A stretch of 62,560 nucleotides of DNA, the filler included. It is 11 parts of 11 records of this genome, joined end to end, with 100 filler letters (N's around TTAATTAATTAA, not from the genome) between each part and the next. Parts side by side here need not be neighbours in the genome. Positions count along the whole stretch, not along the records: positions 10,923 to 13,923 come from SRR7504441_15880; positions 14,024 to 18,794 come from SRR7504441_15881; positions 18,895 to 27,886 come from SRR7504441_15884; positions 27,987 to 32,392 come from SRR7504441_15885; positions 32,493 to 36,111 come from SRR7504441_15887; positions 36,212 to 40,987 come from SRR7504441_15889; positions 41,088 to 46,656 come from SRR7504441_15891; positions 46,757 to 58,486 come from SRR7504441_15896; 3 more parts are not named here. One strand, written 5' to 3'. The notes under the pieces were generated by a model that had not been told where the DNA came from, made no database searches, and worked only from the letters and a program-made list of their open reading frames with translations. Within the stretch, counting starts at the first letter, position 1. Each line of letters begins with the position of its first letter. Of this stretch, positions 1-62,560 are shown piece by piece. The translations under genes were made by a program, and so were the position numbers.

Positions 1-3000
1 AGCACCGGTCTGCTGAGCTTGCCTCAGATCCTCATCAAGGTTGCGCAGCTTGGCCTCGGCTTCAGCTGCTCTACAGTGCGCTTGCCTGAAGTCATCTTCA
101 AGCGATGAAGTCAGTTTGGAAGTCATCTCGTACTCCTGCCGCCACTTGGCCGCTTCCTCAGAGTTCCTCTTCGCTTGCACTCGGGCGGCTAGGATGGCGC
201 GTTGTTGTGCCCCAAGATATTGCATGGTCTCAGCCACAGTGTGGCAGCGCCAAGTCACAATCAGCCGCTCCACACGAACAGAGGTCTTGTGTATCACTGA
301 AGCCAGCAGAGCTCGCGACAGTGCAAGTTGGACCTTCGGTGTTTCACTCATCGATTGCTCTGGGCCTGGACGACTCCCAAATATACTTTGCGATAATGAC
401 TGAAACATTGACCTCTTCGCGCCGGGCGATCCAGAGTTTAGCCGCGCCTGCAGCGCCCCCGCCATGCCTTGCAGCTCCTCGGCCAGACCACTCAAGCTGT
501 TCAATTCCTGCTCTTGCACCTGGCAGCGCTGCTCAGCCTGTCTAAGACCCTGCTCCATGGCCAGGGTAGTTTGTCCTCCACGCTGAACAGCAGTTTTGGC
601 TTGTTCCAACTCGCTGCCCAGCGCATTCATATGCACCTTGGCAGCGCTGCTCTGCGCTTGAAGCCTATCAAGCGTATCTGTCTCGTGCGCCTGATCCTCT
701 CGTAGCCGCTCTAATGCGCGCACCCGATCCTGCTGCTCCAACCGGCTTGTGTTGAGCTGGGTCTCCAGAGTTGAATGCTCATGATCAGCTGTAGCTGCTG
801 CTGCCCTAGCAGCCTGGAGCTGTCCCTCTAGATGCTTGACAGTTGAACTCAACTCGTCGACCTCTGCACGCAGCGCCTTGACCTGGTCATCAGACGCTTT
901 GCAGTCATCCTGTGCACGCTGGAGCCAAGCCTGCAGCCCGGCTTGCTCTTCCATTGCTTCCAGCGCATTACTTTTGGCCTGACTCAGGCGTTTCTCGAGC
1001 CTCTGGGCGTCCAGCTTTAGCAGCTCATCATCTTTCTGAGTCCGCCGAAGCTCGGACTCAGCCAAGCTCCGTGCTTGCACAGCTGCAACAGCTTCAGCCC
1101 GGGTCTGATGCAGTTGTGCATCCATCTGCCCAACTGTGCCCTGCAGCCCGTCCACCCACGACTGCAACCTGCTCAGCTCCGCGCTGCTGGTGCTATACGC
1201 CTCCCTGACCTCATCCAGCTCCGCCCTGGAAGCTTTCAACTGCTCTGCAGCGCCAGCGCCCTCCTGGGTGGCTGCTGAGAGCGCTGCCTCTAGTTCGGAC
1301 ACTTTAGTATCGAGTTCACCCCGGATCGTACTCTGCTCTTGCCCCACACACTGCGCCTCAGCCTTCAACTGAGAGAGCTCCGCCTCAAAGCCCTGGGTCG
1401 CCAACTCGGCCTCATCCTTTGCCGCCTGTAGCTGCAGATCCGCTCGCGTTCTGGACTCCTCCAGCTGCGCATCATAACTCTGAGCTTTGAGCTCAGCATC
1501 CGCCCTTTCCAGCCCCAGCTGTTCATTTGCTCCTGTCAACCCCGCCTCGAGCGCCGATCGCGCCGCCTCTGTCCTGGCCAGCTCGCCCTGGGCCAGCTCC
1601 AGCTGCTCAGCCACAGTCTGGTGCATCTGTGTCGCCTTCATCCCCTCAGCCTGAGCCTCTGCCAAGTGGCTCCCAAGCTCTCGCACCATCTTCTCCAGCC
1701 GCTCCACCTTGGTATGCAGCTGGCCCGCCTCCTGGGTGTGCATATACGACTCGGCCTGTGCGCGCTCCTCATTCTCTGTAGCACTCCTTTCAGCTAGCAT
1801 CAGTCCATTCACCGCATGTGCAGCATCCGATTGGGCGCTCTCAATCTGTGCTTGGGCCTCCGCCAGCTCGGCCTCGAAAGTGCCTCGAATCCCATCGGAC
1901 CACTCTTGCAGCTCTTGTAGAATAGCCTCCCGCTGCTCGCCGTCCTGCTTGGCCTGGGCCAGCTCGGCCTCCATTTCTGCGGCCGTACCCTCCAGTCCAG
2001 CTGCCCACGCCTCCAGGCTCTGCAATACCACCGCCTGCTGGCTGCACTGCTCCTGCGCACGGTTGAGCTCTCCAGCCACCAGGGAGAACGACTTCAGCGC
2101 CAGCGCCGAGCCCTCCTGGGTCTCGACCACTCGAATGAGCTCAGCCTGCAGGCTGGCAACTCGTGGGTCGACCGCTTCCACCTTTCGCTGGAGAGAGCTC
2201 ATCACCGCCACCAGTGCCGCGCACTCATCCCGCGCCTCTGTGCAGCGCGCCTCCATCTGGGTGCGCCCCTGCACTGCACTGGCACTCGTGCTCCTCGCCT
2301 GGTTGAGCTGAGCTTCCAGTTTGAGCACCGTGCCTTGCAGCCCCTTCAGCTTGCCCAGCTCGTCAGCCTGCACCTGGCGCTGGCCCCTAAGTTGGTTCAA
2401 CTCGGCCTCAACCGTCCGCCGCTCATCCAGCAGCCGCCCCGCCTCCGCCTCTGCCCTGACTGCCCTCTCCTCAAGCTCGGTGGCGCTGCTCTGCACTCCC
2501 TCTGCCTGCGCCTGAGCCGCACTCCGCGCCCTCCCGAGCGCCTGCACCCGCTCTTCCACCTGAGCCAGCGCGGCCAGCGCGGCGTCCCGCTCCAGCCTCG
2601 CTTGCTGCAGCTCCGACTCGAGCTCTTCGATAGCAGAGTACAGCCCACCGAGCATGTCTTCTCTCTGCTCGCACTCGCTCTTGGCCTGGCCGATCTGGGC
2701 GAGCTCCTGGTCCATCCGGCTGACCGTCTGCTTGAGCTGGTCGGCCTGGGTGTGCACAGAGCCCAACATCTCCTCCCTGGCTCGCACCTCCTCTTCGCTC
2801 TGCCGCAGCTTCCCCTCCAGCACAGCTCGTTCCTGCTCCAGCTCGGCCGCCCGCGCATTCGCCTGCACCAGCTGCAGCTGTAGCCCGTGCGACGGGTCGC
2901 CCGGCTGGCTCTGCACCACCTGCTTGGCCCCGGCCGCCCATCCGGCGTCTGCGCGCGCCGCCTCAAGCATCCCCCCCAGCTCAGCCACCGCCGCGCCGAG

Positions 3001-3589
3001 CTCTCTGGCCTGAGCCTCCAGCCCGGCCGCCGCCCCACTGTCGGCCCCGGGCTCGCTGGCCGCCAGCTGGATGGCTTGCTCGGTCCACTCCCGGCTGGCC
3101 TGGGCCTGGGCCAGCAGCCCTTCCAGCTGGGCGGCCATCCGATTCAGCTCGCCCTCGCGCGCCCCCAGACCGTCCACCGCCGCCTGGACCTGGCTGGCCT
3201 CCTCCGCCATCTCCGCGGCCGCCGCGCCAGCCTCGGCCCGGGCCCGCTCCAGCTCCAGCTCGCCCACCCGCGCCCGGAGACCGTTGGCCCGCTCCTCCAG
3301 CGACCGCCGCTCGGATGCCAGCTTGACCACGTCGGCCAGAGACAACAGCACAGCCCCACCCGGAGCGTACCCCGGCTCGATCGCCCCCATTTGGGCGAGG
3401 GCCGAGATAGCAGCCCGGTGGCGCCAGTCGGCCAGCAGCCGGCGGGGCCGCTCCTCGCCGGCTAGGACCGCCTGCAGCGCCAGCGAGGCCCGGGCCACTC
3501 GACGGACCCCCTGCGCGATCCCCAGTCAGCCACCCTGGCGAAGGCCGGCGAGCCACCTCCAGCCTGCGCGCCGCGTCGTCGTCGCTCAT
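1..3589 (-). CDS. Giant coiled-coil protein, 3'-truncated at window edge (>1100 aa)
   Basis: ATG at 3589 (MSDDDAARRLE), one short GT-AG intron, then a long E/Q/A/L/R-rich heptad frame (e.g. AVDGLGAREGELNRMAAQLE) running toward position 1. It is absent from the ORF track, consistent with having no stop in the window. Confidence 0.8.
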
Positions 3590-3697
3590 CCCTCCCTGCG
3601 CGCCAACATGGTCATCACACTACGCTGACCATGTATCTCAAGACACATTTTCGTGGGCTCTTGCCGTTGTGCAATCGCACACACGCGGTGAGCAGCA

Positions 3698-6688
3698 ATG
3701 CCGCTGCTTCTGCACGAGCAGGACTATGACTGGTCGCTGCTCGAGTCACTGGACGAGCCGCGGCCCGTCCCCGTCCCGACTGGCTCCGACGACGACTTCT
3801 TCGCGGCGGCCCAGGCGGCCATTGACGTCTCCTTCGAGGTGTTCAACAAGCACGATGCGGACGACAGCGGCGCCATAGACGCCCAGGAGCTCTCCACCGT
3901 GACGCTCTCGGCGCTACAGGCGCTCGGGTCTCAGGTTCCTCCCGACATGGAGCAGGTGCGCCTCAGCGGCCAGGGGCTAGGGGTAGCTAGTGCGGTGCCT
4001 GGCTCTCGGCAGCCCGCAGGGACGCTGGGCTGAGCCGGTGGGGCGGCAGAAGCTGACTGGGGAGGGCCGCGTGGAGTTCATCCGCAAGTCGATGGACCGG
4101 TTTGACAAGGACAACAACGGCACCATAGAGTTCCCCGAGTGCGGGCCCGGCCACGCGCCCCAGTTCAGCCGGCCGCAGGTTCCTGCAGATGCTCTGCACC
4201 GCGCCGTTCCGGTCGCTGCTGCCCAAGGGTGCGCGGTCGGGCCATTGGCTGGTCCAGCTGGGCGTGCAGGCGGGATCCGGGAGAAGATGCCGGAACTAGT
4301 GATTAAGGGCAGCCACCTGCTCCCAAACAACGGGCGGAAGAAGCAGAATGTCCCACCGGAGCAGCGGGTGCTCGAGCTGGCCCAGACCATCTTCGAGGAG
4401 GCCGACGCCGACCGGAGCGGCCAAGTGGACAGCGGTGCCGGATCCGGCGGGTGGGCCGGTGAGGGCGGGCCAGATGAGATGCCGCAGCTGATTAAAACTT
4501 TCTTCCACGAATGCAACAAGAAGCTGCCGCACGACATCCAAGAGAATCTGGCCGACGTGACCAAGGAGACCATGGAGCGATTTGATAAGTGCGGTTGCCT
4601 GCTGGCGGGCCGCTGATAAGGTTGCAGGGACAAGACAGGCACGCTGGACTTTAATGAGTTTATCTCAATGCTGTGCACTCCTCCGTGGAAGGTGACCAGC
4701 CAACTAGCTAGCCGGCCGATAGGCTGCTCAGGGACTGCTTCCGGCCGATTTACGCGAAGCAGTCGCAAAGCTTGTCTTTTCGCGGCCCAACACGCGCCAA
4801 CCTCCTCGGGTCAAAAAGCCCAAACAGAAGCTTCCTGGTGCCCCCCTTGCAGCCGGGCCTGACGCGCGACAGGCCCGGACGAGGCGATGACACTCGCCAA
4901 GCAGCTGTTCGAGGAGGCGGATGCTGACGGTGCGGAGGCAGGATCACTCACAGATACTAAGAGCAGCTGACAGGCTCTGGATTCCTGGATCAGAACGAAG
5001 TCAAGGTCCTTGGCGAGAAGTTGGTGGCAAAGATGAGCGCCGGCAAGCAGCAGCCGCCCAAGGAGCTGACGCGCTTCGAGCCGATCGCGGCAAGCCGGTC
5101 GTTCGACGACGACGATGACGGCACGCTCAACTTTGACGAGTGCGGCCTAGGGGCGGTCTGGCGGGAGTCTGGGCAGGTTCCTGGCGATGATCACCCAGCC
5201 GCCGTGGAGTGGGCTGATCTCGGCTTCGGTGTGCGACGCGCTCAAGCAGCGGCTGGCGGCCAAGGTGGACGGGCTGGTGGGCCGATCGAGCGTTTGACAG
5301 GTGAAGTTCAATCCAGCTCCCAAGCGCTCGACTGCTGCTGAGAGGGCGCTGGCCGTGGTGGGTGGGTCGATAAGCTCGAGGTGGATGGGTGCGGGCAGGC
5401 TAAACAGCTGTTTGAAGCCGGGGATGCGGACAAGTCGGGCGCGTTGGACAGTGGCGAGCTGGGTAAACTAATCCTGCAGATGTTCGACAGGTGGCTGAGC
5501 CTGGCCGAGCTGTTGTAAGCCGAGCTGCCAGGTTCAACAAGCCAGTGCCGTTCGATCTGAAGCAAGACATGGATAAGACAGTCCTGAAAGCCATGGCTCG
5601 GTTCGATGTCGACAACAATGGCACGCTCGAGTTCAACGAGTTCTGTCAAATGCTCTGCTGCCAGCCGTTCAGGGGTCTGCTCCCGCCCAAGGTGCGAAAG
5701 GAGATGCCGCGGCTAGTGATGCAAAACGGCCCGCCGCCGATGCCGCGGCTCAACAAGCCCAAGGGGGATGAGTTGGAGCAGCTGACCAAGATGCCTTTGA
5801 CCGACTTGCTGCTGGCACTCGGGATGGAGATGTACGCACCCCGATTCAACCAGGAGCAGTTCCTGACGGTGGGCGACCTGCTCGAGCTGGCGTTCAAGCT
5901 CATCCCTGAGGACTTTGTGGAGCTGGGCATCACAAACCCGCGGCATCAGGAGCGGCTGCTCCAGGTGACCCCCGACCTGCCTTGCGTGACAGGGGCGCCA
6001 GGTGATCCGTTCCGGCAACCCTCTGATGGTAGTCGAGCAGCAGCGGCAGCTGCAGGCACAGTTCTCCTCGCTGGACGGATTTGAGCGGGTGCGCTCGCGG
6101 CTGCGGAGCTGCAGGCTCACTCGGGGGCAGCTGGACGCTGGATCGTCCGGGTTCTCCGCATCCAAGCCGGCACCTCGGCGCAACCCGCACCCCAATCTAC
6201 GGCTGCCTGGCTGCCCAGGGCGCAACCCCAAACGGTGCTCATCGGCCTCTCCCTGCCGCAAGCCCTATAGGTCTCCGTGTGCGCCGGTGCGTGCACCTCA
6301 TCGGGCTGTCCCAAGGCAGCGGCGACCAGAGGAGAGTGCAAAGGTGCTCAAGGGCTGAGGCGAGGTCGATCGTGTGGGCAGATGGAGTGGAGCATGGGTT
6401 TGCCAGCGAGCAGGGAGCCTGGGCCAGATGGACGGCCGGTCAATTCAGCCTGGTGACTGCCAGTGCTGCCCTAGATGACGCGCAGTGGGTGCTAGGTATG
6501 ATCGTACGGGCTTTACCAGGCTGAAAAGCAGGATGAGTGTAATTGACCGACCAAGGAATCCAAAGGACCTGGTGAACGCACACGACTCTAATGTCTGGCG
6601 TTTCATGATAGATAACGAAAACCGAGGGTACCGGCTACCTCCCGAACCTCTCGAACATAATCGACCATACAACTTTGCCCCGTGTTGA
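3698..6688 (+). CDS. Multi-EF-hand protein (4 repeated EF-hand pair modules) with C-terminal SAM domain; many mini-introns
   Basis: Spliced loops DADDSGAIDAQE, DKDNNGTIEFPE, DADRSGQVDSDE, DKDKTGTLDFNE, DADGSGFLDQNE, DDDDDGTLNFDE, DADKSGALDSGE, DVDNNGTLEFNE. SAM-like segment LLLALGMEMYAPRF...EDFVELGITNPRHQERLL. The 3' end at 6688 is less certain. Confidence 0.8.
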
Positions 6689-6707
6689 AGCACCCACCTA
6701 ACTACTC

Positions 6708-6807
6708 NNNNNNNNNNNNNNNNNNNNNNNNNNNNNNNNNNNNNNNNNNNNTTAATTAATTAANNNNNNNNNNNNNNNNNNNNNNNNNNNNNNNNNNNNN
6801 NNNNNNN
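6708..6807. other. Artificial contig linker (44N-TTAATTAATTAA-44N). Identical linkers at 10823-10922, 13924-14023, 18795-18894, 27887-27986, 32393-32492, 36112-36211, 40988-41087, 46657-46756, 58487-58586
   Basis: Identical 100-bp structure ten times, with stops in all six frames. Genes are cut at these points. Confidence 0.99.
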
Positions 6808-7040
6808 TCTAAACTATACGCCTACCGCAGTCGCCGTGTATTGTACGTACTTAGGCCTTACCTGCACTAAGTCTTGTTGTATTGAATACTTGTAATAGTG
6901 ATACCCGTAGAAAAATATTTATTATGACAGGAGCGTGGTCTGAGTATCGGAGTAACAATTATAACCACGAGCACTACACGACCACGGCTAGAGAGTGCAT
7001 GATTGACCAAATGTCGCATCAGATTAGCTTGGAATCAGCA

Positions 7041-8840
7041 TCATGGTAAGCTGGCGTTCGGCCGGTGTAGCAAGTAGAAGGTGTTCGCTGCAGTCCAATG
7101 GTAGTCCCGTACCCCACCGGACGAAGGGCTGTCTTTGCGTTGCAGGAAGGGCGGTTCAACCAGATCGTTGCTGTCGTAAAACTCGAACACAGTGCCCCAT
7201 CTGGCGTACTTTTCGGCCACCATCTCCACAGTGGCTCGCTGCAGCCGCTCGGCGGCCTCCAGTGCACCGGGGACGTGAGAGTATCGACGCAAGCCCCACA
7301 CGATGAATAAGTTTGTATTGGTCCAAGTGGGCCGGCGCCACATGTTGGTGGAGCTGCTAGGGCAGGCTGCTGTCACATAGTCCATCCCGACGGTCGGCAC
7401 TGGCATCTTGCTCGCAAATTTCCGCGGGTCATTCAAGTGGCCAATCAGCGCCTGCACACGAGCGTCGCTCACGCCTGGCAGCAAAAGCGGCGCAAATCCA
7501 CTTGTGGTGGGCACTCTGACAAAGTCTTTGGTGTCTGTGGCCCGATAGTAGTAAAACTGGTCAGTGCTGTCCCAGAGCTGCGAGTGAATCGCTTCGATGG
7601 TTCTGTTCGCCTTGTCTGCCCAGAACTGGGCACCGGTCTGGTTCCCCAGAATCGTATTGAACTGGCTCAGATAAAGCATTTCCAATCCGACATACACGCT
7701 GAACTCCGTCGAATCCATCCGCAAGGCTTCGGCATGCGGCGAGTCAAACAGCGGCGAATTGTCTAGCCCGGACTCGGTCCCCTGGTGCCAGCTGAGCAGC
7801 CCATCCCCGTCCAGGTCCCGATTCCGAAAGTCCCATTCGATATACTTCTCGAGCTTTGGCACCGCCCAGGCCAGCTGTGACTGGTTTAGCCCGCCCGCGT
7901 TCCAGACAAACTTTGTGGCCAGGCACAGCAGCGGCGGCTGGGTGTCCCCTGACTTGCCACCGTCCCACGGCTCCGCTTGGATAGGGACATGTCCGTCATC
8001 GGCTGCGTTGACCAGCATCGCGTGCAGGAATTCCCAGGCCATTTCAGGCTCGACTACTTGCCGTCCTATCGCGTGGAAGCAGCTGTCCCAAAGCCACATC
8101 GCCTGATGCGGCACCTTGTCAGGCGTGCTCCAGTGCGTGGCGCATGTGCCCTCGGCCGCCAGGGTGTTGACTCTCATCACTGAGAAAGCCTTGGCTGACA
8201 GCCTGGCCAGGTCAGCAGTGCCTGCCTGCAGCGAGGGAGCAGGCAACCGGCCCAAAGGAGCCAACCGCGCCGAGGCGACCGCATCGACGGCCTCTCGAGT
8301 GCTGTGCGCTTCCAGGGCGGCGGCCGCGGTTGAGCCTGAGGTGCCTTCCCCAAACGCCATCGCAAAGACCCCATCGGCGCCCCGGCAGAGGCTCAAGCTC
8401 CGTCCGGCCGGGCTACAGCCGGGCGGGCTGGGTGGTTGGGCCTCCGGCTGGTCGCAGCTCAGGTCGACCTCGGGGGCATAGCCGACCAGCACGTTCCGAG
8501 CAGCATACGCGAGCACCAGCGACAGCTCGGTCGAGTTGATGGCCAGCACGTCCGAGGAGGCCACCAGCACTGTGCCGTTGCGGCCGCCGCCCAGCCCGGT
8601 CACCAGATTGCACCGGCCGTAGTTGACTGCATACCGGGTGGGCGTGAGCAATCCAGTGAATCCCGAGCCTTCCATGGTCGGCCCGTCGGCCCCGGAGAAT
8701 GCGAACAGATGCGACGAGTGCCCGAGCGCCGGCCCGTACGCCCCGCCGCCCCAGACGTTGGGCACGTGCTGCGGGATGGCAATCGACGCCGTCCCACAAG
8801 CAGCGTAGCAGAGCAGCAGCAGTGCGGGCACCATGTGCAT
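7041..8840 (-). CDS. Secreted MGH1-like/GH63-type (alpha/alpha)6 glycoside hydrolase, intronless
   Basis: 599-aa ORF with signal peptide. Motifs WLWDSCFH, TQPP, ESGLDNSP, LWD..DQFYY, TVFEFYD, YHWTAA. Confidence 0.85.
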   Translation of the reverse strand: MHMVPALLLLCYAACGTASIAIPQHVPNVWGGGAYGPALGHSSHLFAFSGADGPTMEGSGFTGLLTPTRYAVNYGRCNLVTGLGGGRNGTVLVASSDVLAINSTELSLVLAYAARNVLVGYAPEVDLSCDQPEAQPPSPPGCSPAGRSLSLCRGADGVFAMAFGEGTSGSTAAAALEAHSTREAVDAVASARLAPLGRLPAPSLQAGTADLARLSAKAFSVMRVNTLAAEGTCATHWSTPDKVPHQAMWLWDSCFHAIGRQVVEPEMAWEFLHAMLVNAADDGHVPIQAEPWDGGKSGDTQPPLLCLATKFVWNAGGLNQSQLAWAVPKLEKYIEWDFRNRDLDGDGLLSWHQGTESGLDNSPLFDSPHAEALRMDSTEFSVYVGLEMLYLSQFNTILGNQTGAQFWADKANRTIEAIHSQLWDSTDQFYYYRATDTKDFVRVPTTSGFAPLLLPGVSDARVQALIGHLNDPRKFASKMPVPTVGMDYVTAACPSSSTNMWRRPTWTNTNLFIVWGLRRYSHVPGALEAAERLQRATVEMVAEKYARWGTVFEFYDSNDLVEPPFLQRKDSPSSGGVRDYHWTAANTFYLLHRPNASLP

Positions 8841-8900
8841 TTAAATAACGGAAGCGAGAGGGCGTTGGGCGACGCTGTGTGTACTCTCAGGCTGACCTGC

Positions 8901-9320
8901 ATGGCCGCCGGTGCGAGCGAGGGGGCGGCGCTGCTCACGCTGGTGGCCTCGCACCTGATCCAATCGACCAAGGAGCCGGCGGTCCTCCGGCGGATCGACA
9001 GGACCCTCAAGGCGCTCGGGCGGTCGGTGGGCGACCGGCTGGCGGCCCGGGAGGACCATCCGGCGCTGCGGGCCGAGATAGCCGAGCTCAAGCGGCAGAT
9101 TCAGCTCGAGTGCGAACGGGCCGAGCAGGAGGCTCGCGCGCAGGAGGGTGGCAGGAGGCGGGGCCGCCGCAAAACTGTCACACTGGAGGTGCCGCCAGGC
9201 GTGCGGCCGGGCGACACGGTAGCGGTCAATCTCGGGGAGGGGCGGCCGATGGAGCGAGTGGAGGTGCCAGAGGGGCTGGAGCCGGGCGATAGGTTCAAGG
9301 TGCGGATTGGAAACGACTGA
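8901..9320 (+). CDS. Small hypothetical protein with helical N-terminus and tandem 'VPxGxxPGD' motifs
   Basis: ATG at 8901. C-terminus LEVPPGVRPGDTVAV...VEVPEGLEPGDRFKV. Confidence 0.6.
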   Translation: MAAGASEGAALLTLVASHLIQSTKEPAVLRRIDRTLKALGRSVGDRLAAREDHPALRAEIAELKRQIQLECERAEQEARAQEGGRRRGRRKTVTLEVPPGVRPGDTVAVNLGEGRPMERVEVPEGLEPGDRFKVRIGND

Positions 9321-9483
9321 CTGCTGCCGGGCTCAGCTAGCTCGGATATTATAGCCGCCGATAGTGGTCGGACTCTACTCGTACTTAGTCTACTATAAGT
9401 TGTTATTATACTAGTAAACCTGCTGCGTGTGCTCCATACGCCACATATAAGCGATCTATGTAGAGTCCAAAGCAATTGCGAGT

Positions 9484-10822
9484 TTATTTTGTCAAAGTGA
9501 ATGTATCTTTGATCTTGCCCGAATCCGATAGCACGTAATCCCATCTCATATGCGTCCTATTCAGCACATGCAGTACGCCCGTGCCCCACTCATCCCCATC
9601 AGCAAACGCCGTCCAGTTAGCCAGCGAGCTCGGCACGCCGCCTTCTCCCTCGTCGTTCCCCGCTCCCCCGACGAGAACATACACAGGAGCGTTGTCCGCT
9701 GGACTAGACCGATACACCGGGCGCGATCGAGAGTACGAGTGAATGTGGCCACAAAAGTAGACGTCCACCTCATACCGCTGGAACAGCTCCTCGACCGCAT
9801 CGGCCAGGGCGCCGCCCCTTTCCTTGGCCCCATACACCGGCCTGTGCCCTCCTGCAAACACCCACGGCCTCTCTGCCCGTGAGGCGTTGGCTGCCCGCAG
9901 GTCTGCCTCCAGCCAGGCCAGATACTCGCCGGCCCGCCCAAACCCGCCCGCCGGGATGAGCCCCGAGTCTCCGTGAGAGGACTCCACAGCCCCAGGGAAA
10001 TCTGTCTCCGTGTTGATGCTCACGAAATGGGCCGGCCCATAGTCCCACGAGTACCACATGTTGGACCGGCCGGCGCTGGCCTCGAACGGCATCCGCCATC
10101 GCTTGTTGTACGCGCTGAAGTTGCTCAGACTATCCCGGAGCTTGGAATCGGCCAGGCATGCGGGGGAGTGGCACTCGCTCTCATGGTTCCCAACCGCTAC
10201 CATGTACGGCTTGGAGGCCGATATGTTCTCTATCCAGTTCATGAACCCATCGTACACATTTTCGTACCCGAAACCTGTGTAATCGTGCAGAAAGGCGTCG
10301 TCGGCGTAAGCGATGTCTCCCAGATGCCACACAAAGTCCACCTGAGCCTTGATCAGCTCGAGCTGCCGCCGCGTAGAGACGGCCTTGCCGTTCTCCCCGT
10401 ACCCCCAGTCTCCAAACACCGAGGCGCTGAACCCACCTGACACGGGAGCGGCTTTGAAGCTGTAGACTGGGCTGGCCTGATCTGCCGGGCTGCTCCCGTT
10501 CCCAGCCTGATAGTAATAAACTGCCCCGGGCGCCAGCTCGGTGAGCGTGACGTGGTGGTGCCAACTCCCATCCAGGTAGCTCACCTTATCCCCGCTCTTC
10601 TCCCGGTTCAGCCGGTCCGGCGCCTCCCCGTACCGCACCACAGTGCCAGCATCGGCGCTCCCGGTGTGCCAGCTGACCGTCATGGCCCCAGGCCCGCCGA
10701 ACGCTATGTGCAGCTGGTTGGGCCGAGTCGGGTACTCGGCCGACTCGCACCGGCTGGGGTCGGTGATCTGCGCGATGGCCGAGCACTTGTTGGATAGGCT
10801 GCCTTCCGCGTGGCAGTGCTGG
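9484..10822 (-). CDS. Purple acid phosphatase (metallophosphoesterase), 5'-truncated
   Basis: Metal-binding motifs GDWG, GDIAYAD, GNHE, GHRP, GHIH. FN3-like N-domain (MTVSWHT...HHVTLTELAPGAVYYY). The frame stays open to the contig edge. Confidence 0.93.
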
Positions 10823-10922
10823 NNNNNNNNNNNNNNNNNNNNNNNNNNNNNNNNNNNNNNNNNNNNTTAATTAATTAANNNNNNNNNNNNNNNNNNNNNN
10901 NNNNNNNNNNNNNNNNNNNNNN

Positions 10923-11455
10923 AACAGGATCGAGGGCGAGCACACCATCTCGCACGCTATAGACACCCGCTTCCGCTCCCCACCGGAGCAGCCCCGGCCC
11001 CCGCGAGGGTTAACCACCGTGTGCCGGCAGTGGGTCAGCCCCAGCTGGCCGATCAGCGAATCCACTTTGGCCTCGATGGCCGGACCGCTTAGCGCCAGCC
11101 GGAGCCGTGCGTGGAATCTGATCACCTCCTGGACAGTCAGGCTGACCGGCAGCACATCGTCCTGCGTGACGTACGCCATACGGCTCTTGAGGTAGCTACC
11201 GCCGGGTCGGCCATTGAACAGTACCCGGCCCGCCCGGTCCCCGCTGAACCGGCCTGAGAGCACGTTCAGAAGGGAGGTCTTCCCGCAGCCGGTCGGGCCC
11301 ATTATAGCCAAGATCCGGCCGCCGCGGGCCACGCCGCTGACTCGGTGCAGCACCTGCTTCCGGGCAGGCGTCACAAAGGCGTCCACGTGCTGGAAGGAGA
11401 TGTCGTAGTGGGCCGCAGCCGGCTCCGGCTCCGGAGGGTCTTTCAAAGCCCCCAT
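10923..11455 (-). CDS. ABCG/White-family transporter NBD, 3'-truncated
   Basis: Walker A GPTGCGKT, AYVTQDD, signature CSGGERKRVSIA. Confidence 0.92.
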
Positions 11456-11776
11456 GTGACTCGAGCCTGCTGCGCACGGACAGCGCGTGAATGATCTCCG
11501 ACGACCAACAAGGTCAAGTTTTTAGAGACCGAGTTGTACCAACGAACCGTGTACAGTACAGGTACCCGCGCGCAGGCTCTCAGCTTCGAGCACTGCATGA
11601 GACCTCAGTATGGATTATGCCACGTTGTTTTGAACTATGATTTATTCATTGCTTCGTCCCCTAGTCCGAGATCGTCGCACACATCGTCATTCGAACCAAA
11701 TGAAACCTGGAACAATTGTTAAACACAATTCGGCAACAACCGAGAGCACACTGATGCTTTAGACTAAGTGCAGTAA

Positions 11777-12349
11777 TTAAAGTCTCACCTCGGAGCCCTT
11801 GTCACTCTCGCCCCCTTCGTCATCTTCGTCGTCGTCGGCCAATTGCATTGGATTGAACGAAAATTGAGTCGTTTGAGGCTCTGTGGGTGTTGGCGTGCAA
11901 GGGCTTGGCTCGCTCAGAGCTACGACTAGTGGAGAGTCGACACTACTCGGGGTCCCAAGAGCAGGCATCTCAAACACCTGCGGCAGCTGACATACAGGCA
12001 CTAGATACCCACGGTCACCTGCACGTCGGAAGTGCTCGGACGCGTCACGACTGGTGGAGGCCGATGCCGGATCGCAGCAAAATCTACCCCTACCGAGCGC
12101 TCCTCTGCGGCTAGTATCCGCTCGAGCGACCGGCCGCACACCAGTGGGACGGGCATGCCCCACCTCAGCAGGCGACGGACAGCCTGCGCGGAGCCCTGGA
12201 AGGGGTGTGTCGGTACCGCTTTGGGAGCCGTTGGTGTGACAAGCCGGCTGGGCCAGCCTGTTTAGCATGCACACAACTAGCGAACTGGTTTCGAGGGTTG
12301 GGACAATCGCAGGGTGCATATCCTCGTATACAACAAACGCTTTTAACAT
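11777..12349 (-). CDS. Possible small hypothetical protein with acidic C-terminus
   Basis: Open frame from ATG 12349 ending DDDEDDEGGESDKGSEVRL. No recognisable family. Confidence 0.3.
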   Translation of the reverse strand: MLKAFVVYEDMHPAIVPTLETSSLVVCMLNRLAQPACHTNGSQSGTDTPLPGLRAGCPSPAEVGHARPTGVRPVARADTSRRGALGRGRFCCDPASASTSRDASEHFRRAGDRGYLVPVCQLPQVFEMPALGTPSSVDSPLVVALSEPSPCTPTPTEPQTTQFSFNPMQLADDDEDDEGGESDKGSEVRL

Positions 12350-12390
12350 TTGACAATTGAGCGGGTTCAGGCGTCTTACAGGCGTAGACC

Positions 12391-13575
12391 TCAAGATTTG
12401 AGCTTCGCTTTCAATACGTCCGTGATGAACTGTATCGCTGCCTGTGTTTGCGCGCGGGTTTGTGGAGTATTCCACACGCTCAGTTTGGGATCGGTGAGCG
12501 GGGTGCACGGGTCGAACAGAATTCGGAGCGACCGGAGCGCCGTTTGGATCTCGCGGACCGACAGGGCACCCTTGCATAGCTCAGGAGTCAGCTTCCCAGA
12601 CACCTAATCCTCACCTTGAGCGCAAAGCTCAGCTCTGTCCAGTCACCTCGGCAGGCAGCGTGCCGTCAGCCACCCCGGCCGCCAGCAGCGGAGGCATTGG
12701 CACCAGGCAGCCTGCGCTTCCCGGCTCGGGCGGTCTCAGATCAGCAGCCGGCGCGCAGATGAACTGCTCGAGCGCCGCATACACTGCAGGGGCGTGCTCC
12801 TCATCCGGCATCTCGTGCCCGCCCGACCACTGGTGCGTCCCGACCAGCACACCCATGGCCACAAACCGCTCCTGTATCTGCCCGTACTGATCGACCGCGT
12901 CCTTGTCTTCTTTGCCGTAGCAGATCCACAGCCTCAGTCCGTCAACAGTGGGGAGATGATTATCCCACGGCCCCGCGTACTTGCCCCAGAGATCCTCCGA
13001 GCTGCCCGTCCGGTCCCCGCCCGGCCGGCCGGCTCGGTCACCCGAAGACGGCCGCCCATCGGAGCTGTTCCCGGACCTTCTGCGGGGCTTCGGCCCAAAC
13101 AGATAGCAGCAGGCAGACCAGCTCGCCCCCTGCTCGCAAGCCTGAGCCTGCGCGGGCGGGCGGTTACCCTGAGAGAACCCGAGCAGACCCTGGTACCCGC
13201 CCTCGGCCACGATGTGCCCCAGGGCCCGCGCGCGCGCGCGGTGTACTGGCTCCAAATCCTTGTCGGCGTGCCGCCAGTAGCCGAACAGCTCGAGATCGCC
13301 GGAGCGGCCGAGCTCCGCCAGCTCGGGCCCTTTCTGCCCGGCCGGCTGAGCCGGTTGCAGCCGGACGGGGACGCCTGTCCGCCTTGCTCGGCGAGCAGTT
13401 TGAAGTCGTCGCCCTCGAGCAGAACGTTGCCCTCAAGGACATCCAGCTGGTACCCGGGCAGCTGGGCCCGGGCCTGCTCGAGTGCGTAGTCGAACAGCAT
13501 GGTGCTGTTGCCATACCCGTGCAGGCAGAGCACCCTGGGCCGCCTCACAGCTCCGGAACGGCGAGTCACCGGCAT
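12391..13575 (-). CDS. FSH1/OVCA2-family serine hydrolase with C-terminal extension; spliced
   Basis: RVLCLHGYG, nucleophile elbow GLLGFSQG, GGHEMP. The frames join via mini-introns, the first (13334-13374) with a GC donor. Confidence 0.85.
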
Positions 13576-13630
13576 GCGCACGTTCTTGATCTCGCGGAGG
13601 CCGACGTTCGAGTTTGCTGAGGCTTGAGGG

Positions 13631-13923
13631 ATGGTCGACACTACGGCCCTGGAGGCTGGCCTGGACCGGATGCGGTCGCTGCTGGCGGCGGAGGCCCGGG
13701 TGTGCGAGGCGCAGCTGGCGGATTGCCAGCAGCTGTCCGCCGGTCTCCGCGGACTGGTGCTCCAGAACCGCCAGAACAGCGAGCTGCTGTCTGCCCACCG
13801 CCGGGAGCTCGCACTCGACGTGGCTGTTCCCGCTGGGTGCGCGCATGCTTGGCCGGATAGCCCAAGCCGAGCCCAAGCTGCAGATAAGGGCGGCGCATCT
13901 GAGCAGCAACACGTCCGAGACGA
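13631..13923 (+). CDS. Hypothetical coiled-coil protein, 3'-truncated
   Basis: ATG at 13631, helical sequence, divergent from the FSH1 gene. Confidence 0.5.
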
Positions 13924-14055
13924 NNNNNNNNNNNNNNNNNNNNNNNNNNNNNNNNNNNNNNNNNNNNTTAATTAATTAANNNNNNNNNNNNNNNNNNNNN
14001 NNNNNNNNNNNNNNNNNNNNNNNACATGCAGTAACATGGACAACTGCCATAGAAG

Positions 14056-16356
14056 CTAGTAGTCGTCATTGTCAGATTCTTCTTTGCTCGCCTTGATCGC
14101 CTTCTTTTTAGCCATCTCGGCGTTTTTCTTAGCTTTAGAGCTTTCACTGTTGAGTGCGTTTGGATCGGCCAGATAGTACTCTCCAGCAGCCTTCTGCTCC
14201 CTGTCTTTGGTAGATTCGGGCTTGTTGATTCGAGGCCTGTAATTGGAGGGATCTCGCCGAAAGGTGATATCAAGCTCTTGTAGGAAGGCGTTCATCCCTT
14301 GTATAATGCTGCTGGGGCTGTGAGCAGTACACTCTATTCCTGGCCTTCCAGTGTATACCACCACTCGGTCAAAGAGTGTCGATGCCATGAGGAAATCGTG
14401 CTCGATCACGAATGCAGACATCTGCCGGAAGGTAACAACCCATCGCTTGATGACTTTGGCAACATTAATACGCTGCTCGCAATCCAGTCCAGCGCTGGGT
14501 TCGTCCAGTAGATATAGCCGCGCCGGGGTTCCAAGACAGATGCAGATGGCCACCCTTTGCATCTCACCGCCAGAGAGGCTTCTCACAGGCAGGTCGTACA
14601 TCGGCTCAATCATAAGCGGCTTCATAACAAGCAGCCTGAAGTGCCGGTTCGCAAGCCCGCTCTGTATCGTCCGCTCGAGAAGCTCCTGCACTGTGCCTTG
14701 AAACCTGCGGTACCGCTTGGCATTGTGCTGGGTCTTGAAGCTGATCCCAAGGCCTGCCATCGAGCATGCCTCCTTGCGCAGCACCTTCTGCTCCTCCGCC
14801 GGTGCCCCCTCAGCAGGAGCAGCCGGCTTCTCGTCAAACGCGCCTGCAATCAACCGCAGGAAGGTGGTCTTGCCACAGCCATTCTCACCCAACAGCCCTA
14901 CGATCTCGCACTGTCGGAACTGACCCGGCTCAATATGCAGCGTGAAGCTGGACTCCTCGCTCTCGAGCACTTTAGTCATGCCATCGTAAGCGTACCGCTC
15001 GGCGCTCTCTGGATCGAGGTATCCGTCCGCCAGCATCTCATCAGTCATCGGGTCGTCCTCCAAGCTCACTCGGAAGCTGAGTGCGTTGGCCCTGAAGCGC
15101 ATATTCTCTGCTTCAAAATATCCTGCAAGATATCTGGCACGGCCAAATCAGGGCCCAAACAGACAGGGCGGAGCTCACTGGTTAATTCCGTTGTGAACAG
15201 TCATCCGTGATGTCACAACGCCATAAGCACCAGGGGCGCCAAACAAGCAGCATATGTAGTCTGCCATATAGTCCAGCAGGGCGAGGTCGTGCTCGACGCA
15301 GATCACGTACTTGCTGCTTGCCTTACCCGTGTCCCCGTCCCAGAAGTCGGCTTCAAGCAGTGACCGGATCACCCGCGCTGCGACCACCCTTTGCTTCACG
15401 TCCAGGAACGAGCTCGCTTCATCAAAGATGTACACATCGCAGTCCCTCACAACGGCAGCCGCAATCGCCAGCCGCTGCATCTCGCCCCCGCTAAGCGCGG
15501 CCATCTCTCGATCCATCAAATGGGTTAGGTCGAGCTTCTCTGTAACCCAGTCAATCACCTCCTGCGGCCGCTCGCTGTTCTTTTCAATCACCTGAGCCAC
15601 CTGCACCCGGCTCAGCCTGGCCAGAGCATTCGGCGCACTGTCCGCGAGTTCGATCCGGGCCGTTGGACGACGGTGTCCATCTGCGGCTTCATCACCGAGC
15701 TGGTCTCGTCAGTCACCAAGCTCGTGAAGTAATTCTGCATCCCACCGAAGCTCATCCGAACGAGCGCCAGCGGCCGTTGCCTGCAGGTCAGAGCCGCGGT
15801 AGTAGTGGATGATATCGGACCAATTGGCCGGGTCCGTTACGTTCCCGAGGTTCGGTTTGACCTTGGCCGCCAGCACTTTGAGCGCGGTGGACTGCCCGAG
15901 ATCCGTCGGGCAGCGCCCGCATCACGGCGCACCTTGCCGATGCCGTTGGTTCCCAGAAGCCCGAGCACGTGGCCAGGGCGTGGCTGGGGTAGTCCGTGCA
16001 GCTTAAACATGTTGAGCCCGTACTGGTGGGTGGTGTTGGTAGTCATGTTCGAGGGCACCTTGACGATTTTAACAGCGTCGTCCGGACACTTTGCGGCCCG
16101 GTTTAGGCAAGCGGCGCACGCCTGCACCGATCCGGCTGGCATACGCCCGGCGGCCGGCTGTCCTGACCTCCTCGAGGATGACGATCCGCTTCTGCTCCGG
16201 GCGGTAGGCGATGCACTCTTTGCCGCAGGCCCCGGCGATCCGCTTCAGGTACATGAAAGGCGGGCTCTTGGGCTTGCATTTGTCCTGATCCAGGATCACC
16301 ACCCGGCGCTCCTGAAGCTCGTCCGACGACTTGCGAGTCACCCCCTTCTTGCCCAT
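14056..16356 (-). CDS. ABCE1: ABCE1/RLI1-family ATPase, divergent Fe-S domain; 5 mini-introns
   Basis: [49 protein letters not shown] twice, [24 protein letters not shown]...[11 protein letters not shown]. Confidence 0.93.
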
Positions 16357-16462
16357 AGCCCCCTGTACTTGCTCGAGCGGTGGGGGCGTCCCTCAGCATC
16401 ATCGCAGATCACAGTTGCCGTTAGAATCTGTTCGATGCGAGGGTCTCCCACCCGCCGATTCG

Positions 16463-17119
16463 ATGCTGCCCATGGACTGCCAGCGGCTGATCCAGGGTGA
16501 GCCGCGGCTGCGGTTCCGTTTTAGGGACGGCTGCTGCTGCTGGGTGGAGGCGGAGCTCGATCCTTCTGACTGGATCGCCAGGCTGGCGCTGGGCGCGGCC
16601 CAAACGCTCGGGCAGGCCCGTCGCAAAGCGGCCGACCTGGTGGTCATAGAGCTGGGCGACCTCGACCGGTCACTGAAGGCGCTACCAAGTGGCGAAGGGG
16701 CGGTCGCCAGGCGGCGCCGGCTGGATCTCAAACACAGCTGCGCTGGCGAGTGCTGCAGCGACGACAAAGCTTCCGGAGTTACCACGCTGCACCGAGCGGC
16801 TCAGTCGGGCCAGGCCACGGCGATCCGGCTGCTGGTGCAGCTTGGACTGGACGTGGAGACGCCGGCGGAGGACGGGGCCACACCACTGTACACGGCGTGC
16901 CTGCACTGCAGACACGAGGCCACCAAGGCGCTGTTGGAACTGGGATCTGACCCGTTCCGGGCGTCTGACATGGGCATCACTCCGCACGACGTGGCCTGCC
17001 CGCTGGCCCGCCGGCTACTGGAGCGCTGGCAACGGTTCTCTGCGGCTCAAAAGCTGGCTGTTGCCAAATTCGGGTGGCCTCAAGATCTTTGGGCCGTGGA
17101 ACTGATCGGGCTGGGCTAG
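16463..17119 (+). CDS. Ankyrin-repeat protein
   Basis: TTLHRAAQSGQ...LLVQLG, ATPLYTACLHCRHEATKALLELGSD, GITPHDVA. The 3' end is uncertain. Confidence 0.75.
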   Translation: MLPMDCQRLIQGEPRLRFRFRDGCCCWVEAELDPSDWIARLALGAAQTLGQARRKAADLVVIELGDLDRSLKALPSGEGAVARRRRLDLKHSCAGECCSDDKASGVTTLHRAAQSGQATAIRLLVQLGLDVETPAEDGATPLYTACLHCRHEATKALLELGSDPFRASDMGITPHDVACPLARRLLERWQRFSAAQKLAVAKFGWPQDLWAVELIGLG

Positions 17120-17478
17120 GTGGGATTACCTAGAACTTCCAGCCTGGCAGCCGAGCAACCATTCCAGCTTTCCACACGGCTTCAAGAGCCAGGTTGATGC
17201 AGTCGTGGTGAGTTTGCAGGCGTCCGGGCTATTGTGTGAAGCAATTCTAGACGTGACGATGCTGATTGGCAATAGATTTGACGCCTTGAACAGGCCTGCG
17301 ATCTAACATGTGCTTAATTAAGCGATCTGCGAACATTCTTTGTTCAACAAGTCCCACACACCCAGCTGATAAATGTCTATATGCAATTATACCCAAGTCC
17401 TTAAATGAGTACGATCGCGAGGTGCTTTCGATTGTCCCAAGCCCCACAGCTCCCAATGCCGTTAGAACTATCAGGCAA

Positions 17479-18794
17479 ATGAGGACGCTCCTCATCGGTG
17501 TGCTGTCCTCCTGCGTCGTGGTCTTCACCCACCTGGCCGCCGGCGACATCGCCGCTGACGTCAGGCTGGTGCAGCAGCACGTGGCAACCGCTGCGAATCA
17601 GACCTTCCGGCAAGCCTCCGGGGCGCTGCAGTTCCCGTACCTGGTGCCGGGCGGGCCGTACAATCAGAGCTGGGACTGGGACTCGTTCTTTCTCGGGGTG
17701 GCCCTCCGCAAGCACGGCGGCCTCCCGTACCTGGCCGGCACGATGCGCAACTTTCTGGCGCACACCAACCTGACGACGGGGGAGGTGCAGGGCTGCCTGA
17801 CGCCGCAGGGCCCGACTGGCGCCATCGCCCATGCCAAGCCGGTGGTAGTGCAGGGCGCGTGGATGGCGGCCAAGGGTGATGCGGCCATGGTAGAAGAATT
17901 CGAGGTGTACCGGCCGCAGATGGAGGCGCTCCTGGCCTACTGGGGCCGGCCGCCGCGCCGGGACAACCGCACCGGGCTGCGCGTCTGGTACGACCAGATG
18001 GAGAGCGGCAGCGACAATCTGGTCACCTCCGGCTGTCCGAGCAAGTACAGCTTCTGGTGCTGGAGGACGGAGACCATGTCGTACTCGCTAGCGTCAGCGG
18101 ATCTCAATGTCTTCCTGTTCCGTGAGCACGTGGCCTTTTCAAGGTTCGCTCGCGCCTGGGGCGACGACGCAGCGGCCACCGCGCATGAGGCCGAGGCTAC
18201 TGCCATCCACGAAAGCATCGAGAAATTCCTGTGGGATGAGGCTGAAGGCAAGTATAACGCGCTCAATGTCCGTTCCGGAGCTGCGGTGAAGAATAGAGTG
18301 TGGCTACTGGGCCTGCCGCTTTGGCTGGCCTCCTCGGTGTCGTCGGACAAACCGGCGGCGACTCCGCTCATCAACGTGACGCGGGCCGCACGAGTGATGA
18401 GCAACCTGATGAAGCCGGACATGCTCTCTCCGTGGGGCTTCCGGTCCACCTCCTCGTTGGACCCGCGATATAATAATTGGAACGAGATCACCCCCTACTC
18501 GAACTGGCGGGGGCCGGTCTGGGCCAACGCCAATGCACTCCTCCTCTACGGCGCCCGGGCGGCATGCGGCGCCTCGGCGGGCAGCGTGTCATGCGACGCG
18601 ATTGTGGCTGTGGCTAGGAACCTCACGACAAACCTGGCCAATGATTTGCGCGCGACCGGCGTGTGGCACGAGTGCTGGTCGAGCAAACTAGACACCAAGT
18701 CGTGGTTCAACCCGGGCGGGAAAGGGTTGGCGGCTCCGGGCTTTCTCAGTTGGGACACCATCATCGCCACCCTCCTCGAGGACGTCACGGCAGG
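17479..18794 (+). CDS. Secreted MGH1-like/trehalase-like (alpha/alpha)6 glycoside hydrolase, intronless, 3'-truncated
   Basis: Signal peptide. YLVPGGPY..WDWDSFF, HAKP, ESGSDN, NWRGPVW, WHECW, GFLSW. Confidence 0.85.
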
Positions 18795-18935
18795 NNNNNN
18801 NNNNNNNNNNNNNNNNNNNNNNNNNNNNNNNNNNNNNNTTAATTAATTAANNNNNNNNNNNNNNNNNNNNNNNNNNNNNNNNNNNNNNNNNNNNGGGGGG
18901 GGGGGGGGGGGGGGGGGGGGCTGAGCGCTGGGCAG

Positions 18936-19537
18936 GACGCGGACGAGACTGCCCAGCTGGAGCCGCTGTTTGCGTCGATCGTATTCCTGTGCCACGGCAG
19001 CCTGGAGGACAAGCTAGACTGTGCGGGCCGGGGGTGCTTGGCTCAGCCCGGGGCAGTCTGCTGGGAGCTGTTCAGCCATGGGCGCGAGTCGATGGACCTG
19101 CACATAGTCAGCGACCTCATGCACTGCGTGCTCTGGTCGTCGGGCCCCGTCACCCAGTTTCCCGACGACCACAGGCGCCCCACCGGCCCGCTCCGGCTGA
19201 CTGGGCGGCTAGGAGCGTGGGCCGGCCGGGGCTTGGGGCGCTGCTCAAGATGGACTTGTCGAGAAAGGGCGTGGCGGAGGTGCCGTCCCAGCTCGGGTCA
19301 GGCCGGAGCGGTCGGGCAGCTGGCCAACGATCTCTTCGACAAAAGCACGCTGTCGTCCAATCGGATCAGCAAGAGGGATTTCTGGTGCAGCTGATGCGGC
19401 CGGTCTGCTGAGGGTGGGGCAGCAACTATTTCCAGCAGGAGCCGTTCCTCAAGGCGTGGCTAGCCTCGATGCAGCGGCGCGTGCAGTGGCATAGATGGCA
19501 GCGCAACCATGGCGCAGCTCACGTCGAGAAGGTATAG
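18936..19537 (+). CDS. C-terminal part of an NCS/calcineurin-B-like EF-hand-fold protein, 5'-truncated
   Basis: Spliced LFASIVFLCHGSLEDKLD.CWELF...NRISKRDFW resembles the recoverin/CBL pattern. The end is approximate. Confidence 0.5.
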
Positions 19538-19829
19538 GGCCTAGCTGCGCCTGCTTACCCTATTGGTTGCAGGCGACGGCTAGATCGATGTCATGACTGT
19601 TTTTCCTCGAATCCGGATCTTGCGAATTCATGTGCACACACACGCACCCGCAATACATGTTTAGGCCTTTTACTTATATTAATTGAAGCAGTATAGCTTT
19701 ATTCGAAGTCTTGTTTTGCATTCCATTCATGCTTCAATATTGAGCACTAGTACTGCACTGACAGCGAGGTCCGTTTCAGTTGCCTACGGTGGGCAGCTCG
19801 TAGACCCCGGGGCGGGCGGCGGCGGGGGG

Positions 19830-21229
19830 ATGAAGTACAGCGAGGTGTACACGCCATTGCTGATCTGCTGCTATGCGATCATCGGGTTCCTGGCCATCTA
19901 CCAGCTCTACCTGATCCAGCACCACCGGTCCAAGTGCATCTCGTGGAACTCGGGCTTCCTCTTTTGCTGCGTTCCCTGGTGCGCGCTCAGGATCGCCTAC
20001 TGGCTGATGCCGGCCGACGAGTGCGACGTGGATGGGAGCCAGATGCTCCAGAGCGTGGTGCTCACCTTGCCGATCAATCTCGAGTTTGTGTGCTTTTACC
20101 TGATCATGGTATACATCATGAGCAAGGTACGCGAGGACGCCGACGAGCCCAGCTTCAAGCTCCGGGTCAAGTGGGTGTCGTGCGCCACCCACCTGAGCTA
20201 CCTGGCCTCAAACATGGTCTGCGTGGTCATGATGATCCGGCTTGGCACCCGCGTGCCCCAGGCCGGCAGCGACGACAGCGACTGCCTGCGCTCTGACCCC
20301 CAAAAGTGCCACGAGAACGGCGGGTGCTTCCAAGGCAACGAAACAGCCTCCAACATCCAGCAGGGGCTCTCGGCACTGGCCTTTTTCCTGCTGGCGCTCA
20401 GGTGCGGCTGAGTCCCTGGCTGTGAGCTCACTCGGCTGCAGCTTATTCTTTTATGGGGTTAAGCTGCACATTTCCCCGGATAGGAGCATAAGGCCCAACA
20501 CCGCCTCGATGGCCGACCCCGGCGAGTCGATGCCCCAGCTCAGGTGGCACGCGCACGAGTCTCGTTACGTCACAGAGGGGGTAACCGGCTGCTAGAGGCC
20601 CGATTGTGAGCCCGGCCTACAGGTGTGCATTGCGCTGCTGTTGGTCTTTGTGTCGCGAGCCGTCTTCGACGCGCTTCAGCTCAATACCTTCGCGCCAGCG
20701 CCGATCACGATTCCGCAGGACAAGGACCTGACTGAGTTTTGGATATTCTTTGTGTATATGGCATGGGAGGTCTTCCCTTGCAGCCTTATGTTGTTCTTTT
20801 TCGGGACAATCCAAGCGCAGCACTCCGCATCAAAGCCGGAGCACGGCCTGCGGGACTGGCGGAATTTCGCCACCCCGATGACCGAGGGGGTGGATGAGCA
20901 GCTGGTCGGTGCAATAGAAGTGGACCGGCCTAACCCCAACTGGCCGCTGCCCCCCAACGTGCACGAGTACGCAGTCAGCTCCAGTGACCGCTCAGCACAC
21001 GGTCCGCTGGTGCCCAAACCGCCGATGGTCGGATCCAAGGCAACCCCTCGTAGTAATTGCCTGGCTGACTTTCGGACAGATTGGGCTGATGGAGGATGAC
21101 GGTAGATACGACTCACCTAGCGATAACCAGCCGCTACATATGCCTAGCCTTAACACGACATCCTCAGGATATTACCCTGGGGGTGGACGGGCTGATCTGT
21201 ACGCTAAGATCCACGGGAATAAAATGTGA
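19830..21229 (+). CDS. Multi-pass membrane protein, GPR137/TOM1(THH1)-like
   Basis: About 7 hydrophobic segments after splicing: FLFCCVPWCALRIAYW, TLPINLEFVCFYL, FFYGVKL, VFVSRAVFD, YMAWEVFP. C-terminal YDSP motif. Confidence 0.7.
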
Positions 21230-21255
21230 TGTATACACAAACTGATAAATTAGCT

Positions 21256-23070
21256 TTAGAGTTGTTCAATTTGGTCAGTCTCAGGACGTCCCTCAACCTC
21301 CTCGGGAACCCTTTCAAGTGGGCCTATTGCACCTACGCCGCCGAGTTCAATGTCCTCGGCATTGCCTTCGGTGGACCCAACGGATATCCGCGATAACCGT
21401 CTATGACTACCGGGGTGGTCGCGTGGTTCAGGCTTTGGTTGAACACAACACAACAATCTGCAACAAACTAGGAACAACAACCATGCACAAAACCGCCAGA
21501 TTGCGAGAATGCAATCGATGAAGCAGGCACAGCAACAGCCGGTGCACGAGTATCGTACCCATGCGCGATACAGTGGGCGGGACGGAGTCATATACACTTT
21601 CAGTGGCTTGAAGCACGAGCGCGAGACTTCATCCGTGAGCCTCTCAAATAAATCATGCTGCAGCACACCAATGATGAGTCCGTACTAGGCTCGCACGGCA
21701 ACCTTGCTGACGTACTCATCCGCAATGGAGATGCCTGGCATCAGTGGTCGCAACCGCTTACTCAGTTTGTGGCCAATAATCTCAGGCTCCCCGTCGCCTT
21801 CCATGTCTACTCTAACTGTCTGGCTCTCGTCCTCAGCACTCCGGAGGAAGACCGCGTCTGCGGTGCTCATCAGGTTGTGGTCCGAACTCATCAGCATCAT
21901 ATACATGCCGCGCAGCGTCGTGTCTCCGTGGATCGCGCCTTGGTGCACGAGCAGAGTCATGCCAAACGGGATCTTCACACCTGCACACTCTCAGCCTCCG
22001 AGGCTCCAACCGTGCCCGACCTATCACTTCGAAGACGCCCTCGCCCGACGGCTTGTAGTACCCCGGCCCTGAGCTCGCACCGGCCCGGCAGCAGCTGCAT
22101 CCACTGGCTGCAGGACTGATGGGCTGCTCCGTCTGGTCTGGCTGCTCCACCGGTCGGGCGAGCATTACGAACCCACCAGCCTCTGGGTGCAGCGGGGTCA
22201 TTGTCTGGGTAAAGTCGTGCACCTCGAGGAACAGCCCGTCGTGCTTGAGGGAGTAGTCCTCGTTGTATCGGGGGCCGTACCAGTAGGTTACCACATCCAG
22301 CGTCTCATCCCAGCCTGCCCGCCGATCAGCCAAGCACTCGATTGAGCTTGCGGCCGACCTCGATCGGTCCGGACCTCGAAAGGCCCTTGGTTGCACACTA
22401 GCTCGGCGTGGAAGCTGCTCAGATCCAAGGAGTCTAGCGGCACGCCAGCCTCGTGCATCTGGACTGTCGGATCCGGCAGTTTCACCGCCCGCTCGTGCAC
22501 TCTGAGGACGCCCATATCGGGAAATAAGCTGCTGTCGGGGAAGTTGTCTCCGAGCTGTTGCTGCAGTGCAGCGATCTTTCCCCTGTGATCCGGCCTCTTG
22601 CCGGAGACCCAATCGTAAGAGAACCGCGCGACCATCTGCGGAGAGACCGGGAATTTCGGGGGAGAAGGATGGACCGCTGGCCGTTTGGGCCGCCGGAACA
22701 CGCACGGGACGCCGTCTTGGTCGATGTCGAATCTGTGCTCAAACTTCCAGGAGTGCGGCAGAGACCCGAAGAAGTCGCACGGCCCTACCATCAGCGACTC
22801 GAGGGCCACTCCGCTCTGCGTCGACTCGGGGTGGGCAACGGACGTGACCCGGCTGAGCGGCTGGGCGGTTCGGACGGCGACCAGGTTGGCTTCCTTAAGC
22901 AGCGTGCGCGCCCCGAGGCTCCACTGGCCGTTGTGTATCTTCGGGATCGAGCTGCCCCCCGCGTGCACCCGCGAGAAGTGGTCGCCCAGCGCGATTAGCC
23001 GGAGCGTGGAAGGATCTCGCTCAGTGCTGGCCACCCAGTCTTCCTCTGCGTCGGTTGCTCCCGAGGACAT
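21256..23070 (-). CDS. Hypothetical protein with putative cupin-like core and Cys-rich membrane segment; 3 introns
   Basis: Spliced core GLFLEVHDFTQTMTPL...GGFVMLAR...FEVIGVKIPFGMTLLVHQGAIHGD. Tail CTGCCCACFIDCILAIWRFCAWLLFLVCC. Confidence 0.65.
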
Positions 23071-23236
23071 GCCCAGTTGCCCACTCCCGGAATCTGAGAT
23101 TTTGCACCGTTAACCGACCTGTCGTTACCATATACTACACTATCACGGTACAATATAAAGTGCATAATTATAAAGTGCAGTTCGCTCGAATGGTAATTCA
23201 AGTACACGAGTACGTGTACGTACGTACGAACATTAA

Positions 23237-26200
23237 TCAGTCAAGCCCGAAGACATAAGACCGAATCTCTAGTGGCGAGAGTTCGACTCTTGGGCTATTC
23301 GTGACATTATGACCAACCTCTCGCCACTTGCTTGGAGTGCGGATTCGGCGAGTTGACGCAACACCTGACCAGCTTCGCCGCATGACTTGATCAGGCGTAC
23401 GGGCCAGAGAAAGAGTGCGCTCCTCCAACTTGCCCTTCACAAAGTCGATACCCAGAGAAGGCACAAGCAGCTTTGTCAAGTCCACGGTGACACACTGTTG
23501 CTCCGGCCCAGGCTGGCCGATGTGCTGCAGGCGAACACTGCCTTGCGGCTTACCAGAGGGGTAAGAGGGAATGTTCCCAGACTTTATACCAGACTGAAAC
23601 GCACGCCTTGCGAGCCCCAGGAGGTGGACAGATGGGGGCAGTGGGCTGAGTAACGGTGACCAGTCAGCTGAGGCTGGACCCGGCCCACTGTCTGAGGCTG
23701 TATCATCAGAGCTGGCTGTAGGAATGAGCAGAGCCACTGGGTTGGCTCGGCGAAGGACCATCTGTGGCTGCAGCTGCTGCGCCTCGATGAAAGTGGCACG
23801 ATCTGCCGATGGTAGGATGGTCACCACGCCCCTTGCACCATTCTGATCACCGTCGCTCGGCCCTCGCCCGTTCCCGCCAGTCGCATGACGATGCAACACA
23901 TACTCAAGAGAGCCATCGGCTAGAGATGCTGCGGCCCTCGCTCGGTCTGTTAGCATCGACAGCGATCCATCAGCTTGGGTGCTACTGATCGCTGCCCAGC
24001 CTGAAGTGCCATGAAAATTACACCCAATCTTTGATTGCATTGAGTCGAAGTCCAGCTTGGGTGGCTGCGCCCTTTGCGTCCAGCCTGCTTCATCGGCCTG
24101 CAAAATGGCTCCTGTGATCAGCCCAGTGTTGAATCGTGCAACGAGGTCTTGATTCGAGTCCAGAGGCTCTATGAGATAAGCCAGCTCTAACGCCCTCTCC
24201 ACCAGGTCCACGCCAGAAGCCTGATACACGCGCACTGCCTGCCAGGCTTTTGTTGTACCAACAGCAAAGATTGAAGATGTCTCATGCAACACTGGACCTT
24301 CGATGGTAACCGTAGCTGACTTTTGCGGAGGCTTGGGTGCATACTTGCCTGCGGTAGGCCAGAAGCCAGGGTCGTCTTCCGGCCCAAACCGTGCCAACGA
24401 GCTTGCTGGCCCCTGGGGTGAGAAGACGTAAGCATCCGACTGTGAGCCTCCGTCACCACCAGTGCCATCCCAATTGCTCGATGGAGCATCCCGCCCACCA
24501 TTTCCCCAATATAACATCAGATCTTGACCCAACTGCAACTCGCTGCTTCCATTGCCCCTCTGCACAGGATCATTAATATGTACACGATCGAGGAGCCCTG
24601 AAGAGCTCACATCGACTAACACTCTGCTATTTCGCATGGTGAAACCTCTTGTCCCGTCGCCGATGACGACCTTTGATATGTTGACGTTGGTTATTGCACG
24701 GGACTGTGCTGCTTGAAGAAAGTGAGTTACTGAGCCCAGCGCAGGAATGGTAACTCGAAACACGAGCCTTGACAATTGTGGCAAGTCAAGCCTGTGCCCT
24801 GTAGCCCATTGCGCCCAAGCTTCATGCCGTGGGATATGGGAGCCAGGATCGCTTGCATCCAATGATGCATTCCACGGTGCTGGTGGAGCCAGCTGAGCAT
24901 CGATAACCACAGCTCCCTTACCATCCATGAGCACCATATCAGCGCTCGAGCTTCGAACCCGCAGCGTTACGATCTCAGTGCGATCCCAGGCAAGAGGGTT
25001 CGATGCAATTATCCTAACTGGAGTACCAGAATTCGGCAGCTGCAACACGGTGCCATCCTCCGGCCAGTCGCCCTCAAACAACGAGCTTGCGTTCAGGCTG
25101 GCTGCAGCTGCAGGTCTGAAGCAGTACGGGTGCGATGGTGCCGGCACCCAGCAGCAGCCCATCCGGTGGCACTGTGCTTCTCCGCCCGGATTTGGATGAC
25201 AATCCTCGTATGTCTTGACACGGGCACATTTAGGCCCCGTCGGTGATAGAGGGTCTGGATCTAGGGTGGCCGGTGGGATTGGAGGGGTGTGCACAGCAGT
25301 CAGACCTCTGGGTGCGCCTGTCAGTGCACTGGTCGTGTTTGCAATCACTTGCCTTGCCAGCTCAGAGGCATTGCGAAGCATCAGGTGGTATTGAGCGTCG
25401 CACTGATCCCCTCCTGTTCCAGTGATTGCATCATGGTGCTGTGGAATCGCCTGCGTATGACGCCCCCATCCGAGCGCCCCCTCCCACTCTAAAACTGATG
25501 ACATATTGGCCTGGGGTGTGGCGAGTAACGAGAGTATTTCGGCGTGGCGTAGTGTTGAATCCAATTGCCGCAGCGCAAATTTCAGGCCAGGAAATGAGGA
25601 GAAGTAGCCAGACCAGCACGAGTGAACCTATCACGGCAACACACAAGTATCAGTAGCCCACTGACAAATTTGAAGGCTCACCTTCTTCACCAATCCAGCT
25701 TGGCAACACTCGTCGTCGTTGGGAAAGAAATCCCCTTCAACCACTGAAAACTGCAATGCTGAAGGTGTGGCACGTGCGATTGGGTCAGCGGCTGGTGAAC
25801 CATGATGCACAATGTCTAGGTACTGGTCGAGTGTACCATATTTGATGGTGGCGTTCACATCAGTGGAGTGGCTGTTGATCCAGAGAATTATTTTATCCAT
25901 ATTGTTGAACATGATGTGAGCCGATTGTGAGAAAGTCCAGTCGCCTCCCCACGGCAACATGATCGTCGGGCGTGCAGCACCACCTGTTGCGTTACCAGTG
26001 TGAGCATAGTACTGTGTGTTGTTCCTTGCTCGTCTCACCAAATCTTCGGACAGCCGTTGCACATTGGAGGAATTCACTGGTGGGGAGACATCGAAACGTG
26101 GAGCGCTGCTGAACTTCCTCTGGTGGTGATGATACAGCGCCTCCATGCTGCCCTGGCCCTCTGCTACAATGGCTGGAAGGCCACTCTCCCATAAATAGCC

Positions 26201-27063
26201 ATGGCCTGGCCAGTCTGGATCCCCACTGAGCTCCATGTACATCCCTTCACTGTCACACCGGCCGTTAAATCCCCCCCTATTTTAGAGCTGCAATATACAC
26301 CTAGACTAGCCCATGTGCTCACATGATATGTTGGAAAATAGTAGCACCGCCTGCAGCCCAGACGTTCTGAAGCTGCTGGTGCCAATGCCAGCGTGTCTGG
26401 CCGTTCTCTGATCCACCGAGGCGAATAGCTGGGAGGCGTCCAGCACATGTAACGTGAGAATCAAAGCCATACCCTTCGAACAGGCGTGGTGAAACGCCAG
26501 AGTTGCCAAACCTGCCAAACACCGCACCTGAGCCGTGAGGCAGCGGGGTGCAGCAACTCACGGGTCCATGTGCCAGCCAGAGGTCGGGTAGACCCCGAGG
26601 CGGTCAGCCAGCCACTCCTGGCCGAGTGTGGCCTGGTTGATCCGGCCTTGATACGAGGTGCAGCCCTCGTCAGGCTGGACCCAACCGCCCTCGTTGAAGC
26701 CGTACTGGCCGGAAGCCACCATCTGGCGCACTCGGCCCTGGGTCGTGCTGTTCTGGGCGTCAAACCAGTGCGAGAAGAAGTTGATTTCGGCTACGTTGAA
26801 GCTTCGGGATGGGTCAGCGTCCAGGCATTCGAAAATGGTTTGGTACGTCCGGTCGCTGCGGACAAGCACAGATTAGCGGCCACAGTCGCGTGCGTATCGC
26901 ACCACAGGTTGTCGCGGACGTGGCTGTACGTCACGATAAAGCCTGCATCCTGATGCGAGTGGGGGAGAAGGATGATGTCGATCGGGCCCTGGAACGGTTT
27001 CGGTGGGCTGCCAGGGTGAGCCTCCGCAGCCCACAGCACGATAAGCAGGACGAAGAGCTGCAT
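23237..27063 (-). CDS. GH38 (lysosomal-type) alpha-mannosidase with inserted trefoil domain; 4 introns
   Basis: Signal peptide. HSHQD, GGWVQPDEG, WHMDPFG (nucleophile), PWGGDW, WSGYFSS, QHHDAITGT, NPLAWDR, LSPLEIRSY. Confidence 0.9.
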
Positions 27064-27199
27064 TTGAGAGGGCGTGCAATCGGAAGCCAGCGTGTGGCCC
27101 TTGCTTTTAACGGCAGGCTGGAGATCACCGCTCACTGCTCCCCGCCGTGGGGTGTTGCATTTGCCGTCCGTTTGCGAGGAGGTTGGTATATTGCCAAGT

Positions 27200-27886
27200 A
27201 TGCCAGAGGATCTGTCAAAGCTCGGGTGAACACCGCAGTCTGCAGACTGAGTGATTCGGCGCTGGGTATAGGTACATGAAGCTGAAGAGCAAACTTCTAT
27301 CGCTAGGCACACCCAACTCGCCGCCGGTGTCTATGATGAGCTGCTGTGTGCGGCAGGAATGCCTCTCGAGCTGGTGAGGTCGTCCCCAGGTTGCTGCACT
27401 CTGAGCGCCAGTTTAGCTTGGCGCACGGGATCACATTCTGTGTGGTTTTGGGCAGGCAAGCCTACGTTGCTCCACCGCTATGAGCAATGGAGCAATTCGA
27501 ACCCGCTGCAGCCGCCGAAGCCGGAGGGGGGCTGTGAGGTACCAGCAGGAGCTGTTGACAGCAACGATCAAGGCCCGCAGACCCAGCAGGCTCGACTGAA
27601 CCAGGACATTCAACGGGTGGCACAGGAGAGAAAGAACAACACTCAACAATGCTCACAGCCCACCCAAACTGAACCCCTCCCTTCCACGGAGCAGCGGTCT
27701 GAGGTGCTTCGGCCCTCTGCCACTGGTTCTGAGTGCCAATTGGTCGGTGCAGCCGCCAGCATCGACCGGCAACCCCGTGGTGGATGCCGCAGCTCTCAAG
27801 TGCACTGAGATTGTGGCTCGCTGCAGCCAGAGCGGTGCTTAGCACTCACAGCCTCACTGAGTCCTCAATGAGCCTGACCGCATGGT
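27200..27886 (+). CDS. Hypothetical protein with LEM/HeH-like N-terminus, 3'-truncated
   Basis: Spliced MPEDLSKLGYMKLKSKLLSLGMPLELVRSSPGKPTLLHRYEQW, followed by Q/P-rich sequence. The model needs a GC donor at 27307. Confidence 0.4.
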
Positions 27887-28146
27887 NNNNNNNNNNNNNN
27901 NNNNNNNNNNNNNNNNNNNNNNNNNNNNNNTTAATTAATTAANNNNNNNNNNNNNNNNNNNNNNNNNNNNNNNNNNNNNNNNNNNNAATTCAAATAGTGC
28001 TTTTTTCTTCAGAATACCCTGGCCGTGAGCATTGAACAGGTACTTTTCGGGAAATTTTCGTTAGCCTGAACACGGGTGGACTGCAACCGACAGGGCTGGT
28101 AGCGACGTGCCTGCGACACCGACAGCGCTGTTGTCGGAGCAGCGGA

Positions 28147-31100
28147 ATGGAGGGTTCGGTCGCGGAGCAAGCCAGCCGCGACAGCCGGCCGGCCGAGCCA
28201 GGGCTGACCGACAAACTTTGTCTGCACCGGCCCGCCGGGGGGGAGGAGGGCTGGCTGGAGCACCTGGCCGAGGGCTGGTACCGGATGCAGATCAACCAAG
28301 CCCGGCCGATCGCCAACTGGCGGCCGAACAAGGACCGGCTTAAGACCCTGCACGCGGTGCTCTGCCTCTGCCTGAACATCGGGACCGACCCGCCCGACTC
28401 GGGCCGGAGCTCGCCCTGCTCCCGGGTGCAATGCTGGACCGACCCGTTCGCCATGGAGAGCCACAAGGCGCTAGAGCAGATCGGAAAAAGCCTGCAGACC
28501 CAGTGCGGGTCCGGTTAGTGGCTGAGGCTGACTGCTGGCAGGTACGAGCGCTGGCAGAGCAAAGCGGAGTTCAAGCTCTGCCTCGACCCGACTCTCGAGA
28601 CGATCAAACACATTGCGCTGCTCACTCGGCGGAAGGCCAAGCAGGACCGGGTGCTCTTCCACTATAACGGACACGGCGTCCCCCGGCCTACCCACAACGG
28701 CGAGATCTGGGTGTTCAATAAGAACTTCACCCAGTACATCCCGCTCTCGATGTCCGAGCTCCAGTCGTGGCTCGGGAGCCCGGTGCTGTACGTGTTGGAG
28801 TGCTCGGCGGCTGGGAACGTGATCGAGCACATGCTCAAGCACCAGCCCGAGCAGACCGCCAACAGCTGCATCGTGCTTGGGGCGGCGGCAGCCGACACGC
28901 AGCTCCCGAATCACCTGGAGCTGCCAGCTGACCTGTTCACCTCTTGCCTGTCGACTCCGATCCAGATGGGTGCCCGGAGGCTAGTCACGTTCTAAACGCG
29001 TGGCAGGGCTTAAGTGGTATTGCTGGCAGCACAAGGTGATGATGATTGAGCCTGAGCTGATCGACAACCTGCCCGGGTGCCCAATCCCAATCGCAGGCCC
29101 GATCGCGCGGCAGCTGCTTCTCGGACCGGAAGACCCCGCTGGGCGAGCTCAACTGGATCTTTACTGCGGTGACTGACACGATCGCCTGGAACGTGCTGGA
29201 GTTCAAGGTTTGGCGGGCCACGTGCTCAGCCAGCTGGTTCAGGTGTTCCACGAGCTCTTCCGGCAGGACTTGCTGCTCGCCTCGCTCTTCCGGAACTTCC
29301 TGCTGGCCGAACGGGTGTTTAGCTCGCTCGGGGCCCCGCTTTGCTCCTGGCCGAGGCTGCCCCCAACCGCGCACCACCCAATGTGGGAGGCCTGGGATCG
29401 GGCTGTCGACATCTGCCTCTCCCGGCTGGCCGACATCAAGAACGGGCGCGGCCCGGCTGCTCCATCGGCTGGGCTGCAGATCCCATCCTCTAACTCGTAC
29501 TTCTCGGAGCAGGTCCGTGCCTGTATCATCGCTCAGCTAATCGCGGGCAGCTGTCGGCGTTTGAGGTTTGGCTTGAGTACGGCTCAGAGCACAAGGCCCC
29601 CCCGGAACAGCTCCCGGTGGTGCTTCAGGTGCCGCTCGCGCTGCATGCAGCATGCGGCGGGCAGGTGCTGCTGTCGCAGGTGCACAGGGCTCGGGCGCTC
29701 TACCTGCTGGCACGCTTCCTCGACATGGGCTCGTTTGCAGTCAACCTGGCGCTCTCGGTTGGGATCTTCCCGTACGTGCTCAAGCTACTCCCGTCTACCC
29801 CGGCGCCCGAGCTGCGGCACGTGCTCGTGTTCATCTGGGCCAAGATCATCGCTCTCGATCAGTCGTGCCAGAACGACCTAGTCCGCTCAAAGCAGCACGT
29901 CTTCTTCATAGAGATCCTCAAATCGGCCGCCCCGCCTGCCTACTGCGCGATGGCCGCGTTTGTGCTGGCGATGGTGTGCAACGGGCATGCGGCCGGCCAG
30001 AGCGCCTGCTACGGCGACGGGCTGGTCGAGGCGTGTGTGCCGTGGTTCAGCAGCACCGAGCCGCTCCTCCGGCAGTGGATGTGCCTGGCGCTCTCCAAGC
30101 TTTGGCAGGACAACGACACCATAAGGATCGCTGTCTCTTCGACCGACATTCACACGCACTTTCAGCCTTTGCTCTCCGACCACTCGCCACAGGTGCCAGT
30201 CTTGTTGTCAGCAAACTCCAGCCCCAGCCCAGGTGCGGACTGCAGCCGTACACGCGCTGGGGACGCTGCTGGCGCTCCCCGGGGACCACGAGAGCTTTTT
30301 TTGCGTGAAACTGATGGTGAAAGGCTGTGCGGTGATTCCTCCTAATGCAGTGCATCAGGTGGGGAACTGGCTTCTCTCGCTCGCTTATGATGGCTGCACT
30401 GCCGTTCGCCGCGAGGTGGCCCGACTAGACTGCCATGCCTGACTAACTGCAGGTGGTGGTGGCACTGTCCGGCTTCCTCGCAGTGCGCTCTGTTGAGTTC
30501 AGCGCTGCTGTTTCGCGGGTACAACTTCACTTGATGTTTAATGCTTATTGATTACTGAACACAGGTGCAGCTGGAGGAGGATCACAGGGCGCGTCAGCCA
30601 GAGAGCGCGGACGAGAACTCGCCCCGCCCTTCGGCCGACGCTGAAGAGGGTCTGTTCCGGCGGGCATGGTATAACTGATGCTGGCAGTTGCTGACTGCGT
30701 TCAGGTACGTGCTGCTCGCGCTCTCGATGGACCCTCTGCCGGAGATCGCCGCAGTGGCCAACGTGCTGGTCCAGCTCACACTTGCCGCCACCCAGAACGG
30801 ACTACTGCTAGCGCCACAGTCGGCCGGGGCAGCAGGCCCACAGCAGCCGCCAGCCGCCAGCTCGATTAAAAAGTCGACTTCAATGTGCAACGTAGCGCGG
30901 GCCGGCTCACCTTTGCACGAGGCAATGCAGAGCGGTGGGTTCACCCGGGCGGCCAGTATGCTGGACTTTGGGGCGAGCAGCGGGGCACCGGCGAGCAGTG
31001 AATTCAAGATATCAGAGAGCGACTTCTTTGAATGGTGCCGGCAGCAGTGGGTGCGGACCCTGCTCGAGCACAACATCACGGCCGACGAGCAGGAGGAGTG

Positions 31101-32235
31101 GAGCAACAAGAAGACACTCAAGCGGGAGATGCAGATGAACCACTCAGCCGCGGCTGAGTCATTCGCGGTCGAGAAGAAGCCAAAGAAGTTCTCGTCTCAG
31201 ATCGCGATGTTTGACAACACGTGCCGCTGGAGCTCTTTGCTACTGTTTGACGCTAAGGAGCCGTGCCTATATGTGGCCGATTCCAAGGAATTTATTTCCA
31301 CATGGGACTTGCCCTCGGGGCTGAGGACTAATCAGTTCCAGACCCCGACAGGCGGGAGGGTCACCACTCTGCTCTCGCTCAATCAATTCATCCCGGGCAC
31401 GCTGCTCGCTGGGACCGACGACGGCGTGGTGTCGGTCTTCCAGAACGCGCACTCGGCCTCCGAGCAGCAGCTGCAGACAGCTTGGACGGCGGTCCCCGAT
31501 CTGATTTCAATGGGCGCGAGAGGTCCGGGCCTGGTCTGCGACTGGCAGCAGGAGGAGGGGATCTTGCTCGCGTCGGGGAGTGTGAATAAAGTCAAGGTGT
31601 GGGACGTGGTCAAGCAGATGTGCGTGCACGACATGCCGACTAACACCGACTACCCAGTCACCTGCATGGCCTCCACCCAGCCCCGCAACTGCCTCTGGGC
31701 CGGATGCGGCGACGGCGTGATTCGGATCTTTGACTGCCGCCAGCCTGACCAGCTGTCTGCGCTCCCCACCCTGCACGGGCACAGTGGGCCGGTAGTGTGC
31801 ATCCACTTCCCACTCAGCAATCAGAACCTGGCCATATCGGGCGCCCGGCCTGCTGGCAGTCACGATGCCTCGCTCGCCTGCTTCTGGGACCTGCGCCAGC
31901 TGAGCGAGCCGGTCAGCCCCATAGTATATCTAGCACACACAATAGGACCGTATGTGAGCGGTGGTGGACAGGTGAGCCAGTTTCAGGCCTCGGGCTCCGG
32001 CTCGCTCACGGCCATGTCGTCCCACAACTACGCCTCGGTGCTCGCGTGCGGCTTCCAAGAGCAGATGATTAAGATCTTTGACCATCAAGGCAAGGAGTTG
32101 AATAGAATCAAGTACCACGAGGGGTACGTCGGCCAGCGGATCGGGCCGGTCTCCTGCCTAGCGTTCCATCCTTGTTTACCTTATTTAGCGGTAGGAGCGG
32201 AAGACTCTTACATAGCTTTGTTCAAAAGGAAATGA
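28147..32235 (+). CDS. RPTOR: Regulatory-associated protein of TOR (Raptor/KOG1); ~12 mini-introns
   Basis: [97 protein letters not shown]-terminal WD40s ending [14 protein letters not shown]. Confidence 0.97.
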
Positions 32236-33515
32236 TCGCACTATTTAGACAAAATAAATAATTATCAGTATTTACACGTGTATACCCGGCCAGAATGGTA
32301 CATGGCTACTATAGGCCGTCTAGGCGCTACCTAGCTTCAAATACCCAGCGGGAGTAAGGGCCCCCCATCCACACTTATACAAAAGCTAGTGTNNNNNNNN
32401 NNNNNNNNNNNNNNNNNNNNNNNNNNNNNNNNNNNNTTAATTAATTAANNNNNNNNNNNNNNNNNNNNNNNNNNNNNNNNNNNNNNNNNNNNAATAGAGA
32501 GCAATTCGATTATAACAGTGATCAGCTCTGAAAACTGCCCTCTTGCATGCTCATCCAGTCCATCCTGCGTATACCTGCATGACACACTAAATGTGACTTA
32601 TCACGGGTCCCACTTACAATCCAAAGTGAAGAAGCGCAGATACCACAGTCACACAGCTGATCAATAACATATTTGCATCATAAATAGGTGTCTTGTAGTG
32701 TTCAAGCTGGCGCATTGTCTTGACCATTGCGAGCGCATATCGTATTCATCCATTGTCTTAGTTGAGAGTGATAGCAGATGCACATCGTCATCCGAGCAGG
32801 CCAGCTGTGATGCTAACTCACAGTGATGAAGGCGCACAACAGCACCACCGACAAGGTCCTGTGGTGAAGCTGAATCGTGGGATCTGAAGACCAAGGCAGT
32901 GATCTGAGCTGCCGGACCCTGCATGGACCCATACGTACAACTCGACGAACGACGAAGCTCTTCTGGGCGCCCGAGGCATAGTGCTTGAGGACAAGACTGT
33001 CACCGAAGTTGATTCCCACCAGCTGACTCGCCATGCCAGCAGTGCTCTAAAGGCTCCTCATCGGGCTCAGCTATACGGCCTTCTCAGCTGGAGCCGCTAC
33101 CAGCCCTGCCCCCGCAGGCATCTCACCGCCTCGCCCCACATACGGGAAACTGGGAGGGGGGGGTCTCAGAGAAACGGAAGAGGCTAGGAGGTGTCACTGA
33201 CGCTACGGTACTGGCTCGAGAATTGCAGGTGTCAACGCGATTGGAAGCGACAAAGAAGCAGGTGGCGGAGGAGCGGGGCGGCAGAGTATAAACAAGAATC
33301 TCCCACCTAAAACCAAGCACGGGCCATTCGAAGTTAGAGTTAAGTTAAAGTCAACCAAAGTCTCCGAAGTCACACTCCAAGCGCAGTACACACTAGTGCA
33401 CACGACCAGGATGGTCGTGCATGGTATGCTACCCGGGCGATGCGCAAATCGCCATTAAGTTCGAAATCAATCATGTCAGTAAAAAAATAGTTTTTGTTCA
33501 TGAGTTTAACTTCGT

Positions 33516-34595
33516 CTACATACAAGGAATGCATCCACTATTTTGTTCGGTGGTCGCAGACGAGGGTGGCTCAATCTCTGGTCTACTATCCCGTCGAGAA
33601 TGTGAGACGGACATGCATGTGCGGCTAACTTTGCGGCCCAACCTGTCCGGTGTGACCGAGTGAAGTTGAATACTGAGGTTTAGCAACAGTTGTTGCTTTG
33701 TACTCTCCACCTCCTTGACATGGACTAGGCTCACACAGAAGTAGCACTTTTGGGCCCGAGCTTGATAATCAACCCAGAGGTAGGCTGCCCGAGGTAATGC
33801 ATAGTTGATCACCAGAGGCACCTTGCCCTGCAGCCATTCCATATCTGTCTCGATCAGGTCGAGTGCCACCACGAGGCACGGCGACGCTTCCTCCACACAC
33901 CGGTCTAGCGTAGTCATCACATGCATCCGCGTGTGCTCATTGTCTGAATTATTCAGCACCAAACACTGGTCTTCGTCCCAGCCTGCTTGCACCGCCAACT
34001 TCCTCACGACTTTGAGGTCGCGGCTGGACGCTGCAAAGATGATCACCTGGAGCACCTGCACCTGCTTGAGCATGTCGCCCAGCTGCAACGGTCGCTCCTC
34101 CCGCGCGAGCACCTCCACGTAATAATGCTCCGCGCCACAGGCCGGCGACGGGGCGCTCGTGGAATGCCTGAGCGGCGGAGGAGCTATCTCCAGGTCGGAC
34201 ATCCGGGGCGGGCTGACCTCCTTGGGCCTTTTGGCTTCCAGCTCGGCCTCTGTGGCCTTCCAGGTGGCTTGGTCGAGAAGTTTGATGATAGCCTTGTTTG
34301 GCCGGAGGCTCACCTGGGCCTCGGCCAGCGGCGTCTCCCCGTTCTCGCTCTTGGCGGTGACGTCCGCCCCGGCCTGGCAGAGCAGCTGCACCGCCTCGAA
34401 GCAGCCGCGGTACGCGGCCCAATGCAGCGCAGTCCGGCCGTTGTAGCACCGGTTCACATAGATTTTATACTGGGACCTGCTGAGTGCCGGCCGCGCGCCC
34501 TGCAGCTGCTTTTTGAGCTCGGCCCACTCCTCGAAGCAAGCCAGCTCCGCGATGGTTCTCGCCCGGGTCGACCTGGCGGTGATGGCATTCCCCAT
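33516..34595 (-). CDS. Ankyrin repeats fused to a degenerate DEAD-box helicase C-terminal (RecA2-like) domain
   Basis: Start MGNAI. GRTALHWAAYRG..AVQLLCQAGAD, GETPLAEA. Then HYYVEV...QVIIFAAS...VPLVINYALP. Confidence 0.75.
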   Translation of the reverse strand: MGNAITARSTRARTIAELACFEEWAELKKQLQGARPALSRSQYKIYVNRCYNGRTALHWAAYRGCFEAVQLLCQAGADVTAKSENGETPLAEAQVSLRPNKAIIKLLDQATWKATEAELEAKRPKEVSPPRMSDLEIAPPPLRHSTSAPSPACGAEHYYVEVLAREERPLQLGDMLKQVQVLQVIIFAASSRDLKVVRKLAVQAGWDEDQCLVLNNSDNEHTRMHVMTTLDRCVEEASPCLVVALDLIETDMEWLQGKVPLVINYALPRAAYLWVDYQARAQKCYFCVSLVHVKEVESTKQQLLLNLSIQLHSVTPDRLGRKVSRTCMSVSHSRRDSRPEIEPPSSATTEQNSGCIPCM

Positions 34596-34706
34596 ATCCC
34601 GGCCTTCCTCCTGCACGGGGTTGCCGAGCACCACCCGAGCCGAGGCTCGTGCCGTTTGTCCGCCGATTTGTGCGGCGACTGCGGCGGCGTTTTCCCGGAC
34701 GCACCA

Positions 34707-35865
34707 ATGCCACACGTTGGCCTGGTCGCCAGATGTGTGCTGTTGGCGCAGGTAGTGGGCTTGGCCCAGGCGCTCCTCGAGCGCAACCTGGCGTTCATGT
34801 TCGTCAAGCCGCACGCGGTCAACCCTAAGGTGCCCGCCCGGCCGCCCGGGCACACCATCGGCCAGATGATCGCATTCGTCAAGGCGCGCCTGGACCAGGC
34901 CGGGCTGTTTGTGGAGCGCGAGGGCACGCTCTCCGGGCCTGAGATCGCCCGGACGGGCATAATCGAGGAGCACTACGCCGCCATCGCCGAGCTGGCGGTC
35001 CGCAGCCCGCCGAGTCAGATCGGTCTCGGGCAGCCCGGCCGCGACAAGTTCTGGGGGGCTTTCGGGAAGGATTGGGACGAGGCAGTGAGCGAGGGGCTGG
35101 TGGTGAACGTGCGGGGGGCGCTGGAGCGGATGAGCGCCGCGGAGCTGGCTGAGCGGTGGCTGGCCCGGTGCCCGGCGGCTGGAGCGCAGACAGGTGGAAC
35201 GCGGGTGCCGAGTGGAGGGTGAAGCTGGGCTCGGGGATATATGTGCAGCGATTCCCAGGGGACGGGCTGTGGGTGGTCAACGGGTTTTACGCCGCGATGC
35301 AGGCAGATTACGTGGAGGCTACAGGCCAGGTACACTGGCTGGTGGTCAGCTGGGAGGCGGCAAAGCTGGGATGGGACCAGTTCCGGGACAACCTGATCGG
35401 GGCGACTGACCCGAGCACCGCAGACGCGGGTTCGATTCGGGCCGAGGCAGGCAAGCAGTGGGAGCAGCTCGGGCTGCCAGCCGCACCCTCGATGCAGTAC
35501 AATGCTGTGCATGCGAGCGCAGGGCCAGTGGAGGCGTTGAGGGAGCGCATCACTTGGGTGGTGAGTGGGAATGGCCGGCCGAGCGCTCAGCGCCGGGGCG
35601 TAGACAGGGTCTGAGCTTGCCGCTGATAAATTTGTGGTTGCAATGGAGGCTAAGGGCGTGAGGCGGTCGCTGCTCAAGGCTTGGCTAGGCAATCCCAAGG
35701 CGAGTCGGGCCCGGGCAGCCGGCTGAGTGACTGCAGGTCGAGTACCGAGGATCGAACACGAAGGTGTTTGACTTGACCGAGAATAAAGATGCGGCCACGG
35801 TTGCTGAGATTGCCTTGGAAATCCAAAGCCAACTCAACGCCGAAAGAATGGCTGATGCCTTGTGA
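34707..35865 (+). CDS. Nucleoside diphosphate kinase-like protein (long insert type) with predicted signal peptide
   Basis: AFMFVKPHA, VVNGFY, IGATDPSTADAGSIR, NAVHASAGPVEALRER. Introns include GC-AG at 35700-35736. Confidence 0.85.
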
Positions 35866-36018
35866 AACATAATCTTTAGTTTATGCTTGGTTGAAATACA
35901 GTGCTCAAGTGTGTGTAGATCCCGATCGATCGATCGTTCGTCAACAACCCGGAAATCAATCCTCAGTCGTAGCACAAAGGCTGACGTTGGACTCACTCGT
36001 CATCATACGAGTCATAAA

Positions 36019-36111
36019 ATGGCTGCGGTGGTCATGGTTGCCTTGGCGTGCCTGGCCTCGGGCGACCCGGAAGGCGAGCCTGGACCGCTCCCCCGGGGCC
36101 TGGCGATCGGC
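36019..36111 (+). CDS. N-terminus of a probable secreted protein, truncated
   Basis: MAAVVMVALACLASGDPEG, signal-peptide-like, cut by the linker. Confidence 0.4.
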
Positions 36112-36372
36112 NNNNNNNNNNNNNNNNNNNNNNNNNNNNNNNNNNNNNNNNNNNNTTAATTAATTAANNNNNNNNNNNNNNNNNNNNNNNNNNNNNNNNN
36201 NNNNNNNNNNNTGATTCGGATTGCAGACGTGTGCCGTTCGATTTTCAGGACGCGCCAACGGCGCCATGTGCACCATGTCAATCTGCAATACCCCCCAGTG
36301 CTTCTAGAGACTCTCCGTGCCAGAACTCGAGCTCAACAAACCTGGCCGGCCCACCCGGCCCGCCATCTCTAG

Positions 36373-38106
36373 ATGGCCACCATCATCTCGCCCCAGTGTG
36401 TCCCGATCCAGGCCGGGCGCGGGTCCCCCCCCGCGCACGACCCAGCTAGCCCGTTCTGCTACACGGCCGACGACGAGCCCGAGCATCTAGAGCTTGACGC
36501 AGTGCCCCACGCACCGCGCTGGCCGATCGCCCGCACCCCCAAGAGGGTCTCCAGCCTGCCCAAAAAGTCCGTCAAGCCAATCGGGGACAACCTAACCGGG
36601 CGCGACAGTCAGTACCTCCCCGCTACCGAGTCCGATCTCACGGCCCCGTCCGAGGCCCGGATCCAGGCGTTCGGGGCGTCCTGGTGCGACCTGCTGTGGA
36701 AGCCGGTGTCTGACGCGATCAGCTACGTCGTCTTCATTCGGTCGGACAAGATCGGTGGGCAGAGGGCCCACTACTTGCGGTACCACCTGGACATCCCGGG
36801 CGACGAAGACGCGAGCGCCTGCCAGTTTCGGGTGAGCGAGATGCTGCCATCGCGCAAGTACGAGATCCACGTCGCGGCAGGCGATCGGGTCAAGAGCGTT
36901 GGGCCTTTAAGCCAAATGGTCCGGTGCAACACGACCAGTCACAACGCGAATGAGCCCAAGGCACACGCCGAGAGTGTGTGCCCGATGCCACAGGCCGACG
37001 AGCCGGTGGACGAAGTGCCAATCATGGTGTACGGCGACATAGAGTGTAATATGATATTGTCCAAGCGGAACAACAAACGAAGAGCTCACGAAGCCAAATT
37101 AGCCGACCCGCTCCTGGATGAGATAGAGTCAGGCCTGCCGGTTGTGCCGTGCGTAGTGGTCAGCACAGTGATGGTACCCAGGGCAGGCCGCGGGGTGGTC
37201 ACCCGGCTGGCGTGGAACCAGCAGAAGGCTCAGACGCACCAGTGTCACTACCCTGCCTGTGGACAGCTGTTCAAAGTGTCCGGGAACAAGACTCGGCATG
37301 AGAGGACCTGCAAGCGCGACGTTTGCGAGGCCAACACTGACGAGCACGGCAACTTGAAGGGGTTCACGCTCAAGTGTCGCTGGAAGGATTGCCAGTTCAG
37401 GGTTGAGATGCCTGTAGTTCAGCCTGGATCTTCATACGACATCCAGTCCAACATCCCCGAGGCGTTCATGCGGCACATAGAGTCGCACATGCCACCTATC
37501 ACCACCAAAACGGCCCGGTCTGAGCAGGTCTGGTGCCAGTGGCGCGGCTGCGGCAAGGTGCCCATGTATGCTCAATCGCTGCACCGTCATGTGAAAGAGT
37601 CTCATCTCGGCGCTGGCAACCGGTACAACACAGGTCAAGGCGGTCTCCCGATCCAGACCAGCTGCCCCCCGGTGGCCCTCGTGCCGCCCGGTGATATTGG
37701 CCCGTTGACAATGGCCCCAGTATTGATGCCGGTGACAATGGCCCCTGTAGTGCTCCCGCAGTCAGTTGCGATGGCTCCAGTTGAGACTCCCTACGCGGTC
37801 CCACAGCCGTCTATAGCTCTAGTGGCGAGGCAGCTTTTGCCACAAAATTTGGTCCCGGAGCTGATGGTGCCGCCTATGAACACTGAGCCCGACATTGCAA
37901 TAGAAGCGACTGAGCAGCCCGACCAATGCGACGGTCAGGTGGGCAATCCTGTGATGTGGCCAGGCGCGGATGAGAACTCGCCGGGCAATTTCGGGATCCA
38001 TGCCAACGGAATGATGCAATTCCATCCTCTCTTGGATCCGAGTCTACTGTTCAGTGCGCAGTTTCAATTGCAAACGCCATCATCGGGTTTGTGCAGCCGC
38101 AGGTAG
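36373..38106 (+). CDS. FN3 domain + C2H2 zinc-finger protein, intronless
   Basis: FN3: APSEARIQAFGASWCDLLWKP...VSEMLPSRKYEIHVAA. Fingers CHYPACGQLF...HERTC, CRWKDC...HIESH, CQWRGC...HVKESH. P/M/V-rich tail. Confidence 0.8.
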   Translation: MATIISPQCVPIQAGRGSPPAHDPASPFCYTADDEPEHLELDAVPHAPRWPIARTPKRVSSLPKKSVKPIGDNLTGRDSQYLPATESDLTAPSEARIQAFGASWCDLLWKPVSDAISYVVFIRSDKIGGQRAHYLRYHLDIPGDEDASACQFRVSEMLPSRKYEIHVAAGDRVKSVGPLSQMVRCNTTSHNANEPKAHAESVCPMPQADEPVDEVPIMVYGDIECNMILSKRNNKRRAHEAKLADPLLDEIESGLPVVPCVVVSTVMVPRAGRGVVTRLAWNQQKAQTHQCHYPACGQLFKVSGNKTRHERTCKRDVCEANTDEHGNLKGFTLKCRWKDCQFRVEMPVVQPGSSYDIQSNIPEAFMRHIESHMPPITTKTARSEQVWCQWRGCGKVPMYAQSLHRHVKESHLGAGNRYNTGQGGLPIQTSCPPVALVPPGDIGPLTMAPVLMPVTMAPVVLPQSVAMAPVETPYAVPQPSIALVARQLLPQNLVPELMVPPMNTEPDIAIEATEQPDQCDGQVGNPVMWPGADENSPGNFGIHANGMMQFHPLLDPSLLFSAQFQLQTPSSGLCSRR

Positions 38107-38371
38107 CCAGGTACGCAGGGCCGCGGGTTGCATGACACAATCTGACATTGAGTCGAGTAGCAAGACTAGCAACCTTCGTGAACCTTGGTGAACGCAATTA
38201 ATTCTAGATTGCGCACAATCGTGAGTCTTGGGTCATATGAAATTTAATGTAAAGTCCTAATAGTCCGAGAGCCTCATCGGCGTAAAATAGCTCGCTCACC
38301 CGTCTTGCTTCTCTACGATTCCAAGCTCGAGGGTTTCATGGCACATAAATATGCGCCACTATTCGTGCATC

Positions 38372-39621
38372 TCATTGATCGACGGTGCTGTAGCCGCCAC
38401 CGCCGGCCTTGCCGAAGCAAGTTTGGAGCAGGCCAAAAGTATAAGCAAAGCCATCCGAAACCAGTCCAGGGTAATCTCTCCAGAATTCAATATTTGGCAC
38501 AGCCTCGATCCCGGTCACGCCTGCAGCCCGCTCACAGGCGCTCGGGTCGGGCGGCACCGAGCTTCTTCATCTTCCAGAAGATCCCGACCCCGCAGTACAC
38601 CACGAGCAGCACGCAGAAAAAGATAAGGAAGATCCAGCCATTTGACAGGCCTGCACCACCGCTCGCCACCCAGCAGCCCCAGACTAGATCTAGACCTGTC
38701 TCCTTCTCCATCCAATTCATCTCGTACGGACAGCCGGCGGCGGCCTCGAGCACGAACATGTAGCCATCGCTCCGCGTGCGGTAGTTCATTCCAGGCGCGA
38801 ACACCACAGAGTTGCCGGTCATTGTGATCTCGGGGTTGCACAACACAAACACAGTGAGCGACTTGTCTGAACTCTGCGCCGCGGGCATTCCCGGCTGCTG
38901 CATTCCCGGCTGCTGCGCGCCCGCCTGCGGCTGGCCGTTCTGCGCAGGCCATTGCTGGAGAAGACGCCTTCCGGTTGGCCACTGGTTTCCGCCCTGCGGA
39001 GGTGCTTGCCCGGTGCCCTGCTGTGGAAAGCCGGTGTTGGGTTGCTGCGGGAAGCCGGCCTGGGGCTGGCCCTGCTGTCCAAATCCTCCGGCCTGGCCGC
39101 CCATCTGGTTGGCGCCCATTGGGTTGCCCCCATAGCCCCCGCCGGCGCCCGGGGCAGGGTAGTAGATCTTGATGCCTTTGGTCTGGGTATCGAACTGCGG
39201 GTTGTTCTTGGTCTTGAAGTTGATATCCACGATGTCGTTCTGCCCCCGCCTGGTCACAAGGCCCAGCTGCGGCCGGCCGGCAAGGGGGCGCGGGCCTCAC
39301 CTGATCGAGTTGAGCCCTCTCGCGACCCATGTAGGTGCCGATCGAGGTCTCCTCGGCACCCATCTGGGCGCTGACGCTCTGCTTGCAGCCGGGGGAGGGT
39401 ACGCCGCTGGGTGTCATACAGGCCGAGGCCCCGCAAAAGTTGATCTTGAACAAATCTTGCCCGTCGTAGAACCGGTGCGGGTTGTTCACCGCCCGCTTGA
39501 GATCCTTCAACTCGAACTCCTGCCCATCCAGTACCATGTTGCAATTCGTCCCATCCGCCTTGGAGTTTTCTCTGGCCCAGGCCAGCGTAAGCCCCACGCA
39601 CACGAGCGCCAGGTGCTTCAT
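38372..39621 (-). CDS. Cation-dependent mannose-6-phosphate receptor/ATG27-like type I membrane protein; 2 introns
   Basis: Signal peptide. MRH features (FELKDL, FKINFCG, GCKQ, AAAGCP). TM GLSNGWIFLIFFCVLLVVYCGVG. Tail GIEAVPNIEFWRDYPGLVSDGF...GYSTV. Confidence 0.88.
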
Positions 39622-40102
39622 CGCTCGCGAGAACGTTTCCAACGACACCCTATTGAAGTACGGTACGTCGAAAAGAAAAATAAAATGAATGGATGCCAAG
39701 TGATCATGCGGATCATGATCATGAGGTGCGTCATGAACATCTGCAAACCGCACCACCGACGCTGGTCTACACAACCAACCGAGGGCCAAGCGTACTGGTT
39801 GGGCGACCTCTGAGGTATTACAATGGCATCCTCTACTCTAAGGTACATACACGTTTGGGGAGGGCTTTCGCGGCCGCGCGGCCGGCTGCAATGGGGCACG
39901 GACGATCACTATGCTTACACTATGCTTGTTGGAGGGGCTGCGAGTATTGTGAGCAAGGCATGATCATGACTTGTTAAATGTGCATCAAGGCACGGAATAT
40001 ACAGAGATTTGACTGAACTTTGAACAAAAAACGGTAAATAAATTTATGGGCTTTATACCGGTCGTGACATCTCGAAAAGCTTCACAAACTCAACGAAAAA
40101 GT

Positions 40103-40987
40103 CTACCGAGTATAGTATTGCGGTGGTTGTTGCGTCTCGTTCATGAACGCGGCGAGTGATTGGTCCATGCTGAAGCTCACTAGCTTGAGCACCTGCTTGG
40201 TGCCCTACCAACACACACAGGTTAAATTGATGCCTGGATCACTATTGACTAGGCATGCACTCACCGCGGCAGCCCGCGTCGGCAGCCAGCCACGCCCAGC
40301 CTTGTCATGAACCCACACAGCATCTGCACCTATCCCACCCAGCCAGTGAGCCACCCACCGGGCTGCATCGCGACACCCTGGCAAATGCGATCCGCCTCGA
40401 TTGTGTCTGGTGCAGTTGGCCCGACAAATTCGAGATTCTGCCCACAGTGAGCAGCGCCTAGTCGTAGCAGCACCTTGTCCCCAATAGATGGCGTGTTTCG
40501 GAACGCCACACCAGGCATCGGCACCATTACCTTGTAGATCTTGGTCCCAAACTCAAAGGCGGGTCCGAGCCCATAGTTGGTGTCGGCAGCCTCGGTCACT
40601 GCCGTGAGCGCATGCCTGGCTGCCTCGACCTCCTCCTCAAGCAGCGCGCACTCCGACTTGAGCGCAATGATGTCCTGCTGCAGCACCTGCTCCTCCGCTG
40701 CGACTCGCTCCCTCTCCGCCTGCTCCTGTGCCGCCCTCTCCTTTGCCTCAGCGGCCCGCCTCTCGTGGATCAGCTTGTCTAGAGTCCGCTGCTTGTGCAA
40801 GAGCACCTTCCGCTGCCTGCTGCCCTTGGGTGCTTTGAGCAGTGCGCGATTCACCGCATCCAGCTGCTCGTTCTGCGCACGCCAGTCTGCCCCCACCTCG
40901 GCGTATGCCTCCTGGACGGCTTGCTCGTACTCGGCAGGGTCCACAGTCCCATCGCCGTCCCTGTCCATCTGGGCGACTGCCTGCTGC
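40103..40987 (-). CDS. EF-hand + coiled-coil + SH3-like protein, 5'-truncated
   Basis: DRDGDGTVDPAE loop, coiled coil, then YKVMVPMPGVAFRNTP...ICQGADAVWVHDKAGRGWLP after splicing. Confidence 0.6.
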
Positions 40988-41431
40988 NNNNNNNNNNNNN
41001 NNNNNNNNNNNNNNNNNNNNNNNNNNNNNNNTTAATTAATTAANNNNNNNNNNNNNNNNNNNNNNNNNNNNNNNNNNNNNNNNNNNNTTTTGACGTAGGA
41101 AGTGAGCTTTTTGACGTCACTGCTGGAGCAGTAGTGCCCATGGTAGTGCCATGACTGCCATCCGGTTGTGCCGTCCGTGCCGTCTCGACAGGCCCTTAGG
41201 CCTTTAGGCCTTGACCAGCAGTCCAGGCCACCGGTCTGATTGCCGCTCCACACCGACACCATCAAACTCTGAACCCATTCGGGTTGCGAATTGGGCCTAG
41301 GGTTGGACCACTCACCATCATGGCCAGTCCACCAACGAGCTGAAGCCGTGATCAGTCTGTCAGCAGCAGCTGAGTGCAAAAGAAGCCTCCGAGCTATCTT
41401 GGGTCTATGCCAGAAGGGCGCTGAGGAGAGG

Positions 41432-42749
41432 ATGGCGGCCGCGCCCGGGCCGGAGGAGGGGACCACCTCGTACCGGACCAAGGGGAAGAAGGTGGTGAGC
41501 GGCCAGCTGCTCCGGGGCAACGTCCGGAACATCTGCGGCTTCCGCTCCTCGGCATCGATCCCGGCCAAATTCGAGACGGCGCGCCCGTCGGCCGGGAGCC
41601 CCGGCCAGCCGGGGTGGCAGGTGATCCACGACGGGAACAAGGAGCGGAACGCGTTCAACTGCCGGATCTACCGGTTTGACGACAACCAGGTCCCGGTCCG
41701 GCCGGGGCGCGAAACCAAGGTTGGACAGGACGAGCTACCAGGAGTGGGCAAGTACTCGCTGCACCGGTCGGCGGGGTCCGAGTTTGAGCGGAGGGACACC
41801 TCGGTCTCCAAGCGGGTGCGGCCAGCGGTGGGCCGGCGCTGACGCAGTTTAGGGGCTGGGGCCGATCTGTTCCAAGGACTTTTCGAACAAATCGTTCACC
41901 TGGGCGGGGATCAAGGCGGCCGTCCCGGGGCCTGGGGCGTACGAGAACACCCAAGCGCTCGAGAAGAGCTGGAACCAGCGACAGGATAAGTGTCTGTTCG
42001 CTGGCCGGTCCGGCAACAGCTTCTACTCATCCGATCCGACGCCGGGCCCTGCAGATTACGATGTGAGTGCGGCTCGGTGAGCGCCGAGCTGACTGGGCGG
42101 CAGCCGCACGCTGGGCTCGGGCGGAACAAAGGGCCTGGGCAGGCCTCGTTCAACTCTCGGGCGATCCGTCTCAAGGAGAAGCGCGCCAAAGGCCCGGCGC
42201 CTGGTGCTTATGAGGTCGGGAGGAAACCATTTGACAAAGCCGAGTACGGGAACATACCGTCGGCCGCGTTCAGTTCGGCCTGCGGGCGGGACGTGGTGCG
42301 CCGTTATGTTTATGATATATGCTGAGGGCGTGCAGATGGCTGAGAAGCTGGCAGTGAAGGCTGCCAAGTTGCCGGGTCCGAGCAGTTACTCAGACACGCA
42401 AGGGCACTTGCTCGGGCTGCGCGGGGCGGGCGGGCACATGTTCACCGGGAAGATCCAACGGGCCCCGTTTGCGCTGGCCGACCCCGATGTGATTGAGGCC
42501 AGGCAACAGGCCAAACTGGAGGGCACGCCGGGACCCGGGAGCTACTTTGAGCATGACGACCCGGCATCGGCCAACCCCAAGGCTAAGAGCCGGAGGACCA
42601 AGGGCTCGGCGTCGTTCAAGTCCAACACAGCCCGGAGCAGCTACATGAGCGTCAAGGCCACGCCCGGCCCGACGCATTATAAGACGCCGGCGATCGGGAA
42701 GCCGCTGACAAAGTCGTTCCATCTAAACACGACCGGGACCTGGGTCTGA
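41432..42749 (+). CDS. STPG1: Sperm-tail PG-rich repeat (SHIPPO) protein, STPG1-like; ciliary
   Basis: SIPAKFET...ERNAFN..RF N-terminus. Repeats LPGVGKY, PGPGAY, PAPGAY, LPGPSSY, TPGPGSY, TPGPTHY. Ends SFHLNTTGTWV. Confidence 0.75.
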
Positions 42750-42997
42750 GATAACAGCGATGTGTAGGCCTGGGTTTTATGTGATTCACTAACTAAACCT
42801 TCGAGTTGACACCTCATTACGGCCTGACATTCATGGGTACGGTACGATACGTATTGTACTGACTTGTACGCTTTGAACTATTGCGATGCTCTCCTTGTTT
42901 ATGCGGAGCTTTGTGTCTATATTTGATGCTCTAATAAACGCCCTCGGGCACGAACCACAACTGCCGATCACCCCACCCGCCCTCGACCGCCTGCAGC

Positions 42998-43498
42998 CTA
43001 GTCGTCCGGGCCCCTACCCCCCCCGACTCAGTCTCTCCCGGCGTCGCGCCCAACACCTGATCTGGGAGAAATCCCAGCCGGGCTCATTCCGGACAGACTT
43101 GTAGGTGACCGTGAGCACATACCCGCCGGGGGGGAGCGTGATGCAGCTGATCACTAGGTACGGGTAGCATTCGCTCAAGCCCCACACCCACACCCCGCAC
43201 AGGAAGACGAGCGCAAACACCGAGCCCACGCTGAACAGGAACAGCCCCAGGCATACCGGCCGCCGCGGGATCCCTTTGCCGGTCCGCGGGTCTCGCCAAT
43301 CCCGCGCGTCCCTGAACCACCTGCCCGGCGTCGCCTGGCCCCTGGGGCGGGAAACCTGACGCAGGGGACCCACTGGAAGCGGTCGTACGGGGCGGCCTGG
43401 GGCGTCAGGCGGGGGGTGGCCGCCTCGAAGTCGGCCAGCCGCTCCAGCTGCTCCCCCTCCCCCATATCCGAGTGCTCAGACCCCGCACCGAGGGACAT
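42998..43498 (-). CDS. TMEM230/TMEM134 (DUF872)-family small membrane protein
   Basis: IPRRPVCLGLFLFSVGSVF...YLVISCITLPPGGY...GWDFSQI, ending PDD after a short intron. Confidence 0.8.
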
Positions 43499-43526
43499 CG
43501 AGCCGGAGGGTCAATAACGGAACGAA

Positions 43527-45905
43527 ATGCAGGGCGGGGAGCTGGTGGGCAGGAGCTTGATGACGACTGACCATGGCGGGCGGCAGCGACATCTGGAGGC
43601 GGCGGCGGGGGTGGGCGGGCTGCTGCGCACCAGCCTGGGCCCGGCCGGCCGGCGCAAGCTGCTGGTGCCTGGCTGGCCGGCGGTTGGGCAGCTGGAAGTC
43701 CAGGTGTCGCCCACTGGCGAGCTTAGCGTAACCAAGGACGGGCACACGCTGATGCAGCAGCTCCAGCTGCAGGTAGCTGCCGGCCCAGCCAATCTGACCG
43801 CCGGCAGGCCCATCCGATCGGAAGGCTGCTGGTAGGGCTTGCCGAGGCGGTGCAAGGCCAGTGCGGCGACGGCACCACCACCGCGGTGGTACTGGCAGGC
43901 TGCCCCCGCCCAGGTCCCGACGGTGACGATGGCGGGCAGGCGCGTTATGCGAGGCGGCCGCCCGGATGATTGCGCAAGGGGTGCACCGGTGGGGCAGCTG
44001 GGCTGTGGCGAGGCAGCCGACGGGCAGGTTGGCCGTGATCCGTGGCTTCTGCAACGGACTTGACCTGGCCAGCCGGCAGCCAGCGGAGCGGGCACGGCTC
44101 ACTGTCAGGGCAGGGCGATGGCAGCCACCGCCACTGATCGAGCCTCGCCTGAGGACGCCATCACGGTGCAGGGCCTCGCAGCGGTGTGAGTCGTCACAGG
44201 TGTCGCTCGCCGGCGGGGACGAGCCGCGCTGGCGGGAGTATGCTGAGGTGCCCTCGTGTCGGCCTGCTCAACATACCCGGCACAGTTGTGTTGGGAGGCA
44301 CAGCAGGCAGCCAGAGAGCAGGGCAGGCCTAGCGTCCGCCGGTGAGTGCCAGTGGCGGCTGCAGGGCAAGCCTAGGCCAGCTGGGAGGGCGCGGGCGACC
44401 TTCGGCTGCAGCTGGTGCGCGGGGCAGTTTGGAGCACCGGATGTCTGCTGTCGGAGGCCCCTGCGCAGGTGCGGAGCAAGGGGTGTCGGGCGACTGTGTG
44501 GCAGGACACTCGGTTGGTGGCTCTCTCTTGCTCCTTGGAAGCGTCGCTGCCCAAGACCAAGCTGACTGTACGGCCGGGGCCGGGCGCGGAGTCAGGGCTC
44601 GTTAGGTGAGCCTGAACCCTGACGAGCGCGGACCGATGGAGAGGTTTGTGCTGGAGGATAGGGAGCGAATTGTATCAACAGTGCTTGATCTGGAGCCAGG
44701 ACTGGTGCTCTGCCAGTTCGGCGCGGACCCGATGGTGTGCGATGTAACGGACTCGGCGTTAACGGATTGGGCAGGTGGCGGACTGCCTCAGGCAGGCCGG
44801 AGTGCTGCTGATACCTTGGGTGCTCTCTGGCTGAGGTGGCCAGAGTGTGGCGCAGGTGTCGGGAAACGACCTGGAGAGGGCGGCCCTGGCGGCTGGCGCC
44901 CCGATTGTGCCGCGGCTGGAGCTGCTGCAGGCATGCGGCCGGGCTATGTCTAGTATATGTCGGGCAGGAGAGCAGTCTAAGCCAGCCATGTTCGGTTCGT
45001 CTGGAGCGGCTAGATGGTGCCGCCAACGGCCGGCTGAGCGCTCAGTCGGGCGGCAGCCCGCACCACCGGGGTGTTGCTCGAGAGGCCCAGCTCGCCGGTA
45101 TGCCGAGAGCGCAGTGCGTGCCAGCTGTGGCAGGTGGTTGTCCTGCTGGTCCGTGGCGGGATAGAGAGCGCGGCTGAGGGGCTGCGGACTGCGCTCGGCG
45201 ATGGGGTGCGCGGGTAGCGCGCGGGGGGGGTGAGCCTGTGGGGCAGATCGGGTGCGCGGCAAGTCTGATTGAGGTTGGGGGTGTGCTGGAGTGGTGTGGA
45301 GGCTGGGCAGAATCAGAGGATGGTGCCCGGAGGAGGATGCGCTGAGACGGCCGGCGCGGCCGGACTGCTGGCGGCGGCAGACCGGACCAGCGGGGTGGGC
45401 TGGTGGTTCGTGCCCCGGTGAGAGGGGTTAGGTCGAGGCGACTGTGCTGCGAGGCTTTGCGAACGCGTTGCTCACGCTGCCGCTGACTCTGGCAGAGAAT
45501 GCAGGCCGAGTGGGCGACGAGGTCGGTTTATAAATATAAATATTTGAGCCCGGGCAGGTGGCGGAGGAACTAGTCAAGCTGCACTCTGAGCAAGCCGACC
45601 AACGGTGCGATTGAGAGTGTATCGAGGCGAGTCGGGGCAGATGTGGGCTTGGGGTGGACTGCAGCGGGGAGATAACAGACATGGCGGCCGCGGGGGTGAC
45701 GGGCGCTGGTGGCTGGCACGGACGGTTTGTGGGCAGGTGTTTGACTCGCTCGGAGCCAAGATGCGTGTGGTCCGATGCTTGGGCCGACGCAGTGACCTGA
45801 TCGAGTTGTTATCAGGTGACTGCAGCCACCGAACTGGCCAATGCGATCGTCAAGCTGCACCCCGAGGTCATCGTCGTACCCAAGCTGGACGTGTGGGCCC
45901 CGTAG
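43527..45905 (+). CDS. Highly divergent group II chaperonin (CCT/TCP-1-like), intron-rich
   Basis: LLRTSLGPAGRRKLL, VTKDGHTL, HPIGRLLV, GDGTTTAVVLAGAL, MVPGGGCAE, GFANALLTLPLTLAENAG, VFDSLGAK...ATELANAIVKL. Confidence 0.8.
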
Positions 45906-46274
45906 CGTCGTGGAAATAATTACAAACCCTCGCACTATTGCTCCTTAAGTACTGTCAGCTTTCTGTCGTAGTCAAACCGAATCGATTATTGTGCCTTGTC
46001 GTACAAGAAATCTGACATGCGTGTCGTGGGGAGTGCTGTCGCGGCATGCGATCGAAATCGATTGGTAGGCCCTGCGGCGCCCCGACCTGCCCGGTTCCCC
46101 CGCCCGATGTCGCCCCCAAGTCCAGCGGTCCTGCTGCTTTATTGGATGTTGATTAGAGACTGCCTACAGGCGACCACAGGCCGCATAGCACCGGCCTCCG
46201 GCTGTCGACAGCCCTCCAGCAGCCCCAAACCGGCCTTCGTCGCCTCGCCCCGGCGACCAGCGGCCCACCTTATA

Positions 46275-46656
46275 ATCACTTCTCGGCCTCCTCGCCGACC
46301 AGCCGCGCCTCGCCCCTGGGCCGGCCGGCTGACTCCTGAGGGCTGGGGCCGGGCACCAGTTTTCGTCGAATAGGCAGAAGAGGACCAAGAGCGTGAAGAG
46401 AGACATCGTGGCTACCGACCAGAATATCCAGTAATCTCCGGCCGCTGCCCGCCGCGGTGAGTTTCAGGCCGCCACGGGCCCACGGGCAGGCAGGCGAGCA
46501 GGCAGGCGAGCAGGCGGGCCGGCGGTGGGAGGAAGGGGGTGCGGACCGATGGTGCAGAAGATGAGCACCAGTAGTAAGAACGTAAGGAACGAACCGCAGA
46601 ACGACGCCATGCCCGCTGAGTCGTCAGCCCTCAGGTAAGCCCGCGTGCCAACGGAA
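46275..46656 (-). CDS. Fragment of a membrane protein (two hydrophobic segments), 5'-truncated
   Basis: SFCGSFLTFLLLVLIFCTI|AAGDYWIFWSVATMSLFTLLVLFCLFD after splicing. The 3' end is ambiguous. Confidence 0.4.
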
Positions 46657-46757
46657 NNNNNNNNNNNNNNNNNNNNNNNNNNNNNNNNNNNNNNNNNNNN
46701 TTAATTAATTAANNNNNNNNNNNNNNNNNNNNNNNNNNNNNNNNNNNNNNNNNNNNG

Positions 46758-46925
46758 GGACGCCTATTCACCACTCGTGAATCTGCGAGGTTTCAATCAT
46801 GGCCAGACCGGCATAGTGGGGGCAAAACCCAAGCCGAGCAGCAGCGCAACTACGGCAATTTGGTGCCGCCGTTACTAGCCAAAGCCTTAGGGACAGCGAT
46901 AGTCAAAGCCGGTAAGTATCAATAA
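46758..46925 (+). CDS. C-terminal fragment of a C5 cytosine DNA methyltransferase (motifs IX-X), 5'-truncated
   Basis: Reads GRLFTTRESARFQSWPDRHSGGKTQAEQQRNYGNLVPPLLAKALGTAIVKAGKYQ*, matching the pattern R.(L)T.RE.AR.Q.FPD...GNAVPP.LA.A.G. Confidence 0.8.
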   Translation, partial: GRLFTTRESARFQSWPDRHSGGKTQAEQQRNYGNLVPPLLAKALGTAIVKAGKYQ

Positions 46926-46973
46926 TGCACCGCAATGACAAGCATTCGGTATTAAATAAGATTTCGTAAACCC

Positions 46974-47006
46974 ATGTCAATGTTATGTCAATGTTATGTC
47001 AATGTT
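46974..47006. repeat. Tandem repeat (ATGTCAATGTT)x3
   Basis: Three exact 11-bp copies in AT-rich DNA downstream of the methyltransferase fragment. Confidence 0.95.
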
Positions 47007-47255
47007 TGAAACAGATTTCAATCTCTGTTCCAAATCTTCCAATACTGTTCCAGTTCAAGCGGTATTCAGGCGGTTGATCATGCGATCGTGACGAAATAAG
47101 AGTACATGTAACTATTTAAGGATGGCAGCATGGACGGATATCGATTAGATATCGATGACAAGATCGCTGCATAACCATTACTACAATCATAGGCCCACAC
47201 GATTTTATCAATCTTGCATCATGATCGACAAAACAAGTTTACTAGCTCTCTCGGT

Positions 47256-50200
47256 CTAGGAGGTGGACACGCCAATTAGAGCTTTGGTGACTGGGTGCAC
47301 TGCATGTGCCACCTTGTGCCATATACTCATTGCATGAGGCAAGCTAAGTAGCATTAGGTGTACACTGGTGAGGCTCGTCTGGAGAACCAACCCCTCGAGT
47401 GCTTCAAGCCACTCCGGTGTGGGCCCCTCGTCCCTAACCTTTACGCTCATCCACCGCGCCAGCAGCTCCAAGTCAGTCGACCGAGAGAACCGGAATGCCT
47501 TCTCGAGCATCTTGGCGGTGCCTGCAGGCAAGACCTCCTCTTGCAGTAATAAATCCAGAAACACGAGCACCTGCCCTAAAGTCACCGGCAGCTGGGTAGC
47601 AGGGCACCTGTCTTCTAGTCCATCTGCTGACCGGGCGCGGGGCAGCCAGCTGCGCTTGTTTGAGCTCCCCAGGAGCAGCCTCGACGCTCCAAGCCTTGAG
47701 CAACTGGAGAATAGGCTGCAGCCAGGCCGTACTCGAGCTCAAGCCGCTCTGCGGAGGCAGAGGCAGGAGGCCCTTGCGGGTGAGCCATTTATTAAAGTCC
47801 AAACCGGCCTTGGGCTGGGTGAGCGGTGGGAATACTTCGAACATGAAGGCAAAGAAGTCGTTGGTGGTCACGCTCTGGAACATGAACGTTCTGCAGAACC
47901 GCGCCAGCGCTATGTTGAAGCCCTCAGGAGAGCAGCCGGCTACTCTTTGCATCTCTGATAACAACAAGGCTCCTTTCTCTGATGTTACCTCCTCACTAAA
48001 ACCAGAGGGAGTCTGGATGCGTGCGCCCTTTGAGACCAGCTGCATCGCCTCCGAGCAATGCTTGGACTCAGCTGCTAGTTGGACGGCTGTCCTCGCTATC
48101 TGGCTCGCCATCTGCCCAGTAGATACGCCCCAGATATGTGACATGACTTGCCGGCCAGCATACCTGGCCAGATTTCAGCAAGGCAAGCGATACAGGCCCA
48201 CCTGCAGAGGGCATTGCATAGCCAGGCGTCGTGCCAGGTAGCAGGTGTGACTTGGTGCCCGAACCACAGCGTGGCCACCGAGTAGAGCAGCGCCTCAGTG
48301 TCAGGGCCCGGCTCTAGGTTTCCCGACGCAGACACTGTCGAGAACGTGAAGTCCTGGGTAGCACACTGCTGTACAATCTCGAGGGAAATCAATGACAAAC
48401 ACGGAAACCCTCGCGTTATCATCGGAAAACCAGCCGGGGCCACCTGCATAGCCAACTTTCAGGGCCGAGCGCCTGTGGGCACGCACCACAATCTCGTGTG
48501 ATCCCCATGAGTGCTCCCCATAAAGGTTTGAGAAAGCAGCCAGCACCTGTCCTACAATGTGGGCCAGGGGTGCACACGAGCGTACCTCATCGAGCTTGCC
48601 ATCAAAGCACTGCAATGCAGCATCGATGCAGCCAGGGGGGCTCCAAACTCTCGAGGTATTGCCCACGACTGCCGACTCGAGCGACCCAGCGATCAGCATC
48701 ACAGCGTGCGATGCCACAGGCGACGCCATCTCAAACGTGTACTTGGAGCCAGCCAGCGTATGCTCTGTCGACTCGAGCGTTCCACTCATCAGAGCCATCA
48801 TGCCCTCCGGCACTGTGACAGTCGCCTTGAATGGAGTCTTAACAGACGGCGTGTCCTGGCAGGGGAAGAGCGCCCTGGCCATGCATGGTTCCCCTAGTGC
48901 GAGCAAGTAAGGGTACGAGTCGCCGGGCTCCCCCTGCACCAACGGTCAGCTCCCACGCTGCCAGTCTGGCTCACCTGCTCCAGCCACCTGACCGCCGCCC
49001 CGCTCATCACTCGATACTCCAGCTCCAGGGCCAGAAGCGTCTCCCGGTGGTCCTCAGGAAGGGCTATGTGGAGCACAGAGCCGTGGCCGGCCTCCGGCTT
49101 GCCGCTCGTCAGCTCAAACGCGAGATCCATGGCCACCCGCCCGGAATAGAGCTTGACCTGATCTATGTGCAGGCCGTGGACATCCAGCAGCACCCGATCA
49201 CACCGGGAGGTCTGCTTCTGCATCTCTAGCCGGGCCACCCCGCTGATTGATTGGGCGTCAAAGTCGATCTCCCACTCGAGTTCAATCATCAGCGAGGCAA
49301 CCTCCTTGGTGTTAGCCCCCGAAGTGGGGTCTGTTACTGAGCAGAGCGCCGGTTCGCCCTGGGCTGCCCGCACTGTCCCACCCGGGGTAGTTGGCAGCAC
49401 CTGTGGAGAGCCCTGGCCGCACTGGTCAGGTTGCAGGGCGGGCCGGAGCCTGCCTGGGATGGGCTGGCTGCAAACTTGCCAGGAGAGGGGCTCTGCAGGC
49501 CTGAAGTGTCTAGTCGAGGCGGGCGTGCAGCCTTGGGCTCTTTCATGGCCCGGAGTTCAGTCAGGAATTGCTCCTGAATGGGCGACGGAGGCGGCGACTT
49601 GGAGATTGTGGTTACCCGCGAGTCGCCCGCCGCTGCCTGCAGCCAGTGTCACGAGGGCTGTCAGCCAGGGGTGGACCTCGAGAGCAGTCTGAATTGTCTG
49701 TCCTCGCATCGCCCGAACTGGAGATGCGTCTGCCCTAACTGTTGGCGAGGCAGGGCTCTGGGCCATGGCTTCAATGTCGTGCGACGTCGGGATTTGAATA
49801 GGGGAGGGCTGGACCCTCGTCCGCCTATCGCTGGCTGCCGCCATGTTCTTAAAGCACGGCCGGAAGCCATTTGCAGCGTCACGCGAGAGCACTGCACCGC
49901 ACACAGTCCGCATCCTGGCGTAGAGCTTGGGCAGCGAGCCGCGGATATTGAGCCACTTGTCGAACGAAATGCGCCGCTGCTGATTGCCAGGCAATACACT
50001 GCTCAATGTCTCATCAGCCGCCTGAGACCCGGGCTCAGCCTGCGTGAATCGACGCCGCCGAACGCACCTCTTGCGCCAGCATCGCAATCTGGTCGAGTGA
50101 GCCTTGGAACTGGCGAGCCAGCTGGTGAATGTGTGCGGTGTCCACTTCGTACTCAGCCTCGAGGTGCGACCACTCCAGCTGGAGCACATTGAGCGAGAGC

Positions 50201-51610
50201 TGGCTCGAGAACCTGGCGCCCGCTCGGAGCCGCCCGCGGGAGCCCGCGCCGTATAAAGTGCTGGAAGAAGGACGAGATCTCCGTCTCCGACAGCGAGTTC
50301 TGGTCATTCAGATCCGACAAGAAGAATAAATACCTGTCCCAGCAGCCGTCAGTCCCCCGGCCGGCGGCTGGCCACCTCGCAAATTCGACCAGCCCTCCGG
50401 AGGCCATTCGGGCGATGCCGCTCCCGACCGCCCGCAGGTCTAGCTCGCCATGCTGCTCGGTGTCAAAGAAGGCGAACGAACGCTCAAACAGCGGCGAGTG
50501 CAGGTCGAGTCCGGCTGTAAGAGACCCGTCTGCAATCCACTCGCGCACGTGCTCCGCCGAGTACTCGAAGGCCTCCACGGAGAAGAAAGCGTGCGCAAAG
50601 CCCTCGAGAAGGAAGAGCTTGAACTCGTTCGGCTGCATCTTTGAGCCCTCCGTGTGCACTGTGCCAGACCCCCGTCAGCCCAGCGCGCCTGCGGCCGCAC
50701 CTAGGAACATCTCAACTATCTGGCCGGCCTCGGCGGCTGTGATCGCCAGCTCGGCCGATTCGATCACGTCTACCCCCCCGCTCTTGGCGCCCCGGGCCTG
50801 GCCCGCACCTGCAGACGCCCTGCTGAGCGTCGGCCGAATAGTCCTGTCGTCCCAGTAGACCAGACCGTCGCACAGTGCGAGCATGGTGCTGTACATGCCC
50901 GGCAGCAGCTCCCGCCCACCCAGCCAGGCCCGGTAGCCCACCCGCGGCTCGCCGCTCGGTCCGGGTTCGCACTCCATCTCTGCCAGCATCGATTGCGCCT
51001 CCTCCGTGGCCCTATCGGGTGCTGCGTCCAGCTGCCGCTCCAGCTCGTCCAGGTGTGCCTCTATCGCCCCGCGCTCCACCCCAGCCGCCAGCAGCGCCGG
51101 ACGCTCCAGCCTTCCTATGTTTAAAGCCAACTGCAGGTGCAGCGCCGAGGCCTCGCAGTAATAGTTGTCGAGCTCAGCCGCCCCGATCGAGCCGCAGCCC
51201 GTCAGATCGGTCACGAAGAACAGGAAGCGGGCCACTGTCCCAAAGGTTCCGACGGCCACCTTCTCAATCCCGTCGAGGACGTGCTTGAGCCGCAGCGCCC
51301 CGGCGGCCTCGGCGTCGAAGTACTCGAAGGTCCGGAGGAGCACCGAATTCTGTTGGGAGATCCCGCGGGCCAGCGCCCCGTCGGCGATCCAGCGGCGCAC
51401 CTGCTGGCACGAGCTGCTAAACGCCTCGTGGCTGAACAGCGAGTACGCGAACCCCTCGAGCAGGAAGCCACCGAACTGATCAGGGCCCATCGATCCGGAG
51501 GGCGCGTGGGCCAGGAACATGTCGACGATCCGGCCAGCCTGCTCCTGGGTCAGCTCGTGCTCCTCCAGCCGCTCCGCGTCCACCATGCCGTCCGCCCCGT
51601 GTTCTGTCAT
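47256..51610 (-). CDS. Tandem NCS/CBL-like EF-hand domains fused to a catalytically inactive LTA4H-like M1 aminopeptidase
   Basis: Two homologous N-terminal domains (FGGFLLEGFAYSLFSHEAF / FKLFLLEGFAHAFFSVEAF) and an S/P-rich linker. M1 part: DPTSGAN, IDFD...ISG, ARALFPCQDTPSVK, EKGALLL. HEXXH is replaced by YSVAT. Frames join through introns 50213-50249, 49637-49676 and 49401-49453. Confidence 0.75.
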
Positions 51611-51729
51611 TGCGTCTGCAGCCGGAGCCCCAAGCCCGGGGGTGCCGTTACTCGAGCCGCGTCAGTGGCGTCACCACGGCGGGATTGGTGGCGTCGTCGT
51701 GTGGCTAGGCCGGATGGGCGAGCTTTAAG

Positions 51730-53278
51730 ATGAACGAGGGCCCGCCCCCGCTGCCCGCGGCTGGGGAAGCAAGCATGGAGGCCGGCCCGCCCCCGCTGCC
51801 CGAGGCTGCCGACGCCGGCCCGCCCCCGCTGCCCGAGGCTGCGGGCCCGCCCCCGCTGCCCCCGATGACGCCGCCCCCGACCCCGCCGCCGGTGCTGGTG
51901 GAGCGGGTCAGCATGCAGCAGGCCAGCCCAGCCCAACAGCGTCCCGCCACCCCAGACCAGCCTCCGCCCGTCCAGTCCCCGGGCCTCCGGGAAAGGCGCG
52001 CCGCCCCAGCAGACGCACCGCCCCGGTCGCCCGCGGTCTCGCGTCGCCGGCGGCGGGAGGATTCGGCGGCGCTGCGGCTGGCTGCACGGCAGGCGGCAGA
52101 GGCGTCCGCCCCTCTGGCGCAGTTTAAGCTGCCCGAGCTATCGCAGCTGGTGCGTGCGGGGTCGACCACTGACATGTGTGGCGGCAGAGCCGGCGTGCGG
52201 TGGTTGCGGCTGCGGTGGGGGTGGTAACGCTGATTGCAGTGCTGTACAGGTAGCTGGGCAGCTGCTGGGTAGCTCAGCCTGCGGTGCAGCCTAGCGCAGA
52301 TGAACCTATCGCGGAGCCTGGCCACAACGTTGATGAGCCACAAGATCAGTTACCGCCAGGACTCCTTCCAGCGGTGCCCTCACGCGATGGCCTGGCTGAA
52401 TAGCTGCAGGGGCATAATGTACGTGAATGGGTACGCTCCGGGCGGCAAGAACATCTCGCGGGCAGTCGGCCACTTTAGGAGAGCGGCCAACGCAGGCGAT
52501 CCGAACGCGGGCACAGCGCTCGGAATATTGTATTACCAGGTCGGCCCGGGCTTGCGGTTGAGCTGATTGGCGGGTCAGGGCAGGAATGTGACGAAAGATG
52601 TGAAGGGGGCGATGCGATGGTTTGAGCATTCAGCTCATCTCGGTGATATTCGCAGCGGGTGGTCTGACCGATGGCGCAGGCGAGGTGAGGGCAATGTCAG
52701 TGCTGTGCTACTTACATTACAAGTAACGCCGGTCAGCGCTCACCGGGCACTGAGAGTGCGCTGGCAGGGGGCACGTAGATGCAACGATGGACTTTTTAAC
52801 TGCCGCAAAATGGTCGGACCAGGCCACCCAATCAGTGAGCCCCGAGGCAGGTGCCGGCGAGCAGCGGAGGAGGGGGACGCGCAGGCCTCGTTCAATCTGG
52901 GGGTGATGATTGCCCACGGGCAGGGAGAGGAGCAGGACTACAAGGAGGCGTACAAGGTGCCAGCACGGCCGCTCAGCTGAGTTAGCTGGCGCAGTGGATC
53001 TCACTATCTATGGGAGAGCTGAGAGACAGAGCGATAGACGCCCGGAACTCGCTGGTAGTGCGGATGTCTCTCGAGGAGGCAGCAGATCCCCGGCTGGCGG
53101 GCAGCTGAGCTTGTGGCAGGTAGAAGAGGCTGCAGAGTTGGTTAAGGAATGGAAGGACAGCATCAGGAACAAGAAACGGGCCCGGGTCACCTCCGCGCTT
53201 GCTTCGATGCTGCCGAGCTTTGCCAAGCGAGGCGCAACAGCTGGAGCGAGCCTGAAGAGCCTGCCTGCAGCAACATAG
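51730..53278 (+). CDS. Sel1-repeat protein with proline-rich N-terminus
   Basis: GPPPLP x4. Sel1 repeats: GIMYVNGY...AVGHFRRAANAGDPNAGTALGILYYQG, AMRWFEHSAHLGD, AAEEGDAQASFNLGVMIAHGQG..QDYKEAY. Confidence 0.8.
51739..51863 (+). repeat. Coding repeat GGCCCGCCCCCGCTGCCC x4 (GPPPLP)
   Basis: Four near-identical copies with variable spacers. Confidence 0.85.
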
Positions 53279-53562
53279 ACCTGTCTATAAGTATGGTGCC
53301 AATCATAAGCAATCGAGCAATCATAGAATGATGCCGATCTAGCATTTCAAAATTCCCTTGAATAAGCGTATCCTGGTACGGTCGATACCATGTTTATTGA
53401 GTTCAGCCAATATTGCTACAAATGTAGACTTGAGCCAAGTGCTCATCATACGTACGTACGTAATTTAACCTTAGGGTACCCTAGGGTTAATTAAGAGTTG
53501 TGCCAGTCCCACTGTTGTGCACTGTCAATGTTAATGAATAATTATCAAGTAAAAGCGTCTCA

Positions 53563-54397
53563 TCACCAATACCTGGCCCCAGCCCGACGGAGCGACTCTG
53601 CAACAGCCGAGTGCTGCTGCCGCGCCGCAGCATGCCACGCGGTCTCTCCCGTGCTATCTGCAATGTTGGAGTCAGCTCCAGCTGCGAGCAAGACCTCGAC
53701 AACATCCCCGTGCCCTTGCTCGGCCGCGCTGCAGCAGCCCTCAGCCACCCACCCCGGCCCAGCCAGTCACCGCCACAGCGCCGTGCGCCCGCTGCGACTC
53801 TGCAGATCGAGGCTGGCTTTAGCCCCCACCAGCGCCTCCACCACCGCTCTGTGCCCATACCAAGCCGCGCCGTACAACGGACACCGCCCGTCGGCATTCA
53901 GCGCATCCACGTTCGTCTTGGCGGCCAGCAGCGCCTCTACTATATCTAGCTGGTTCTCCATGGCCGCGGCCTCCAGCGGCAGCACCCCGCGACCATTCCC
54001 CTGATTCACCTACCGCCAGCCTCAGCCGGGCGCCTGCCAGCCAGCACACCTCGGCCTTGGCAGCCAGCAGCGCGTCGACCGCCGCCGCGTGCCCCTCATT
54101 TGCGGCAAGCCAGAGGGCTGTGCACCCGTCCGAGTCGGCGCCGTGCACGCCATGCCCGTCCGCTAGTAGCTGCCGCACACAGGCCGCATCTCCCCGGTCC
54201 GCGGCCGCCAGCAGCCCACGGTCGTGGCCGGAGAGCCGTGGCGAGCCGAGCGCCGGCGGTGGCGACCTCGGGGGGTCGGCCACGATGTCAGCTTTGATGA
54301 GCAGCGCCTCCTTGACGCCATCAGCGCAGGGGGGGGGCTCGGAGCCGCGGCTGGACACCCGTTCATCGTCGCAGTCGCAAGAGGAGCATAGACCCAT
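53563..54397 (-). CDS. Ankyrin-repeat protein with MGxC acylation-type N-terminus
   Basis: MGLCSSC. Repeats GCTALWLAANEGH, VLPLEAAAMENQ, CPLYGAAWYGH, AAEQGHGDVVEVLLAAGAD. Two introns. Confidence 0.85.
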
Positions 54398-54538
54398 CAG
54401 CCAGCCGCACAGCTCTTGCCCGAGGTGGATCTTGTCACGCTGGTCTTGTCAAGGCGCCTGTGCAGGCCCACACTGGCGAGTCCCCCGAGCGCTTGAGTTT
54501 GATTCGTAACGGAATTTTTGGGCTGGGATGATGCTGTG

Positions 54539-57175
54539 ATGCACGTCGAGAGGTTGAGGGAGGTTGTGGTCCGTCTGGTCCTGCTGCTGCCGCTGGCCAC
54601 CGGCTCGACAGCCGGCCGCAGCCCTGCCGTGCCGCTGGGGCTCTCGCTGGAGCTTTACAACAACAGCCAGGCGCTCGGCAGCCCGCACAGCACTCGGGTG
54701 GTCGCCGGGGCCAGCCTCGACCTGGGCAGCTTGGCCGGCCCGCTCTCGATCCGGCTACAGGGCACCTGGACTCCCAGCCAGACCGGCGAGCACGCGCTGA
54801 CCTGCGGCTGCGCCCCGGCTGACCACCTGTTCGTTTGGGTGGATGACCATATGATCTGCGATACCCGCGCCTGGGCCGGCTGGCAGGGCCCGGCCCGGGG
54901 CCCAGCAGCCATCCCTCTGGCGGCCGGCAAGCCTGTGTACATCCGAGCGCACCTACACCGGGCTGCCAGCCGGCCGTCGGTCCCCGTCACCCTCAGCCTG
55001 CAGCGCAACACCTCCGGCGGCGTGCTCCGGCCGGTCCACCCGAGGGAGCTCAGCCCGACGGTCCCGGCCCTGCAAGCCCGTCGGATGGCGATGCAGCGCG
55101 GCCTACTGCGCGGCTGGAATTGCTGGTGGAGCACAATCGGGGCCAGGCCGGGCTTCCGCGGAGGGATGCTCGCTATCGCGCTGCTGCCAGAGAGCTTTGC
55201 GCTGACGACGGTGCTGTGCCAGCTTTCCACCGGGGCTTGTCTTAGCGAATCCACAGTCGCCGGCACGCTGACTGGGCCGCAGCGTGTCCGGCCGGGGATC
55301 AAGAGCCTGAACGGGGAGTACGCCGAGCTGTGGGCCCCGGCTCCGGGTGGGTTGAACGTATCCATCCAGTGGAGTGCTGCAGCCGCCGATGACAGCCTGA
55401 CAGTGCTGATCAGCCCGCTACCGAATAGCACGCAACACCTGAACCTGTCCGATTATGCGGTGGCAATGACAGGGAGGTTCGTCTGTTGGAATGGAGAGCA
55501 AGGGCTCTGCTCGGCTGGAGAGGTGAGCTCGGACGGCACGACGCTAGTCGGGACTGCCGCCGGGCTGCGGACGGTGAGAGCTGTGGCCAGCCGGCCATCA
55601 ATCAGGGCGGATGGCCTCAATGTCTCGATGAATGAGCAAGCACACCCTTTCGTGCTGGTCCGGCTCTCCCAGCCTGTTGCTCTGTGCGCAACCGCTGCAG
55701 CTCGCGCTGCAGTGGCACTGCCGTGCTCGGTGGATGTGGTGACAGCAAAGCTCGCAGCGCTGCGAAGCGAGGAGGTTGCGTCGTACAGCAAGCACATCGG
55801 TGGCGGCAAGCTCTCGACTGCGGTTGAGGCGATGCAGTCTGTGCTGATGTGGAACACGATCTGGAATCCATCCGAAGCAGGCCCATGGGCCAACGTGGAT
55901 CGCGGGTGGGGCCAGCCGTACTGCATGTTCGCCTGGGACAACTTGTTCGCAAGCTACATGCTCAGCTTCCAACCGGGCTCCCGCGACTTGGCGATTTCTA
56001 ACTTGATTCAGATCGTCAAATCTCGCGTGATGGCTGGCTTTGTGCCCGGTTATTCTAAGGGGATTGAGAAGACCCGCGACAAGACCGAGCCGCCCATCGG
56101 CAGCAAAATCCTCCTCGAGATTTACCTGCGCTACAGAGAGGATGCGCTCTGGCTAGTCGAGCTTTTATTCGATGACTTGTTTGGATGGCACAGCTGGTTT
56201 ATGCGACGGCGGATACTGCGACCGCTCGGGCTGGTCTGCCTTGGGAGTGATCCCATCAATACAACCGCAGGTGCAGGCGATTCGCGAGTGGATCCGAATG
56301 ACTGGAATATTAACCAGATGCAGGGCGCCCGGTACGAGAGCGGCCAGGACGACTCGCCGCTCTATGACGAAGGCAGCGACCCACTGTTCAATGCTAGCTC
56401 GCACCACATGGAGATCTACGACGTGGGCTTCTCGAGCATGTTTGTCATGGAGGCTCGGGCGCTGGCAGAGCTCGCCCTCGCGCTCAACCGGACCGCTGCA
56501 CGTGCCACCTTGCTCGAACGGGCAGCAGCGATGCAAGGCCTGATCGGCAAGCACCTGTGGGACGCGTCCCGTAGCGTCTTTGCGAATCGCTTCCTTAAGA
56601 ACGACACGCTGAGCGCCAAGATCGGGCCGACCAGCTTCTACCCGCTGCAAGCCGGCACGGCGACCGTGGCACAGGCCGAGGCAATGGTGTCTGGCTGGCT
56701 ATCGAATCGCAGTCGGTTCTGTGTCAGTGAGGATTGGCCGTTCAAAGGCGCCGCCCCGGTGAGGATTGGGTTGAATGGCACCGACATCAGCTGCTTCTGG
56801 GGGCTGCCCTCGATCAGCGCCGATGACGAGGAGTATTGCAATGGCAACCAGGGACATTGTGGCTACTGGCGCGGGCACACTTGGGGACCCTTGGCCATGT
56901 TGACTTACTGGGGCTTGCGAGATCCGAAATACAAGGGCTCTGTCGTCGTCACCAAAGCCCGTAAGGCGCTCGTGCGGCAGATGCGAGAGATGCTCGGTGC
57001 GGTGTGGCGGGCGGAGCACCACGTGTGTGAGAACTACTCGCCGTGGAGGCAACAAGGCGCCCCGAGCTGCACCGGCGATCCTTTTTATACGTGGGGCGGG
57101 CTGAACGGGCTGATGAGCTTTCTAGAGGCGGAGCAGGAGGCAAAGGAGCACGGTCTAGATGATAGCAATTTTTAA
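54539..57175 (+). CDS. Secreted PA14-like + MGH1-like/GH63-type glycoside hydrolase, intronless
   Basis: Signal peptide. PA14-like GLSLELYNN...SIRLQG...LFVWVDDHMI. Catalytic part FAWDNLF, DKTEPPIG, YESGQDDSP, PTSFYPL, YWRGHTWGP, ENY, FYTWGGL. Confidence 0.88.
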   Translation: MHVERLREVVVRLVLLLPLATGSTAGRSPAVPLGLSLELYNNSQALGSPHSTRVVAGASLDLGSLAGPLSIRLQGTWTPSQTGEHALTCGCAPADHLFVWVDDHMICDTRAWAGWQGPARGPAAIPLAAGKPVYIRAHLHRAASRPSVPVTLSLQRNTSGGVLRPVHPRELSPTVPALQARRMAMQRGLLRGWNCWWSTIGARPGFRGGMLAIALLPESFALTTVLCQLSTGACLSESTVAGTLTGPQRVRPGIKSLNGEYAELWAPAPGGLNVSIQWSAAAADDSLTVLISPLPNSTQHLNLSDYAVAMTGRFVCWNGEQGLCSAGEVSSDGTTLVGTAAGLRTVRAVASRPSIRADGLNVSMNEQAHPFVLVRLSQPVALCATAAARAAVALPCSVDVVTAKLAALRSEEVASYSKHIGGGKLSTAVEAMQSVLMWNTIWNPSEAGPWANVDRGWGQPYCMFAWDNLFASYMLSFQPGSRDLAISNLIQIVKSRVMAGFVPGYSKGIEKTRDKTEPPIGSKILLEIYLRYREDALWLVELLFDDLFGWHSWFMRRRILRPLGLVCLGSDPINTTAGAGDSRVDPNDWNINQMQGARYESGQDDSPLYDEGSDPLFNASSHHMEIYDVGFSSMFVMEARALAELALALNRTAARATLLERAAAMQGLIGKHLWDASRSVFANRFLKNDTLSAKIGPTSFYPLQAGTATVAQAEAMVSGWLSNRSRFCVSEDWPFKGAAPVRIGLNGTDISCFWGLPSISADDEEYCNGNQGHCGYWRGHTWGPLAMLTYWGLRDPKYKGSVVVTKARKALVRQMREMLGAVWRAEHHVCENYSPWRQQGAPSCTGDPFYTWGGLNGLMSFLEAEQEAKEHGLDDSNF

Positions 57176-57730
57176 ATAGTTATATCTGTCTGCATACTCG
57201 TACGGTCAGGCATCCTCCAGCTCCACCAGGCCCTTAGGGTGGGCCACCGCCAGCCTTTTCGCCTCCTGCCGCCCGCCTGAGCGCGCGCTCGCCCGGCCCG
57301 GCGCACCGCCAGCAGCTTCTCGAACGTGCCGCTCAGCTTGCTCTCGTTCTCTTCGAACCCGGCGTCCAGCCGCGACACTAGTTTAAGCCGGCCCTGCCCC
57401 GCGCTCGCCCGGGCCCGTGCCGGCGGGCGGTACCCTGATGACCCGGGAGCCTGCCAGCGACTCGAGGAACTCTCGCTCGACCTCAGAGATCCCGAGCTCG
57501 TTGGTACGCAGCGTCACTACCATCTGGCCAGCCGCTGGCCGGCGGCGGGGGCGGGGGGCCGCCTTGGTGTCTTTGTACTCCTCGTCCGGAGACTGCGGCT
57601 GCCACCGGAGGGTGAGCGAGGGGACGTCGGGGAACGAGTGTGGTATCTCGTCGCCCGGCGGAAGCGCCCACCAGGCGCAGCCCCGCCGGCCCACGCGCGT
57701 GGCCACAGCCGCCCTCCGGGCGAGCAGCAT
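57172..57730 (-). CDS. Hypothetical protein (possibly organelle-targeted)
   Basis: ATG 57730 MLLARRAAVATRVGRRG (Arg-rich presequence-like), continued across probable introns. Confidence 0.45.
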
Positions 57731-57831
57731 GCCTCACGATCACAGTAACGGACGTGGTCAACGGCATTTTGGCAAGGCCTATTGACCTATTCCTGATCTC
57801 CGAGCAGCACTCGCACGGTGCGACGGGTCGG

Positions 57832-58419
57832 ATGAGCTCGCGGCCCAAGCGGGCGGAGAGCGGTCAGCCTGGGTGAGGCTAAGAGGGGATGAACGCGGAC
57901 GTGGCCGACCAAGTGCTGCAACGGCGGGCCAACTTCATCCGCTCGGCGTTCGGCTTCCTCGGTGCGGGGCGGCTGGGCTGAGCTCACCGCGGTGCAGACA
58001 TCGACTCGGGTGGTACGCTGACCAAAGACGAGCTAGCTACCACATGCGCAGTGATAGGTGCGCTCGGTGTGGGTGGGGGGGTGCCCGACCGGGCCGATTG
58101 GCAGGCCTGAAACTCACCGATGAGGAGGTGGAGGACATCATCCACGAGTATGACGGCGATGCCTCCGGTGAGTGCTCGCACTCGCAAGGCGCTGTGGCTG
58201 AGCCCGCGGTGATGCCCAGGCAATTTAGACATAGATGAATTCGTTCAGCTGGTACTCTCCAGAACTAAGGACCCGAACGAGGAAATGCGTGAGGCGTGGT
58301 CTTTTTTCGACGTCGACCCTGGGCAGATGTTACCAGGACGCAGAGCACGGCCAGGGAGCCAAGCCGACCCGCGACCCCCATGTCAATCTGGTGGTGATCT
58401 GTCACCTGAATTTTCTTAA
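57832..58419 (+). CDS. Calmodulin/centrin-like EF-hand protein
   Basis: Spliced IRSAFGFLDIDSGGTLTKDEL...GLKLTDEEVEDIIHEYDGDASGNLDIDEFVQL...EEMREAWSFFDVD. Confidence 0.8.
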
Positions 58420-58586
58420 GCTGAATTTTGGTCTCGTCACACTCTCCTCACTGCATTTGATGTCTCAATTTTCTGAGCGGTGTCCTNNNNNNNNNNNNNN
58501 NNNNNNNNNNNNNNNNNNNNNNNNNNNNNNTTAATTAATTAANNNNNNNNNNNNNNNNNNNNNNNNNNNNNNNNNNNNNNNNNNNN

Positions 58587-60212
58587 TGCACGCGCTTGAA
58601 GGCCTCTTTAAAGTGGTGAGCTTTGAACGAGAGCTCCCGTTGGATCATCGCGCCGTCAGCCCCGTCGGGCCCCACAACCTGCCCTCCAGCTCAGCTCACG
58701 CGCCGGACACTGTCTGACCGTGATTTGGTCGTCGAAATGCAGCTTGCCCGCCCGGGGCACGTCCCCGCCGGGGCCGGGCCGCGGCTTTTGCGCAACTGTC
58801 ACCAACACAGGCTAGCGTGGTTGGACCGGCCGACTACACACCCGCTACAGGCTTGCTGGCAACTGATCGCATGCTGTAAAGCGAGTTGGAGCACACCATC
58901 GTGTCCGGCTTGTACCCGCCGAATATATAGAGCACTTGATTGCCAGTCTCCACAGTCAAATACGCCCGGGCGCCAATGTCGGGGCCCTGTCGACACTCAG
59001 CACAGCCCGCAGCAGCCGCCACCTCCACATTCAGTGCACCCCAATTCCCACTACTGCTGTACACAAGCGCCGTCGGGGTCTGGGCCGACGTGGTCACGCC
59101 GAATGGATTGAGCCCGCCTGCTCCCGGAGTGAGCCCATCCCAGTACCACACTAGCACCGAAGATGACAATCTCGCCTCCCAGCACGGACGCGGCGTGCGC
59201 AAACCGCGGGGGGAGCCCTGGGACGGGCGAGGAGGCGATCTGCGACCAGGCCCCGGTGGATATGTCGAATGCGTGCACATAGTCGAACGACGGACCGTAG
59301 ATCCGGTCCCCGTTCGTGCCACCGGTCACAACAAGCCTCTGCTCCACCAGCGCAGCCGAGTGGAACGCCCGCGGCGACGGCAGTTCGCCTGCCCGTGGCT
59401 CACCCCCCTGAGCGGTGGCAGTCTGGGCACCTGTGACCCCGACGACTGGGAGCCACTTGAGCTTTGAGGCATCGAACACGAAAAGATCGTTGAACGAAGC
59501 AGTTCTGGTGGTGCCCCCGAACAAGAGCATCCGGTGATTGTCGAGTGAAGTGAGCGTGTGCCCCCGGCGCGCGCACGGCATCGAGCCCTTGATGGTGTCC
59601 CACTGGTGACCAGCCTCCTCAGAGTACTGGAGGATGATGGTGTCGTCAAAGCACTGCGCTCCATTGGCCCCACCAAACAACACCACCGCGCTGCCGCCAC
59701 TCGCGTTCCTGATACAGGACGCCGCGTGGTGCGACCGGCCCTCGAGTACCCTGCACCGGCACACGGGCTGCCTCAGGCAGGGTCCGACCCGACCCCGGCC
59801 AGACAACGCACAGCGCTCGCCGACAGCACCACCAGTGTGTCGCGACCCAACTACCGGGCTGACTCGCTAGGCGGGCCGCACCGGTTCCCGCTGTTGTCGA
59901 ACGGGACTTGTTGCCAGCTGTTCTTGTTTACGCTGTACGACCATATGCTGCGCCCCACCGGTTCAGCCCCACGCGGGCAGCCGGCTCACTCGTTGTAGTA
60001 CACGCGCTGCACGTGCGGGTTCTTGCCGCTGCCAGCCGCGCCCAGCTCAGCGCGCCTGCAAGCGAGCGGGGGGGGTGCCTGTCTCCGAAGGTCACCAGAA
60101 GGTGGTCGTTCACCATGGTGAGGCAATGCCCGCACCGGGGCGCCGGGCCCACCCCCGCGGTCAGCCGCTGGAATCCAACGGCCCCCTGGCTCGGGGCGAT
60201 CGGGTCGGCCAT
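58587..60212 (-). CDS. Kelch-repeat protein, 3'-truncated
   Basis: PAPRCGH, YYNDIWSY, GRSHHAA..VVLFGG, ARRGHTL..LLFGG..FNDLFVFD, SPRAFHSA, PRFAHAA, LYIFGG. Confidence 0.88.
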
Positions 60213-60330
60213 CGGATCTCTCCCGGCCGGCTGGCCCGTGCGATCAACCCCGCTGCCGTCACTCACGCCCGCTGGCTCTGCCCGAGCTGCGCGCCCTTCA
60301 AAAGTGCTCACTGCTGGCGCGACTGCAGCT

Positions 60331-61173
60331 ATGGCCACCGCCGGTGGTAAGGCTCTCGGCGGTGGTAATGCGTACCAGACGCTGGGGTGTGCCCCGGGCG
60401 CCTCCGAGGTCCAGATCCGCGCGGCCTTCCGCGCGGCCGCCCTTGCGCACCACCCCGACCGCAACCCAAACGACCCCGGCGCGGCGGCGCGGTTCCTGCG
60501 TGTCCGGACCGCCCTCGAGCAGCTGCTCGATCCGGCCACCCGCCGCGCCCTGGACCAGAGCCTGGGCCGGCCAGCCCCGAGCCGGCGCGCCGCGCCTCCC
60601 CGGGCGTCGGCCACCAGGGTCTCCGCCCGGGACCGGGCTCGGATGGACCAGCTGCGCCGGAAGCTGGCCGCCGAGGAGGCGCGGGCCGGCAGACGGAGCC
60701 AGCCGGCGGCCGAGACGTGGCAGCAGCGGCAGGCCCGGGTGGTGGCGGCCGGGCGGGAGCAGGGCGGGGTCGGTCCACGCGAGGCCGCTTCCTGGCTGGA
60801 GGAGGAGGAGGCGGCGGCGGCCGAGCAGGCCGGGGGAGGGTGCACTGTGCTGGTCAAGTGGCGGGCCGGCGAGTGGGACGAGCCGCTGGTGCGGCGGCTG
60901 CTCGGCAAGTACGGCCAGATCAACTGCGTGCTGATCCGGCAGCGCAAGAAGAGTGGCAAGGGCAAGGCAATCGTGGAGTTTGCCACATCTGAGCAGGCGT
61001 CGGCTGCATTGTATGCCAAGCTGCGGCCAGCCCGCGGAGAGCCTGAGTTCAGTGTAGCGGCCCCGAATGACGCGGGCGTGTGGGCCGAGACGCTGGTAAC
61101 CCAGCGCGACTTGGAGTCGGTTGATGCCTTGCTAAGAAGGAGATCGAAAGCGACTGACAATGAAAACGGCTAG
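60331..61173 (+). CDS. DNAJC17: DnaJ domain + RRM protein (DNAJC17/Cwc23-like)
   Basis: J-domain with HHPDRN, LLDP..RRALD, coiled coil, then RRM VLVKW...KYGQI...GKAIVEF. Confidence 0.85.
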   Translation: MATAGGKALGGGNAYQTLGCAPGASEVQIRAAFRAAALAHHPDRNPNDPGAAARFLRVRTALEQLLDPATRRALDQSLGRPAPSRRAAPPRASATRVSARDRARMDQLRRKLAAEEARAGRRSQPAAETWQQRQARVVAAGREQGGVGPREAASWLEEEEAAAAEQAGGGCTVLVKWRAGEWDEPLVRRLLGKYGQINCVLIRQRKKSGKGKAIVEFATSEQASAALYAKLRPARGEPEFSVAAPNDAGVWAETLVTQRDLESVDALLRRRSKATDNENG

Positions 61174-61218
61174 CCAGTCTAGATAGAGATCAATCGAGCA
61201 TTGTTGAGAGTGTATAAC

Positions 61219-61953
61219 TTAGGACAAGGCTTCGCAGGCAGGGATACTGGCGTCGTCTGCTTCTAAATGATCGTTCGCGTCGTCCGAATCGGCAAGCATC
61301 GCGGCCGCCTCGGCGTTGATGTCGGCAGCTTGCAGAAGCACATTGATCACGTCCGGGTCCGCAAGGCGTGCCCGCTTCCTCTGCTCCCACCAGCTCAGCC
61401 GCCACTACGCCACTGCCCGACGCGCACCTCGCCACCTGCGGCGTCCTCATCGCCGTCGTCATCCTCGCCCTGGTCGTCGGACCCCTTGTCCCCCTTGCTG
61501 GCATACAAGGGTCCATACTGCCCCCCAGCCGCTCAGCCGCCCTGCAGCTGGGCCCGGCGGCGCACGTCGTCGTTGTTGCGCGACTCGATTGCTGGGGCTT
61601 CGTGCTGCTGTAGCCGCCGGACCACCTGCCACGCCAGCGGTCAGAGCGAGTACGAAGCGGCCCTGGGCACGTGCGCTCGCCGGTCCCAACAGGGGTGCGG
61701 GGGTGGCGGCACCTGCGGCATGGTAGTGCTACTGTACTGGAAGACTTTGCCCTCGGGCTGGGAGGTGGTGATCATCAGCCCGATCTCGCAATCGCACAGG
61801 ATGGACAGCTCCATCGCCTTCTTCATCTAGCCCCAGCCGCTCCGGCGCACGGCGGTCCGGGGGGCGCACCAGCCCGGACTTGCGCTTGTTGAAGGTAACC
61901 TTGCGGACCCGGATGTCGTCGATGGTCTTGATCTCGATCTTCTTGCGTCCCAT
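61219..61953 (-). CDS. MEF2-type MADS-box transcription factor; 4 introns
   Basis: [45 protein letters not shown]...KVFQYSS, followed by a MEF2-like ESRNNDD segment. Confidence 0.95.
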
Positions 61954-62096
61954 GCTCACCGCAAGGCTTGTCCGCGGGGCTGAGTGAACCCAACCCAGAG
62001 AGGTCTCAGCCCAACGCGCGCCCCTGCCGTTGTTTGGAAATCCAACAGCCCGACGCCGAGGCACTGGTCGGTGGGCGGGCGGGCGAGAGCCGGGTG

Positions 62097-62560
62097 ATGT
62101 TGTCCCCGCGGGGTGATGTTGACGACCACGACGACCCGTTCTACGTGGTCAAGGAGGAGGTCCAGCACGCTGCTGACACGGCGGAGGCCATCTTCACCCG
62201 GTGGCAAGAGCTCCTCAAGAACACCAACACGGCCGAGAACGATGAGTTCGACTGGACCACCTCCGAGCTGATCAGCAACCTCAAGAGCATCGAGGGCGAC
62301 CTGGCCGCCCTGGACGAGACAGTCAGGTCCCTCCCCCTGCCCCGGGGCGGCGTGCGAGTGGGCCCGGCAGCATTGTGGAGAAGAACCTCGGGCGATTCAA
62401 CCTGGATGCCGACAACATTGAGCTAAGGAAGCGCTTCATCGACGACACCCGGATGCGGATCCAAAACATCCGCTCGGCGATCGACCACCCCACCACCCAT
62501 CAGAAGATGGAGCGCGATCGGCGGGCGGTGCGGACCCCCCCCCCCCCCCCCCCCCCCCCC
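62097..62560 (+). CDS. STX6: Syntaxin-6/10 (Tlg1/SYP61)-like Qc-SNARE N-terminus, 3'-truncated
   Basis: DPFYVVKEEVQ...FTRWQEL...WTTSEL...SIEGDLAALDET...RKRFI. Confidence 0.88.

Follow-up and report, generated by a model that had tools for sequence, protein, structure and literature searches.

The window analysed here, a stretch of 62,560 nucleotides, consists of 11 short metagenome contigs with spacers between them and carries intron-dense genes with introns of about 40 nt. These include genes for an ABCE-like ABC ATPase, an NDK-like protein, a group II chaperonin (CCT-like), an FSH1-type serine hydrolase, Raptor, a kelch-repeat protein and a small membrane protein (Table 1). The G+C content ranges from 49 to 70% between 2-kb segments and is mostly close to 60%. 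The DNA apparently comes from the nucleus of a GC-rich marine flagellate, with Telonema subtile as the closest relative so far sequenced; the assignment to Telonemia comes from one gene (Raptor) on one of the 11 contigs, and contamination of the reference transcriptome is possible. The Raptor protein is 67-71% identical to a transcript protein of Telonema subtile (EP00656), and the next matches are near 37%. Among the homologues found for the ABCE-like and NDK-like genes there was no telonemid match. The only match in a metagenome scan with the Raptor alignment was a Raptor at 40% identity, which is not a close relative, and a similar scan with the exon of the duplicated-domain gene found no relative. 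An Rfam scan of the window returned 0 RNA families (no rRNA, U1 or U6), and a tRNA scan of the window found nothing.

Table 1. Introns, intron candidates and comparison genes in the window (a slash marks an exon-intron boundary)
Positions	Strand	Feature	Length	Details
13334-13374	-	Plausible GC-AG intron, FSH1-type serine hydrolase gene	41 nt	CAG/GCGTCC...CGGGCAG/A
15735-15780	-	Confirmed GC-AG intron, ABCE-like ABC ATPase gene	46 nt	phase 0, CAG/GCAACG...ATGCAG/A
19175-19212	+	Candidate	38 nt	GGCTGACT branch-like motif, TAG acceptor
21040-21079	+	Additional GC-AG candidate, beyond the earlier ten	40 nt	AAG/GCAACC...GGCTGACT...GGACAG/A
27307-27356	+	Unsupported candidate	50 nt	
28503-31971	+	Raptor gene stretch, 12 homology-fixed GT-AG introns	35-60 nt each	spliced alignment to Telonema subtile P0121
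35700-35736	+	Confirmed GC-AG intron, NDK-like gene	37 nt	phase 0, AAG/GCGAGT...CTGCAG/G
41579-41620	+	Doubtful candidate, gene rich in PGPG..Y repeats	42 nt	
43899-43939	+	Confirmed GC-AG intron, group II chaperonin (CCT-like) gene	41 nt	phase 1, CAG/GCTGCC...GGGCAG/G
46316-46356	-	RNA-proven GT-AG intron, small membrane-protein gene	41 nt	GTGCCC...GCCCAG
46445-46546	-	RNA-proven GT-AG intron, small membrane-protein gene	102 nt	
49401-49453	-	Candidate, upstream of M1 peptidase domain	53 nt	
50213-50249	-	Probable GC-AG intron, duplicated-domain gene	37 nt	ACG/GCGCGG...CGCCAG/G
60029-60078	-	Probable GC-AG intron, kelch-repeat gene, before 13-codon exon	50 nt	CAG/GCACCC...CTGGCAG/C

The mini-introns of this genome are really spliced, as RNA demonstrates for two GT-AG introns. 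A 216-nt metatranscriptome contig (run X3) matches the small membrane-protein gene with 0 mismatches and joins 46314 to 46356 (CT..AC on the plus strand) and 46444 to 46547. Runs X3, X4, X1 and X2, compared with contig 9, do not cover 41579 or 43899, no RNA is listed for 46757-56756, and the sole RNA contig placed on the stretch maps to another part of contig 9, away from every GC candidate.

We assembled 25 introns whose boundaries are fixed by homology or by RNA. There are 22 GT-AG and 3 GC-AG introns in this verified set, which includes three genes picked for their GC candidates; in the unbiased subset (12 introns from Raptor and 2 from the RNA-proven gene) GC donors number 0/14. One Raptor boundary drawn as CA..AG is sequence-equivalent to a GT-AG intron at 30193-30232. 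The set leaves out a 27-nt GC..AG gap (28171-28197) where the N-terminus of Raptor aligns poorly, an ABCE-like intron near 15601-15660 with an ambiguous boundary (GT at 15601-15638 is compatible) and an NDK-like intron near 35558-35607. In the chaperonin gene it leaves out the boundary at 43770/43773-43807 and some 14 more introns, for whose placement the thermosomes are too distant. The median length of the verified introns is 40 nt, and 24 of the 25 measure 35-60 nt; mini-introns of about 35-46 nt are very abundant in this genome. G occupies -1 in 23/25. The GT donors have a weak GTGCGS-like consensus, with G at +3 in 15 of the 22, C at +4 in 12, G at +5 in 12 and C at +6 in 11. A YTRAY-like branch match is found in 11/25 introns, and the strong GCTGAS branch motif of the seed set was set aside as partly a product of its own filter.

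The preliminary description had listed about ten GC-AG introns, and on the strand given all ten intervals do open with GC and close with AG (10/10), at lengths of 37-53 nt. Their donors read as described (GCAACG, GCGCGG, GCACCC, GCGTCC, GCGAGT, GCTGCC, GCAGGC and GCGCCC), to which we add GCACAC (27307) and GCGCGC (41579); upstream, the exon closes with CAG in 7 of the ten, with ACG in two and with TAG in one. The description of 50213-50249 as free of any internal GT is also correct. GT is absent as well inside 60029-60078 and 19175-19212. Nevertheless, about ten is an overstatement. Three GC-AG introns are certain and two to three are likely: three are confirmed, two probable and one plausible, and the remaining four are cases of frame rescue. 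Frame rescue alone is no proof of an intron, because within about 90 nt each candidate has 198-402 X..AG choices that keep the frame, 5-21 of them GT-AG, and because GC is unenriched when genes are predicted with the donor left free.

Specifically, a purpose-written gene finder with all 16 donor dinucleotides free used GT 69 times, GC 10, CT 9 and CC 7 among 136 introns, and GC was not above its own dinucleotide frequency. Similarly, adding GC to a GT-only model gave a score gain per unit dinucleotide frequency no greater than that from adding CC or CA. Strict filters (frameshifting length, strong branch, strong acceptor) left 17 GT, 3 GC and 5 other donors among 25, a result that we judged marginal. 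For the 12 Raptor introns, the gene finder wrongly called a non-GT donor 5 times. In a signal-only scan for intron-like segments, which is confounded by shifted donors around real 3' ends, GC donors were unenriched at the high threshold (4/66 versus 17 for GT). Thus gene finding alone does not raise GC above noise.

Comparison with homologous proteins confirms the exact junction, with GC at +1/+2 and AG at the 3' end, for three introns. In the ABCE-like gene, spliced alignment with an unconstrained donor picked the exact bounds 15735-15780 with 10/10 homologues, and homologues P0003 and P0005 span the junction gap-free over a 12-residue reading. In the NDK-like gene the same approach picked 35700-35736 in 3/3 cases, with the VEY.G motif gap-free. 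In the chaperonin gene 43899-43939 was chosen in 10/10, the alignment of the upstream exon to thermosome and CCT chains reaches its last residue, and among 6 variants the GC form does best with 41/41 archaeal thermosomes; a PDB search with the downstream exon gave no relevant match, and a homologue search with the N-terminal 80-residue piece returned nothing. Homologues, including some derived from transcripts (P0225, P0264), match without gaps, which suggests that the GC introns are removed from the mature mRNA.

These comparisons bear directly on the reading in which the introns are mis-delimited, the true donors being nearby GTs and the GC bounds an artefact of by-eye frame fitting. GT-AG alternatives compatible with the frame are present at every candidate, and the gene finder did call a false GC intron in Raptor (30660-30704, where homology puts GT at 30669), but at the three sites tested against homologues the GT alternatives score below the GC form. 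The GT alternative in the NDK-like gene (GTCGGG, 35704-35749) is plausible in itself, yet it needs a gap of 3-4 residues and loses to the GC form in 84/99 homologues, with 11 ties and 4 in which GT is better. The chaperonin GT forms reach mean scores of 95 and 89 against 131 for the GC form, and in the ABCE-like gene, where every tested homologue alignment chose GC, the GT-only gene finder was forced to drop conserved residues at 15781-15820. A consensus GTGCGG donor does lie 31 nt inside the candidate at 49401-49453, with GT-AG alternatives there of 50-92 nt. Overall, we regard mis-delimitation as improbable.

Outside the confirmed set, the GC form of 50213-50249 scores highest, by a small margin (259 versus 255, 253, 250, 250, 243 and 232 for six alternatives), and aligns without gaps to the gene's own first domain copy. 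The kelch intron at 60029-60078 was chosen by the free-donor gene finder and passes the strict filter, and its removal keeps VTFGD of the first blade adjoining a YYND.W motif that resembles later blades. The intron at 13334-13374 was also chosen by the gene finder and is flanked by Pfam FSH1 matches (profile 4-54 upstream, 65-111 downstream), with the junction in a variable loop; PDB searches with both flanks gave no relevant matches. For 60029-60078 and 13334-13374 the basis is frame and intron anatomy.

The other candidates are weaker. Around 49401-49453 the N-terminal region lacks conservation. The gene finder chose 19175-19212, whose flanks gave nothing above the Pfam cut-off and only a sub-threshold SOCS match (E 0.034) downstream. 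At 27307-27356 the open frame upstream spans only 17 codons, there is no significant downstream Pfam match, and no gene model scoring at least 15 covers the interval. The interval 41579-41620 may be coding, because it is in frame and without stops; by eye, it has no CTGA-type branch motif. The additional candidate at 21040-21079 contains stops, leads by a frameshift into an open C-terminal exon of 49 codons and passes the strict filter. Pfam searches with the single exons flanking candidates were mostly uninformative.

The C at +2 is read from short metagenome assemblies, and run X2 contains a related population with differences at 7/256 positions, so that one could picture the C as a mistake of assembly or sequencing, or as a rare allele that entered the consensus, at sites where the real donor is GT. 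This would require the same T-to-C change at exactly +2 in three independent confirmed sites and several probable ones, and the flanking exons are intact and align to homologues without frameshift; we consider it very improbable. Slightly less probable still is a separate intron class (U12-type, euglenid-like nonconventional or mobile introner copies), despite the heterogeneous look of GCAACG, GCGAGT and GCTGCC: the U12-type donor motif [AG]TATCC starts 0/25 verified introns and 0/10 candidates, an all-against-all blastn-short search of the 25 verified introns gave a single 11-nt match and no extended similarity, and lengths, exon-end G and CAG acceptors agree with the GT set.

Classical U2-type GC-AG introns carry a strong AG/GCAAGT consensus, which the introns of this window had been said to lack. 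The claim holds for GCTGCC, which matches it little, but CAG/GCAACG and AAG/GCGAGT are nearer to AG/GCAAGT than are the genome's own GT donors, and they look like the usual compensation at GC donors. Among the three confirmed donors, a number too small for a verdict on the consensus, the fit is partial for two and absent for one. As in classical animal and plant GC-AG introns, the GC stands at +1/+2, the 3' end is AG and G occupies -1 (the exon ends in AG in 3/3 confirmed introns), and in 2/3 confirmed donors +3 is a purine and +4 is A. In contrast to that class, GCTGCC and the candidate donors GCGCGG, GCACCC and GCGTCC are nearly without match to GCAAGT, and the frequency here is several-fold higher. 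Only 35700-35736 among the confirmed GC introns matches in a YTRAY scan (A 11 nt from the 3' end); 15735-15780 and 43899-43939 have no match.

We estimate, at the level of the window, that GC donors make up about 3-8% of introns. The introns had been described as frequent, and that is real in the sense that a few percent exceeds the range of 0.3-2% that bioRxiv 10.1101/2024.10.30.620910 gives for plants and metazoans, but the unbiased subset contains none and the share is below that of GC-rich algae. In human introns, U2-type GC-AG introns are reported at about 1% (PMC3167603).

The reading that we favour, and hold to be likely, is that these are ordinary U2-type spliceosomal introns with a GC donor, amounting to a few percent of introns in a GC-rich, Telonema-related flagellate. 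The confirmed GC introns carry C for T at +2; in length and in the CAG acceptor they agree with the GT introns. Mutational pressure towards G+C would convert some GT donors to GC; if +2 contributes little, the spliceosome would tolerate C there and recognise the intron by the AG at the exon end, by positions +3 to +5 and by a length that is short and fixed, and the outcome would be a GC donor share of a few percent. Relaxed recognition of the 5' splice site, as proposed in the preliminary description, is plausible from the sequences, because the GT donors are themselves weak; the weak GT consensus and the tight intron lengths are consistent with relaxed or length-defined recognition. A more far-reaching version seems to us rather unlikely: in telonemid-like flagellates, introns of about 40 nt would be defined mainly by length and 3' signals, the U1/U6 pairing register would be changed such that +2 is effectively Y, and the drift from GT to GC would have arisen independently in this TSAR lineage, as in haptophytes and pelagophytes.

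GC-AG introns are already known from GC-rich protist genomes, and their importance lies mainly in correct gene models. In Aureococcus anophagefferens and Pelagomonas calceolata, about 14-17% of introns are reported as GC-AG, credited to high genomic G+C (bioRxiv 10.1101/2024.10.30.620910), and for Emiliania huxleyi the figure given is 56% among 241 mapped junctions (PMC4028052). The window resembles these algae in its high nuclear G+C, the retention of the AG acceptor, a GC donor share above 0.3-2% and genes that are mis-modelled by GT-only prediction. It differs from them in a lower share (about 3-8%, on a small sample), in introns of about 40 nt versus reported pelagophyte averages of 103-177 bp, and in lineage, a heterotrophic flagellate close to Telonema rather than an alga. 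A further comparison is Ostreococcus lucimarinus, for which an atypical donor, GTGCGTG, and the branch GACTGACG are reported outside chromosome 2 (Irimia and Roy 2008, PMC2483917); the term GC-AG is absent from the text of that paper. Both genomes are GC-rich with a GTGCG-type donor, and a CTGAC-type branch occurs in many introns here. However, the O. lucimarinus introns belong to a genome region with few introns, and their signals are strong (reported as 4.8 bits at the 5' site), whereas the present genes are intron-dense (12 introns in Raptor), with a weak donor consensus and a CTRAY-like branch in only 11/25.

Among the papers listed by our literature searches on Telonema and Telonemia genomes and introns, none describes the intron architecture of telonemids, although supplementary tables could do so; the 2026 preprint that presents single-cell genomes as the first genomic data for Telonemia (10.64898/2026.04.17.719054) does not use the word 'splice' in its text. 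Gene predictors for metagenome bins and single-cell genomes of GC-rich protists should allow GC donors and introns of 35-46 nt, since GT-only prediction leaves conserved genes frameshifted or trimmed. With the introns described here, a heterotrophic lineage, apparently near Telonema, joins the pattern in which GC-AG use rises with genomic G+C.

All ten of the introns proposed in the preliminary description have GC at the start and AG at the end; they measure 37–53 nt and follow exons that end in CAG (seven), ACG (two) or TAG (one); the interval 50213-50249 indeed has no GT inside it. Restoration of the frame in a GC-rich genome is no evidence for an intron; near each candidate site there are 198–402 frame-compatible options that end in AG, with any donor, of which 5–21 are GT-AG. 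Our own gene finder, which uses codon usage, splice signals and intron length and weights the 16 donor dinucleotides equally, called 136 introns with all donors free, including 69 with GT, 10 with GC, 9 with CT and 7 with CC. GC donors among these 136 were not above CT or CC after allowing for dinucleotide frequency, and the score gain from permitting GC was about that from permitting CC or CA, per unit frequency. In the Raptor gene of contig 6, the gene finder made five wrong non-GT calls among 12 introns, including one false GC. The counts from a strict filter (frameshifting length, strong branch, strong acceptor and both exons at least 30 nt) were judged marginal, with GT in 17, GC in 3 and other donors in 5 of 25 introns. 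Thus, with frame rescue and gene finding both indecisive, the case for GC introns must rest on homology.

Three GC-AG mini-introns are certain by homology, and two or three more are likely; the introns proposed earlier are real, but are fewer than the ten claimed. In the ABCE-like gene, a spliced aligner with free donor choice recovered a GC-AG intron with the exact bounds 15735-15780 from 10/10 homologues, as it did the GT-AG introns at 15892-15932 and 15134-15178 (10/10 each), while the GT-AG intron at 16122-16167 was placed with 5/10 and most of the remaining five gave no intron call. The ABCE-like homologues P0003 and P0005 are continuous across the 15735-15780 junction (12 protein letters). 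For the NDK-like gene, we compared the GC-spliced product with that of the best GT alternative (35704-35749), using 99 homologues of at most 520 residues, out of 150 matches listed by the representative search and partly transcript-derived (EukProt, MMETSP). The GC form scored higher in 84 comparisons, equal in 11 and lower in 4; the conserved VEY.G/VEW.G motif is gap-free solely in this form, and the free-donor aligner picked 35700-35736 in 3/3. The upstream exon of the chaperonin gene matches thermosome and CCT chains through its final residue, and against 41 intron-free archaeal thermosome genes the GC form (43899-43939) was the sole best of six variants in 41/41. By mean score the GC form came first at 131, ahead of the variants displaced by 3 nt (120 and 117), retention (96) and the two GT forms (95 and 89); the free-donor aligner picked 43899-43939 in 10/10. 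The gene with a duplicated domain aligns to its first domain copy with no gaps and the top score when 50213-50249 is removed, by a small margin (259 versus 255, 253, 250, 250, 243 and 232).

For the remaining candidates, the evidence is more varied. The intron at 60029-60078, in a kelch gene, was picked by the gene finder and passes the strict filter, and its removal retains a blade-like VTFGD ... YYND.W layout resembling later blades, in a variable loop that does not pin the junction. The interval 13334-13374 lies in a variable region between two FSH1 profile matches, and PDB searches for this gene were of no help. The interval 49401-49453 lies within an unconserved N-terminal extension and faces competition from a GTGCGG donor that fits the consensus and sits 31 nt inward. 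We found no informative homology for either 19175-19212 or 27307-27356, and the frame upstream of the latter is open for just 17 codons. The interval 41579-41620, which is in frame and stop-free, may be plain coding sequence. An additional GC-AG candidate on the plus strand (see table) passes the strict filter; its removal would connect the gene of a multi-pass membrane protein with a C-terminal exon of 49 codons. At 53076-53119 (plus strand, 44 nt), where branch-like motif and acceptor are very strong, the gene finder chose a GA donor (GAG|GAGGCA); the call may mark a GA-AG intron or may simply be misplaced.

The GC introns occur among ordinary GT-AG mini-introns. We aligned the Telonema Raptor protein with contig 6, using our own dynamic-programming spliced aligner, which requires a 3′ AG but leaves the donor free. 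This gave 12 clear introns of 35–60 nt; a gap of 27 nt within the N-terminus, where the alignment is poor, was left out of the set. Eleven of the 12 were drawn directly as GT-AG, and the twelfth, drawn as CA..AG, is sequence-equivalent to a GT-AG intron at 30193-30232. On contig 9, a 216-nt metatranscriptome contig with 0 mismatches spans segments of 41 and 102 nt that are spliced out, both of which read CT..AC on the plus strand and thus GT-AG on the minus strand. Mini-introns are therefore truly spliced in this organism. The 102-nt intron contains a CTGCCTGCTCGC-type simple repeat, also matched by many short DNA contigs of run X1. The 25 verified introns, fixed by homology or RNA, have a median length of 40 nt (range 35–102) and G at −1 in 23/25, and the 22 verified GT donors have a weak consensus, with G at +3 in 15, C at +4 in 12, G at +5 in 12 and C at +6 in 11. 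Branch motifs of CTGA type are frequent but not universal (YTRAY-like pattern in 11/25); the much stronger motif of our earlier seed set was partly a product of our own filter.

The 62,560 bases, with G+C of about 60%, comprise 11 contigs of 3–12 kb and are not a single locus; the ten identical spacers show that the contigs were joined artificially, so gene order across spacers is meaningless. A run of 26 G that opens contig 5 (18895-18920) is probably an assembly-end artefact. In a run search, parts of the sequence were matched solely in marine and aquatic metagenomes, and two matching metatranscriptomes share a sample with the best-matching DNA run. For the longest Raptor exon (30727-32232), identity to a protein of EP00656 Telonema subtile is 67% (BLASTP) or 71% (separate alignment), compared to about 37% for the next BLASTP matches, which points to a telonemid as the closest sequenced relative. 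A single gene, on a single contig, carries this affinity, and the match may stem from contamination in the Telonema subtile transcriptome. The remaining contigs show the same intron style, and we thus treated all contigs as one organism.

Spacers, genes and an additional intron candidate in the window
Feature	Position	Strand	Description
Ten identical 100-nt spacers	6708-6807, 10823-10922, 13924-14023, 18795-18894, 27887-27986, 32393-32492, 36112-36211, 40988-41087, 46657-46756, 58487-58586		44 N, TTAATTAATTAA, 44 N
GC-AG candidate absent from the preliminary description	21040-21079	+	AAG|GCAACC, GGCTGACT branch-like motif, ACAG acceptor
Small gene	46250-46608	-	~63-residue protein with membrane-protein look; carries both RNA-proven introns
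Long ORF	7044-8840	-	MGH1-like/GH63-type glycoside hydrolase domains
Long ORF	17290-18792	+	MGH1-like/GH63-type glycoside hydrolase domains
Long ORF	54539-57172	+	MGH1-like/GH63-type glycoside hydrolase domains
Alpha-mannosidase-like gene	23240-27063	-	Alpha-mann_mid in 796-codon exon; HSHQD-type N-terminal part upstream

Several other genes merit description. The three glycoside hydrolase ORFs are without evident introns, though the genome is otherwise intron-dense, and the one at 54539-57172 is on the same contig as intron-containing genes; they could represent a gene-family expansion or acquired genes. The modelled introns of the alpha-mannosidase-like gene are unreliable, owing to its poor codon-usage score in the gene finder. 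In the ABCE-like gene (14059-16356, minus strand), read by eye, several cysteines appear to be missing from the iron-sulfur domain at the N-terminus; the gene's best database relatives (54–57% identity) are without Fer4 or RLI Pfam domains, one 90%-identity cluster of them contains a Prasinoderma coloniale protein, and the gene may be a member of a distinct ABCE paralogue family. The gene at 41432-42746 (plus strand) has many PGPG..Y repeats and, by eye, a likeness to sperm-tail PG-rich repeat proteins that, if true, would suggest a flagellated organism; a Pfam search with two of its exons gave no match.

GC-AG introns make up 3/25 of the verified set, in which three of the five genes were selected because of their candidates, and 0/14 of the unbiased subset (Raptor and the RNA-proven gene). 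Setting the three confirmed and about 3–4 likely GC introns over the gene-finder totals (69 GT introns with all donors free, in models scoring at least 15, or 98 with GT donors alone permitted) gives a share for the window of roughly 3–8%. This exceeds the 0.3–2% quoted for plants and metazoans, is similar to the 4% of Cyanidioschyzon, and is below the 14–17% of pelagophytes (bioRxiv 10.1101/2024.10.30.620910) and the 56% reported for Emiliania huxleyi, where 241 junctions were mapped manually (PMC4028052). Both sources tie high genomic G+C to GC donors.

GC introns match GT introns in length and acceptor, and none of the 25 verified introns is U12-type or a repeated element. G+C mutational pressure would turn some GT donors into GC. 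Such donors would be accepted by a spliceosome whose 5′ recognition is loose to begin with and which acts on short introns of even length, in the manner of intron definition. The earlier view that these donors lack the usual GCAAGT consensus requires amendment: two of the three confirmed donors, CAG|GCAACG and AAG|GCGAGT, have A at +4 (found in 4/22 verified GT donors) and a purine at +3, and are thus nearer to the classical donor, AG|GCAAGT, than is the organism's own GTGCGS consensus. With three confirmed cases, this is no more than a hint of the compensation that GC donors usually show. In relation to the proposed altered U1 or U6, no snRNA genes were found in the window. Relaxed 5′ splice-site requirements are a reasonable candidate reading of the GC donors.

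That GC-rich protist genomes can show raised GC-AG use is already published; here it occurs in a lineage close to Telonema and together with introns of about 40 nt at high density. Ostreococcus lucimarinus has a GTGCG-type donor consensus, but on strongly constrained introns in an intron-poor setting, unlike those in the window (PMC2483917). Our literature searches, supplementary files aside, turned up no account of how telonemid introns are organised. According to a 2026 preprint (10.64898/2026.04.17.719054), the first genomic data for Telonemia come from single-cell genomes, and the word ‘splice’ is absent from the text of that preprint. The GC-AG mini-intron result helps annotation of such genomes.
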